DNA of 64,000 nt, taken from contig NW_025765336.1 in NCBI RefSeq assembly GCF_003918875.1, positions 186,001 to 250,000 on the forward strand. Direction: 5' to 3'. A model generated the notes under the pieces. The model saw only the letters and a program-made list of their open reading frames with translations. It did no database searches and was not told where the DNA came from. The first letter of the stretch is position 1. Every line of letters starts with the position of its first letter. The position numbers and the translations under genes were made by a program. This DNA comes from Haliotis rubra. Lineage: Eukaryota. This document shows, piece after piece, positions 1 to 64,000 of the stretch.

Positions 1-115
1 TCGGCTACGGTAAAATGTGTCCGAACCAGGTAGACCATTGAATGAAAACATGACCTCCTGCGGTCTATGTCCAGTTGACAAATCACAAAATATGACCACA
101 AGATAACCATTTTGA
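1..115 (-). pseudogene. PLE relic B, copy 1 (RT-proximal fragment)
   Basis: Translates GHRPQEVMFSFNGLPGSDT; paralogous to 12272-12440 and 24442-24580. Confidence 0.55.
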
Positions 116-157
116 TTGACTCTAACTAGAGGTGTGGTCGATGGTGTAGCATGGTGG

Positions 158-1511
158 TATCGTATCATTATAAATACGACAACACCCGGATGTAGCTTCT
201 TCCGTTTATTTCCCGGGGCAGAGCCCAACTGCCGAACTTCGTTCGGACCTCCCGGGATATCCCTCGCCGCTGACCCTCACGGGTCATCAGCCGGTCATCC
301 CGGGCCTCTCCGGCAAGTACATACGTCAATATATTATATCTATTCTACACATGTACTAAGTTCTTAATTCTACGTTGCCTATTTTGTTACACTATACAAT
401 ACTTATGTTCCAATTACAACATTTATAAGCACACTTACATGTACGTATAACCATTAATTCATATATCTATAATAGTATCTATAACATCACTACGATATTT
501 GCCCCGTGGAAAAAAAATTGTCACGTCCTCGAAGGATATCAATACTGTCTGTGGGCACACGAAAGTTTGTTTGCACACACATTCGTCCATGCGCAATTTC
601 TAATCGAGGCATCAAAACAACATATACTCAAAAAAAAAATTAATATGTTCAGACGTCCTTTAACTAGTACGAGAATATAGATGATGAGCACCGTGCGCAT
701 CACATTGCGCTTGGTACACACAAATACACACTGTTGTCCGTTTCCTTTTTTTCGCTGTTCCCAGAAATATACATGAATGTTAAGACATTTGCACACATTC
801 TGAAGTACAATCGTACAAATATCTCAATTGTTCCGGGCATACTACAGTAAACAAGGATAATAGATAGGCAACCGTTTGAACAAAAGTGAACAAATGATTT
901 TATGAGATCATTCCCTTATGGAATAACGGGATAAAGTAATGATGATTGTGGAGCTGAGGCTTGGTTGTCATTATAAACGGAACTTGATTGATAAATATAT
1001 TCTGCCGTGCGATTGTGACGCTATAGAAGGTAAGCACAGTATTGACCAGCTAAGATAAACTGTAATTTGTAATATTTAACAAGTGAATCTTATATCGGGT
1101 TGGAACAATCAAAACTTCAACATCAGGATCAGAAAAGCTAATTTGCCAATCAAACGTTATCATAGCGGAAAAGTAACTTTTTGAAAGCCGAACATTTCGT
1201 ACAGCTTCGGTGTACGTGACTTTAATTTGAGAGGGACATGCTGCTGAGTTCGATATTATGTTACAAACTCACATGGGATATCGTGGAATTATGCAATGCA
1301 AGAAGTAAATTAAGGTCGAAAGATACTAGGCATGTGCGATTAATATATTATATCTATTCTACACATGCACTAAGTTCTTAATTCTACGTTGCCTACTTTG
1401 TTACACTATACAATACTAATGTTCCATTTACAACATTTATAAGCACACTTACATGTATGTATAACCATTAATTCATATATCTATAATAGTATCTATAACA
1501 TCACTACGATA
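158..1511 (-). mobile_element. Internally deleted LTR retrotransposon remnant (complete 3' LTR 158-497, partial 5' LTR 1342-1511)
   Basis: ~170 bp direct repeat (328-497 and 1342-1511). Inverted termini TATCGTA...TACGATA. 4-bp TSD GTGG (154-157, 1512-1515), confirmed by the empty site in copy 2 (near 12475). On the minus strand a purine tract GGGGCAAA precedes the 3' LTR and AATAAA lies near the LTR end. Confidence 0.75.
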
Positions 1512-1671
1512 GTGGTAAGAAACGTTCGCTAGTCACGCCAAAGAATCGAGATCCTTTTCTGTAATGGGTATAATGTGTGAGTAAAAGCGACAAAAGTCTT
1601 TCGTCGTCAGTTACAAAAAAAACATCAGTTAAAAAAAAAGCATCAGTGTGCTCTCTTTCAGACATGTACGT

Positions 1672-1821
1672 GGGCAGTGGGGTAGCCTAGTGGTTAAAGC
1701 ATTCGCTCGTCACGCCGAACACCCCGGTGTGATTCACACATGCGTACAATGTGTGAAGCCCATTTCTGGTGTCCCCCGTCTTGATATTGCTGGAATATTG
1801 CGTAAAACTAAACTCACTCAC
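1672..1821 (+). mobile_element. SINE family 1 (tRNA-Asp-like head, (CACT)n tail), degenerate
   Basis: GGGTAGCCTAGTGGTTAAAGC..CTCGTCACGCCGAA head and TGGAATATTGC..GTAAAAC tail. Shared with copy 3 (24699), so it predates the duplication. Confidence 0.85.
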
Positions 1822-1834
1822 ATATTGAAGCTGT

Positions 1835-2180
1835 CCTACAAATGTCCCTCTGTAAAAAAACAGTAATTTGATTTATAAGAAAGTGATAAGTTTAAAATTT
1901 GCAAGTAACTTGTTTTACGGCAGGCTTGTATGCCAGTGTGTCCAAGTAAGACACTTCTATGTCAGTGCTCTTGTATTTGTAATGTCATTCGTGCGGAATT
2001 ATGTTTCGATATATGGAGAAACAATTTATGACAGATGGTGTGTCTTAAAAACAGACCACAGGCTACGTAGGCAGAGTCTGGAAGTGTTTTGGATAGCAGA
2101 GTCTTCAGATATTGATTGGCACTTCCTGAAAAACAACGTTCCTGAACATCATCTTCAAAGTGTTTCATTTTAAAGATTTT
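1835..2180 (-). pseudogene. PLE relic B, copy 1 (upstream linker region)
   Basis: Frameshifted translation LKMMFRNVVFQ...PVVCF*DTPSV..KLF...AYKPA..VT...FTEGHL resembles the PLE motifs LxFxNKG / PxIxYxYT..I..KxFN / YxPxGHVITG / KGPKYRE. Paralog at 24860-25190. Confidence 0.5.
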
Positions 2181-2916
2181 GATAAACTGTCAAATCCCAT
2201 CATGCGATTCTGACGTAGAAATTTGACATTTTTAGCTTTGAAGAGCCGCTATATGGAGATTCCCGCTGAAGTACATTTTGAAGTTTGTTGGCAAGCTTTT
2301 TAATTGTATTTAAATTGTATCATCTTAAAATACTTCATGCCAGAATAGTTAGTTGACATGTTTCTAGTAATATCACATTCCTAATTTGCGAGTCAGCTTG
2401 GTGACCTTAAAATTGTTAAAATTCAACAAGGAGACCCTTATCTTATGAGTGGGTAATAATTGTCTACTTTTGAGAGCTCCGACTTTCTTCAAGGCGTCCT
2501 ACCTGTACAGAGCTGTTACAATCACCATACATGAAAATACACATGGGCGTTTTTGGCTTGTGCCAAATGTCGCAATCGTTAAATGTCAAGACATAACACC
2601 TGACTCTTAGTTAAATGTATGCGACATCTATGCAGGTTTACTAATTATATACGACATAGAATCTAATTCCAAATCGCTTGATGGAGATCCTCCCTTTCAT
2701 TCCACGCCATATGTTCAGAGCTTTTGAATAGACACAGACTAGTTACGATGTGAGTGTGTACCGATATAGGGACACCTTTCTGTGGTATCATGTTATGTGA
2801 GTGAGAGAATGGGGAATAGTGGTATAGCAGCAGCTAGGCCGTTCTCCAAAACTTTGAGCCAGAGCCAGAGGAACCAGTTGTCCCAAAGCAGGAGCAACTG
2901 ACTTCGACAGAGGGTA

Positions 2917-2980
2917 TATCATCCATCCAGCCAGCCAGCCATCCATCCATCCATTCATACATTCATTCATTCATTCATTC
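2917..2980. repeat. (ATCC)n/(ATTC)n microsatellite
   Basis: Seen directly; paralog at 13377-13416. Confidence 0.9.
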
Positions 2981-4200
2981 ATATATTTACCCATTTATTC
3001 ATTCCCGAGTTTCACAAAGAAATGTGTTGCAAAAATCACTAACCAAATTCACTTCAAATGACAGACAAGGACGAGGCTTAGATTTGATCACAGCTTTCAC
3101 CTATCCACTCACTATCCCTAAAGAGACCTTGCTGACGTCCTTATTGCCCATTGTCCTTATTCATTGATATGACACTTCAAACTATTAACACTTGTTCTCG
3201 GCGCTAAATGATAACTCCTCTCACTCATCACATATCCACATGGGCAAACCCAGTACTCTTATATATTGATCATAAATGACATGCAGTCGGTGGACCATTC
3301 AAATATTGAAGAAGAACATTTGCTACTACCACCGAGATCTGCACAGAGACAGCCCCACCAAGGCTCGCCAAGTTAACTTGCACGTATTTGGCGACCACAC
3401 TGACTTCTATTTCCCCAACTGCGACAGTCAAGAAATAAAATCACCTCGCAGATGATGAAAATCGAACCATGCAATTCCGGTTGTGCGAGCGACCGACTGT
3501 TTGTCTGAGATAGCGGCCCTGTTTGACTGTTTCTGTATTGTTACGCCTGTTCTCATGCGTGATGACATGTATACGTGTTTAATAAACGTTTAAATAAAAA
3601 GTTGAACGTCGGCAAGAAAACTTTATAATTGCGTATGCAAAGGAATATTTGAACGTTCTATATTTGGTTTTATATGATTCTAACATGACACTGCTTAAGC
3701 GAACTTTCAAGTCAAATATTGTGAGTTTATTGATTCTACACTTGTGACGATCTCTTATTTCAAAACATATTAGGTTTATCTCCCAATATCCACAGAACTG
3801 GATCGCCACAGGCTTCAATTTGATCTGTTAAACGAAAAAAGTTCTTATTTATTGACACTTAAATCCACATTGAACAGGGCAATAAATAAAATATCACATT
3901 GGTTCTCGTTTGATACCATTATTGGGAAGGTTATGGTACCTTATCAATTGAAACGAGAAAGATGGTTTGCGCGCTTCACAATAATTCTATCGAACAAAAG
4001 TGTGCATTGTTCTCCCAAACTATGAAACAGTTCAGCTACATACACCTTAAATAAACGTTTGGAAAATCTAATATGAATATTTTAAATTGTAATCCTTCGT
4101 TCTGTTTTTATGTATGGTCCAGAAAAGTACTATTGATCCTTCACAATTTCATTGCAATTTACTGCATTTCACTATCATAAACTCACACTCGAACCAGACA

Positions 4201-4371
4201 GGTTTATAACAGTTCCGATATATCATGTGCTTATTTACCCATTGTCAAATGAAGCAAGCATGTAGAGTCATGAAGCTCCCATCCTGGTAGTGTGTGAGAT
4301 CATTATAGCCACTTACAAGCAGAGCTAAGCTTGTGGAAGCAGCGGCCGTAAAACAGGCAGCAAAATGGCCA
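4201..4371. promoter_or_regulatory. Conserved non-coding island Y (copies 4201-4371, 14938-15108, 26998-27168)
   Basis: 171 nt, no indels, 3-4 substitutions between copy 1 and the other two. Function is inferred from conservation only. Confidence 0.55.
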
Positions 4372-4539
4372 CCTAAGAACCACTTTTCATACCTTTGAAG
4401 TTGAGTCTTTAACGCTAATGGAACACAGCATGCTGACAATTTTAAAATAACATGTGACGTCATTATGTAATAACAATATCATGTTTAGCATCTGGCTATT
4501 TTCCCTCCAACTTCAACACTATTAAAACGTCTAGTGGGA

Positions 4540-4699
4540 CTGACTGAGTATGGTTTTACGCCGTTTTAGCAATATTCCAGCAATATCACGGCTGGGGACA
4601 CCAGAAATGGACTTCACAAATTGTACCCATGTGGGAATCGACCCGGGCCTTCGGCGTGACGAGCCAACGCTTTAACCACTAGGCTACCCCACCGCCCCC
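4540..4699 (-). mobile_element. SINE family 1, full length
   Basis: A/B boxes, (CAGT)n tail, TSD GTCTAGTGGGA; the site is empty in copy 2 (near 15268). Confidence 0.95.
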
Positions 4700-5466
4700 G
4701 TCTAGTGGGAAGTTAACTTGATGAGAAAGTGAGGGAGTGGTGATAGATGTTTTGAAACCAAACACAGCTATAGTCTGATATAATATAAATATTTTCATAT
4801 AGAACGTAAATGACATAGCACACACAATCTCGTTCACCCGACGAAACAGATGGAACCATTAAAGCAACATGGCAGGAAAACTGTATGAATTAACACTGAA
4901 TATCAGTGATGACCACCGGGTGTTCGTGATAAGTGTCGGTCCTGCCCTACTGTTTATAGAATACATGTAGCAGTTGCATACCTCATAATATAATAGCCAT
5001 CCATACGTTGTGAATTTTAAATAAATGTCTTCAAACAGCATCCATCTTACACTCATATTCAGTTCCAATAACCGAGATTCGATGACAAGGGAAACACGAT
5101 GATGGCACCATCCTCCAACAGAAAGGGATTTTGAAAATATGTATTTGACAAAACAGAAGGAAAACGTTTTAACACTTTGCTATTGTATGGGGGGAAATAT
5201 TCCAATTCACTGAAAAAGTTTCAATTGTCTTTTGGATATGGAATGTGTTTTCTCGTATATATTTCCAAGAGCCAGTGATATCAAACTTTAATCGGGACAA
5301 ATGTAGGACAAATATCTACACACCTACTCCACACTTAGATGAATCTAACCAATGAAAGGACGTGTCCTACTGGAGGTCTAGTTTGGTTTGATAATGTTCT
5401 TGTTGTTTTTGTTGTCCCTGAGACAGGAGTGAAACAATGATAAGCACGGGTGAACAGAATCACCAG

Positions 5467-5603
5467 TGTACGGAAATAAGGTGGATTACAGACAAGAGAC
5501 AGAGCAAATTGTAAGAGATCTTAAGCCTACATTGAACCCCTACGCAGCATTAATCAAGTGTCGATTCAGACAGTACTAATTACGCCCCAGTTTGTTGGAG
5601 GGT
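5467..5603. promoter_or_regulatory. Conserved non-coding island W (copies 5467-5603, 17888-18024, 32037-32173)
   Basis: 137 nt; 1 difference copy 1 vs 3 and 3 differences copy 1 vs 2. Contains TAATTA, ATTAAT and CAAGTG homeodomain-type motifs. Confidence 0.55.
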
Positions 5604-6460
5604 GGCAATTGAGATGTTCTACAGAGATGTCTCTATATTCAGAGTATCATTATGGTCACAAATGTATCACATAGAGCAAAATCAGCAGTGAATATCAGTT
5701 GACTTTATCATTTGCTAAATATTAACTGAAATTTCTTGTGAAAGAGATATTACACTCTACATGATTCTAATTTTTTTTTTTTAATTAAATTTAGGGGATG
5801 TTTTTACATTAAGGAAAACCGTTCGCTTAAAACAAAACTGCTGATGGCATAGGCTTTTTAACTTCGAAAAGCAATTTAAACATTTACTCAAATTTAAAGT
5901 TTTTCAAACATGCTAGAGGTGATGTAGATGTAAATTACCTTAGTCTACATTGCACCAATGTATTTTTAAACAAATTACAGCCCCACAGATTTTTTTTGCA
6001 AACTGTTGCAGTTTCAGAAGATAGAATAAGACATAACAATTCTCTCAATTTTCATTTATGTAAAGAACAATTTCAGATTACATTCTTTTCACCTCGGTTT
6101 GGCTGTTTTCGTCTGTCTGACATAATTCAATCATTATCCTTCAAAGTGGATAGTTATATTTACCTACACCCACGCGTTTCTGGGTACGTCCTCGCACGCA
6201 GGTGGCCTTGTGGACAGGTCTATCACGGGGATGTGGGGTGTGGGGGTGTTTGGGGTGTAAATGGTTTATAATATAAGATGAGATGTCAGTAACACTTTAT
6301 AGTGTTAGATGAGGATTTGTTTATCAGGGGATGTTAAGAGCAGTAGGGTGTGCTAATGGTTAAAGCGTTCGTTCGTTACGCCATATTCTGTGAATCAGTA
6401 AACGTGTCATTTAGTGAACCATGATGGGTACATTTAATTAACATCGACAAAACACTTTTC

Positions 6461-6657
6461 TCATGCTTTTCGTAAGAGACGACTAACAGGATCGGGTGGT
6501 TAGGCTCGCTGACTTTTTTGACACATGTCATCGGTTCCCAATTCCGTAGATCGATGATCATGCTGTTGATCACTGGATTGTCTGGTCCAGACTCAATTAT
6601 TTACAGACCGCCGCCATATAGCTGGAATATTGCGGCGTAAAACTAAACTCACTCACT
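6461..6657 (+). mobile_element. SINE family 2 (core TGCTTGTCGTAAGAGGCGACTAA, tail shared with family 1)
   Basis: Matches the near full-length copy at 31523-31790. Confidence 0.9.
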
Positions 6658-6659
6658 CT

Positions 6660-9050
6660 TTCAAGACATTTCCTGCCAGAAACAGAGTCCATGTGATTGT
6701 TTCGATTACACCATAAACATTCAGGACAATCGAGTAGAGATGGCACCAGGTGTTCCCGAGTTTCCACATGCTCTCAAATACCCACTCCATATATACATTC
6801 CTTCTTTCATTGTATTCAAGATCATACTCTCTGAGACATGGATTCTGTGGTTCACTTGCTGGACCCTGCATTGCATCTACATCTGTATTTGAGCTTTGCA
6901 GTCCAGTACAATATAGGAATGGACATGTGTTTATGTTTCAGAGTCATGCCTGAAGTTAATAGCACTTCCTGGACATTTTTTTGATATATTGCGAGTAAAT
7001 ATTTAACCAAGAGGCTGGTAGCAGTCCGATGAGTCTTGCGCTGGGGTTAACACTATTAGCTGCCAACTCCTGACTGAACAAACTGGATGGGATTCCCCTC
7101 CAATTGGGAAATGATAGTTTGGTGGTTCTGGGACTTTTTCCATTTAGATAAAGGGTTTTGTCTTATAATGTCGCTTAAGTTTACTAAACAATTGTAATAT
7201 TGATTTGTTAAACATAAACTTCAGTGGCAAATTTGTTTGTTTTTTGCATGCTCTGTTTGAAAAACGTTTCAAAGCAAAACAAGAACTTTCTTTGTTTAGT
7301 CTCAAATTCATTCCTACTGTGTTTGGGTAAATGGTAACAGTTGCAGAATTCGTTCGATTAATTTCATCTACATTTTCAAAAGGTCACTCGTTATCAAAAT
7401 ATGAAAGTGATTCATAGACAAGTGCATCTGTCAGATTCAATTAATCGTGGAATTGTACTAGATTCTAGATAGAGGTACAAGGTTCATGAGGTCGTTTAAC
7501 AAATCTATAAAACCTCCCGTTATCCCACAAACTGAATTTACATATATCCATTTCTACAAAACTTTTATGTCAATGTTTAAACCACTATGGCGACGCCCGC
7601 TGATTTGGTGTCAAGAATTCATTACCGCAATTAAAACTGACCCAACTACAGTTAATTATGCAAATAGAGAAATTTGTATTCACCATAACATACAAATCTG
7701 AAAGTCGAGATGTGATCTTACTTTCGGAATTACCAGATTGTCATGACTTCAAGAAGTAAACATACAAAAGACATCTCATGAATTGTCTCCATTTGGACAC
7801 AACGTGCCAAAGCACATGATTAGTCAACAAATCTTTAGTCTGGTTGTCTTGTATGCATCCATCTTATCATGTGCTTTTTCTGGTGGTAAAAATATATTAC
7901 GATCATAAGATTCACCATTAAAGCTGATGCTAATATGTTCCTTGTCGTTCACTATTCCAGGCACAAGAATTCTTTGGTTCTGATCACTGACTCGTTACAT
8001 GAAGGAAGACAGACACACTTCCCAAGTTCCAGTACCAGAGCGTGGGGTTTGACACAGAATGTCTTGCGAGCGCCTTCCAGGATATTGTTTGGTTTGTTTT
8101 TTAACCCCACACTCAAGCTATAGTCAAACTATATGTCATCGATCTTTAAAAGGTCCAGACAATTCGGTGATCAACATCATGAGCATCAATCAACGCAATT
8201 TGAATACGATAACATGTATCAACAAAGTCAGCGAGTCTGACTACCCAATCCCGTTAATCGCCTCTTATGACAAGCATGGGTTGCTGAAGATCAATCCTAG
8301 CCCAGATCTTCGCAGGTAGCCCTTCCAGAGTCCAATGACAGAGGTTGATTATATGTTTCACTGTTGTGGATCAGTGACAGTATTTCATCCATGGATGTCA
8401 GTGTGCACAAATACCAACGAACTGTTACCGACATTCCGTTTGACTATTATTTGATCATTTTTAATATTATATCACTATCAAATCATATTTAAATCACAAT
8501 CAAATTGTTAAAAATCTGATTATATGAAATATACAGCAAAAGGCAAATCAGTACAATTATGAGTTTTAGAGTTAATTGGGAGATAGGTATGTCGAATACA
8601 TTAAGAACAATGTATCAAGACAAAAGCTTCAGTCCATGCCACCTAACAACGAGAGGCAAGTCTTAAAGTCACGAAATACAGTTAAAATAGTTCCTTCAGT
8701 GTCATACTGGTTTCTTAAAGCTGAGTTGGGTTCAACAGCGTACACATAATCATAACAGAACGATGATTAAAATCTACTATGCTAATTCACCAACTGCTGC
8801 AAATTCGTATCATTCCAGACCATTCCTCTCTTTCGCAACAAGGAGATTATTTGCTCAGAAGAAAACTTGCTTGAGTTTGCAGAAAGTGTATTCCGTTTTC
8901 TTCGTTTCACCGAAACTCTGAAATATGTTGAAAAACTGCGAAGTTCCACGCGACAGAAGAGGAACAATTCTTATGGATAAGCCACTTCCTAATTCCAATC
9001 AACGTTCCAAGCACGCGATGACGTCGTATCTATTGCAATAAGGAAGTTGT
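6660..9050 (-). pseudogene. PLE relic A, copy 1 (GIY-YIG-like region upstream of RT N-terminus)
   Basis: Motifs in order along the minus strand: RCLL..SKITSR..NTNFSICIINC, ALKRFSNRACKK, QELAAN..SDCYQP, KHMSIPILYWTAKL..AGSSK*TTESMS (compare PLE LPxLYWxPKLHK...IAGSSKCSTKPLS). Many stops and frameshifts. Confidence 0.7.
8085..8316 (-). mobile_element. SINE family 2, diverged, inserted in PLE relic A
   Basis: Core CCCGTTAATCGCCTCTTATGACAAGCATGGG; flanking repeat CCTTCCAG. Confidence 0.85.
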
Positions 9051-9311
9051 CTATGCATAGGAAGTGTTCCTCTTGGTTTAAGCATATTTTATTCTATTCA
9101 AGAAGAAAGAAAAGGATTGGCAAACAAGCCTAAATGGCTTATATTAATGCCGCTCCATAATACATGTGAAGGTTCACATATGTGCATAATGTTGTACATA
9201 TTTATAGTGGTTATATCAAGTTATCTCTGAATAATAACAATCATGGATATCAACAATTTATCTTGGTTTTGTTTCCTCTTCATCATATCAGCTTCAAAAT
9301 GTCACTTAAAA

Positions 9312-9517
9312 AAGAAATACGCTTGTTACCTATTACTCATAAGTCATTGTTTTCATGTATGGTTTAAGGGTGATGAACACTTCACAGACGTATAAATCGT
9401 TTTAGGTTTTAATTGCTTTTCATTTAATGCCGTATTCTGCATGCAGCTGCATCGTTTAAGACCATACTATGACATTTTAATTACTGAAAAGAGAGGAAAC
9501 TGAATTACCCAAAGGGG
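9312..9517. promoter_or_regulatory. Conserved non-coding island V (copies 9312-9517, 21761-21966)
   Basis: Visibly more similar than its flanks, including the identical run TGCATCGTTTAAGACCATACTATGACATTTTAATTACTGAAAAGAGAGGAAACTGAATTACCCAAAGGGGA. Confidence 0.4.
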
Positions 9518-9863
9518 AAAAAAGGCTAAACCAGCATTCAGGAACTCCGTCTGCATAGTAATTCACAAAAATATTAATTGACGTTTGCAGGCGATGAATA
9601 CTTTACTTCTTTGGTATAGATTGTTTCGAATAATTCTACCTGGGGTCTCAAGGTTGGGTCGATATTCCCTGCAGTTAGCATCAGTTAACAGGTTTAATCG
9701 TCTACACTAGTATACATGCCCACATGACCTAAGACCAGAATAGGTTTCTCAATAAAAGCGACAAGGTAAATGTCTGCATTTCGAGAATATAGTAGACGAC
9801 TTAGGAACCCTACTCCGTTAGATTGTCTGATCAACAACAGCCTGGTGTATTTTTATATATATA

Positions 9864-10436
9864 CATTCAAGCACCGTTGTCTCGATATTTATGGGTAAAA
9901 ATATCGAGTTATCCGAGCTTCGAGACATCCGACCAGGGCATATCATCACATATTACTATGAAAGAAAACAAAACGCTTCTCAGTATGTTTTGATTCGAAA
10001 CTGTAATCCATTATCAGTAGTGTTTAGTCGTAACAGTGAGTACGTCCTAATTAATTCCTTTTTAATTAATTATAATTAAATAACAAACAAGTGACACCTT
10101 CAACTCAATTAGCCCTAATTAGTTTACACTACCGCATCCCTTTGATACATGCCGCACCATGTGTAAACGTGGGTAAACAACCTCAGTTCAGAGTGATACT
10201 TGCCCATGAAAGGTAGGTGAATATCGAGTTTCTTTGCAAGTATCGAGTTAAAAGGGTAATTGTGCTTGTTGGGACCACGAAATTATATCGAGGTATCCAA
10301 AATATCGAGACATCCGTATCGAGTTAAAAGAGCTTGAATAATGAGAAATTATGAAGGATTTTGCCGGGACCGAGATTTTATATCGAGACAACCGGGATAT
10401 CGAGTTATCAGAGTTCGACACAACGGTGCTCCACTG
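9864..10436. mobile_element. Tc1/mariner (pogo/Tigger-like) MITE
   Basis: Termini CATTCAAGCACCGTTGTCTCGA / TCGACACAACGGTGCTCCACTG, TA on both sides, repeated subterminal TATCGAG motifs; absent from copy 2. Confidence 0.8.
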
Positions 10437-11344
10437 TACTTCCTTCTGTATGATAATTACTTATCTTAATATAATGGAGAAAAAATACAGTGAATAATGG
10501 ACGTTGCTTACTGAATGGCATAATTGCATTTTCAGATTGATTTCTGCTGCAAACACACTTAATAGTCTCGCTGTGTTGAGAAGAGCAGCCGTATCAAAGT
10601 GTCTGTTTTTGTTTAACGCCGGATAGCATACATCTTATTGTACAAGAGATACATATTATGACGTTGATTCAAACCAGTGCATCCGTGTATTATATTTCTG
10701 CGGTTTCTTTTCATATTTTTCCTTTATTATCATATTTTAATTATATGTCGTGATATGGTTTTGTAGCCCGCTGTCACTGGATTGTCTGGCCAAGACTCGC
10801 TTGTTTACTGTATTACGTAAGGAATACCACCGTGCAGTGTCAGATAACGAACCATTACTGTCGAAGAAAATTGGGAGCTACCGGCAGAACGAACACCTGG
10901 TGTCATTTCTGATTTTCAGTTATCCTTTTGTAAAACTTCCATGTATCTTTTATCCTTTAAGCCTTTAGAATTATTCCCGTCAGATACAGTAACTCTATAT
11001 TGATTGGCATCTGGTTTTGAAGTTTATATACCTAAAATGTTTCATCTTTGCCAAATTATGCTGTCATCAATATGGCCTTACATAAGTGAGTGAGTGAGTT
11101 TAGTTTTACGCCGCACTCAGCAACATTCCAGCTATATGGCGGCGGACTTACATAAGAAGTCTTGTAGTTTAATATATACTTCGACTCTTAACTATGTGTC
11201 AAGCTCTTGAAGTGACAAGGATTGTGGGATACCCGTGTTCCATTCCCAATATGAGTAAAGTAAGTAATGTCTGGTATGATATTGCTGGGATATTGCTGAA
11301 AGCGGCGTAAAACCATACTCACTCGCCCACCCTTTGACTCACCT

Positions 11345-12440
11345 GTCATGATCGCCCCTTATTTCAGCGATGTCTTGGTTTTTCCACGAAAGTGTGCATC
11401 CATCCATTGGTGCAATACGATGCCTCCAAAAAGCAACTACTGGGGCAACAAGTGGCCAATGACACAATTCTAACTAATAACCACCGGACCATTAATTTGA
11501 TATGCTGGTAGGACCACCAAGCATCGAAAATATCAGGATGAAATATGCAAAGGCAGAATATATCTTGTCGCTTGCTGCCACGTCTCTTTATGGAATATCT
11601 GAAAGTGGCACTTATAAGCATTAAGGGAAATATACTGTCCATGGTATCACACAACCTCGATATACATAGTAAATTTGTCTGACGTCTCTTAAGTAATGCT
11701 TTTTCTTCAGGAATCAACGCTAACGTCACATCAAATATAGGAATGGATTATAAACATTTTGCGCAGTGTTTAAAAGCATTGTCGATGATGGGATTGTCCA
11801 GCGCTTTTCAGTAATAACACCAGCACTGGCGTCACTTCAATGAAATTAGAAGAAATGAATTATTTTGCAAAATGTCTGTGAGAGTTCTCAAAAGCCTCAC
11901 GACGTTGGGAACACTTTGACACCAGTATGTCGTAGGACTCATCATGTTTTTCATTCTCCTTGTAACTATTTTATTTCATATTTTACATGGTTGTTTCATC
12001 CCCGCTGGCGTCACTTTTTCACCGGCCATTTCCTCTCATTTACTAGACGATCAAAGCAAGAAATTGTGCCGTCAAGGGACTCGTGTTTTCCAAGACAATT
12101 TGCAGTCTTTTTACTCCAGGATCAATCACTGTTCCATCAGTTCAATGTATGTATGTCTTGAAAATATGTTTCTATACTTTCCTGATGAGCCAGCCTTCCT
12201 TAAACTAGAGTCCTTTTCATTGTTCTTTGTAACACAGGCATCGTGCTATAAGTTGGAGGATAATGGTTTTTTCGGCTACGGTAAGCAGTACTCAATACAT
12301 ACCAGGGTTGGCTATAAATAATTGTGTCCGAACCAGGTAGACCATTAAATGAAAACATGACCTCTTGTGGTCTATGTCCATGGTTTTCAACGATGATCAT
12401 TTAGCAAATACAAAAATATGACCACACTATAACCATTTTG
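11345..12440 (-). pseudogene. PLE relic B, copy 2 (RT core to C-terminus)
   Basis: Ordered degenerate motifs: FSFNGLPGSDTI (~FVLVPADKASNNI), AGMKQPCKI*N (~SGVNQMWILKN), ISSNFIEV (~IDNIFV), FTMYIEVV (~FRYIDDV), SIFPLML (~IYPxEL), KRQDIF...LLVRI (~KRDDF...QLIRY). Confidence 0.6.
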
Positions 12441-12584
12441 ATCGTCTCTAACTATAGGTGTGGGCGATGGTGTAGCATAGTGGTAAAAGCGTTCGCTAGT
12501 CACGCCCAAGGTGCGAGTTCGATTTCCCTAATGGTTACAATGTGTTAGTAAAAGCGACAAAACCCTTTCTACATCGATTAGAAT

Positions 12585-12910
12585 GAGTGAGTGAGTGAGT
12601 TAAAGTTTTACATTGCATCGGCAATATTGCAGCCATAAAGCGATGAGATCAAGTTGAATAATATTAAACGTCTTTCTACAAAGGACAGTAAAATAGAATG
12701 CTCAATATCAGAGTAAATTATAAAACAAACCAATTTTTATTACAAATATGATTTTCTTAAACTGTTATGTGGTATGAATTAAAACTAGGCTATAGACCAC
12801 TAGCGACCAAACTTAGACCACCTTCCTGGGGATCAAGGGGAGTTAGGGTACTTCAGCTTTCTCCATGATTCCCAGGTGGATTAACGTCATCATTTTGGCT
12901 ACCAGTGGTT
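12585..12910 (-). mobile_element. Diverged LINE 3' UTR fragment with (CACT)n tail
   Basis: Reverse-complement similarity to 28930-29271. Confidence 0.65.
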
Positions 12911-15900
12911 GTATCTAATACTAACCAACATCACTGTAACCGAGCAATTGCTATGCTAGTATATGACCACACGATGACCATTTTGATCGTCTCTAACTAT
13001 AGGTCTGGGCGACAGTGTAGCATAGTGGTAAAAGCGTTCGATAGTCACGCCCAAGGATCGAGTTCGTTTTCCTTAATGGGTACAATGTGTGAGTAAAATC
13101 GACAAAAGCCTTTCATCGTCAGTTATACAAAACACATGTCAGCAGCATCAGTGTGCTCTCTTTCAGACATGTACGTGGGCAGAGGGTAGCCTAGTGGTTA
13201 TAGCGTCCGCTCGTCACGCCGAACACCTCGGTTCGATTCGACACTGTGGTATGACGTTGTGTGAGTGAGGGTATAGGGAATAGTGTTGTAGCAGTTGGCA
13301 GGGCGTTCTCCAAAACATTACAGTCAGGGGAACCAGTTGTCCCAAAGCAGGAGCAACTGACTTCGACAGAGGGAATATCATCCATCCATCCATCCATCCA
13401 TCCATCCATTCATTCATTTACTTTTTTATTCATAGTCATTCATTCCCGAGTTTCACAGAGAAATGTGTCGCAAAACATCACTAACCAAATCCACTTCAAA
13501 TGACAGACAAGGTCGAGGCTTAGATTTCATCACAGCTTTCACCTATCCAGTCACTATCCCTAAAGAGTCCTTGCTGACGTCCTTATTGTCCATTGTCATT
13601 ATTCATTGATATGACACACTTCAAACTATTAACACTTGTTCTCGTCGCTAAATGATAACTCCACTCACTCATCACATATGCACATGGACAAACCCAGTAC
13701 TCTTATATATAGATCATAAATGACATGCAGTCGGTGGACCATTCAAATATTGAAGAAGAACATTTGCTACTACCACCGAGATCAGAGACAGCCCCACCAA
13801 GGCTCGCCAAGTTAACTTGCACGTCTTTGGCGACCACGCTGAGGGCAGCATTTGTATTTTCTGTGTTTCTCATCGCCCAAATGAATAATTTTATTGCCAA
13901 CCTCAAAAAAATTTTTCATTCCAACACCGCAGACTCGAACCTAAAACGTACCGCCTCGCCATATAAAATGTTTATCTTTTAATCAGTTGCTGCCACAAGT
14001 CCAAAGAACGCGTGAAATTGTAATAAGAATTACAATAAATGAGAATCAAGAACATTATTCAGATAATTCTGTTTTTTATTAAGTTGGGGGTTTTGGCCCA
14101 TGTTCAGAATTTGGTGGCTACGTGAAACACATAAAAATATGATGCCCTGACTTCTTTTTCGCCAACAGCGACGGACAAGAATTAAAATCAACTCACAGAT
14201 GATGAAAATCGAACCATGCAATTCCGGTTGCGCGAGTGACCGACTGTTAGTTTGAGAAAGCGGCGCTGTTTGACTGTTTGAGTTTCTTACGTTTGTTGTC
14301 ATGCGTAATGACATGTATACGTGTTTAATACAAGTTTAAATAAAATGTTGAACGTCAGCAAGAAAACGTTGTAATCGTGTGTGCAAAGGAATATTTGGTC
14401 GTTCTATGTTTGGTTTTATATCATTCTAACATGACACTGCTTAAGCGCAGTTTCAAGTAATAAATGTGAGTTTATCGATTCTACACTTGAGACCATCTCT
14501 TATTTCACAACGCAATAGATTTATCTCCAAATACCTACAGAACGTGATTGCCGCCGGTTTCGCTTTAATCTGTTAAACGAAAGAAAGTTCTTATTTATTG
14601 ACACTTAAATCTACATTGAACAGAGCAATAAATATAATATCACATTGGTTCTCGTTTGATACCATTATTGGGAAGGTTATGGTACCTTATCAATTGAAAC
14701 GAGAGAGATGATTTGCGCGCTTCGCCAAATTTCTATGTAACAAAAGTATGTATTGCCTACCCTATGTATGAGACAGTTCAGTTATATGCACCTTAACTAA
14801 ACGTTTGGAAAATATGGATAATTCAAATTGGAATCCGTTTTTCCGTTATTATGTATGGTCCAGAATTTACTTTTGATCCCGAATTTCATTGCAGTTTACT
14901 GCATTTCACTATCATAAACTCACAATCGAACCAGGCAGGTTTATAACAGTTTCGATATATCATGTGCTTATTTACCCATTGTCAAATGAAGCAAGCATGT
15001 AGAGTCATGAAGCTCCCATCCTGGTAGTGTGTGAGATCATTATAGCCACTTACAAGCAGAGCTAAGCTTGTGGAAGCAGCGGCCGTAAAACCCGCAGCAA
15101 AATGGCCACCTAAGAACCACTTTTCATACCTTTGAAGTTGAGTCTTTAACGCTAATGGAACAGGGCATGCTGACAATTTTAGAATAACATGTGAGGTTCT
15201 TAGGTAATAACAATATCATGTTTAGCATCTCGCTATTTTCCCTCCAACTTGAACAACTGCTAAAGGCGTCTAGTGGGAAGTTGATGAGTAAGTGAGGGAG
15301 TGGTGATAGATGTTTTGAAACCAAACACAGCTATAGTCTGATATAATATAAATATTTTCATATAGAACGTAAATGACATAGCACACAGTCTCGTTCACCC
15401 GACGAAACAGATGGAACCATTAAAGCAACATAGCAGGAAGCCTGTATGAATTAACACTGAAAATCTGCGATGAAGACCGGGTGTTCGTGATAGGTGTAAA
15501 TCGGTCCTGCCCTACTGTTTCTTAAATACATATATCAACTGCATACGTCATAACATAACAGACATGATCATCCATACATTGTGAATTTTAAATAAGTGTC
15601 TTCAAACAGCATCCATCTTACACTCATATTCAGTTCCAATCACCGAGATTCGATGACAAGGGAAACACGATGATGGCATCATCATCCAACAGAAAAGGAT
15701 TTTGAAAATATCTATTTGACAAAACAGTAGGAAAACGTTTTAACGCTTTGATAATTTATGGGAAAAAATATTCCAATCCACAGAAAACCTTTCAATGTTA
15801 TATTGTCTTTTGGATATGGAATGTGTTTTCTCGTATATATTTCCAAGAGCCAGTGATATCAAACTTTAATCGGGACAAATGTAGGTCAAATATCTGCACA

Positions 15901-16179
15901 CCTACTCCACACTTAGATGAATCCTACCAATGAAAAGACGTGTCCTGCGGGAGGTCTAGTTTGGTTTGATAATATTCTTGTTGTTTTTCTTGTCCCTGAG
16001 ACAGGAGTGAAACAATAATAAGCACGGGTGAACAATATCGTAGAACAACTCTGTCACCAAAGTACTTTACATTAAACACTTCATTCTTGTAATTGGTTTG
16101 ACATATCACATTTATGCAGACATTTCATTTTCTTAATTTCTCCAACCACCAGAATCAGTGCAACGGCCGCTCAACCAGA

Positions 16180-16337
16180 CAACCAATGACCGTTCATGCG
16201 TCAGTACTTACGAAGCAAATCAATAGCCATTTAGTGATATGGAATGTGACTGGTAAATTGAGGACGGTCATTATTCAATTTGGACAAATAGGGCATCCAT
16301 CTAAATGAATTGGGTCATGTTCTCAGACAGATGATGA
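16180..16337. promoter_or_regulatory. Conserved non-coding island Z (copies 16180-16337, 28403-28560; deleted in copy 1)
   Basis: 158 nt with one substitution between the two copies. Contains CCAAT and AAATCAAT motifs and a 9-bp internal inverted repeat. Confidence 0.55.
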
Positions 16338-18084
16338 TCCTTGGTTGGTAAATATGGACCTGACATTTGCATTGAAGCCCCTGTCTTATTTTATACAAGT
16401 GACGGTTATTCAAACTGTGCCTTCCGCAAGAAGAAAGGATATACCTGTTTAACAGCCAGTTAATGCAAAATGTACTATTTTCCTGACACAAGCGAGGCAG
16501 TAGAAAACCCTTGTCACAGTTAACACGCCAAATCATCAAAGGTATTCTTTCTCTGCCCTAAGAAAAACAGTTCAAAACATGTGAAGAAACTAGAAAGTTT
16601 TCATGACACTCGTGAACCCGTCTAGCCCTATCTGTACCAACCGTGGAGACTGACGGTAGAGGTCACTACACAGTACGTCAAATTAAACAGTCAGTGACTA
16701 GATCAGCTCAGGATGCTAAACGTGGCGTGTGAGGTTCAGCTAAAAATTATTTCGTGGGTGGACTGTCATAGAAAGGAATCGAAAACATCTTCATGCCATT
16801 ATCAAGTGCTAAACGTGTATTTTTGGAGAGAAAGAAACGCATTTTTTTTTGCTAAACATTTAATTTTGTAAATTCCAACTTAGTGTGACATGTATTTATA
16901 TCATATGTTACATTTGCATATGTTCATCTTGTATAGTAAAACTGACTAAATATAACAAACGTGTTAAACAAAGACGGTGCAGTAGTATGAGTTATGAAGC
17001 ATTATACCTGTATAATTTGGCAGCGAACAATAAAGGTCTGTGGTGTTTGGCGTTTGAAAGTCCTTACACTAATTAATGAACTCGTAATACCTTGAATAGT
17101 GTTTGAGTTGTATCAACTTTAGAATTGAACAAAGCATACAGTTGGGGTCTCTGGTATCGAGGTTTAGTTTTATATCTGAATAAAGAATATCATATTAAAT
17201 CATCTGAACTGCATCCACATGCAGTGTGTACTGTCAGGGCAAATAATCCTTCTAAGCCAGGTGACGTAATACTGCAACCATATCGACCAATAATCTTTCT
17301 ATGGTAAGCAATGCAACACTGTAACACCTTCGACCAATAATTTCTGCTCGGTAAGCTGCGCAACACAACAACGCCGTAGACCAATAATTCCATTTCGGGT
17401 AATATATATATTCTATTATAGCATTATCGCCTTTGGCTATCACAATGGTTATTTCATTTCAGTCCTCAAGGACAATATGTCGGTTAGATCACGGTGAGCA
17501 TGCTTAATTTGGAGGGAAACACCAAAATGACACATATTTTATACATTCACCGCACTTAGGGAATCGACCAAAACACAGGTAGAATCAGCACGAATCAAGA
17601 ATAATGAACAGATCCTGAGGGTACTATGGGATTTAATTACGACGCATGAAGTGACTGTCTTACACATGTCACCGATGGTAAAAAAATATAAAGATGTAGT
17701 CAAACAACAGCGCTATAATATCGCAGGGGCTATCGTCAAGCCCAAACCTTGATTTAGGAAGTCTTGGCAATATAGGCACACTGTGGAGCGGGCCCAAGTC
17801 ATGAAATAGAAATCGAATCTGACCTGTTTCCACGTGTCAACCTATTTATTTCCTGTAATAGAGAAGAACGTTTATAAGAATGACCAATGTACGGAAATAA
17901 GGTGGATTACAGACAAGAGACAGAGCAAATTGTAAGAGATCTTAAGCCTACATTAAACCCCTACGCAGCATTAATCAAGTGTCGATTCAGACAGTACTAA
18001 TTACGCCGCAGTTTATTGGAGGGTAGCTACCATGGCGCAAAACCAGCAGTACATATCAGTTGATTTTATCATTTGTTAAATATA

Positions 18085-19470
18085 TTCACTAGCATTGAAA
18101 AAGCACCACTTACACAAGTTGAGATTACTGAAGCACACGTAAGCAATTGATGTTTTTTTAGTGGATAATAACAGATGGACGACTGACAAAAACAACAACA
18201 CAGAGAAAACGCTCATTCACTTAATTGTTTCACAGTCAGAAAGGATCAAACACATGTGGTGTCAAACCGAAAAGTCAATATTGCGTGTGACCGCTGTTTG
18301 CATTAACACATGCAGTGCAACGTCTCCTCATTGAGTCAACAAGCGTAAGAATAGTGTCCTGGGGATGGCATTCAACTCCTTTAGAAGTGCAGCCTCAAGT
18401 TCCCGGATGTTTCGCATCTGTTGTCGCCGCGAAAGACGTTGACTAATTTCGTCTCACAAGTGCACAATAGAAGATAAATATGGCGACAGTACTGGCCAAT
18501 GAATTAACAGGATGTGTTGCTGGGCCACATACTGCATGGAAAGACTAGCTGTGTATGCCCGTGTGTTGTCCTATTGAAAAATATGGACATCTTGGTGGTG
18601 ATTGAAGAATGACACGACGTGATTCTGAAGAATCTGGTCACGGTAGCATAGGGCATTAACTCTCCCTTGACAGACACGAAGGCAGTTCTGTGATTGTAAC
18701 TTATTCCATCCCAGACCATGACACTCCCACCACCCCAACGGTCTGTCTGAACCACACACTCATCAGCATAACGTTCACCACGTCTACGCCAAACACATAA
18801 TCGGCCGTCAGCATTACGTCGGTGCAAACGTGACTCGCCAGTGAATACTATACCATGCCATTGTTGTAACCTCCATTGAACATGTCTTTTAGCACATTGT
18901 ATACGCTCATTACGGTGTCCGTCAGTCAGAATTGGTCCAATGTAATAACGTCAGGCATGGAGCCCGGCAGCGTGTAGTCAGAGTTGCCAGGTGACCCCAC
19001 GTCGACCTTGAACTAGTACAGCAGTCCTGGCAGCCGGCAGCGTTCGATTACGGACATGGTCATGGACAATATGGCGATTTTGACGGGGCGTCGTGACACG
19101 TTGTTGCCAAGGTCGTGGAAGGTCACAGGTGCTGCCTGTGTGCTATGAAGCCTAACGATGGTGGAGTGGCTACATCTAAGTCGTCGAGCAATATCCCTGC
19201 TGCTGGTGCCAACCTGAATCATGCCTAGTGCACGTTCTCTTTCCTGAGGTGTTATCCCCGGCATCTCTGTCCTCGTTTCACAATCGTTAGTGAAGAAATG
19301 AGACGCGTTTCTCATACACCTGCTTTTAATGTCACTGTCAGCATAATTTCAGAACGAAATTCAATTTTTTTTCATGGCGTGGATGCATGTTGTTGCGTTT
19401 TGGAGTTAAGATTCATATTGTGAACAGGAGCTCGTTTCTAAAACATTTTTTCAACTGGACATGTTAATAA
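18085..19470 (-). mobile_element. Tc1-family DNA transposon, transposase pseudogene 19264-18275
   Basis: MPGITPQERERALGMIQVG..DIARRLRCSHSTIVRL (HTH); FTGESR (~FSDESR); DGRLCVWRRRGERY..GGGSVMVW; IFQ*DN; WPVLSPYL (~WPxxSPDL); C-terminal MRRRCTACVNANSGHTQY*. Ends approximate. Confidence 0.92.
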
Positions 19471-19499
19471 TGTTATAAACACAGTCCTTTGACTGTATT

Positions 19500-21700
19500 A
19501 AGGATCATTGTCCCTCAGACAGAGATTCTGTGGTTCATATGCTGGGCTATGCATGATAGGTGTCTTTGTACGGATTGTTATTGAGCTTTGGAATCCCGTA
19601 CACAATAGGAATGGACATGTATTTATGTTTCAGAGTCAAGTCTTAAGTCGATAGTACTGATGCATGGTTTAGACATTCTTATTAACACGTTACGAGCAGG
19701 CTCTGTTTGAAGAATGTTTCAGAGCAACTATGGTCCCAAGTTCGTGTTTAGGTAGATGGTAACAGTTGCAGAAGTCGTTGGATTTATTTCATTGACACAG
19801 TCCCAACTGCTGTTGAAAGAGGGACAACATATAAATAACTGGTAGGTGGGGTAACATACTTTCATCCACTTGGTTCAGTTTCAAGAAAAGAAAATCAGTT
19901 GGAACAACAATACCATTCAAACTGATTGTTAAACAGTTTGTACATATTATGTAAACGGAACACTTATTGAAATTAATATTATTAGTCATGTTAAAAATCT
20001 ATTAACGTCATTTCCACTATATCTACTCATCAACATGACACCACCAGCAAAAGACATGGTATAACTAGTAATACTGATGCCAATTCCTATTTCTGGCATG
20101 TACCATGCCCGCGGGGTTTTCACAGTTGTATATTGGAGGAAAAGCCCACCTTCCATCACTATTTCAAAGTGATTCCTAAACCAGTGCATCTGATATAGTC
20201 AGATTCGTACAGTGGATTCTGTTCCTTTTTAATATGAATACGTGTGTGTTCAACCTAAAACTATAACATAGCGCTAGTCGATTTGTATTTGAAACAGTTA
20301 ATCGATAATCATGGAATTTTACTAGGTTCATGGTATCGCTCAACAAATCAATAAAACTCTCCGTTATCCCAGAAATTAATTTTTATCTTTTTCTATGAAA
20401 ATTGGATGTCACTATTTAAACCATTATGCTGACGCCAGATGATTCAGTCAAGAATCACGAGACTGTGCCCATCAGCAATTAAATCCAACCCCACTGCAGG
20501 TCATTATGCAAAAAAAGACATTTGTATTCACCATAAAATTCAAATCTGTAAGTTGAGGTGAGGTGAGGTGAAATTGGGTTTAACGTCGTGCTTGAGAATA
20601 TTTCGCTCATATGACGACGTGCATACGTGTGTATGTGTATGTGCGGCTGCTTGTACTAGCCCAGACTTAAGCTGGTTTTATAGTGCTAGCCCACTGAGAT
20701 ACCATGCCGCAGTGGAGCATGAATACCCCACTCAGACACATTATACTGACTCCGAGCCGACCAGTCCTTGTTGTACCCATTAATGCCGAGCGCCAGGCAG
20801 GGACCAACAAGTACCATATTTTAACGTCTTTTGGTATGACGCGGTCGGGGATCGAACCCGCGACCTTCCGCTCTCCGGGCGGACGTTCTAACCACTACAC
20901 CACGGAGGCGGTCTGTAAGTTGAGATGTGGAATCAACAGGATCTTCACAGGTGGCTGCTTCCAGAGCCCAATATCCAAATAAACTTATATTTCACTGTTG
21001 TGGGTTAGTGACAGTATTACATCCTTGGATCACCAAAGAACTGTTATGTGACAATCATTTTACCATATTCAATACTGCATCACTATTTTTATAATTTTTA
21101 TATCACTATTAAATTATGTTAACATTTTAATATATCAAATATACAGCATGAAACAAACCATTACAATAACGATTTGTGTTACTGTTGAGTTCATTTAAAA
21201 CTAATATGTTGGACCAAATAAGAAGACAATATGAAGACAAAAACATCAGCCCATGTCACTCAACATGTCTTCTAGAAAGTCAGAACAAATCTGAATGTCT
21301 CGAAATACAGTCTAAATGGTCACAAATATTATCCGTCACTGTGATACTGATGGCTTATGTCTTAGTAAGGAGTTTGACAGAATACACATAATCATTCTAA
21401 AACGATAGCTAAAATCTACTTTGCTAATACACAAACTGCTCCAAATTCGTACCATTCTTGTCCATTCCTCTCTTTCGCAATAGGGAGACTTTTTGTTCAG
21501 ACGAAATCCTGCTTGAGTATGCAGTAACTTTATTCCGTTTTATTCTTTTCACCGAAATGTATCATATGCTGAAATTCCATGCGACAGAAACACTCTTGAA
21601 GAGGAACCATGTTCATGGGTAGACCACTTCCTTGTTGCAATGCATGCGACGTTTCGCTCTAGATGCCACATCGTTATCTGTTGCAATATTGCAATAAAGT
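19500..21700 (-). pseudogene. PLE relic A, copy 2, with hammerhead-like cassette at its 5' end
   Basis: TNVFFCIMTCSGVG and RQHNGLNSDI (~NVIYLITCxxCG..RxNGHRSDI of GIY-YIG); INFNKCSVYII..IVVPTDF; NDFCNC; ALKHSSNRAC; KHKYMSIPIVYGIPKLN. Cassette at 21647-21680. Confidence 0.7.
20558..20911 (-). mobile_element. SINE family 3 (tRNA head, V-SINE/RUDI-like body, (CACCT)n tail)
   Basis: GGTGTAGTGGTTAGA / GGTTCGATCCCCG boxes; 13-bp TSD TCTGTAAGTTGAG. V-domain assignment is from memory. Confidence 0.9.
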
Positions 21701-22351
21701 ACTTGTTTGTTCATAAGAATTGTTCTTCTTCATCATGTCAGCTCCTAAATGTCTCCTAAAGAAGAAACACGCTTGTTACCTATTGTTCATAAGTCATTGT
21801 TTTCATGTGTGGTTTAAAGTGATGAATACTTCACAGACGTCTAAATCGTTTTAGGTTTTAACTGCTTTCATTTAATGTCGTATTGCGCATGCAGATGCAT
21901 CGTTTAAGACCATACTATGACATTTTAATTACTGAAAAGAGAGGAAACTGAATTACCCAAAGGGGACAAATGCTCAACAAGCCTTCAGGAACTCCGTCTG
22001 AACAATACTTCACAAAGAAATTAACTGACGTTTGCAGGAGATGAATAGTTTACGTCTCCGGTATAGCATGATAGTTTCCAATAACTCTACCTGGGGTCTC
22101 AAGGTTGGGTCGATATTCACTGCAGTGAGCATCAATTAACAAGTTTAATCGTCTACCCTAGCATACGTTCCCCTATGACCTTCCAACAGAACAGGTGTCA
22201 CAATAAAGGCGACAAGGGAAATGTCTGCAAAAAGAAGAGCAATTTAAGAATGTAGTAGACGTTCGGATGGCTTAGGACTGCTGCTCCTTCAGATTGTCTG
22301 ATCAACAACCCGGTGAACAAACTTTATGGATAACAACTTCTATATTTCGTG

Positions 22352-22689
22352 AACCGCCTCCGTGGTGTAGTGGTTAGAGCGTCCGCCCGGAGAGCGATCC
22401 CCGACCGCGTCATACCAAAAGACGTTTATATATGGTACTTGTTGGTCCCAGCCTGGCGCTCGGCATTAATGGGTACAACAAGGAATGGTCAGCTCGGAGT
22501 CAGTATAATGTGTCTGAGTGGGGTATTCATGCTTCACTGCGGCATGGTATCTCAGTGGGCTAGCACTTTAAAACCAGCTTAAGTCTGGGCTAGTACAAGC
22601 AGCCGCACATACACATACACACGCATGCACGTCGTCATATGAGCGAAATATTCTCGAGCACGACGTTAAACCCAATTTCACCTCACCTC
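22352..22689 (+). mobile_element. SINE family 3 (B box partly deleted)
   Basis: Near-identical to the 20558 and 63523 copies; flanking repeat TTTCGTGA. Confidence 0.9.
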
Positions 22690-23499
22690 TTTGTTTCGTG
22701 AGTGTAACGTTTCGATACAGATTCTTGTTCCGTTGTCAGCGCGTCTGTATAATAATGTTTTATCTTAATAGAATGGAGATAAATTACAGAGGATAATGGC
22801 TGATGCATACTGAATGGCACATTTGTATTTAGATTGATTTCTGCTGCAAACACACTTAATGGTCTCGCCGTAGTGTAGTGATGGATGTAAGATAAAAAAA
22901 GAGCCATTTTGAGGATAGCTTCCTCAGGACGATCGTTCCCCTGAGAATTGCGTTGTGCATATACGGGGGTCTAAACTTGTGTTGTGAAGGACAACCGTAT
23001 TATTGTGTCTGTTTTTGTTTAACGCCGGATAGCATACATCTTATTGTACACGATATACATATTATGACTTTGATTCAAACCAATGCATCCATGATTCAAA
23101 CCAATGCATCCATGTATCCATGCGCGGAGTTATTCTTTAATATTCAGTTTCTATTTCTTTATAGCATGTCGTCCAATGGTTTTTCAGACCCTCTATCGCT
23201 CGCTTGTTTACTGACCGTAGTATGTAAGAAACATCACTGTGCAGCGTAAGACAGCAATCAACACTGCCTGAAGATTGGGAGCTACCAGTAGAGCGAACAC
23301 ATGGTGTCATTACTGATTTTAAGAAATCCTTCAGAAACTTCCATGTCTGTTTTACCGTTCATCCCAATAGAATCAGTTTCGTCATAAACTAGTAATTGAT
23401 ATTGATTGTTATCTGGAGTAATATATCTACGATATTTCATCTTTCCCAATATCTGTTGTCATCAAAGTGGCCTTACATAAGTAGTTTTTTAGAGTTTCG

Positions 23500-24580
23500 A
23501 CAGTTGACCCCTCGCTTCAACGATGTCTTGTTTTTTCTACGAAAGTGTGCATCTAACGATTTGTGCAATACGATGCTTCCCTACAAGTGTCAATGGCATC
23601 TCTCCAATCAATAACCACTGGAGCATTAATTCGATTCGCTTGTAAGGCAAACAAACACACATGAAATATATAAACGCAGTATACATCTTATCGCTTGCTT
23701 CCATGTCTCTTTATGGAATATCTGAAAGTGGCACTTAAGCATTAAGGGGAATATACTGTCCATGGCATCACACAACCTCGATATATATAGTAAATTTGTC
23801 TGACGTCTCTGAAGTAATGCTTTTTCTTCAGGAATCAACGCTAACGTTACATCAAATAAAGGAATGGATTTCTGCGCAGTGTTTAAAAGCATTGTCGCTG
23901 TGTGGGATTGTCCTTCGCTTTTCAGAAACATCAGCACGAGCGTCACTTCTATGAAATTAGAAGAAATTAATTTATTTTGCCAAATGTCTGTCAGCGTTCT
24001 CAAAAGCATTGCCTGAAGCCGTTTTGAAGATCCTCAATCTGGTCTCTTGGGGATCACGACATTGGGAACACTTTGACACCAGTATGGTTTACGATTCTTC
24101 ATGTTTTTCATTCTCCTTGTAACTATACAAAAGGGTTCTTTTCATATTTTACATACGATGTGGTTTAGTCCCCGCTAGCGCCACCTTTTCACTGGCCATT
24201 TGCCGTCATTTACTTGAGTAACAAAGCAAGAAATAGTTTCGTCAAGGGACACATGTTTTCCGAGACCATTTGCAATCTTTTACTCCAGTATCAATCATTG
24301 TTCCATCAGTTCAAGGTATGCATGTCTTGAAAATATGTTTGTACACTTTCCTGATGAGTCAGTCTTACTTAAACTAGAAGGCCTTGTCATTGTTCTTTGT
24401 AGCACAGGCATCGTGCTATAAGTTGAAGAATAACGGATTTCTCGGCTACGGTAAGTAGTATTCAATGTATACCATGGTGGTCTGTAAGTAATTGTGTTCG
24501 AACCAGGTAGACCACTGAATGAAAACATGAACTTCTGCGGTTTATGTCCAGGTAGCAAATCACAAAATCTGACCACACGA
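23500..24580 (-). pseudogene. PLE relic B, copy 3
   Basis: ORFs 24295-24576 (QKFMFSFSGLPGSNTITY...SSTYS) and 23626-24009 (IPLFDVTLALIPEEKALLQ ~APLLADLFLYxYExxFIQ); also PRDQIEDLQNGFRQCF (~PHDKLK...CF). Continues at 24860-25190. Confidence 0.6.
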
Positions 24581-24698
24581 GTTCGATTTCCCTAATGGGT
24601 ACAATGTGTGAATAAAAGCGACAAAAAAAAACTTTCAACATCAGTTAGAAAAAAATATGTCAATAACATCAATGTGCTCTCTTTCAGACATATATGTA

Positions 24699-24846
24699 GG
24701 CGGTGGGGTAGCCTAGTGGTTAAAGTGTTCGCTCGTCACGCCGAAGACTCGGTTCCCATATGCGTACAATGTGTGAAGCCTATTTCTGGTGTTTCTCGAT
24801 ATTGCTGGACTATGGCTAAGAGCGGCGTAAAACTAAACTCACTCAC
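24699..24846 (+). mobile_element. SINE family 1 (paralogous to 1672)
   Basis: Same flanks as the 1672 copy. Confidence 0.88.
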
Positions 24847-25831
24847 ATATTGACGTTGTCTAACAAATGTAACGTATTGTAAGAAAATGTAGTTTGATTT
24901 ACAAGAAAGTGATCAGTTTAGAATGTGCAAGCAATTTGTTTTAAGACAGGTTCTCATACCAGTTTGTCGAGACAAAACACTTCTATATGAGTGCTCTTGT
25001 TTATTTAAAGTTATTCGTGGTGAATTGTGTTTCGAAAAGATGGACAAACAATTTATTATGACAGATGATGTCTCATAATAACAAATCACAAGCAGAGTCA
25101 GGAAGTGCTTTTGGATCGCAGAGTCTTCTGATATTGATTGGCACTTCCTGAAAACAACGTACCTTAACATCATCTTCAAACTGTTTCAATTTAAATTTTC
25201 TTATAAACTGTCAAATTCCGTCGTGCGATTTTGACGGGGAAATTTGACATTTTGTAGCTGTTGTCTCCTCTTTCTTGTTTTAATGGGGTAGGGGGTGGGG
25301 TGCGTGGGTGTTGTTTGGTGTGTTGGTTGTGTTGGGTTTGTATTTGTTGGGTTTGTTTTTGTCTACGCTACGTTTTTGTTTCTTATTGTTGCTCCTGTTT
25401 TTTGCTTAATTTTTTTGCTTACTTTTTTGGGGGGTCTCTTCTCTCTTTTTTCTTTTTTTGGGGGGTGTCTTTTTTATTGCCAAATGTCGCAAATGTAATA
25501 TGTGAAGGGGGATAATACCTGACCTTTACCTGGAAAGTAATTTCGATGGCTAAATATATGCATCATCTGTGCAGGTTTTAAGAATGACGTGGTATGTAAA
25601 TCCATATCGCTTTGTCCTTGACCTAGTGTTACTGGTATTTGAGTGTAGGTGTCGAATGTCATGTGATGGAGTTCCGATCCTCCATTTCATTCCACGCCAT
25701 ATGTACAGACCTTTGGAATAGAGACAGACTAGTTACGATCTAAGTGTGGAACTATATAGGCACACCTTTCTGTGGCATCATGTTGTGTGAGTGAGAGCAT
25801 AGGGAAAGTGTTGTGGCGGTCGGCAGGGCGT

Positions 25832-25977
25832 NNNNNNNNNNNNNNNNNNNNNNNNNNNNNNNNNNNNNNNNNNNNNNNNNNNNNNNNNNNNNNNNNNNNN
25901 NNNNNNNNNNNNNNNNNNNNNNNNNNNNNNNNNNNNNNNNNNNNNNNNNNNNNNNNNNNNNNNNNNNNNNNNNNNNN
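25832..25977. other. Assembly gap, 146 N
   Basis: Seen directly. Confidence 1.
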
Positions 25978-28834
25978 AATGTGTCGCAAAAAGTCATTAA
26001 CCAAATCCACTTCAAATGACAGACAATAACGAGGCTTAGCTTTGATCACAGCTTTAACCTATCCACTCACTATCCAAAAGATTCCTTGCTGACATCCTAT
26101 TCGCCCATTGTCCTCATTCACTGATATGACACTTCAAACTATTAACACTTGTTTTCGTCGCTTCACGGCTGAAATAATAACTTCACTCACTCATCACATA
26201 TCCACAAGACAAGCACTCTTATAGATCATAAAAGACATGCAGTCGGTGGACAATTCAAATGGTAAAGACGAGACAATTTAAGAACATTTGCTACAATACC
26301 CAAGATCTTCACAGAGGCAGCACCACCAAGGCTCGCCCAATTCACTTGCACGTGGGCGTCCATACTGACTTCTTTTTCCTCAATTACGACGGACAAGATG
26401 TAAAATCTCGTCATATATGAAGGAAGTCGAACCACCAGCAAGAAATCCTTATAATTGCATATGAAAAGGAATATGTGTTTTTTCTGTGGTTGGTTTTATA
26501 TCATTCTAACATGACACTGCTTAAGCGCACTTTCAAATAAAAGATGTGAGTTCATCGATTGAACATTTGACACCATCTCTTATTTCAAAACGCATTAGGT
26601 TTATCTCCCAATATCCATGCAGAGCTAGATTGCCACAGGTTTCATTTGGATCTGTTAAACGAAAGAACTATCTTATATATTGACATTTAAATCCACATTG
26701 AACCGGGTCATATTATTGTGCGGAAGTTTATTATAAAATACAAAATAAAAAGATGGTTTGTTCGCTTCATAGAATTTCTATCGAACAAAAGTCTGCTTCG
26801 TACTCCGTTTATACGAGGCAGTACAGCTATACGCACCTTAAATCAACGTTTGGACAATCTAATGTGGATATTTCAAATTGGAGTCATTTTTTTATTTTTA
26901 TGTATGATCCAGAAAAGTCCTCTTGATCCAGAAAAGTCTTCTTGATCCGTCAGAATTTCATTGCAATTTACTGCATTTCAATATCATAAACTCACAAGGT
27001 TTATAACAGTTTCGATATATCATGTGCTTATTTACCCATTGTCAAATGAAGCAAGCATGTAGAGTCATGAAGCTCCCATCCTGGTAATGTGTGAGATCAT
27101 TATCGCCACTTACAAGCAGAGCTAAGCTTGTGGAAGCAGCGGCCGTAAAACACGCAGCAAAATGGCCAACTATCAACAACTTTTGTTTCCTTTGAATCTT
27201 TAAAGCTAATGGAACAGAGCACGCTGTCATTTTTAGAACAACCTGTGAGGTTATTAGGCAATACCAATATCATGTTCAGCATCTCGCTGTTTTCCCAATA
27301 ACTTGAACACCATTAAAACTTCTTGTGGAAAGTTAAAATCATGAGAAAGTGAGGGAGCGGGTGATAGACGTTTCGAACGCACACACGAAAATACCTAATT
27401 ATAATATAATACAAATATTTTCAAATAGAACAATGACAGAGAACACCTAGTCTCGTTTATCCGACGAAACAGATTGGATTGGACCTTGAAAGCAACATAA
27501 CAGGAAAATTATATGAATTAACACTGAAATTCAGTGATGAACACCACGTGTCGTGAAAAGAGTAAATCAGTCCTGCCCTACTGTTTATAGAGCACATCAA
27601 CTGCATACATCCTGATATAACAGACATATATACTGACGTACAAAAGAAAGTACACATCTGATGCTTTGGTAAATGTTTCCCTGAAAACAACGTAATATTT
27701 AAAAAAGTGTTTTGATTGCGACTCACAAGTCACAAACACTGTGTACGTGTTGCAATAACACCATAGATATCGTACCCAATTTGAACATTGCTAGCAAAAT
27801 ATTTACTTTGTTTTAATAGTCTCAAAAGACATCTGTACTTTTATACATCAGTATCATCCATCGATCTTACACTCATATTCAGTTCCAATAACATCATCCT
27901 CCAACAGGAAAGAATTTTGAATATATGTATGTTACAAAACAGAAGAAAAACGTGTTAACGCATTGCTATTTTATGAACAAAACAATGTTCCAATCCATAG
28001 AAACAGTCTCGGTTGTACAATGTCTTTTGAATATGAAATGTGTTTTCTCACATATATTTCCACGAGTCAATCATATCAAACTTTAATTGCGTATCAGGAC
28101 AAATCTAGGACAAATATGTGTATTTCTGCTCCACACTTAAATGAATCCGACCAATGGAAAAAGATGTCTTCAGTAGTTCTAGTTTGGTTTGATAATATTC
28201 TTTTTTGCTTTTGAAGCCTCTGAGGCAAGAACGAAGCTATAATAAGCACATGTGAACAATGTGGTTGCACCACTCTGTCACCATGTACTCAACATTAAAC
28301 ATTTCATTCTCGGATTTGGTTTGACATAACACACTTGTGTAGACATTTCAATATCTTAATTTGTCCAAGCACCAGAATCAGTGCGACGGCTGCTCACCCA
28401 GTCAACCAATGACCGTTCATGCGTCAGTACTTACGAAGCAAATCAATAGCCATTTAGTTATATGGAATGTGACTGGTAAATTGAGGACGGTCATTATTCA
28501 ATTTGGACAAATAGGGCATCCATCTAAATGAATTGGGTCATGTTCTCAGACAGATGATGACCCTTCGCTGATTAATAAGGGCTTGACATTTGCACTGAAG
28601 CCCTAAACTACTTTGATACAAGTGACGGTTATTCAAACTGTTGCCTTACGCAGGAAGAAACGATATACCTGTTTAACAGCCAGAGTAATCTTAAAGGTTC
28701 TATTTTTACAGGGAGGCAGTTGAAAACCCGTCGGCACGTTTAACACGTCAAACTATCAAAGGTATTTCTATTCCATCTCTGTCATAAGATGGTAAACAGT
28801 TTCAAGAAAGTACGAAGTCTTCATGAACTGGTGT

Positions 28835-29271
28835 ACGTAAGTCCCAAAACTTTGAAAGTCAATTTAAAATAACCAGGAATTTTAAACGTAGTATTCTTGT
28901 TATTTTAAATTTGGCTAACATTTCTTATAATCGCCAACGGCTGAAGGGATGGTGTAAATCCAACTAGGGTCCATGCAGGTAGCAAAGGTACTGTAAGTCC
29001 CCATGGTCCCTAGTATGGTGATCTGCCTTCTGTTGTTGACGATCTATAGCCTGTTTTTATATTGTTTTGTCCCAATAGTGCTATTAGTTTTAAACTTTCC
29101 ACGCTAGTTTTAATTCTAATTGTGATATTCTAGTTGTTTTACTGTCCTTCGTCGACAGGTTTTTATAATATACATATATTCCACTTCAAAATTAAATATG
29201 TTCTCGTCACGATATGGCTGCACTATTGCCGATGTGACGTTAAACAATAACTCACTCACTCACTCACTCAC
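28835..29271 (+). mobile_element. 5'-truncated LINE 3' end with (CACT)n tail (possibly I/Nimb group)
   Basis: 14-bp TSD TCATGAACTGGTGT; no Pol III head; ends CACGATATGGCTGCACTATTGCCGATGTGACGTTAAAC..(CACT)n; absent from copy 2. Clade is a guess. Confidence 0.75.
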
Positions 29272-29623
29272 TCATGAACTGGTGTTGCCCTGTCCAACTG
29301 TAGTGATTGATTTCATAGGTCACTACACACTACATCTTATCAAACAGTCAGTGACTAGGTCAGTTTAGGATGCTAAACGTGCCGTGTTAGGTTTTCTAGA
29401 AAGTATTCCGTGGGCAGACTGTCATAAAAAAGAATTTAACAAACCTACATTTGCTAGCACCAAACGTGTATCTTTGTAGAGAGAGAAACACATTGTACTT
29501 TTGCTCAACAATTACTTTTGTAAGTGTAACATGTAATATGGTGTCGTTGACAAAATATAAGAAACGTCTTGATACACTTGGCATCTTGAAACAACGCAAC
29601 TGTACAGTGGTCTGATATAAGGA

Positions 29624-29796
29624 CTGACTGACTGACTGACTGAGTATGGTTTTACGCCGCTTTTAGAAATATTCCAGCAACATCACGGCGGGGGACACCA
29701 AAAATGGGCTTCACACATTGTACTCATGTGGGGATTCGAACCCGGGTCTTCGGCGTGACGAGCCAACGCTTTAACCATTAGGCTACCCCACCACCC
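29624..29796 (-). mobile_element. SINE family 1, full length, (CAGT)n tail
   Basis: TSD CTGATATAAGGA. Confidence 0.95.
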
Positions 29797-30045
29797 CTGA
29801 TATAAGGAGCCCATGCACATGTTAAATTTGACAGTTAAGGTCTCTTGTGTCGCCATATCATTTTATGGCTGAAAATAGATTGCCACATTAAACCATTGGC
29901 TCTGCATCAACATGGAGTTTTGCTTTTGGAATGCCTTAGACCAATTAATGACATCGTAATACCCTTGAACAGTGTTTGAGTTATATCACCTCTTAAAGTA
30001 AACAAAGTATATAGTCACTGGTATCGAGATTTAGTTTTATGTTTC

Positions 30046-30211
30046 GGGTGGTGGGGTTAGCCTAGAGCTTAAAGCGTTGGCTCGTCACGCCGAAGGCCCG
30101 GGTTCGATTCCCCACATGGGTGCAATGTGTGAAGCCCATTTCTGGTGTCCCCCGACGTGATATTGCTGGAATATTGCTATAAGCGGCGTAAAACAAAACT
30201 CACTCACTCAC
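30046..30211 (+). mobile_element. SINE family 1, full length
   Basis: TSD TAGTTTTATGTTT. Confidence 0.95.
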
Positions 30212-30342
30212 TAGTTTTATGTTTGAATAAAGAATACCATATTAAACCATCTGAGATACATCTAGACACAGTTTTAACTGCCGAAGTCAAATTGTGGACG
30301 CAGTAATACTGCAATAAGGAAGGCCAATCATTCTTCTACTGC

Positions 30343-31420
30343 AAGCCATGTTACCCTACAAAGTAAGCCATGCTACACTACAGCGTAAGCCATGCTACAC
30401 TACAACGTAGGCCATGCTACAATACAACGTAGGCCATGCTACAATACAAAGTAAGCCATGCTGTGTCACTGTGTGTCTGTCTGTGTCTCTGTCTGTCTCT
30501 GTCCTTCATTCTGTCTGTCTCTGTGTCCGTGTCTGTCTCGTGTCTCTGTCTGTCTCTCTGATCATGATTCTGCTACAACGTCTGTCTGCTACTGTTCTAA
30601 CGTGAAGCCAGGTGCTGTCTCTGTCTCGGTCCTGTGTGTCTCTGTCAAATTAATGATGTCTGTCTGGTCTGTCAGGTGTTACATGGTCATTCTGTCTGTG
30701 TCTGTAGAAGTCTCGTGATAGTGGTCTGTCTGTCGTGGACCATGTGTGATAAAATGATTGTGATGGAGTCAAAGTTGTGATACAAGCATCTGACACTTCT
30801 CTGATGGATGCTGATGGGCTCGTGCTGATGGGATCGTGGAAGCTGACGTGATCCACTATGGCTTGTGGACCGTGCTACACACTGAAACGTAAATGCATGC
30901 ACTACAGACATGGAGTGATGTTGTGCCTTCCCATGCCTTCATGCTTCATCTCCACACTGTTACCTACATACTATGGGGATCATGCTATGTCACCATATTC
31001 CATGCCATACTACTACCATACTATCATATACCTAGCATGGCCATACCTATTCCATACTACCCTTCCTTCGTGTTACCTCACCATACCTTTTCCTTATGCC
31101 ATGCCATCCATATTTCACCATGCTACCATACTATTTTTCCGTACCATACTACCTTCATGCCATACTATTTTCCTTCCTTTTCTTTATCCTTCATTCCTTC
31201 ATACTATGCCTGATTGCATGCTACACTCATTACTACATGTATTTCCATGCCTTCATATACTGTCCATACTACATCTCCATGCCTGTCTTCGTGCCTGTGT
31301 CTGTCATGCTACTGTGTCCTGTTCTGGCCATGCCATGCATTCTGTGTCTCTGTGTCTTCCTCTCGGTCCTGTCTGTCTGTCTGGTCTGATGATCTGATGA
31401 TGATGTGAGGTGCTATGACG
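30343..31420. repeat. 22-bp minisatellite (AAGCCATGCTACACTACAACGT, about 5.5 copies) running into degenerate (TGTC)n and CCAT-rich low-complexity sequence
   Basis: Seen directly; fragments of the unit recur inside the low-complexity tract. Confidence 0.8.
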
Positions 31421-31522
31421 ATGATTCTCACACTATAGGAGTAGATTAATATGTCTTCTGATGTCAAATGTTACAATGGGTGCTGTTGCTGTATATATAA
31501 TTGTTCCGAAGAATCATTCAGA

Positions 31523-31790
31523 GTGAGTGAGTGAGTTTAGTTTTACGCCGCACTCAGCAATATTCCAGCTATATGACGGCGGTCTGTAAATAATCGAATC
31601 TGGGCCTGACAATCCAGTGATCAACAGCATGAACATCGATCTGCGCAATTGGGAACCGATGACATGTGTCAACCAAGTCAGCGAGCCTGACCACCCGATC
31701 CCGTTAGTCGCCTCTTACGACAAGCATAGTGGCTTTTTATGGCAAGCATGGGTTGCTGAAGACCTATTCTACCCCGGATCTTCACGTGTC
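31523..31790 (-). mobile_element. SINE family 2, near full length
   Basis: TSD GAATCATTCAGA; core TTAGTCGCCTCTTACGACAAGCA; (GAGT)n tail. Confidence 0.95.
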
Positions 31791-33034
31791 GAATCATTCA
31801 GAAACCAAGGGATGATTATGCCTACATTTCAACCATACAACAAAAAGATCCCTGTCAGATGCTCTCATACAACGGTGCTATAATACCACAGGGACTATCG
31901 TCAAGACCAACTCTTGATAATTTGGCAGTCTGAGGAGGGGACCTAAGCCATAAAACAAAAATCGAATCTGACCTGTTTCCTTGTGTCGACCTATTTATTT
32001 CCTCTCATAGAGAAGAACGTTTATCAGAATGACCAATGTACGGAAATAAGGTGGATTACAGACAAGAGACAGAGCAAATTGTAAGAGATCTTAAGCCTAC
32101 ATTGAACCCCCACGCAGCATTAATCAAGTGTCGATTCAGACAGTACTAATTACGCCCCAGTTTGTTGGAGGGTTGGAACTGTGATATTATACAGAGATAT
32201 CTCAATATTTAGAATATTAGTCTAGTCACAGATTTTTACCATGGTACTAAATCAGCAGTACATTCCATTGATTTTATCATTTGTTAAATAATAATTTAAT
32301 TTTTTGTTTTGTTAGAGATATTATTCAAAAAAGACTTGTACTGGCGCTACATGCTTTTATGTTTTTTTAATACGTTTGGGTTTTCACTTTATGGAAAAAG
32401 TTGGCATAAATCCAAACTGCTTACTTTTAATCTTTGAAAAGCAGTGACAATAATCGACTCAAATTTAAAGCTTTCCAAACATGCCAGAGGCGATGCCTAT
32501 GTACATTATCCCAGTCTTCAATGAACCAATTGATTTTTAGCAAATTACACTGCCACATATTATTTTTTGCAAACTGTTGCAGTTTCAGTTTACAGAATAA
32601 AATTAAACAAATTGGCTGTTTTCATCTGTCTGCCACAATCCATTCAATATCGTGCAAACCTAGTTACACCCACGCGTCTCTGGGCAAGTAAATTGATGAT
32701 ACCAGATCTTCGTCAACCGAGTTAACATTTCCAAAGCTAATTTCCGTCGGTCAGTAATATGTAAGTTCCCTTCTGTACATGTCATCAGTGAACCTTTTCC
32801 ACACATGTATTCAGTTACATCAGAGCTGAAATGGTTCAAGTTTATTCATAGAAAGCCATCCTTACACGAAGTCTATCAAAACGTCCGTCCATAGGGCCAA
32901 ATATACTTCACGTTGTCATTACGCACAGGTTTCCTTTGCGGGAAGGTCTATAACGAGGGTGTGGAAATGGTCGACAAGTGATGTCGGTAAAGGTTTGTTG
33001 CAGTAGATGAGGATGTGTTTTACAAAGGTCTAAA

Positions 33035-33151
33035 GGTTACTGGTTAAAGCGTTCGCTCGTCACGCCGAAGACCCGGGTTCGATTCCCCAAGTGGGTAAAA
33101 TGTGCGAATCTCATTTCAGGTGATATTGCTAGAATATTCACTCTCACTCAC
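33035..33151 (+). mobile_element. SINE family 1, internally deleted
   Basis: Head TGGTTAAAGCGTTCGCTCGTCACGCCGAAGACCCGGGTTCGATTCCCC. Confidence 0.85.
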
Positions 33152-33699
33152 TTCACATTCAGATTTGCTCTCGCATAGTCCTTGATCTGCGTACGGCTAT
33201 AAAATTACACAGAAATGTAGAATATTAAATTTAATATCGATTGGCGGTTTAATACATCGGCGGTTTGAGAAATAGACACTGCTAAATGTTGTCCAACAGT
33301 TAAAAAACAGTAAATGTCTCGCCTTTTTGTCGTGCACTGATATAAGCACTGTGCCAAGTTTTTTTTAATTTGGCATCTTTACGGAAAGTGTGAGCAAAGA
33401 AAATACACCCTGATAGAACGACATAAGTGTATATGAAATGGGTTTATGTGCTTATGCAGAACGTTATACGCTCAACATTAAAAATGACTCGCAATAAATG
33501 TCGATAAAGGATTTTCTTGTATGACGTCAAACGACGACAGAGAGGTCATGCGCGTATAAGATAAGGGGGCATAACTCCGCTATGTTTAACACTAGGTCAA
33601 TGTAACTCAGATCACTTGGAGAGAATTTGTTGTGGATACGGACGCTATATTTTCCTTATGTGTTGTTGACCGTGAATCAAACTATTCCAATACAAAGTT

Positions 33700-34860
33700 A
33701 CACAATGTGAGCGGATACGTTTTGGTAGTTTCACAATTTATAAGAAAAGATGACAATATACTACATGAGAAAGCACGTAGTAGCGACTCTGCTGGCCCTA
33801 TGCACTATCGTTTCACTGGGGAATCATCAGCGGAACATTTAAACGATATCGACAAAACCCTTTCTTTTAAGATATATCTGCTTAAAGTCCATGTATTGTT
33901 CAGATTATATCATAAGCGTGTGTATATTCAGAACTATTCGATTTTTAGAATATGCTCTTGTAAATTTTTACAGTCCTCCTTTTGAGGAGATAGTCTCTGA
34001 AATTCTGCGGTTTATTTGCCGGGCCATGCATGAAGGTGTCTTTGTATGGATTGTTATTGAACTTTGGAGGCACAAGTATTTATGTTTAGTCAAGTCAGTC
34101 GATAGATGCCTGTTTTGGACATTCTTATTGATACATTGAGAGTAAATACTTAACTAAGAGGCTGGTAGCAGTCACGTAAGTCTTGAAGTTGAGTTGCCAA
34201 ATTCATGAGTTGCCCAATTCTGAACCATGTTCCAAAGTGAACACATTGGATGAGATTCCCCTCCTATTGGTAAATGACACTTATGCTGGTTCTGGGAATT
34301 TGTTTAACATTTTGGAAAAAGACTTTAGTCCGATAATGTTGCTTAAGGTGAAAAAATAATTGCAACATTGTTTTTGTTAAGCATTCAGTAGTTAGATTTT
34401 ATCGCAGGCTCTCTTTGAAAAACGTTTCAAAGCAATGCAAGAACTATAATTTCAAGTCGATCGTTACTGTCTTTTGGTACATGGTAACTGTTGCAGAAGT
34501 CGTTTTATTTCTTTCAACCATACAAGATAATTTTGTACAGTCTGAATTGTTGCTGAAGGAGGGGCAGCATATAAACAAATGGGGGGGGGGGAATTGGGGG
34601 TGACTACATAACTATATCTATTTGGTTTACAGCATGCAATAGATACAGCAATACCATTCGTATTTATTTTAAAACATTGTTTACGTTTTCTGCAAATTAA
34701 AAGTTTCTTGAAATTATTATAAGTCATCTTATTCCATAGCATACCTACTCAACAACATTACCCCGCTAGCAAAGGACGTGCCATAACAACATGAGAAACT
34801 ATTCGAAGGGGATGTAGAATGGCCAATGGCTTTTCAAATTATGCACATAACAGTCAGGTT
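33700..34860 (-). pseudogene. PLE relic A, copy 3 (5'-truncated at the end of the triplication)
   Basis: TSFASGVMLLSRY vs copy 2 MSFAGGVMLMSRY; IALKRFSKRACDK; nucleotide colinearity with 6840-7370. Confidence 0.6.
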
Positions 34861-34869
34861 CCACAATGA

Positions 34870-35039
34870 GTGAGTGAGTGAGTGAGTTTGGTTTTACGCC
34901 GTTTTTAGCAATATTCCAGCAATATCACGGCAGGGGACACCAGAAATGGGCTTCACACATTGTACCCATTTGGGGAATCGAACCCGGGCCTTCGGCGTGA
35001 CGAGGGAACGCTTTAACCACAAGGCAACCCCACCAACCC
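34870..35039 (-). mobile_element. SINE family 1, full length
   Basis: Flanking repeat CCACAATGAG. Confidence 0.93.
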
Positions 35040-35534
35040 GGTGCCACAATGAGGGCACTTATGATCTATAATGTACACTGAAGCTTCACACATTGTAACT
35101 ATGTGAGAAATCGAACCAGGGCCTTCGGCGTGACGAGCGAACCACAACCATTTCTGGTTGGAACAGTGTGATTATCTAAGGACTAAGTGATCGTTCACCA
35201 AAGGTAATTGTTTGATCGGCATTCTAGAAGTTGCCGTATGCTTCGTTACGTACACCGCGACAAAAATGTTACAAGGTGTAATAATGTTCTTCTTTTTAAT
35301 AATGCATCATTGATACTGAATCGATATTTTGATATTGTTGACAATAATGATAAAGTTTGTGTATATGGACCAAGATAGAAATTACAAGATTTGCCAATAA
35401 GCTGTACACCTCTCACCCAATATCGAAGTTGTCACAGTGCTTGAGATGAGGAAAGAAAAGATTCACTTTGGCCACTGGCAATCGATATACATGTTCTCGT
35501 GGAAACTCCGGGGAAGAATTGAAACTGAAACAGA

Positions 35535-35616
35535 TCAGTTATCCCGATTAGTTATCAGTTATCCCGATTAGTTATCAGTTATCCCGATTAGTTATCAGTT
35601 ATCCTGATTAGTTATA
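35535..35616. repeat. 20-bp tandem repeat, 4 copies (CAGTTATCCCGATTAGTTAT)
   Basis: Seen directly. Confidence 0.95.
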
Positions 35617-37749
35617 GAGTCAAAGAAACATCAAAACTCAAAGTTATATCATCAAAGATAATTCTTACAACTTTTATTCTGTCTGTATACACTGATAACT
35701 ATGATCTTGAGTGTTAATACTAGGTAGCTGTCTTCAGTGACAAAGGGATTAGTGATTTCATTGTGTCGTCATATAACTGGTGACGTCACAATGATCTGCA
35801 AAGCCTTGTTATGTAATTCCCTGTTGTCTCGCAGTATTTCTCCTGTGGAAGCTAATTTCGATGAAAAATATTTTGTTCGTGAATTTATATGTTGTACAAA
35901 CACAATACTCGACTTATAAACCTATATAAATATGTACATGCAGACTTGTGAAGTTGGGTTGCTTCAGGAACAAATTCGTGAAACATAAACGGTACCGCCA
36001 CTGAACATATGAACATGATTTGAAGTGATATACAATCGTAGCTCAAAGACCAGGCTGATTCCATGTTAACGCGCCCCAGTGGCGTGAATCGTTGCTCGTG
36101 TTATCAACCACTGGTTAACATGGTTCAGACTCAGTCACTTACAGACCACCGTTATCTGTAGTAAGGCTAATTGCGGCGTTAGACAACATTCACAAAATCC
36201 AGCAAATGCAATAAATTGTCCAGTCCCCAATTGTCTATTCCCAGTGACTTTAATTCTTAACTCACTCACTCACTCACCTACAGATGCAATCTAATACAAC
36301 CATGGCCCTATCCATCAGATGGGTTATCTCACCATTCTACACTGGTGTAATGATTGCGAGAATGTTAATTATTGCGCCATCTCTGAGAATAGTCACCAAA
36401 TGTCAGAAACACTCTCACAGAAACCCTCCATCACACAATCCACTCACTCCATCGGAGGTTGCCTGAATCTAGGGTTATTCAAAATCAGCATTAATATATC
36501 AAAATCAGTAAAAGCGGTAAGTTTTCAAAGTTTATTACGAAAATGAATTATCAAAGATATTACTGAGTAGAGTATCTGAAACTTTAGGGTTCGGATAGCA
36601 GATCAAGTGTTCCTTATGTTTGAACATTCGGCGTTAAGTGGACTGTGGGTATTCTCATCAGCATACAAAAACAAAAATGGCAAGAGATAATAGCTTCGAA
36701 AATGAACAGCTTAAAAAAGTAAGAAAATAAAATTACGTTAGGAAATAAGAAAGATCGTGTCAGCTCGACAGCGTTTGGTTTGTTAACCTTTCTACTATTT
36801 TCCTATTATATTTCTGCCGTATCGTCAAACAAATGCAACATGTCTGTGCGCACGTATTTGGATCAGGGAAGGATGTTTGGGGGACCTGAAACTCCATTTT
36901 CTACCTGCCTCACATGCACTGATCCATTCGTAACGACATAACATGACGTTTAGACCCTGGCTGTCAGTCATGTGTGATGGACATTTCTTCAAATTTGGAA
37001 TAAATCAGTTTCTTGTAATTGAAGTCACTGATGAAAAAACATCATAAATCATTCTGCTATCACTAGGAATTGTGGAGAATTAAAAACCTTTTCTCGCCCC
37101 CTTCCTGTTAGAAGTGCACAGCTACAGTAATGAACCAACCATGCTGACGTTGCATCACTTTGCAAATATTGGTTTTGTCTCCGAACTCCACGAGTGGTTT
37201 TGTTCGCCACCAGCTCTTGTGCGGCTTGCATGGCCAGACAAGACATTGCAGCTGAACTTACAGCCGAGCTGTCAATTCGGTAAGCAAATTTACAATTCAC
37301 GAGAACTGGCAATATTATAGCAATGTGTCTTATCACATGTGTCAGATGGAAGTGGGTAAAAAATCGTTACATGCCGGATTAAGCATGAAACTTCGCAAAG
37401 TGCTGGGGAATATCATGATAAAACATATTTTTCGGATGTACCAGATTTTTTGGGCCAATTTTCGAAAAATCCAAGATGGTCAAAGATTTCCAATTCTAAC
37501 ACTACATGACTTTTCCCCGCTGGATTAAAGCAGAAACCCTTGCACAGTGCTAAGGAACATCATGACAAAACATATTTTTGGGGTATGCCCGATTTGTTTT
37601 GCCTATTTTCGAAGTATGGCTTACTTGTTAACTTCCGAAGCGCTGCTGAAACAATACGGGGACAGAAGGATGAGTTTATTGCCTGGAGTGCACCCCATGC
37701 TCCTCGTCAATTGCTTTAATCCGGCAGGTAACGATTTTTACCCATAGCT

Positions 37750-38132
37750 TAGGGCTGCGCAATATAACCGGTTTACCGGTATTAACCGGTTCAGACATGC
37801 AAACGATACGTATTGCGATACGCTGATAGAAAACCGGTATTTTGACTTGTATTCGGAAAACTTCGTAACACTCGGAAACCTTGATGATTGTGGTAATGGT
37901 GGTGGGAATGATCGTGGTGAAAATTACATTTAAATATTATCTATATTCTTATTTTGTCATGATTAAAAGTTTTTATTAAAGCTTAATGAAGCATGGTGAT
38001 TTTGTTATGTTTTTGCTTTATAAATAAAGCGTTAACTTGATCATTAGTAGTTTATTGTTAAAAAAAACTTCTTGCAAAAAATTCTCTCGCAATATATCGC
38101 AATATGAAAATTCTCTGCAATACCCACCCCTA
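37750..38132. mobile_element. Non-autonomous hAT-like element (TAGGG...CCCTA)
   Basis: Same AACCGGT and GCAATATATCGCAATA subterminal motifs as 49154-49650; no TSD retained. Confidence 0.7.
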
Positions 38133-38359
38133 CACCTGACTACGTCACATCACAACAACAAACATCTCGGCCACATCCACATCTAAAGGAAGTGTTTAAG
38201 AATCAAATGGTGAAGACACCATATGTTTGGCAAAAGTTTATAATGTGGGTGGCATCCGTTAGAACAACCAACAGAAACCCAAGCGCTCCCGAAACACACC
38301 TGAACAGACGGTTACAATCAAAACCAGGCAACCCTGCCACAACACGCCTGAAAGGTCTG

Positions 38360-38517
38360 AACCCTTGAAGATGCGGGTTGGAATTGGTCTTCATTACCCA
38401 TGCTTGTCGTAAGAGGCGACTAACGGGATTGGGTGGTCAGGCTCGCTGACTTGGTTGACACATGTCATCATATCCCAATTGTGTAGATCGATGCTCATGA
38501 TGTTGATCACTGGATTG
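38360..38517 (+). mobile_element. SINE family 2 fragment
   Basis: CATGCTTGTCGTAAGAGGCGACTAACGGGAT core. Confidence 0.88.
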
Positions 38518-38734
38518 CAGCATAAAACAACAAACAAACTGAAAGGCCTGGAAGACCTAAACAGACCCGTATGTCGCCATCCATATCAAACAACCCTTGT
38601 CCAAGACCCATCCGACGCTCTCCGAACCCCACAAAACGATATTTGCCATTTTAAGTGACAAAGCAAAGGAAGATGAAGTTTAATATATTACACCCTTTTT
38701 CACTGGGATATATTTTTTTATGTTTTCACAATAT

Positions 38735-39180
38735 CAATTATGCTTATAGTATGCCAAGCGTATATGTAAGTAGGACGACATATGATGATCCCTATCAACC
38801 GTTGGGTAGTATATGTTGTTTTCTCGATGACAGCATGACAACACATGTACTTTACTTTAAACATTGTCGACTACTTATCTAAGTGGTGACCTCGGGATTA
38901 TGTTCCGTGAATCTCCGCACAAACATATTGCCAATCTGCTCACATGACGGGCTGGCGGATATTTTCATTACACAGAGGGACCTCGGCTCTGCAAATACCG
39001 GCTAAGTGTCACTGCGTGCTGTATTCAATAAGCTTCTTTACTCACACCTTGAAACAAAACCTACCTTCTTAAAAAATACATAGGATCACAAATGTATTTT
39101 TCGTGATAGGTTTTTGATACAACGGCCTTCAAATGAAACCTGCTTTCTTAAAAGTGCATTGGGACCGACCATTATTTTAG
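38735..39180. repeat. Left arm of a ~450 bp inverted duplication (partner 45036-45500)
   Basis: Reverse-complement match, including GTCGACTACTTATCTAAGTGGTGACCTCGGGATTATGTTCCG. Confidence 0.9.
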
Positions 39181-39594
39181 GATCACAAATGCATTTTTCG
39201 TGACTGGTTTTTGACCAAGCACAAATACTGCATACCACAGCAGACGTGTCACTTTCAGCAAACCCTTGTCATAAATTGTATATGTACCCAAATGGATCCT
39301 GCCTGTACGTACCTTTGGTCAACGCTCATACCATTAGGTTAGAAAACAATTTATGGCTAAACCACTGCATTGGAGAGGAACACATTTTATGGATTGATAA
39401 CTTCGTTATTGCAATATATCCGACGTTTCGGTGTAGATGCTAACACGGTTATCAAGCAAGTGATGCACACCATCATGCACAAAGAGAATCCAAGCATTGG
39501 AGTTCTATGGCTTCAAACCAGCGGCCCAGTTGTTCACAAACCCACCCAGTGATAAACTTCCGAGATATCCATTACTCCAGCGTTTCTTCAGCAC

Positions 39595-39812
39595 CAGGTT
39601 GACACGACGTGATAATCCTATTCAAAACGAAGTAAGACCAAACTAAAACAAATAGCTGAAATATTTCCTGTCAATATGATAGGCCGTGTATTTGTACTTT
39701 CAGCAACAGGTTGACACGACGTGATTATCCTATTCAAAACGAAGTAAGACCAAACTAAAACAAATAGCTGAAATATTTCCTGTCAATATGATAGGCCGTG
39801 TATTTGTACTTT
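39595..39812. repeat. 112-bp tandem duplication
   Basis: CAGGTTGACACGACGTGAT...TATTTGTACTTT occurs twice. Confidence 0.95.
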
Positions 39813-40682
39813 TGATACATAATGAATAGCAGCGTTATAGATGTCTTCCGAAATAGATGTCAAATAAAGGACAGCTTAACCAACCTGATCAAAGATACGT
39901 ATAAAGGGAAGTAGGAGATTTCATCTCCAAATACGTAATCCGTAATGACTGGAGTTAATATCATCTCTTTCACTGGCAATATTTCAGCCATATTGAGACA
40001 CAGTCATTAATTCTCTGATGTATCTTTGATCTATGCCTGTTGAAATGAGAGAGATAATGTCCACAGACGTAAACTTTTGTCTACTTTATATTTGTACAAG
40101 GACAGAGTAGTTTGACCATAAGATAGTAATTACAGATCTAAATATGTAAAGTGATATTTTATCGGCAGCAGTCCTCTATATTAAGTATCATTGGCATCTC
40201 GCATGGCTTACCCTCAGGCGCAACGTAACAGAATTTTACTGTTTATGGAACTTATCGTATGATACTTGTCCATTAGCTTCCTTTCAAACCGTTCCATAAT
40301 GTTACGAGGTCATTTCGAAATTGAAACGCAGAAGTTAACTGAGAAATCGGTTATATCCTAAACCGATATATAGACATAAACCTGAAATCATCAAATATCG
40401 ACACAAGATCAAAGAATAATCAGTTCATTATATTTAAATGTCAGTTTTAGGTTTATAAAGAAAACGTCAGTTCAATAGGTGCAAACAGTGGCGACGGCAA
40501 TGTCCAGCAGGAACTATATGGTAGTGCGCTCAGGGACTGTCTCTGGTGTTTTGAAAGAGGCCTGTCTGTTCTTGAAGGCGCGGTGGAGTAAGGTAGTAGT
40601 GAAAGTAGTCGAAGACCCGGTGTTCAATTCCCTCGTGGTTAGAGTGTGTGATCATTGGTGCTTTAAAAAACACACCAAAAGA

Positions 40683-40910
40683 ATGGCTCGATTAACTTTG
40701 CGACAACGAGAACGGGTGATCGGAATGATCGAAATCGGAACCTTCCACAGCCACGTTGCAAGACCGCTTGCAGCTGTCATCGTGTCACCGTCATCAGACT
40801 CATGCAGAGATACCTCAGACAGAGAGGCCTCGACCAGGCAGACCTCAGGTCACAACGTCACAGGAGTAACAGTATCTGCGCACGTTGCATCTCAGAAAGC
40901 GCTTCCTGAT
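40683..40910 (+). pseudogene. Tc1 transposase N-terminal fragment
   Basis: MARLTLRQRERVIGMIEIG..SHVAR..CHRVTVIRLMQRY..RPRPGRPQVTT..YLRTLHLRKRF (frameshifted). Confidence 0.85.
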
Positions 40911-41009
40911 GGATATTTTCAGAAATCCAGAATGTGTTAACACTGAATGGTTTGCCCTAAAGGTAGCACTAGTTTTAAAAGACCAATTTACTCAGAGTTT
41001 GTGGTCTTA

Positions 41010-41527
41010 ATGAATAATAGCCCCAAGACTCTATATTATAAGATTATAAAAGACTATAACATATGAACGTTACTTTTTTCTTCCAACCAATGTTTATATC
41101 CCAATTCTGCAATTCAGAACAATCCAAAGTAGTGAGAACGGGATTTTCAAGATAACGGTACATCCGTTCTACCCATTGAGACCGGTCGCTGGGAGGGAAT
41201 AACCACAGAAAATAGAACATGTAAGTTATGCGACTCCCCCGCAATAGCTGATGAACTTCATTATTTACCGAGATGTAGTTACTTTAATGATATTAGACTA
41301 AAGTATATTCCTTCGCAATATCTTAAATGGAAAAATCTGGTTACTTTCAAGCAACTAATGTGCACAAAGAAAAATGCAGAATTGAAAAAGCTATCGGTGT
41401 TTATTAATATTATACTAACACATTTTAAACGTTAACTGAGCCCCAGCCTGTCTTTGTCTATGTAAGCCGATGCTTTTATACTCTTGTACCACCGCTGGGT
41501 AGTTGAAGGAGAATAAAGTTGAAGTTG
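41010..41527 (+). mobile_element. LINE ORF2 C-terminus and 3' UTR (RTE-X-like)
   Basis: 41157-41435 reads GTSVLPIETGRWEGITTENRTCKLCDSPAIADELHYLPRCSYFNDIRLKYI...KR*, a CCHC finger; ends GAATAAAGTTGAAGTTG. Clade tentative. Confidence 0.88.
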
Positions 41528-42901
41528 TCATCAGCGGCGCATGGCTTGGGTCCCAGTGTAAGCCGATACACAGTAGCCAGACGACTGAGGTCCTATGGAA
41601 TCCGGGCTAACAGACCTTTCCGGGGACAGTAGTTGACAGCCGAACATCGTCGACTGAGATTTAGATGGGCCCGGGCGGTTCGACGTTGGCATAGCCGGTG
41701 AATCATATCAGATGTTTCGTCACGATAGAGCTTTTAATCTATGGTAGCGTTTCTTTAGCCGGTCAGTCCATATCAACTCTGTGCACTGACTCAGCATTTA
41801 CCTGACGTAGGAACAAGAATTGGCTCTGAAACGTCGCATAAAGAGTAAACAAGAAGTTGTAATATAAAAACGTGTCATGTATTCATACGACTACAGTGTA
41901 GACGTTCTGAGATTACCAGTAAACGCAAACGTTTATAAATTAGATTTGTCTTACAATACAGAGTGACAGCAGGAAGGTGATGAGACACTGACAAGGTCAT
42001 CCACGCAGTGTACCGATGGTAAAACCCAAACCAACACCAATTATTGACCCTCGGAACAACTCTAAAAGGACGAATCGCTCAATCAGCAACCGTTTCACTC
42101 CAACGTGTTCTTGGGATTAATAGGTGAATGCCAGTACGTTATCTGAAGAGCATGCCCAAGGCATTAATATGTTACAAGAAACATTGGTTTCTCCAGAACG
42201 AGTGATAAACCTGACATTCTTCGGTTTTTAACCTATTTCCACATTTCAGAAAGACGAGAAACGATTGATTACGATTGAATATGACATTTTTCTTTTCTTT
42301 TCAACACATTTTCACATTTCAAAAATACAGGAATCGATTGATTCCTTATGATGGAATTCCGTTTCCGTATGTAATATTAGGGATTGCGTAAGCCTATCAT
42401 CTGAGGTTTATACAGTTCCATGCATCTATGCATGGTAACAAGACGGTGCCAGTGAGTCTGGTGTCGTCCTGGTCTACAATGGTAAATTGACCGTACAGTT
42501 TAATCACATTATTCATTGTAAATATCCCCTTGCAGCTAGAGCCGTTTCCAAATGGCACATCATATCAATGTGAATTGAACTAGTTATTCGAATCGACAGG
42601 GCATTCATCAATGAAATATTACAACTCCTTGGGTTTCTCAAAACACATTGTATGCAACAAATTCTTAAAAATAGCCTCTCACATTATGAGATTACTAGTA
42701 AAAGCATCTCAAAAGACTCTGCTCAAGCGTGGGCACTGATTGTGAACACATTTGGTTAACTGCTTTTATAAAGATTGTATTAGAGAGTGTTTCGTTATTG
42801 TAATACATAACCCGCTTCATTTACACTTCCAGATGCACTGGTTGGCCACGCTCTTTGTTCACATATACTAGTCAACAAATGTAGGGGACATTCAATAATT
42901 G

Positions 42902-43118
42902 ACTGAGTGAGTGAGTTTAGTTTTACGCTGCCTTCAGCAAAATTCCAGCTATATGGCGTCAGTCTGTAAATAAACAGCATGAGCATCGATCTACGCAATT
43001 GAGATACGATGACATGTGTCAACCAGGCCAGCGAGCTTGATCACCCGATCCCGTTAGTCGCCTTTAATGACAAGCATGGGTTACTGAAGATCAATTCTAA
43101 CCCGGATCTTCACGGGTT
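42902..43118 (-). mobile_element. SINE family 2
   Basis: Core plus (GAGT)n tail; duplicated with its flank at 46548. Confidence 0.9.
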
Positions 43119-44060
43119 GGATATTCAAAAGGATGTCTCAACTATATAGTAATATTTTGCATTTCTAATGGGATAAAAAGTGTAACAGCGTAACAGGGAC
43201 ATATGACTATTTTGGTATTTGTCATTGAACGCCAGATGACCATAGATTTTGTCAGATGATTGGCCAAAACTCTCTGCTGGAACAATGCTCTCTTTAGTTC
43301 CAAGCTCCAATATGCCAATTGTACGTAGCCGTTCCTTGCATGACAGACGCGGAATGTAAAAAGAGTTTTTAGTGTTTAAAAGTAATATCGGAACAACTTT
43401 CAGCCTGGTTTTTATCACTGAAATGTACAACGACACACTGACACGTTTCACTGGGTTGTTTTCGAATTTTACCCCGACCATGTTTACATGCACAACACGA
43501 AAAACACTTGGGCGAAATGGTTGTGTTTGCACGGAATTCATAACACGTTCTGAATTGAATAGTCATTCTCTAAAATCTATGTACAATATTACAATTTGGT
43601 TCACAAATAATATCCCCAAAATGGAATATCCCCTACTTTTTTAAATACTACACTTGCGGTCGCGCTTACTCATTTCATTTACCTGTCCTTTCACTACATG
43701 ATCCTGTTCCTTGCCTCTTACAAGCATGAATTTCTGGGTACAAATTTAAAGCCATATCTTTGGCGAAGGTGGAAATGGACCCATTTTTATTTACCTGTCC
43801 TTTCAATGATTTGTGGCAGAAAGCAATTAGCAATATTCCAGCAATATCATGGTGTGGACACCAGAAATGACGATCCCGTTAGTCACCTCTACGACAAGCA
43901 TGGGCGGCTGAATGACAATTCTAACCCGGATCTTCACGGGTCTGTAGCTATGGAAAGGGATTTGTCTCTTTTATTTACAGTTGTCCTAAATGTAATAAGA
44001 TGGCAGCATTTACCTCAAGCAATCTAATACCGATGTGTTGGATCGGTCACTTCTTCTTCT

Positions 44061-44362
44061 CAGTGTGCGAAATAGCCACGGGCCCGCTAGCCCGTTGCTA
44101 GTAAAATTCCAGTCGGGCCAGTAAATATCTACCGTCACTGGCCCGACTGGCTAGTGAATTTTCATGGGGTCATTTTGTAAATATATCCCTCTCTCCGACT
44201 TGTTAAGTTATAATACACTATTGAATCATGCAAGATTATGGCCTTATAAAAATGTTCATCATATTAGCAGCTTAATGATGAAACCCGCGTCATGCCGACA
44301 ATATCTTATTCTCATCTATTTTTGGAATCGTTTGCTTAGTTTCTACATTCTGAGTTCGGAAA
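44061..44362 (+). mobile_element. Truncated copy of the hAT-like element at 58507
   Basis: Begins CAGTGTGCGAAATAGCCAC and is colinear with 58507-58800. Confidence 0.85.
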
Positions 44363-44379
44363 ACATTCTTATAAGATAA

Positions 44380-44985
44380 CCAAATTAGTAAATCAATGTG
44401 CACATGTGAAAACGTTGTGGCAGCCACTAAATGCCTGGATTGAACGAGATACAGGCACAAGATTAATTCTGGATGCAAAACATATCATCTTTGGATATAA
44501 AGAAAAACGAAATGATGTATTAAACCTGATTATCATCGCAACAAAATACTATGTATATACAAAGAAATGTTCTAATTCGCATCACAGTTTGTTGGATTAA
44601 ACTAGTACCTACACACCCTGTATGAAATTGACAAATTTACTGCCTTTTCCTACTGCAACTATGGTAAATTCTTCCCCTTTTGGTCATCTTGCCACAACCT
44701 CTTCACATAAATTACAATGCAAATGTGTTGTTCTGGTCTTGTATCACCCTACGGATTATCTACCACCCGGGTTCGATTCCCCACACGGGTACAGTGTGTG
44801 AAGCCCATTTCTGGTGTCCCCCGCCGTGATATTGCTGGAATATTGCTAAAAGCGGCGTTAAGCCATACTCACTCACTCTGCCATCCGTGTCCATATTTTG
44901 TATATTAACATGTACCACAAAAAAAACAATTAAAAAACATTTATGTGCCCATTATAAAGAAATAAAGTGATAAAAAAAAAATTAA
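44380..44985 (+). mobile_element. L1/Tx1-type LINE 3' end, with a SINE family 1 fragment at 44766-44878
   Basis: QCAHVKTLWQPLNAWIE...HIIFGYKEKRNDVLNLIIIATKYYVY is typical of the Tx1/L1 ORF2 C-terminus; AATAAA and A-rich tail near 44960-44985. Confidence 0.8.
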
Positions 44986-45035
44986 AATTCATGCAGTAAA
45001 AATATTCACTATCGTCAAAATGTAATTGTGCTCCT

Positions 45036-45500
45036 TAAATAATGGTCGGTCCCTATGCACTATTAAGAAGGCAGGTTTCGTTTGAAGGCCGTTGTATCAA
45101 AAACCAATCACGAAAAATGCATTTGTGATCCTAAAAGAATGGTCGGTCCCAATGTATTTTCAAGAAGATAGGTTTTGTTTCAAGGCCGTCGTGGGAGTAA
45201 AGCTTATTGAATACAGCCCGCAGTGGCACTAAGCCGGTATTTGCCGGGCTGAGATCCCTCTGTGCAATGTAAGTATCCGGTAGGCCGTCATGTCAGCAGA
45301 TTGGCAATATGTTTGTGCGGAGATTCGCGGAACATAATCCCGAGGTCACCACTTAGATAAGTAGTCGACGATGTTTGAAGTGCATGTACTCTCATGCTGT
45401 CATCGAGAAAACATCATATACTACCCAACGGTTGATAAGGATAATCAGAAATGTCATCCTACTTACATATACGATTGGCATATTACAAGCATCATTGGTT
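45036..45500. repeat. Right arm of the inverted duplication
   Basis: Reverse complement of 38735-39180. Confidence 0.9.
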
Positions 45501-45734
45501 TTAAGGAAGGAAATATATCACAATTAAAAATGATGCAATTTATTACACTTCATCATTCCCCTTGCATTTTTCTGGGAAACTTCATAAAATATAACCTAAT
45601 TCGCAATTTCACTAATACCTAGCTAATATTTAATGTATAGCTTACAGTTCAAACCGATTTATCTGATGTACAGAATACTTGCACTTTTGTGACCTCAGCA
45701 ATGTTATTTGCCTTTGTCACTTCTAAAAACATCA

Positions 45735-45906
45735 GGGCGGTTGGGTAGCCTAGTGGTTAAAGCGTTCGCTCGTCCCGCCGTAGACCCGAGTTCGATTCCC
45801 CATATGGGTACAGTGTGTGAAGCTCATTTCTGGTGTCCCACGTCGTGATTTTGCTGGAATATTGCTAAAAGCGTCGTAAAACCAAACTCACTCACTCACT
45901 CACTCT
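45735..45906 (+). mobile_element. SINE family 1, full length
   Basis: A/B boxes and (CACT)n tail. Confidence 0.93.
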
Positions 45907-46547
45907 AAAATAAATCTAAAAAATCATCCTGTTTGGCACGATGGGTTGTTTCATATTTCGAATTGAACAAAATATTATCGCGCGTTTTTCCGCCAAACTA
46001 TAATCCTATTTAATCACATGTGCAATGAGTATCACTTTCCTGCGCTGCACCGACAGAATTATAATTTCAAGTTTCATCACAATGAAATAAAGGGTTTGTA
46101 AACAACAGTGCAAACCTAATAGAACACAACAAATCTTTCCGCAAACAGCAGCCACCGGCAACGCTCCATCTCGAATGTCAAGGGCGATGAGGACCTAGTT
46201 CTGATAATGACGCGAGTTGTTGTTAGGAATACATCTGTAATGAGATCATTGTTGTGACTAGTATCTGGTACATAAAACTCTCAATTACCCTAGTAATAAT
46301 AAACTCTTACCGCTGCCAGGCAACGCCGGTGCTGCTTTCCCGAAAACTATTTATCACGCCTTGTTAATGACGTTGAGATGACAGAGCCAAGGGCTATCGG
46401 CGTCTTAACAAACCGGTAATATGTTTTGAGTTCAAACACTGGCAAAAAATCATTCCATGTGATGTGATTTGTCATATCGGCTGGACACGAAGAGTTTTCG
46501 TTCTCTGACAGGTGGCATATATGTCCTTGCAACAACAACAAAAATGT

Positions 46548-46791
46548 GAGGAGTGAGTTTAGGTTTTACGCCGCACTCAGCAATATTCCAGCTATATGGC
46601 GGCTGGCTGTAAATAATCGATTCTAGACGAGACAATCCAGTGATCAACAGCATAAGCATCGATCTACGCAATTGGGATACGATGACATGTGTGAACCAAG
46701 TCAGCGAGCCTGACAACCCGACCGTGTTAGTCGCCTTGGACGAAATGTATGGGTTACTGAAGATCAATTCAAACCCGGATCTTCACGGGTT
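46548..46791 (-). mobile_element. SINE family 2
   Basis: Core plus tail; shares its right flank with the 42902 copy. Confidence 0.9.
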
Positions 46792-47009
46792 GGATATTGA
46801 ATAAAAAGATGTCACAACTGTGTAGTAATAATTTATATTTTTAATTGGATAAAAAGCGCAACAGGGACATGTGACCATTTTTGCATTTGTCATTGAACAC
46901 CAGATGACCATGGATTTTGTCAGATGATTGGCCAAAACGCTCTACTGGAACAGCTCTTTAGTTCCAAGTTGAAATATGCCAATTGTACGTAATGTGACGG
47001 TAAAAAGAG

Positions 47010-47173
47010 TGAGTGAGTGAGTTTAGTTTTACGCCGCTTTTGGCAATATTCCAGCAATATCACGGCGGGGGACACCAGATATGGGCTTCACATATTGTAC
47101 CCATGCAGGGAATCGAACCCGGGTCTTCGGCGTGACGAGCGAACGCTTTAACCACTAGGCTACCCCACCGCCC
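47010..47173 (-). mobile_element. SINE family 1, full length
   Basis: TSD TGACGGT(A/T)AAAAGA. Confidence 0.95.
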
Positions 47174-47919
47174 CTGACGGTTAAAAGAAGATTGAGTAGG
47201 GTTTAAAAACGTTTGAACAGTTTTCTAGTTCTACCATGACGTGTGTGGGAAGAAAACGTGCACCCAGGGATTCGAACCAAAATCTAACCGGGATTCTAAC
47301 CATAATCTGCCTCAAGGGACGCAACTCTGCACGGCAAACAGACGTGCCTTGAACAACAGGGTCATCCGAGACCCAAGCTATGACGACAATCACGTGACTT
47401 ATCACGTGGGGCGGAAGTTATAACATGAACCTTCGAGATCCTTCCTTGTCATATGTGTGCTCATCCGCGATAATCTCCAGGGTATACGTTACGATCACTA
47501 TCCACTATACCCTGGATGCATCCACGGCTTGGCCCGATGATTTTATTACCTCCCTCACTCTGCCGTCCTAAGGAATAGTTTTTGTTTTCACTGTTTCCAT
47601 CGGACGTGGGCGCTTGAAGTCTGTTCGATTTGGCAAAAATCACGATTATTTTCTTATTGGTAACCTACTGCAATGCCAGTGTGCTATCATTATGATGACA
47701 TCAGCCTACATGTTCTGAAGACCTTCTGGGAACACGGACAACTTTTCCTTCCGGTGTTGTTAAATATCTTTTATATATAACTTCAAAGGCCAATTTGCCT
47801 ATTAGACCTTATTACGTACCATAACTTAAAACAGTCGCCACCCGCAATTACTTTCGTTCTTTACAAAGACGTATTATCCAGACTTTGCCACTGGCATGGG
47901 TGGATATTCACCCAGTTGT

Positions 47920-48812
47920 AGAGGTGCTGACATCATTGATTTCCACAAAACACGAAACCTTTCCACTGTGTCCTTGCTTGAGTGAGTGAGTGAGTTGGGT
48001 TCTAATTCTTCATGAGTTGCTGAGCTTGTCTTTGTGTTTGATCTCTTTCAGACCAATTCTTGTAACAGAGGTGCTGACATCATTGATTTCCACAAAACAC
48101 CAAACTTTTCCACTGTGTCCTTGCTTGAGTGAGTGAGTGAGTTGGGTTCAAATTCTTAATGAGTTGCTGAACTTGTCTTTGTGTTTGATCTCTTTCAGAC
48201 CAATTCTTGTAACAGAAGTGCTGACATCATTGATTTCCACAAAACACCAAACTTTTCCACTGTGTCCTTGCTTGAGTGAGTGAGTGAGTGAGTGAGTTGT
48301 GGTTCAATTCTTCATGAGTCATTGATTTGAACTTGTCTTTGTGTTTGATTAATCTTTCTTGTCTTTGTGTTTGATCTCTTTCAGACCAATTCTTGTAACA
48401 GAAGTGCTGACATCATTGATTTCCACAAAACACCAAACTTTTCCACTGCGTCCTTGCTTGAGTGAGTGAGTGAGTTGGGTTCTAATTCTTAATGAGTTGC
48501 TGAACTTGTCTTTGTGTTTGATCTCTTTCAGACCAATTCTTGTAACAGAAGTGCTGACATCATTGATTTCCACAAAACACCAAACTTTTCCACTGTGTCC
48601 TTGCTTGAGTGAGTGAGTGAGTTGGGTTCAAATTCTTCATGAGTGAACTTTCTTTGTGTTTGATGAGTTGCTGAACTTGATTTCTTTGTGTTTGATCTCT
48701 TTCAGACCAATTCTTGTAACAGAAGTGCTGACATCATTGATTTCCACAAACACTCAAACTTTTCCACTGTGTCCTTGCTTGAGTTAGGATCACTAGGAGT
48801 GAGTTGGGTTCT
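47920..48812. repeat. 147-bp tandem repeat, about 6 copies, each with a short (GAGT)n run
   Basis: GTGCTGACATC at 47924, 48071, 48218, 48404, 48551, 48725. Confidence 0.95.
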
Positions 48813-48882
48813 AAACGAAGCAAATTATTAACTGGTTCAACTCCAATTTGAACAGTATTCCATATATATCAGGCGTCTCAGG

Positions 48883-49042
48883 GGGGCGGTGGGGTAGCTT
48901 AATGGTTTCAGCATCAGATCGTCACGCTCGGGTTCGAATCCCCATATGGATACAATGTGTGAAGCCCATTTCTGGGTCCCCTGTCGTGATATTGCTTGAG
49001 TATTGCTAAAAGCAACGTAAAACCCAACTCACTCACTCACTC
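48883..49042 (+). mobile_element. SINE family 1, diverged
   Basis: Head, body and (CACT)n tail are recognisable. Confidence 0.88.
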
Positions 49043-49153
49043 AAAGTCAACGTCGATGGCATTTCGTGAAAAGCTCTGAACACCTGAAGGGTGCTGGCAA
49101 GTGTAGAAACATCAACATGTCATGGATTCGAATCCACCATCATGGGTTTCTAG

Positions 49154-49650
49154 TAGGGGTGGGCGATAATAACGGTTAACCGGTATATTGCAATTCGAAC
49201 TTCACGATACGATATATTGCGGTACACTTTTCGCGAACCGGTTCACCCGATACGATCGCAAATTTCCGTGATGTAGTCAAAAGTACTGATAACATTAGTA
49301 TTTCCTTTATATTATTATACATTAATAGTTTTGAGAATGTTTATTGGTCATATAATTAATACGTATTTGCACATTTGCGTGACTTTTAAACCGTATAAAT
49401 AAGAAAAAATAGAATGGTACCGGCACTCTTTTGAAGGATAAACAAACCAAAATGGCGGTCGCTTTTTCTTGAGTTCCAAACTTTAGAGCGAAATTTTTAA
49501 TTTGGAAACATTTTCAATTGATCTATTGTACAATCACATCTGAGTCCTTACAGTGGCCAGTGGCCACAATATATTGCAATACATATTGCAAGACGCCAAC
49601 ACATATCACAATATATCGCAATACGAAAATATTGGCAATACCCAACTCTA
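49154..49650. mobile_element. Non-autonomous hAT element
   Basis: Termini TAGGGGTGGG / CCCAACTCTA; perfect 8-bp TSD GTTTCTAG (49146-49153, 49651-49658). Confidence 0.88.
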
Positions 49651-50500
49651 GTTTCTAGCATGTCCAAGAGTGCCCTAACTGCACATCGAATTGCAGGGCC
49701 TTTGTCAACTGAAAAAATATGTTATAAGCAGCTTCAATCTTTCATCATATAACTCGGAAAAAACACACGGAAAATTAAAGCATGTTTTATTGAAGAAACA
49801 GTCAAAGCCAACAGAACCAGTTGCTGGACTTTTACCACAATATACTTTGAAACATTAACTGTATCATACACGCACTCAACAAAATAGTCTTTTGAATTTG
49901 ATACAGCATTCATTAACAAGTCCATAATAAAACTATATATTATTTTGTCAGAAAATAACAGAATTTGCTTACAAAAAGCAAATGGCACATTTATCTGTTC
50001 ACATCACGTGATTCAACAATTACTGACATTGACAAACATTTCTTCCATGCTGAGATGTTAGTTTAACGAAAATATGAAGATGTGATGGAAAATCGGTGTC
50101 ACTTGTAAAATCCCATAACCAGTTTCTCTTCGGTAAGAATATAAATCGGTGAGATATGTAGAATGGCGTCTTCAAGGCTAAATTACCCCCGCCTTTGCTG
50201 TGAAGGATCCTTACAATGACTGTTGTTATTAAACCTAATGCAGTCTTTGACTTTAGCCAGTAGTTGTCCAGAAAAGCCATCTTCAGTGAAGTAAGCTTTC
50301 TGAAAAAAGCCCATACATAAAGTGACAAGTTTCAGGTCAGTAGACTATTCTGGTTCTAGTGCAGAGTTATGATAAATATACACTTTTACACTAGTATATG
50401 GTATAGCTCTACAGATAAGCACTACTTTGTACTAAATGCACAGAGTGTTTTCCATTAAATGTTCAAGAGGTACACAGCAGATGCTAAACATTTACACGTT

Positions 50501-50788
50501 CACACAAGCAGCAGGATCATGTACACATCCACACAAGCAGCAGGATCATGTACACATCCACACAAGCAGCAGGATCATGTACACATCCACACAAGCAGCA
50601 GGATCATGTACACATCCACACAAGCAGCAGGATCATGTACACATCCACACAAGCAGCAGGATCATGTACACGTCCACACAAGCAGCAGGATCATGTACAT
50701 GTCCACACACAAGCAGCAGGATCATGTATGTACGTCCACACAAGCAGCAGGATCATGTACACGTCCACACAAGCAGCAGGATCATGTA
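50501..50788. repeat. 29-bp minisatellite, about 10 copies (CACACAAGCAGCAGGATCATGTACACATC)
   Basis: Seen directly. Confidence 0.97.
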
Positions 50789-51509
50789 TTGCGACCGCCG
50801 CGCCACATCCACGCTATTGCTACCGCGCACATCCAACAAGGTATCAGCGTACACATCTTGCCACAAGCATCAGGGATTGCGGCCACATTCACAAATAAAG
50901 TGGGTGATCAAGTTGTTAATGCCCAGTATAAAAAGATCAACGCCCGCCGCTGCGACCGCCGCACACCGCAGATGGATTGACCGCCACACCCGCATCACGG
51001 GTTCCATCATCACGAACCTGCGGTGTTCAATCATGCAATAATTACTATTATTGACAATGACCCCGATCGTTGCCCCCAACCATCTTCACCCGAACACCAT
51101 ACCATCATCGGTCATCCTACTTCACGCGATTGCCGTTACGCGCCTCGCGCTACCGCATTTTAATTTGCCGGAACGTCCCAACAAATGTCACACCCCACGT
51201 AGCATCTAAAACATCCTACGCTTAATCACGCTTCCGACAAGTAAACCCCGCCATACATTCACCAGCTATTTTTGCAGTAGCTGGCTATCCAGGCATCTGA
51301 TAATCCTAAAGTTACTTCACTGGAAGCTTGACTGCTCAACACTGCAACATCTGACCCATCCAGTCTCAGATTTCGAATAGAGCATGGTACCAATGGCCGG
51401 TTCGGTTGCCGGAATTTAACTGCTTTATTATCAGTGAAGTAAGCTTTTCCAACTCCAAAGTTAGCAAAGTTGCAGCCATTTCACAGGACCTACAAATAGT
51501 CTAGTCCAG

Positions 51510-51931
51510 GGTGCCGTTGTACAAAGCGATTTTAGCCAGGGCCTGATACAGCTTTTTGAGAAAGGGGGTGTACACTATTGAGAAAGGAGGGGTGCACACT
51601 TCATTTTCACGAGAGTTTCAATGGTCATTTAATAAACTTTCAGGACAAAAGGGGGATGCGCAACCCCACTCTGGATCCACCTATGTTAGCGTTAAGGTGA
51701 CTGTAACTCCCATACCTTAACATAGACTTAAGGTAGTCTTAGCGCTAAGGTGACTGTAACTCCCATACCTTAACATAGACTTAAGGTAGTCTTAGCGCTA
51801 AGGTGACTGTAACTCCCATACCTTAACATAGACTTAAGGTGACTGTAACTCCCATACCTTAACGTAACTCCCATACCTTAACATAGACTTAAGGTAGTCT
51901 TAGCGCTAAGTCGGTATGGTTCAACGGCACC
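51510..51931. mobile_element. PIF/Harbinger-like MITE with internal ~52-bp tandem repeat and a nested 150-bp element (51537-51685)
   Basis: TIR GGTGCCGTTG / CAACGGCACC; 3-bp TSD CAG. Nested CAGGGCCTGATACAG...CTGGATCCACCTATG is flanked by TTAGC. Confidence 0.75.
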
Positions 51932-52967
51932 CAGGTAAACATAAAGACTGAAAGCAGGTAAAGATGTGAGCTATCAGACATTGTGTAGTCCGTCAAGTCA
52001 CAGTATCACATTTAATCATAATGATGGTTGTTAGTCAAGTCATACATACATCTTACACATCATACTGTAATGAACCTGTGATCAACCAGTGATCAACTAT
52101 GTAAACAACTCAGTACAGTCCATAGGCAGCCATTTTGTACACTGTATCTCCAAAATAGTTGGTACTTAGGTACTCTCAGTCGGTACTCTAATGGCTTGTT
52201 ACAAATGCAGTTAACAAGAACTAAGCTTAGATATAAGAAAATATACATCCTTCCATTGTGTATACATCAACTGTCGGGCTCTACCTTAATGTCTGTTGAT
52301 GTAAAGATGAAAGCCTTACACATATACATATCAAGAGGCACAAACCTCAGGGTTCTGATATACATGTTGGGCACAGAATAAACATTATTACATTCAATAA
52401 ATCACACATTGATTCTTGGCATAGCTCAAAGTGATTCAAGTCTTAGACAAGTCACCACTTTGGTAATACCATGAGCACCGGAATGGTGCAGACAAACCAA
52501 GAAATATAATCCAGACCGGGATTCAAACCCAGGATTTCTGGCACATACAAGGACACACTGCTCCATCCATACCACCAAAGGCAGGTTCACAATGACTTGG
52601 CAAATAGTGGTTACTGCATGTCAATCATAAATAATTCAACGAACACTTGTCATCGTGTGATCAACTCCAATAATATAAAAATGATTAAAAAATGCATCTT
52701 ATAAAATATATTTTCAGGAAACCTATCTGTGTAAGCACCCAGCTGAGATGATATGAATGCTCCAACAAGCATGAATGCAATATGCAGAAGATGTACAATG
52801 AATCACATATGAGAAGGAAATTGATACAATCCAATACATCCATAGAACTGAGTTCAGTCTGATAAAGCGAAGCAGACACACTAGGTGAAAACAAAATTAA
52901 CCCAGCAAGAGTTACCTCCCTTCAACTGTAACCAAGCACTTGAAAGGGGAGCCAAATGTTTGTAGAC

Positions 52968-53132
52968 TGACTGACTGAGTTTGGTTTTACGCCGCTTTTA
53001 GCAATATTCCAGCATTATCACGGCGGGGGACACCAGAAATGGGCTTCACTCATTGTACCCATGTGGGGATTCAAACCCAGGTCTTCGGTGTGACGAGCCA
53101 ACGCTTTAACCACTAGGCTACCCCACCGCCCC
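52968..53132 (-). mobile_element. SINE family 1, (CAGT)n tail
   Basis: TSD AAATGTTTGTAGA. Confidence 0.95.
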
Positions 53133-53419
53133 AAAATGTTTGTAGAACTTATACACAGGCACATTAGCTGCTGTACCACTTAATATTCACTATGACCCAA
53201 GATAGTCACCTTTAGTCAACATGTCAACCTTAGCAAATGATGAGTGGCATAACCGCTTGAAAAAATATGGAAATCGTCCCATTTATATGTTACCACAGCC
53301 GTTACTGAATATTTTACGATGCTTCAACCAGTGTCATCTGTATTATGACCAATACCAATGTACAAGTTCAAATGGATAGAATACAATGACTTAAATCATC
53401 CAGGTACCCTTTGCAGTTA

Positions 53420-53888
53420 CAGAGATGCCAACCCAAAACTGGTGCAATTAGGAATCTGAGCTCCCTAAGACAGAAAAATTTAGGAATTGTCCCAACAAAT
53501 TAGGGATCCCTAATAATTCTTGCACTCAAGGAATGACAGTTTTCAATGCCATTACAAATAGCGATCCTTATACAACTGAAACCGGTTTGCAGTACTCTGT
53601 AGCAGTGTTTGTGAATGTTAAGTGAATATAATAAACAGTGCATGGAATTTATCAGGCAGCCTACTTAACTTCTGAATTACTTTCTGGTGTAAACAATTTG
53701 AGAACTTCTGTAAATAAAGTGATATATTTATTTTATTACCATTATTTATAGTTTAAGATGATCCTAGCCCTCCAGTAAGTAAGACTCTATATCTTTGTTA
53801 TATTTTGAATTTGGCTTTGTCGGAAATGCGGAATCGACATTCATTTTTCAAGATAATTCCGATGAATTTGGGAGGGTTGGCATCTCTG
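53420..53888. mobile_element. Non-autonomous DNA transposon with 6-bp TSD
   Basis: TIR CAGAGATGCCAACCC / GGGTTGGCATCTCTG; TSD CAGTTA. Confidence 0.85.
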
Positions 53889-54149
53889 CAGTTATTTTCA
53901 ATCTGTCACCATAATGATCAAGAATACCACTAGCTCATCATCCCTACCTCATCATTTTGAACATTTCTTAAGCAACCAGTTGTCATAAAATGGAGAATTT
54001 AGCTTGGCGTGCAGGGCCATCAAGATCCATCTTGTAGAGTCACAAATACTGATTCACTAAAGTCATAGTGACAAAGACATGTCACATGAGCAGACCAACA
54101 ATCAGCAGCCCCTGGGCCAAATATATAAAGATATAAATGTATGGACACA

Positions 54150-54580
54150 GAGAACCAATCTTCAGGTCTCAGGGCTCTCAAGGCAGGTTAACCATGCAGT
54201 TACCACCCCTGCCCAGATTTTCATGTTGGGTATGTGACAGTTGATGTTATATGGACCCATCACTGGATCCATCACTGGATCCAAGAGCAAACAAGGATCC
54301 CTCAAGCACAAACACTCCAAGTCTTACAAAGCAAGAAATCATTAGCAACCAGATCCACCAGAAAGTTATGACCACCTTTTTTTGGAACAGCCCAGACATC
54401 AATTATATACCACACGTAACAGCTATGAATGGTAAATATTATGCCAAGCTTTTTCGAAAGATTGTATAAGTCTATCAAAGACATCATTGCAGGAAATGTG
54501 GCGCTGTCCATCAAGACACTGCTCCAGTTTACTTTACCAATGCTGTAATGGCTGCTGGACCAAGCTTCCACCCTACTTTC
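54150..54580 (+). pseudogene. Mariner transposase relic
   Basis: VTVDVIWTHH (~VTGDETWIHH), KVMTTFFWNS (~KVMATVFWDS), MNGKYYAKL, HQDTAPV (~HQDNAP), LPPY. Confidence 0.75.
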
Positions 54581-54679
54581 ATCAACTTATACAGTATGCT
54601 AGCAGTAGTCATGCAGTATCTTATCATCCCATGCCCAGGAAGACCTTCAAATATATTTTCCATTTCAGGAATAGAATTC

Positions 54680-55080
54680 AGGTCATTTGGCATAAAAGGC
54701 TAACACTTCAACCACAAAGCTACCAAATCTGGGAAAAGAGGTTTCAACAAGTCTGAACCAGATAGCGAACCCTGTCTGCTCTAAACAAGTTCTTATGGAG
54801 AACACAAATAAAGCATATACAATCTTCGGGAATGATATTTGTAAACACAGAGGATCCCTTTCATTCAATTCTGAACAAAACGGGATGTCTAAGGCCAAAG
54901 CACTGACAACATGAAGAGGAATATGAAAATCATTCCCCAGTTCCAAACGTACCTTTGTTAGGCTACAAAACGTGGAGCTAAACGTGAGAGTATCTATATT
55001 CTTGTGATGGTCTTTGTGGCCCAGAAAATGACCCTGGGTCCTGGCATTCCACAAAGCAATCTAAGCATTAAAATGATTTC
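54680..55080 (-). pseudogene. Possible L1/Tx1 reverse transcriptase relic
   Basis: TQGHFLGHKDHHKNI (~QxGFxxGRxIxxNI), ALALD, RQGSLS (other frame) and FVVEVLA occur in the expected order; weak. Confidence 0.4.
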
Positions 55081-55171
55081 AATAGCATTCTTTAATACAA
55101 GCTTACAACACACACAGTGTTATTGTCAAATCAAGACTAAAGACCCATATGTTCTCCAAGTATCATAGTGA

Positions 55172-55338
55172 CTGACTGACTGAGTTTTGGTTTTACGCCG
55201 CTTTTAGCAATATTCCAGCAACATCACGGCCGGGGACACCAGAAATGGGCTTCACACATTGTACCCATGTGGGGATTCGAACCCGGGTCTTCGGCGTGAC
55301 GAGCCAACGCTTTAACCACTAGGCTACCCCACCGCCCC
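55172..55338 (-). mobile_element. SINE family 1, (CAGT)n tail
   Basis: TSD AGTATCATAGTGAC. Confidence 0.95.
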
Positions 55339-55457
55339 AGTATCATAGTGACATTTAAATCCAGTCAACAACACTCCCTGAATTTTATCTTTATACAATC
55401 CCCTTGTAGCGCCTTGAGCAGGCATATCTGTCTGGATTGCGCCCATTATAAATGCAC

Positions 55458-55458
<1 letters not shown>

Positions 55459-55503
<45 letters not shown>
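55459..55503. repeat. (TTA)n microsatellite
   Basis: Seen directly. Confidence 0.97.
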
Positions 55504-56112
55504 GTCGTTTTTTGTGACAGGGGCCTGAATGTAAGGGTGGAAGAAGGCAGTCTGCTGAAGAAACCTCAATCTGATAATGCCTCTGATGATATAATGCTCT
55601 AATTTGCTCCACATGGAAACAGTGGTTTCTCAATGGCTGCACCGTACTGTAAAATAATTATATCTTTATTATACAACTGCAAACTCTTATGCTACTGTTC
55701 AAACTCCTGTACAAACTCCTGTAACTTCTCCTGAGTCCCCATCAAACTCCTGTTCTCTAGACACTGACTTCAGTTTTCAGGTGGGTGTCAGATTCAACCC
55801 TGGAAAGGTACGACCATCTGTCTTCTCCATGCAGAAGCTTTGGTATGTCTATAAATCTACAGATCATAAAACCTCAATCAACATCTATGAACAATGGTTG
55901 CACCCTACCAACATCAGACAGTTCATACAGCTACTTAATGCCTTCCAGATTAAACCCTGTCTACCATACACAAGCAAACCTCACAACATGCATGCATGAA
56001 GATGGAAAGTGTACACAAGTGTATCAGATGCCTACAATGAGAGCAGTCAGTTTGGTAAAAGAGTCATCATCTTCTGGGCACTATAATGCCTCATTGTTTC
56101 ATCAGTATTCTA

Positions 56113-56655
56113 TAGTCCGTTTGGCTCAAAAGCGGACCGATGAATTGCAATCTTACTCAAAAACTAATAAACATAAAATACTCAATGAAACACTGATCAT
56201 AATCAAAACATCAGACCAACTCTGTGAGGTTTTTGCAGAATTTTTGTCCTAAAAATTAAAAAGTTGTTTTACAATCTACCATTAAATTATTGACACAGTT
56301 CACTATTTGTTACGAGGGAGGAGTGCAGAGAAAGGGACAGCCAGGTGTTCGAGAACGGATGGAGATGGCACAGCACAGGTTAATGAATAAATAACTTTGT
56401 CTGTGAACGTGCTTCTCGAACACCTGGCTGTCCCTTTCTCTGCACTCCTCCCTCGTAACAAACAGTGAACTGTGTCAATATTTTAATGATAGTTTGTTAA
56501 ACAACTTTACTATTTGTAGGACAAAAATTCTGCAAAAACCTCACAGAGTGGGTATGATGTTTTGATTATGATCAGCGTTTCATTGAGTATGTTATGTTTA
56601 TTAGTTTTCGAGTTAGATTGCAATTCATCGGTCCGCTTTTGAGCCAAACGGACTG
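56113..56655. mobile_element. Palindromic (foldback) Tc1/mariner-type MITE
   Basis: ~240-bp inverted arms (TAGTCCGTTTGGCTCAAAAGCGGACCG... / ...CGGTCCGCTTTTGAGCCAAACGGACTG), ~55-bp spacer, TA on both sides. Confidence 0.9.
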
Positions 56656-57705
56656 TAGAAGTTGGTGAGTCAATACTGAAGCATACGACTTCATGAATAA
56701 CATAAACAAGAAGTCGTTATCCATAAAGTCGAATGCTTCATTACTACAATGCCTAATCAACATTACTGAACGATACCTCAGCAGGGCCCATCTCAAAATC
56801 TTTTGTCACAATATTCATGTCAGGATTGATAAAAATAAATAAATATTTCCACTGATTATATTTCTGTTCAGAAAATGGCAGCATTCAATGCAACTAACAA
56901 CAGTTGTAAAAATATAGCATCTTCTCGATAAAAAGCCATAATGACCACTTTCACTCTGAAGCCCCAGATAAAATCATTCAAAGACATCTGTCAGGAAGCT
57001 AAAAATATTGAGACATGAAACGAAATCAACAGTCTTCGCAAACATAACAACATGGCTGCTGATGTAAGCTTCAATGTGAAGTACTCTTGCCAAAAATTAT
57101 ATCTAAGCTTCAGCTTCACGCAGGTCAAAGCAGCTCCACCTGTATTTTTCATAAGGCAGGATGTGTGTGATTTGTCTTTTTCGTGTGGCAGTACAAAATA
57201 TTCCCCGAATAAAAACACTTTGAGCATATATATATGAAATATTAGCTAAAGTCAATGAGAAGGTTGTGAGTTCCTTAACCTCTTTTGAGTAGCATGTATT
57301 CATAATCTTAAACAGAATTGAACATCACACCAGAAGTATTTCATCACAGTACAGCAGAGGAAGATGTTTTTTGCTATAAAATATTTTTCACAAATTGATT
57401 TGATTTGAACACATTCACAAAAAACATCGGATAGTTTTGGCATCAAAATAGAAACCAACAAGACACAAGCCATATGGGCGGCGGAAGTACTTCTGATGGA
57501 AGGCTGTAGAACAGATTCGGTGAAGTCAACCTCACATCATATCAGGACAGCCAAACTGAAATGTTCATATAAAAATTGGCAAAATACATTCATTCTGGAA
57601 AATACATGTCCTCATAATACCTGGCACCTCTGTAAAGTCAGCGCTGTAACGACCCACCATTGTCATACTGCCACACAAAGCATGGTACGCTATCTGTAGT
57701 CATAG

Positions 57706-57860
57706 TGAGTGAGTGAGATTAGTTTTACACTGCTTTTAGCAATATTCCAGCAATAGCACGGCGGGAACACCAGAAATGGGCTTCACACATTGCACCCATA
57801 TGGGCAATTGAACCCGGGTCTTCCTGTGACGAGCAAATGCTTTAACCATCAGGCTACCCA
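57706..57860 (-). mobile_element. SINE family 1, diverged
   Basis: Flanking repeat TAGTCATA. Confidence 0.88.
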
Positions 57861-58351
57861 TCTAGTCATAAAACAATTTCAAAATTACCAGGATATTAAA
57901 GCAACAGGTAAAAATATTAAAATGAAAATCATACGATTTTCAAATTATGTTCAATTTAAATGAATATTGTCTCAAGGTTCCTTCCAAAGCAATGTCATCA
58001 TAACATGAACCAGTTGATAGGGGTCCGGACGTGAAGGATCCAACTCGTTACCTACCCCGATCAGTATACCATTAAGTGTCAGGTTTCAACCATACAGGCT
58101 TGAAGAAGGCAGTATGACAATGTGTATCATTACAGATCTCACAACAATGTCTTCCATGTTTCAACAATGTGGTAACACAAACAAATATATCTTTGAAGGA
58201 AGTTCACAAAACACAAACAAAAGCATCACTTGTATGTGATATATGAATTATGTCTTGAATTCGAATACTGATTTCCTGTCGGCAATCCACAGAAGTGAAC
58301 ATGGTAAACAACTAAAAAGCCCCACACAGCGTTCACACGACTCAGCCGCTG

Positions 58352-58425
58352 AGACAGGACCAGAGAGGACCAGAAAGGACCAGACAGGACCAGACCAGAC
58401 CAGACTGGACCAGACAGGACTGGAC
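58352..58425. repeat. (GACCA)n-like simple repeat
   Basis: Seen directly. Confidence 0.85.
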
Positions 58426-58506
58426 ACATGTAGAACTCTAGTGCATGAAGGGGGAGGTGGGAGACGAAGAAGGAGGATGTATACTGTCTTCCTAATGGAT
58501 AACATG

Positions 58507-58888
58507 CAGTGTGCGAAATAGCCACTGGCCTGCTAGCCCATGGATAGTAAAAATCCAGGCGGGCCAGTTAATCTCCATAGTCACTGGCTCTACTGGCTAT
58601 TGAATTTTCATGGCGTCATTTTGTAAATACATCATTCTTCTGACTTGCTAAGTTATAATACATTTTAAATCATGCAAAATTTTGGCCTAAAAATATGTTT
58701 ATCATATTAGCAGCTTAATGATGAAACCTTTGTCATGCCGACAATATCTTTTTCTCATCATTTTTTGTAATCTTTGCTTAGTTTCTACATTCAAATTTCG
58801 GGCAAGTGAATTATTTTGTGGGCTAGTAACATTCAGTCATAGCTAGCCCGACTGGCTAGCGAAATTTGGAAACTATTTTCGCAAACTG
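58507..58888 (+). mobile_element. Non-autonomous hAT-like element, complete
   Basis: TIR CAGTGTGCGAAA / TTTCGCAAACTG; perfect 8-bp TSD ATAACATG. Confidence 0.9.
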
Positions 58889-61078
58889 ATAACATGTTGC
58901 AACAAACAAATGTCAGCCCTGTCATGTCAATTTCAAATTAGTCAACCTTGTCACCATCCAAACGCTGTGAACCCCACATATCTACCATAAGCCAGTGTGA
59001 ACACGCAAAATCTCTTGTGAACACTTACAACATCCAAAGATCGCCCATCAGAGACTATACGATAGTCTAGCATAACCCCAGTGAACTCCATCATACTATT
59101 GTCAAACGCCTAAGATGCACTAGTGCACCTAAGGAACCCCAGAGATCCCCTGTTACCTCCCCAAATCCTCCAAATACAGAGTTAGCAGGGCCATGGTAAT
59201 ACAACCAGCCTGGCAGTGCCTGGGACGAGGAATCTCGTCACTCCAAGACATGGCCCACAAATACAGGTGGTGATTCCCACATTATCGGTCACATAGTGTT
59301 AAAGATAATACATGCCGCGAGGCGCAGCCAGATAGCAGCAAGGACAGCTATACTACTCAACTTTTGGTAAGGATTGATAGATTTATATCTTACAAACATA
59401 AAGGGCAATGTTTAAAAAATGTATACTTTAAAGATAAAAAGTATTATGGATGAATACAACATCCCAAAGTTGAATAATACTCAACTTTTAGGGATTGATA
59501 GATTCATATCTTAAAAACATAAAGGGCAATTTTTCAGAAATGTATACCTTATCGCTAGAAAATATTTTGGATGTACAGAACATTCCCAAGAAATCCAGTA
59601 CCCACAGTCTCGGCACTTCAGACTTTCCTTGGCAAACGTTGAGCAGTATATAAATATATATATAGGATATACAGAATTACATGGTGTAGCTACAGATGAG
59701 GTATTATACAAGATACATGAAGCATGACAGACTTATACAAATATATAAAACAATTTCATCACCCCAACATCTACATTTCTTAGAAAATAGGCAGTCAATG
59801 GGTTAGGCTATAGACTATAAAAATAGTTTTCAAACCTCCAGAGATGTGAAAGTGTTCAAATTGGTAGAAATATTTTCAGGTCTGGAGTCTGGGAACCCAT
59901 CACGTCCAAATACTATCTCATTCTTCAAAACTAATATTTGAAAAAAATAATATACTGAAATTAAAAAGTTAGGGATCATATCTCTGAGGATATCTTTATT
60001 GTGCGCTCAATCCTCACTACAAAATATATCATCCAAACAAAGTCATGATCTCTAACGTTTTTGTTCAGCGTATTTGAAAAACTGGGGATTTCAGATTCTT
60101 TGATATCAGGAATATCTCCATTGTGCTGGTACTGTATTCTATAGTTTCTCCATATTTCAGCAATGGAGCCATCACATCACTCTCCAATTCCCTGGAATGT
60201 TTACTTATGGAATCGACAAAGCTCCAAATTATGCATTCACTGTATCACTATCCCAAACTTATCAATAACCTAGAATTCTGCCAAAAGTAGACTGCTTACC
60301 ATTGTGAAAGTCGAGAAATTACAAAAGTCTTGGTTTAACTTTTAGCTACATTTTCTTCAACAAACTAGCTGCAGTCATCCTGACAAGCTGTAATAGAAAA
60401 TATGTAAGCAAAGTGTGGCTTCTTAAACATTTAGTTTTCATGTGAGATGGTTAATCATCTATTTCATTGAACTTATTTCAAAAACAAACTAAATGATTCC
60501 ATTCCATGTAGAATCTACAAATACATGTAGAATCATTTGGACGTTCACAAGTCAGGCAAATTATTACCTTCAAAATCACTGACCCTGTTTACAAGTCTTC
60601 ATGAAAGATTACGGCATCAACGCATTAAACACACCCAAAACATATGTGAAAATGAGATACAGTGACATGAACTCCTTGATGACAGACCTGGATTATGACC
60701 ACATATATTATAAGAAAATACCTCAAAATACAAGGTGTTATTATCTCCAAGCGTGCCTTTATCACGAGGCTCACTAGCATACAATCCTTGTGCTGACTAC
60801 AATCAGCTAATTTTCACAATCAAGCCATTCCAACTGTTCCTCGTGTTCTGGAGATGAACTACCATGAACTCTGTATAAGCATGAAAGTGATGTTATTTAA
60901 TGAAACAATAACAATTACAATTCCTTGCCTGTCAGTTAACTATAGCAAAATATTGTAAATTTTATAATAAATTGTATATTTCAATACTTATCCTATCTCA
61001 CGGTATGCACCTCTCTTCTTCTTCTACGACCATGTGTGGAAACGTGCTGTAGGCTCAGTTGAATCAAATCTTACTGGC

Positions 61079-61136
61079 CTCTGACCCGCCCTGACCTCTG
61101 ACCCGCCCTGACCTCTGACCCGCCCTGACCTCTGCC
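61079..61136. repeat. 17-bp tandem repeat (CTCTGACCCGCCCTGAC), about 3.5 copies
   Basis: Seen directly. Confidence 0.92.
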
Positions 61137-61344
61137 CCCACTCCGACATGAGCACCTGTCAATCATCTCCGTAAGCATGCAGATCGCTCAGATGATCACG
61201 TGACTACCTGTGCCTGTCATTCTCTTTCTTGTCGCTAAGTCGGTGGACGTGTGCTTGTCTCTAAGAAAGTTTGATTGTGTTTCTACAATGGGAAAATCGA
61301 ATGGTCGTAGAAGAAGAGAGGTGCATACCGTGAGATAGGATAAG

Positions 61345-61855
61345 TTTAAAAATCTGTTGTTGTTCATTAACTGATTCTGCATTCTGTTGTTTATAATGAC
61401 TGAATATTATGTTGTTTACAAAGATTGATTATTCTGTTGTATACCATATTGTTGTTGATTCAATATGATTCTGTATTCTGTTGTTTACAATGATCCAAAA
61501 TTCTTTTGTTACAAGATTAAATATTGTGCTGTCGTTTACAAGGAATCTATATTCTGTTGTTTACAATGATTCAAAATTATGTTGTTGTTCACTATGATTC
61601 AGTATTCTGTTGTTACTTACAATGATTTAATACTCTGTTGATGTTTACAATGATTCAAAATTCTGTTGTTGTCTAACTCTGGTTCAGTACTGTGTTGAAC
61701 TTGTTTAATGTTTATTCAACATTCTGTTGTGGTTCTTTAAAAATGATTGGTTTGTTGATGATCTTTTAATTATGATTCAATATTTCTTTTAATTATGATT
61801 CAATATTCCCTAATTTAACTATATTCAATATTCTGGTGTTGTTTTCTGTTGTATA
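61345..61855. repeat. Degenerate AT-rich minisatellite (ATTCTGTTGTTTACAATGATTCAA-like)
   Basis: The motif recurs more than ten times with variable spacing. Confidence 0.8.
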
Positions 61856-62003
61856 TTTGTTTGAGTGGGGAAAAGAATATCTCGTATTTTTATGCTAGTC
61901 ATATATATAATAAAATCACCAAAATCTAACTTGTGACAGAAGGCATTTTGTGATAGTGATGATAAAACAGACACAAACGAAAAGTAGAAATTTCAATACA
62001 TTA

Positions 62004-62161
62004 GTGAGTGAGTGAGTTGGGCTTAATGCCGCTTTTATCAAAATTCCAGCAATATCACCCGGGGAACACCAGACTTCGCACATTGTACCCACGTGGGGAA
62101 TCAAACCTGGGTCTTCGGTGTGATGAGCCAACGCTTTAACCACTGGGCTACCCCACCGCCC
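62004..62161 (-). mobile_element. SINE family 1 in the presumptive PTDSS2 3' UTR
   Basis: Head and (GAGT)n tail. Confidence 0.9.
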
Positions 62162-62508
62162 TCAATAAATTTAAAAAAATAGTATTTGTTTACTTCTACA
62201 AACCTCGGCAGACATCAGCAGAACAGAGAGACTAACAGATTTGGCCAAACTGCAAGTTGCGAAAATTCAAGTCCATCCATTACACATACACAATGGGATT
62301 CTGTAAAACAGATCCCATACACGTTATAAATACCATATTGGACAGGAACCATTAAAATAGAGCCATCATGTACACACCAATCAGAGAAAACATTTAGACA
62401 CAATTACAAGATCTTTAAAGCAGTCTCCTTTCCGATTATGAGAATATATAAAACCATTCCAAGGACCATTTCACAAAAGACACTCCTAGGACGAGAACTG
62501 ATACATTC

Positions 62509-62818
62509 CTAATGTACAGAGCCATTGATGGGGCGAGTTCGCAGCTGCATAGGGGCTTCTCTAGACGGGGACTTGATGTCGACTTTTCCATCTTCATTGT
62601 GCTCAATCTTGGGGACATCGTTCTTGACGTCCCTCTTGACGTAAAACTTCCACACAGTCCAGCTGACGAGACACACAAAGCCAGCCAGCCAGAATGAGGC
62701 TATAAGCTGTGGGACTGGCTTCACAACAAGTTCCCAGTCGAACTTAAACGTAATGAGGCACTCAGTGATTATGATTGCCGCGATGATCCACGACTGGCGG
62801 CCAAACTTCTTGCACTTC
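62509..62818 (-). CDS. PTDSS2: Phosphatidylserine synthase 2, last coding exon
   Basis: Acceptor ttttctgtttccag|G, then (P)KCKKFGRQSWIIAAIIITECLITFKFDWELVVKPVPQLIASFWLAGFVCLVSWTVWKFYVKR...GSVH*. Aligns with the PTDSS2 C-terminal helices ([25 protein letters not shown]...WTVWRFF). Intron 62819-63954 is GT-AG. Confidence 0.9.
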
Positions 62819-63159
62819 CTGGAAACAGAAAAAGGGTATCTAACGACTTTTGTCAACATTTTTTTTTCATGTTCATTTTTATTGAAACAAAAGTCAGTTA
62901 TTAATTTTGGAAATTCAACTGTTTTTTAACTATTCACAGGTCATCAAAAACACTTAAATGTGTTGGCAGTAGGAATTTCATTGTTTTACAAACCAATTGT
63001 GATGTCATCCTAGTGTTCTTAATATTTCTCTAAATAACAAAGCCTGCAAGCGTATTTGCAGAGATTGACGTTGACTTTCTAACTGAACTGAAGAGTGCAA
63101 CACTACCAAAGTTTTATAATCATACTTTAAATATGTAAATATTAAATGTAAATAATCAA

Positions 63160-63316
63160 TTCTGAACCAGTGATTGACATCATGAGCATCGACCTATGCA
63201 ATCTGGATAAGATGACAAGCATCAACCAAGCCAGTGACCCTGACCAAATCCCCGTTAGTCGTCTCTTACGACAAGGATGGGTTACTGAAGATTAATCCTC
63301 GTCCAGATGTGCATGG
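63160..63316 (-). mobile_element. SINE family 2 fragment in the PTDSS2 last intron
   Basis: CCCGTTAGTCGTCTCTTACGACAAGGATGGG core. Confidence 0.8.
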
Positions 63317-63522
63317 CCTTCAATGATAATTAAACTTATATATGTTCTAAACCCCCTGCTTTCTCACGAATCCCCATAGCAGGTGATGAGATGATGTTCA
63401 GTTTTACATGTCCCTGCAGTTTTCTTTCTCTTAATCATCATAAAATCATTTTAAACCAAAGCCACTGTATTGTCTGGCACCCGAATGTGTTTTCATTCCT
63501 TCCGGCACTTCAAGCACTTAGA

Positions 63523-63885
63523 GACCACCTCCGTGGTGTAGTGGGTAGAGCGTCCGCCCGGGAGAGTGGAAGATCGCGGGTTTGATCCCTGACCGCGTCA
63601 TACCAAAAGACGTTAAAATATGGTACTTGTTGGTCCCTGCCTGGCGCTTGGCATTAATGGGTACAACAATGACTGGTCGGCTTGGAGTCAGTATAATGTG
63701 TCTGAGTGGGGTATTCATGCTTCACTGCGGCATGGTATCTCAGTGGGCTAGCACTATAAAACTAGCTTAAGTCTGGGCTAGTACAAGCAGCCGCACATAC
63801 ACATACACACGCATGCATGTCGTCATATGAGCGAAATATTCTCAAGCACGACGATAAACTCAATTTCACCTCACCTCACCTCACC
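63523..63885 (+). mobile_element. SINE family 3, full length, in the PTDSS2 last intron
   Basis: 13-bp TSD TCAAGCACTTAGA; A/B boxes; (CACCT)n tail. Confidence 0.95.
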
Positions 63886-63954
63886 TCAAGCACTTAGAAG
63901 GCCCTCGGGGCTTTTGCCTTGCTTATTTGGGAATTGTGTTTCAAATGTACTCAC

Positions 63955-64000
63955 GGGTCATCTAAATACTGAAATGTTTCCCGCATCGCTGCAGCTCCCA
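63955..64000 (-). CDS. PTDSS2: Phosphatidylserine synthase 2, penultimate coding exon (5' part lies outside the window)
   Basis: Minus-strand translation GAAAMRETFQYLDDP followed by a CC|GTGAGT donor. Matches the PTDSS2 segment GGVAMREIYDFMDDP. The phase-2 end joins in frame to the 62818 exon. Confidence 0.9.

Follow-up and report, generated by a model that had tools for sequence, protein, structure and literature searches.

A gene-free tandem array in the abalone Haliotis rubra carries short near-invariant islands: a possible multiplied cis-regulatory cassette

Results

The window, a stretch of 64,000 nucleotides of the Haliotis rubra genome (contig NW_025765336.1, positions 186,001 to 250,000), holds a gene-free tandem array of three colinear copies in its left half and PTDSS2 at its right end (Table 1). 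The PTDSS2 exons at 62.5-64 kb share 97% identity with H. asinina, and PTDSS2 is the sole host gene recognised in the window, with none between base 1 and PTDSS2 itself. Pfam frame scans, which miss exons under ~38 codons, covered all 143 frames of 38 aa or more in 12,308-24,477, with one real match (HTH_38); 148 of the 156 frames of 40 aa or more in 1-12,307 (eight frames of 40 aa were omitted), with none; and all 117 frames in 24,478-35,500, with one weak match below cut-off. Further right, the six full frames of 34,800-49,201 yielded one Tc3-type transposase match, and the 136 frames of 44 aa or more in 49,100-64,000, all of them scanned, matched PSS and part of a transposase, besides three matches that were weak or of low complexity. 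A frame at 34.1-34.6 kb had no homologue at E up to 10, and codon periodicity reached a best p of 0.03 among 97 segments. The sequence-only reading of this stretch had found no coding exon in the repeated unit; this holds for proteins that Pfam can recognise, but each island contains a short ATG ORF, and a 41-nt micro-exon-like relic is also present.

Table 1. Coordinates of the array, its islands, and other features (positions within the window).
Feature	Position	Strand	Remarks
Unit a (partial)	1..7375	no strand	begins left of window; carries Y and Z
Unit b	7376..20130	no strand	~12.75 kb; carries Y, W, Z; approximate junctions
Unit c	20131..34835	no strand	~14.7 kb; carries Y, W, Z; right end of array
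Island Y, copy 1	4216..4355	no strand	pairwise comparison
Island Y, copy 2	14953..15092	no strand	holds ATG ORF of 21 codons at 14962 (+)
Island Y, copy 3	27013..27152	no strand	ORF stop TAA (TAG in copies 1 and 2)
Island W, copy 2	16180..16337	no strand	holds ATG ORF of 40 codons at 16186 (+)
Island W, copy 3	28403..28560	no strand	1 difference from copy 2, synonymous within ORF
Island Z, copy 1	5467..5603	no strand	ORF ATG is GTG here; large deletion ends 11 nt leftward
Island Z, copy 2	17888..18024	no strand	ATG ORF of 37 codons at 17887 (+)
Island Z, copy 3	32037..32173	no strand	pairwise comparison
Shared block, earlier called dead retroelement	11355..12485	no strand	partners 23508-24580 and 13-159
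Transposase-type helix-turn-helix fragment, copy-2-specific	19016..19348	-	Pfam HTH_38, E 5e-9
Possible 41-nt coding micro-exon or relic	19801..19841	+	partner 34539-34579, donor lost there; deleted in copy 1
PTDSS2 (phosphatidylserine synthase 2), last coding exon, outside array	62512..62817	-	preceding exon 63954-63998

The array is old, with drift of 10-25% between copies. Specifically, chained pairwise alignments of the copies span 6381, 4122, and 4107 columns at ungapped identities of 86.9%, 84.4%, and 84.5%, the latter two totals including stray matches to repeats right of 35 kb (217 and 82 columns), which were removed before all later tests. The substitutions, indels, and copy-specific insertions reported earlier for the shared DNA are seen in large numbers in these alignments, the insertions including dispersed repeats, of which 19 segments match DNA right of 35 kb. 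Homology between copies 2 and 3 stops at ~20,120/34,830, and copy 2 resumes matching copy 1 from ~20,140/7,378, which sets the units at <1-7,375 (partial), 7,375-20,130, and 20,130-34,835. Three colinear units, as first described, are thus upheld, whereas the size of ~12.2 kb and the phase given for them are not, the junctions being shifted and the two complete units both larger (Table 1). Unit c includes an N gap of 146 bases (25832-25977), and unit a has lost W through a ~1.84-kb deletion at 5455/5456. Another copy of the block at 11.4-12.5 kb has its tail at bases 13-159, so the array runs on past the left window edge.

Copies 1 and 2 form a mosaic, with 0.096 substitutions per site in 2,780-5,456 vs 0.14-0.25 in 6,800-12,307. 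Long-tract exchange or unequal crossing-over between these copies evidently took place, and conversion has therefore been at work in the array. Given this mosaic, Y and Z are far less conspicuous within the copy 1/2 pair taken alone, in which 11 windows have eight or fewer events per 140.

The shared block had been read as dead retroelement DNA that supplies a neutral baseline for the islands, and neither part of that reading was borne out. The putative retroelement frame had no homologue at E up to 10, and a PDB search with three minus-strand frames matched only an insect carrier protein (E 0.023), judged a chance match. No reverse transcriptase or endonuclease similarity was detected in the block, in searches that had low sensitivity on eroded sequence and in some cases covered minus-strand frames only. 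Further, copies 1 and 2 of the block are 0.14 substitutions per site apart, yet they differ at only six positions in one 162-nt window within it.

Three short islands, termed Y, W, and Z, stand out against this drift. Pairwise comparison confirmed the earlier observation that their copies differ by 1-4 nt with no indels: the three copy pairs show 1, 2, and 3 differences in Y (140 nt) and 3, 1, and 4 in Z (137 nt), while W (158 nt) has one difference between copies 2 and 3, or four over 171 nt. Island identity is thus 97-99%, vs a divergence of ~17% in the flanks. The copy-3 pairs have event rates of 0.177 and 0.168. In these pairs the windows over the islands show 1-3 events per 140 columns, they are the only slow windows, and none of 2000 global or 2000 within-block shuffles equalled them. 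No dispersed extra copies of the islands occur within the 64-kb window, and a scan against prokaryote DNA gave no match, as expected. The earlier suggestion that the islands are constrained in every copy fits Y and Z; W is lost outright from copy 1, and hence not all islands are needed by all copies.

One potential explanation for the near-identity, which needs no selection at all, is short-tract gene conversion among the tandem copies, with the islands as its hot spots. The exchange between copies 1 and 2 shows that such transfer is feasible here, and the island edges are sharp, most of all those of W and the right sides of Y and Z. Within Z, copy 1 resembles copy 3 more closely than copy 2, while its left flank shows the opposite, and a window of 96% identity also lies in the block that was taken as neutral (11,355-12,485 / 23,508-24,580). 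However, Y and Z would each require two recent co-located tracts, for which the chance with random tracts is 0.0004-0.001; this double coincidence weakens a proposal that the sequence-only reading had kept as its alternative. Moreover, slowing in the copy-3 pairs is confined to island windows, and a hot spot at a fixed position usually wants a cause, such as prior similarity due to selection. When changes are assigned to branches, Y shows two on the copy-3 branch vs 15.4 expected and one on the copy-1 and copy-2 branches vs 11.2 expected; Z shows four across all three branches vs 41, and W one vs 27. Against the selective reading, slow bins outside the islands do not predict each other across branches (Spearman -0.14 to -0.17, not significant). 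Further, Z was left untouched by two independent deletions, one stopping 11 nt to its left in copy 1 and the other, of ~64 nt, beginning 3 nt to its right in copy 2. Slowing on separate branches and deletions that halt at the edges of Z favour selection over random conversion, and we consider unselected conversion rather unlikely. Apparent constraint on the islands between paralogues is therefore supported by the divergence of the flanks, the branch-wise slowing, and the deletion breakpoints.

Alternatively, haplotypes or near-repeats may have been laid in tandem by the assembler, or short-read gap filling or polishing may have homogenised patches of read length. The window does contain an N gap, the islands are close to a short read in length, and abalone haplotypes can be strongly non-syntenic (PMC12627906). 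Even so, three copies with 10-25% divergence and different insertions are more than the two alleles that a diploid carries, the copies of the islands are not identical to each other, 140 identical bases out of sequence at 83% identity lie beyond polishing, and the array has a defined junction. An artefact is accordingly very unlikely.

Short ORFs raise a different prospect, namely that the islands are transcribed on the plus strand, either as exons that carry micropeptides or upstream ORFs or as non-coding RNA exons. In all three islands, an ATG ORF (21, 40, and 37 codons in Y, W, and Z) begins within 12 nt of the plus-strand 5' edge, a pattern with a joint chance of 0.0006 in random windows under a criterion set after the fact, and of 0.03 under the looser criterion of any 20-codon ORF on one strand. 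Three of the four changes inside the ORFs are silent, among them the TAG-to-TAA stop change (Fisher p 0.04). Acceptors of moderate score occur to the left of W copy 2 (top 6%) and Z copy 3 (top 2%), and the micro-exon-like 41-nt segment comes after Z. The 17 codons around that segment carry eight synonymous and four non-synonymous changes, a ratio that is not significant after multiple testing. On the other hand, the short ORFs have changed slowly at synonymous sites too (three changes seen vs 12.2 expected), so constraint acts on bases and not on peptide alone, and conservation extends 27-65 nt beyond the ORF stops. The ATG is lost in Z copy 1, yet that island has no private change inside. 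The Z frame has no homologue among 1.84 billion proteins, all three ORF peptides are absent from the protein collection and Pfam, acceptors and donors are inconsistent across copies, and the best codon signal (p 0.0009) lies above the threshold of 0.0001 for 480 open segments. We therefore regard exonic islands, under which each unit would be a small gene whose copies are kept alike by selection plus conversion, as unlikely. Two of the ORF ATGs sit within what we take to be CCAAT-box-like motifs; apart from these, the short ORFs are left unexplained by a cis-regulatory reading.

In Rfam, neither the whole window at gathering score nor positions 1-36,000 with E values of up to 5 gave anything beyond chance matches and the tRNA-like heads of SINE-type repeats, and single islands at E up to 10 gave chance matches only. 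ARAGORN gave zero hits, and the telomerase-template motif is absent in 1-35,000. Island folds were no better than shuffles (z-scores +0.3 to -1.4), and no pre-miRNA hairpin was found at the islands; W and Z are overlapped only by weak hairpins (-22 kcal/mol per 90 nt) of a kind seen throughout the region. A microRNA gene is not supported, given the lack of a stable 60-90-nt hairpin centred on the islands and of an Rfam match. No consistent conserved AG/GT splice sites were found at island edges on one strand, with rough splice-site weights that scored the real PTDSS2 acceptor at 9.5 and its donor at 2.7. Together with the folds, this leaves little support for the repeated multi-exon non-coding RNA that had been proposed.

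The islands might instead be intronic small RNAs in a non-coding host gene, with Y an H/ACA snoRNA. H/ACA RNAs match the islands in length, and Y (plus strand) has an H-box-like hexamer, one 50-nt hairpin (-14 kcal/mol), and a terminal ACA in copies 1 and 3. The scanner background, however, is 57 hits in 64 kb over both strands, and the islands differ from H/ACA snoRNAs in their weak 5' hairpin, the loss of ACA from Y copy 2, the absence of any scanner hit in W and Z, the lack of a family match even at E up to 10, and folds that equal shuffles. This identity is highly improbable.

Discussion

Of the readings proposed for the islands, a putative cis-regulatory cassette multiplied by tandem duplication, in the manner of shadow enhancers, fits best. 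We reach it by elimination and give it about even odds (a probability of roughly 0.5), so that the multiplied cis-regulatory module of the sequence-only reading is retained as the best account rather than demonstrated. The size and sharp edges of the islands fit conserved non-coding elements. Motif counts in the islands (37 vs 23.6 expected, and high among 171-nt windows for Z only) are no evidence in this matter, as the motif panel was chosen after reading the islands.

The proposed history can be set out as follows. First, an intergenic block of 13-15 kb with several constrained non-coding elements would have been amplified head to tail by unequal crossing-over to at least three copies. Afterwards, the copies swapped long tracts and lost pieces, as the array, its mosaic ages, and its deletions show, while the bulk drifted by 10-25% and gained the SINEs and transposons now seen in it. 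Throughout, Y, W, and Z may have been kept 97-99% identical by selection on exact bases in each copy, as branch-wise slowing suggests, and conversion seeded by already similar islands may add to that identity. By elimination, the islands most likely act as DNA, as enhancers or promoter-like elements densely packed with transcription-factor binding sites, and these could act additively or redundantly on a candidate target gene left of the window. PTDSS2, whose 3' end lies 28 kb rightward of the array, is a less likely target. No neighbour gene of PTDSS2 was found in print; the ancient gene-pair list of PMC3514665 may bear on the question. A bolder proposal is that each unit is either a set of three tiny ATG-to-stop modules, selected for their bases as well as their peptides, or a battery of enhancers selected for dosage, amplified with no gene and kept almost invariant in every copy during 20% flank drift. 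Such an abalone-specific micropeptide or regulatory array, which annotation pipelines would miss, is in our view distinctly unlikely.

Molluscan regulatory DNA is poorly mapped. We found no literature on conserved noncoding DNA in Haliotis and, among the matches listed for ATAC-seq and cis-regulation in this genus, none on this locus. In this setting, the islands are exact, testable candidate elements. If the cis-regulatory reading is true, the array is a natural experiment in whether redundant enhancer copies remain under full selection, through dosage, or decay. If the short ORFs are translated, it is a hidden micropeptide locus. If conversion alone explains the islands, they are a warning against taking identity between paralogues as function.

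Comparable systems share some features with the abalone array and differ in others. Gene-less head-to-tail amplification of regulatory DNA, with an effect on dosage, is established upstream of pigment and patterning genes in domestic animals and at maize b1. Those repeats are young, near-identical, and polymorphic, whereas the abalone array is old and eroded save for its islands. Duplicated elements are also said to occur in the amphioxus Irx/Sowah cluster. The elements of genomic regulatory blocks, as described in PMC3514665, resemble the islands in being short, sharp-edged, and conserved in gene-poor DNA beside a housekeeping gene; they were defined by conservation between species and by linkage to developmental genes, whereas the islands are defined by paralogue comparison only. 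The islands further differ from such blocks in lying outside PTDSS2 introns and, as far as seen, in having no co-duplicated gene. Shadow enhancers born by duplication offer a further parallel. In a study of shadow enhancers (PMC13345019), the shadow sets with signs of duplication amount to 18.3% in fly and 33.9% in mouse, and one fly locus is named in which two enhancers were tandemly duplicated together. As in the abalone array, several similar non-coding elements share one locus, and their flanks are homologous on both the 5' and the 3' side, although theirs have measured activity and a known target, and the array here comes from a mollusc and is known from sequence alone. According to the same study (PMC13345019), shadow-enhancer duplicates often diverge in their binding sites, whereas the cores of the abalone array keep 97-99% identity over a flank divergence of 10-25%.

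Setting and structure of the array

PTDSS2, encoding phosphatidylserine synthase 2, was the sole host gene recognised in the window; its last two coding exons lie on the minus strand at the right edge, so that the window represents abalone DNA downstream of this gene. The longer exon shares 97% identity with the H. asinina protein and 89-90% with those of H. rufescens and H. cracherodii, which places the source in Haliotis, closer to H. asinina than to the two North American species. In the remainder, Pfam scans, run on open frames of at least 38-44 aa and on six full frames of 34,800-49,201, returned transposase fragments alone, at 19.0, ~41.5 and 54.3 kb. Among the papers listed by our literature searches, which took in few subscription journals, none dealt with the array locus.

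Self-alignment bore out the three colinear tandem copies proposed in the sequence-only reading, with chained-block identities of 86.9% (copies 1-2), 84.4% (1-3) and 84.5% (2-3), and corrected the unit phase given there. Specifically, homology between copies 2 and 3 stops at ~20,120/34,830, copy 2 matches copy 1 again from ~20,140/7,378, and right of 34.7 kb the stretches 7.4-12.3 kb and 20.1-24.5 kb are matched solely by dispersed repeats. The units are thus <1-7,375, 7,375-20,130 and 20,130-34,835, with junctions near 7,375 and 20,130, and the array continues beyond the left edge of the window. Copies 1 and 2 differ by 0.096 substitutions per site in 2,780-5,456 and by 0.14-0.25 in 6,800-12,307, a mosaic suggesting that the first duplications were followed by unequal crossing-over or by conversion over long tracts; copy 3 lies 0.18-0.24 substitutions per site from the others.

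The dispersed 160-nt repeats carry tRNA-like heads (Rfam matches), consistent with SINEs known from Haliotis, as described in PMC4758252. A young 370-nt repeat (90-95% identical), also with a tRNA-like head, occurs as two inverted copies within the array and once in a PTDSS2 intron. Confined to copy 1, a 170-nt direct repeat (97% identity, spacing 1014 bases) could mark the ends of a small insertion. The window's single N gap falls where the other copies carry a CATC microsatellite.

Coordinates of features in the window (copies separated by slashes)
Feature	Position	Strand	Basis or note
Island Y	4216-4355/14953-15092/27013-27152
Island W	16180-16337/28403-28560
Island Z	5467-5603/17888-18024/32037-32173
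Slow stretch	9372-9518/21821-21966		71 identical bases
Supposed retroelement block	11,355-12,485/23,508-24,580
Acceptor-like sites	3824/14569/26651; 5417/15995/28219	-	strong
Acceptor-like site in slow stretch	9483/21931	-	strong
AG-GT pair	12238-12280/24408-24450	+	43 nt, frame open
Micro-exon-like segment	19,801-19,841/34,539-34,579	+	41 nt; AG and strong donor at 19,801-19,841
370-nt repeat	20551-20920; 22353-22689; 63516-63886
170-nt direct repeat	328-497; 1342-1511
N gap	25832-25977		146 bases
Minisatellite	39587-39812		period ~112 bases
Minisatellite	47920-48814		period ~147 bases
Minisatellite	50489-50788		period ~29 bases
Minisatellite	51686-51910		period ~53 bases
HTH_38	19016-19348	-	Pfam; Tc1/mariner-type transposase fragment
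HTH_Tnp_Tc3_2	about 41500-41700	+	Pfam; Tc1/mariner-type transposase fragment
Transposase_1	54245-54466	+	Pfam; Tc1/mariner-type transposase fragment
PTDSS2 last two coding exons	62,512-62,817; 63,954-63,998	-	protein similarity

Constraint or exchange

The three islands are free of indels. Base differences in the three copy pairs number 1, 2 and 3 for Y, which spans 140 nt, and 3, 1 and 4 for Z, which spans 137 nt; the 158-nt W differs by one base between the two copies that carry it. The near-invariance noted earlier therefore stands, although its extension to every copy fails for W, which copy 1 lacks. In the copy-3 pairs, where 17-18% of columns change overall, no stretch of 140 columns other than the islands has as few as 8 events, and none of 2000 shuffles was as slow, whether columns were permuted globally or within blocks. 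Pair 1-2 holds 11 such windows and by itself tells little. Homology searches failed to identify as a retroelement the block proposed for the neutral baseline, and this block contains a 162-nt stretch with 6 differences; the constraint argument is independent of it because ordinary flanks supply the baseline. No extra island copies were found elsewhere in the 64-kb window. Another slow stretch, present in two copies and holding an acceptor-like site, is a possible fourth island.

Relative to expectations computed from flank substitution rates, Y shows 2 changes versus 15.4 on the copy-3 branch and 1 versus 11.2 on the copy-1 and copy-2 branches, Z shows 4 versus 41, and W 1 versus 27. Gene conversion alone, acting at a fixed hot spot, would fit the sharp island edges, the inter-copy exchange evident elsewhere in the array, and the small tree of Z, opposite in order to that of its left flank. 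However, the islands are slow on separate branches, random short tracts would have to hit the same 140 bases twice (probability 0.0004-0.001), and two deletions, one of 1.84 kb in copy 1 stopping 11 nt left of Z and one of 64 nt in copy 2 beginning 3 nt right of it, leave Z intact. From the single genome examined, we consider conversion alone unlikely, and an assembly artefact very improbable.

RNA and coding alternatives

The islands matched no Rfam family, gave folding z-scores of +0.32 to -1.36 across six island strands, and contained no pre-miRNA-grade hairpin. An H/ACA-like pattern in two of the three Y copies would suit a snoRNA, but the same scanner made 57 matches across the 64 kb while returning nothing for W or Z, leaving this identity extremely improbable. 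Splice-like sites at island edges were inconsistent between copies and strands when scored with rough weights. Elsewhere, each of the three copies retains two minus-strand acceptor-like sites, which may be chance, and the sole AG-GT pair passing a strict scan in two copies lies within the supposed retroelement block.

Counting against a cis-regulatory reading, a plus-strand ATG ORF opens every island (Y 21 codons, W 40, Z 37), with a joint chance of 0.0006 under a criterion framed post hoc and 0.03 under a looser one; three of four changes within these ORFs are silent, one being TAG to TAA (Fisher p 0.04). That the islands are short-ORF or RNA exons nevertheless seems doubtful: silent sites evolve fourfold too slowly (3 changes versus 12.2 expected), conservation extends beyond the stops, copy 1 of Z has GTG for ATG, and the peptides found no homologue in protein and Pfam searches. 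The ATG of W and Z belongs to what we take to be a CCAAT-box-like motif, which would create the same ORF-at-edge pattern. Separately, the micro-exon-like segment may be a coding-exon relic, with 8 silent and 4 replacement codon changes between its copies, a ratio that misses the multiple-test threshold; its donor is lost in copy 3, where a G run stands instead, and copy 1 has the segment deleted.

A proposed multiplied regulatory cassette

The array has undergone tandem amplification with subsequent exchange and deletion, and holds near-invariant cores. Our preferred reading, at a probability of about 0.5, is that the islands are duplicated regulatory binding modules, candidate elements in a cis-regulatory cassette, in which selection would act on island bases in every copy and the putative modules would serve a gene left of the window. 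Homeodomain-type motifs are most abundant in Z (17 matches versus a mean of 7.7 per 171-nt window), a lead only, since the motif panel was selected after the islands were read.

Conserved non-coding regions beside bystander genes are described in PMC3514665; PMC3342872 and PMC3753653 contributed nothing specific. The array differs from known cases in combining an old, gene-less array with 97-99% identical cores. In its action it would resemble a cassette of duplicated conserved elements, with putative membership among enhancers.
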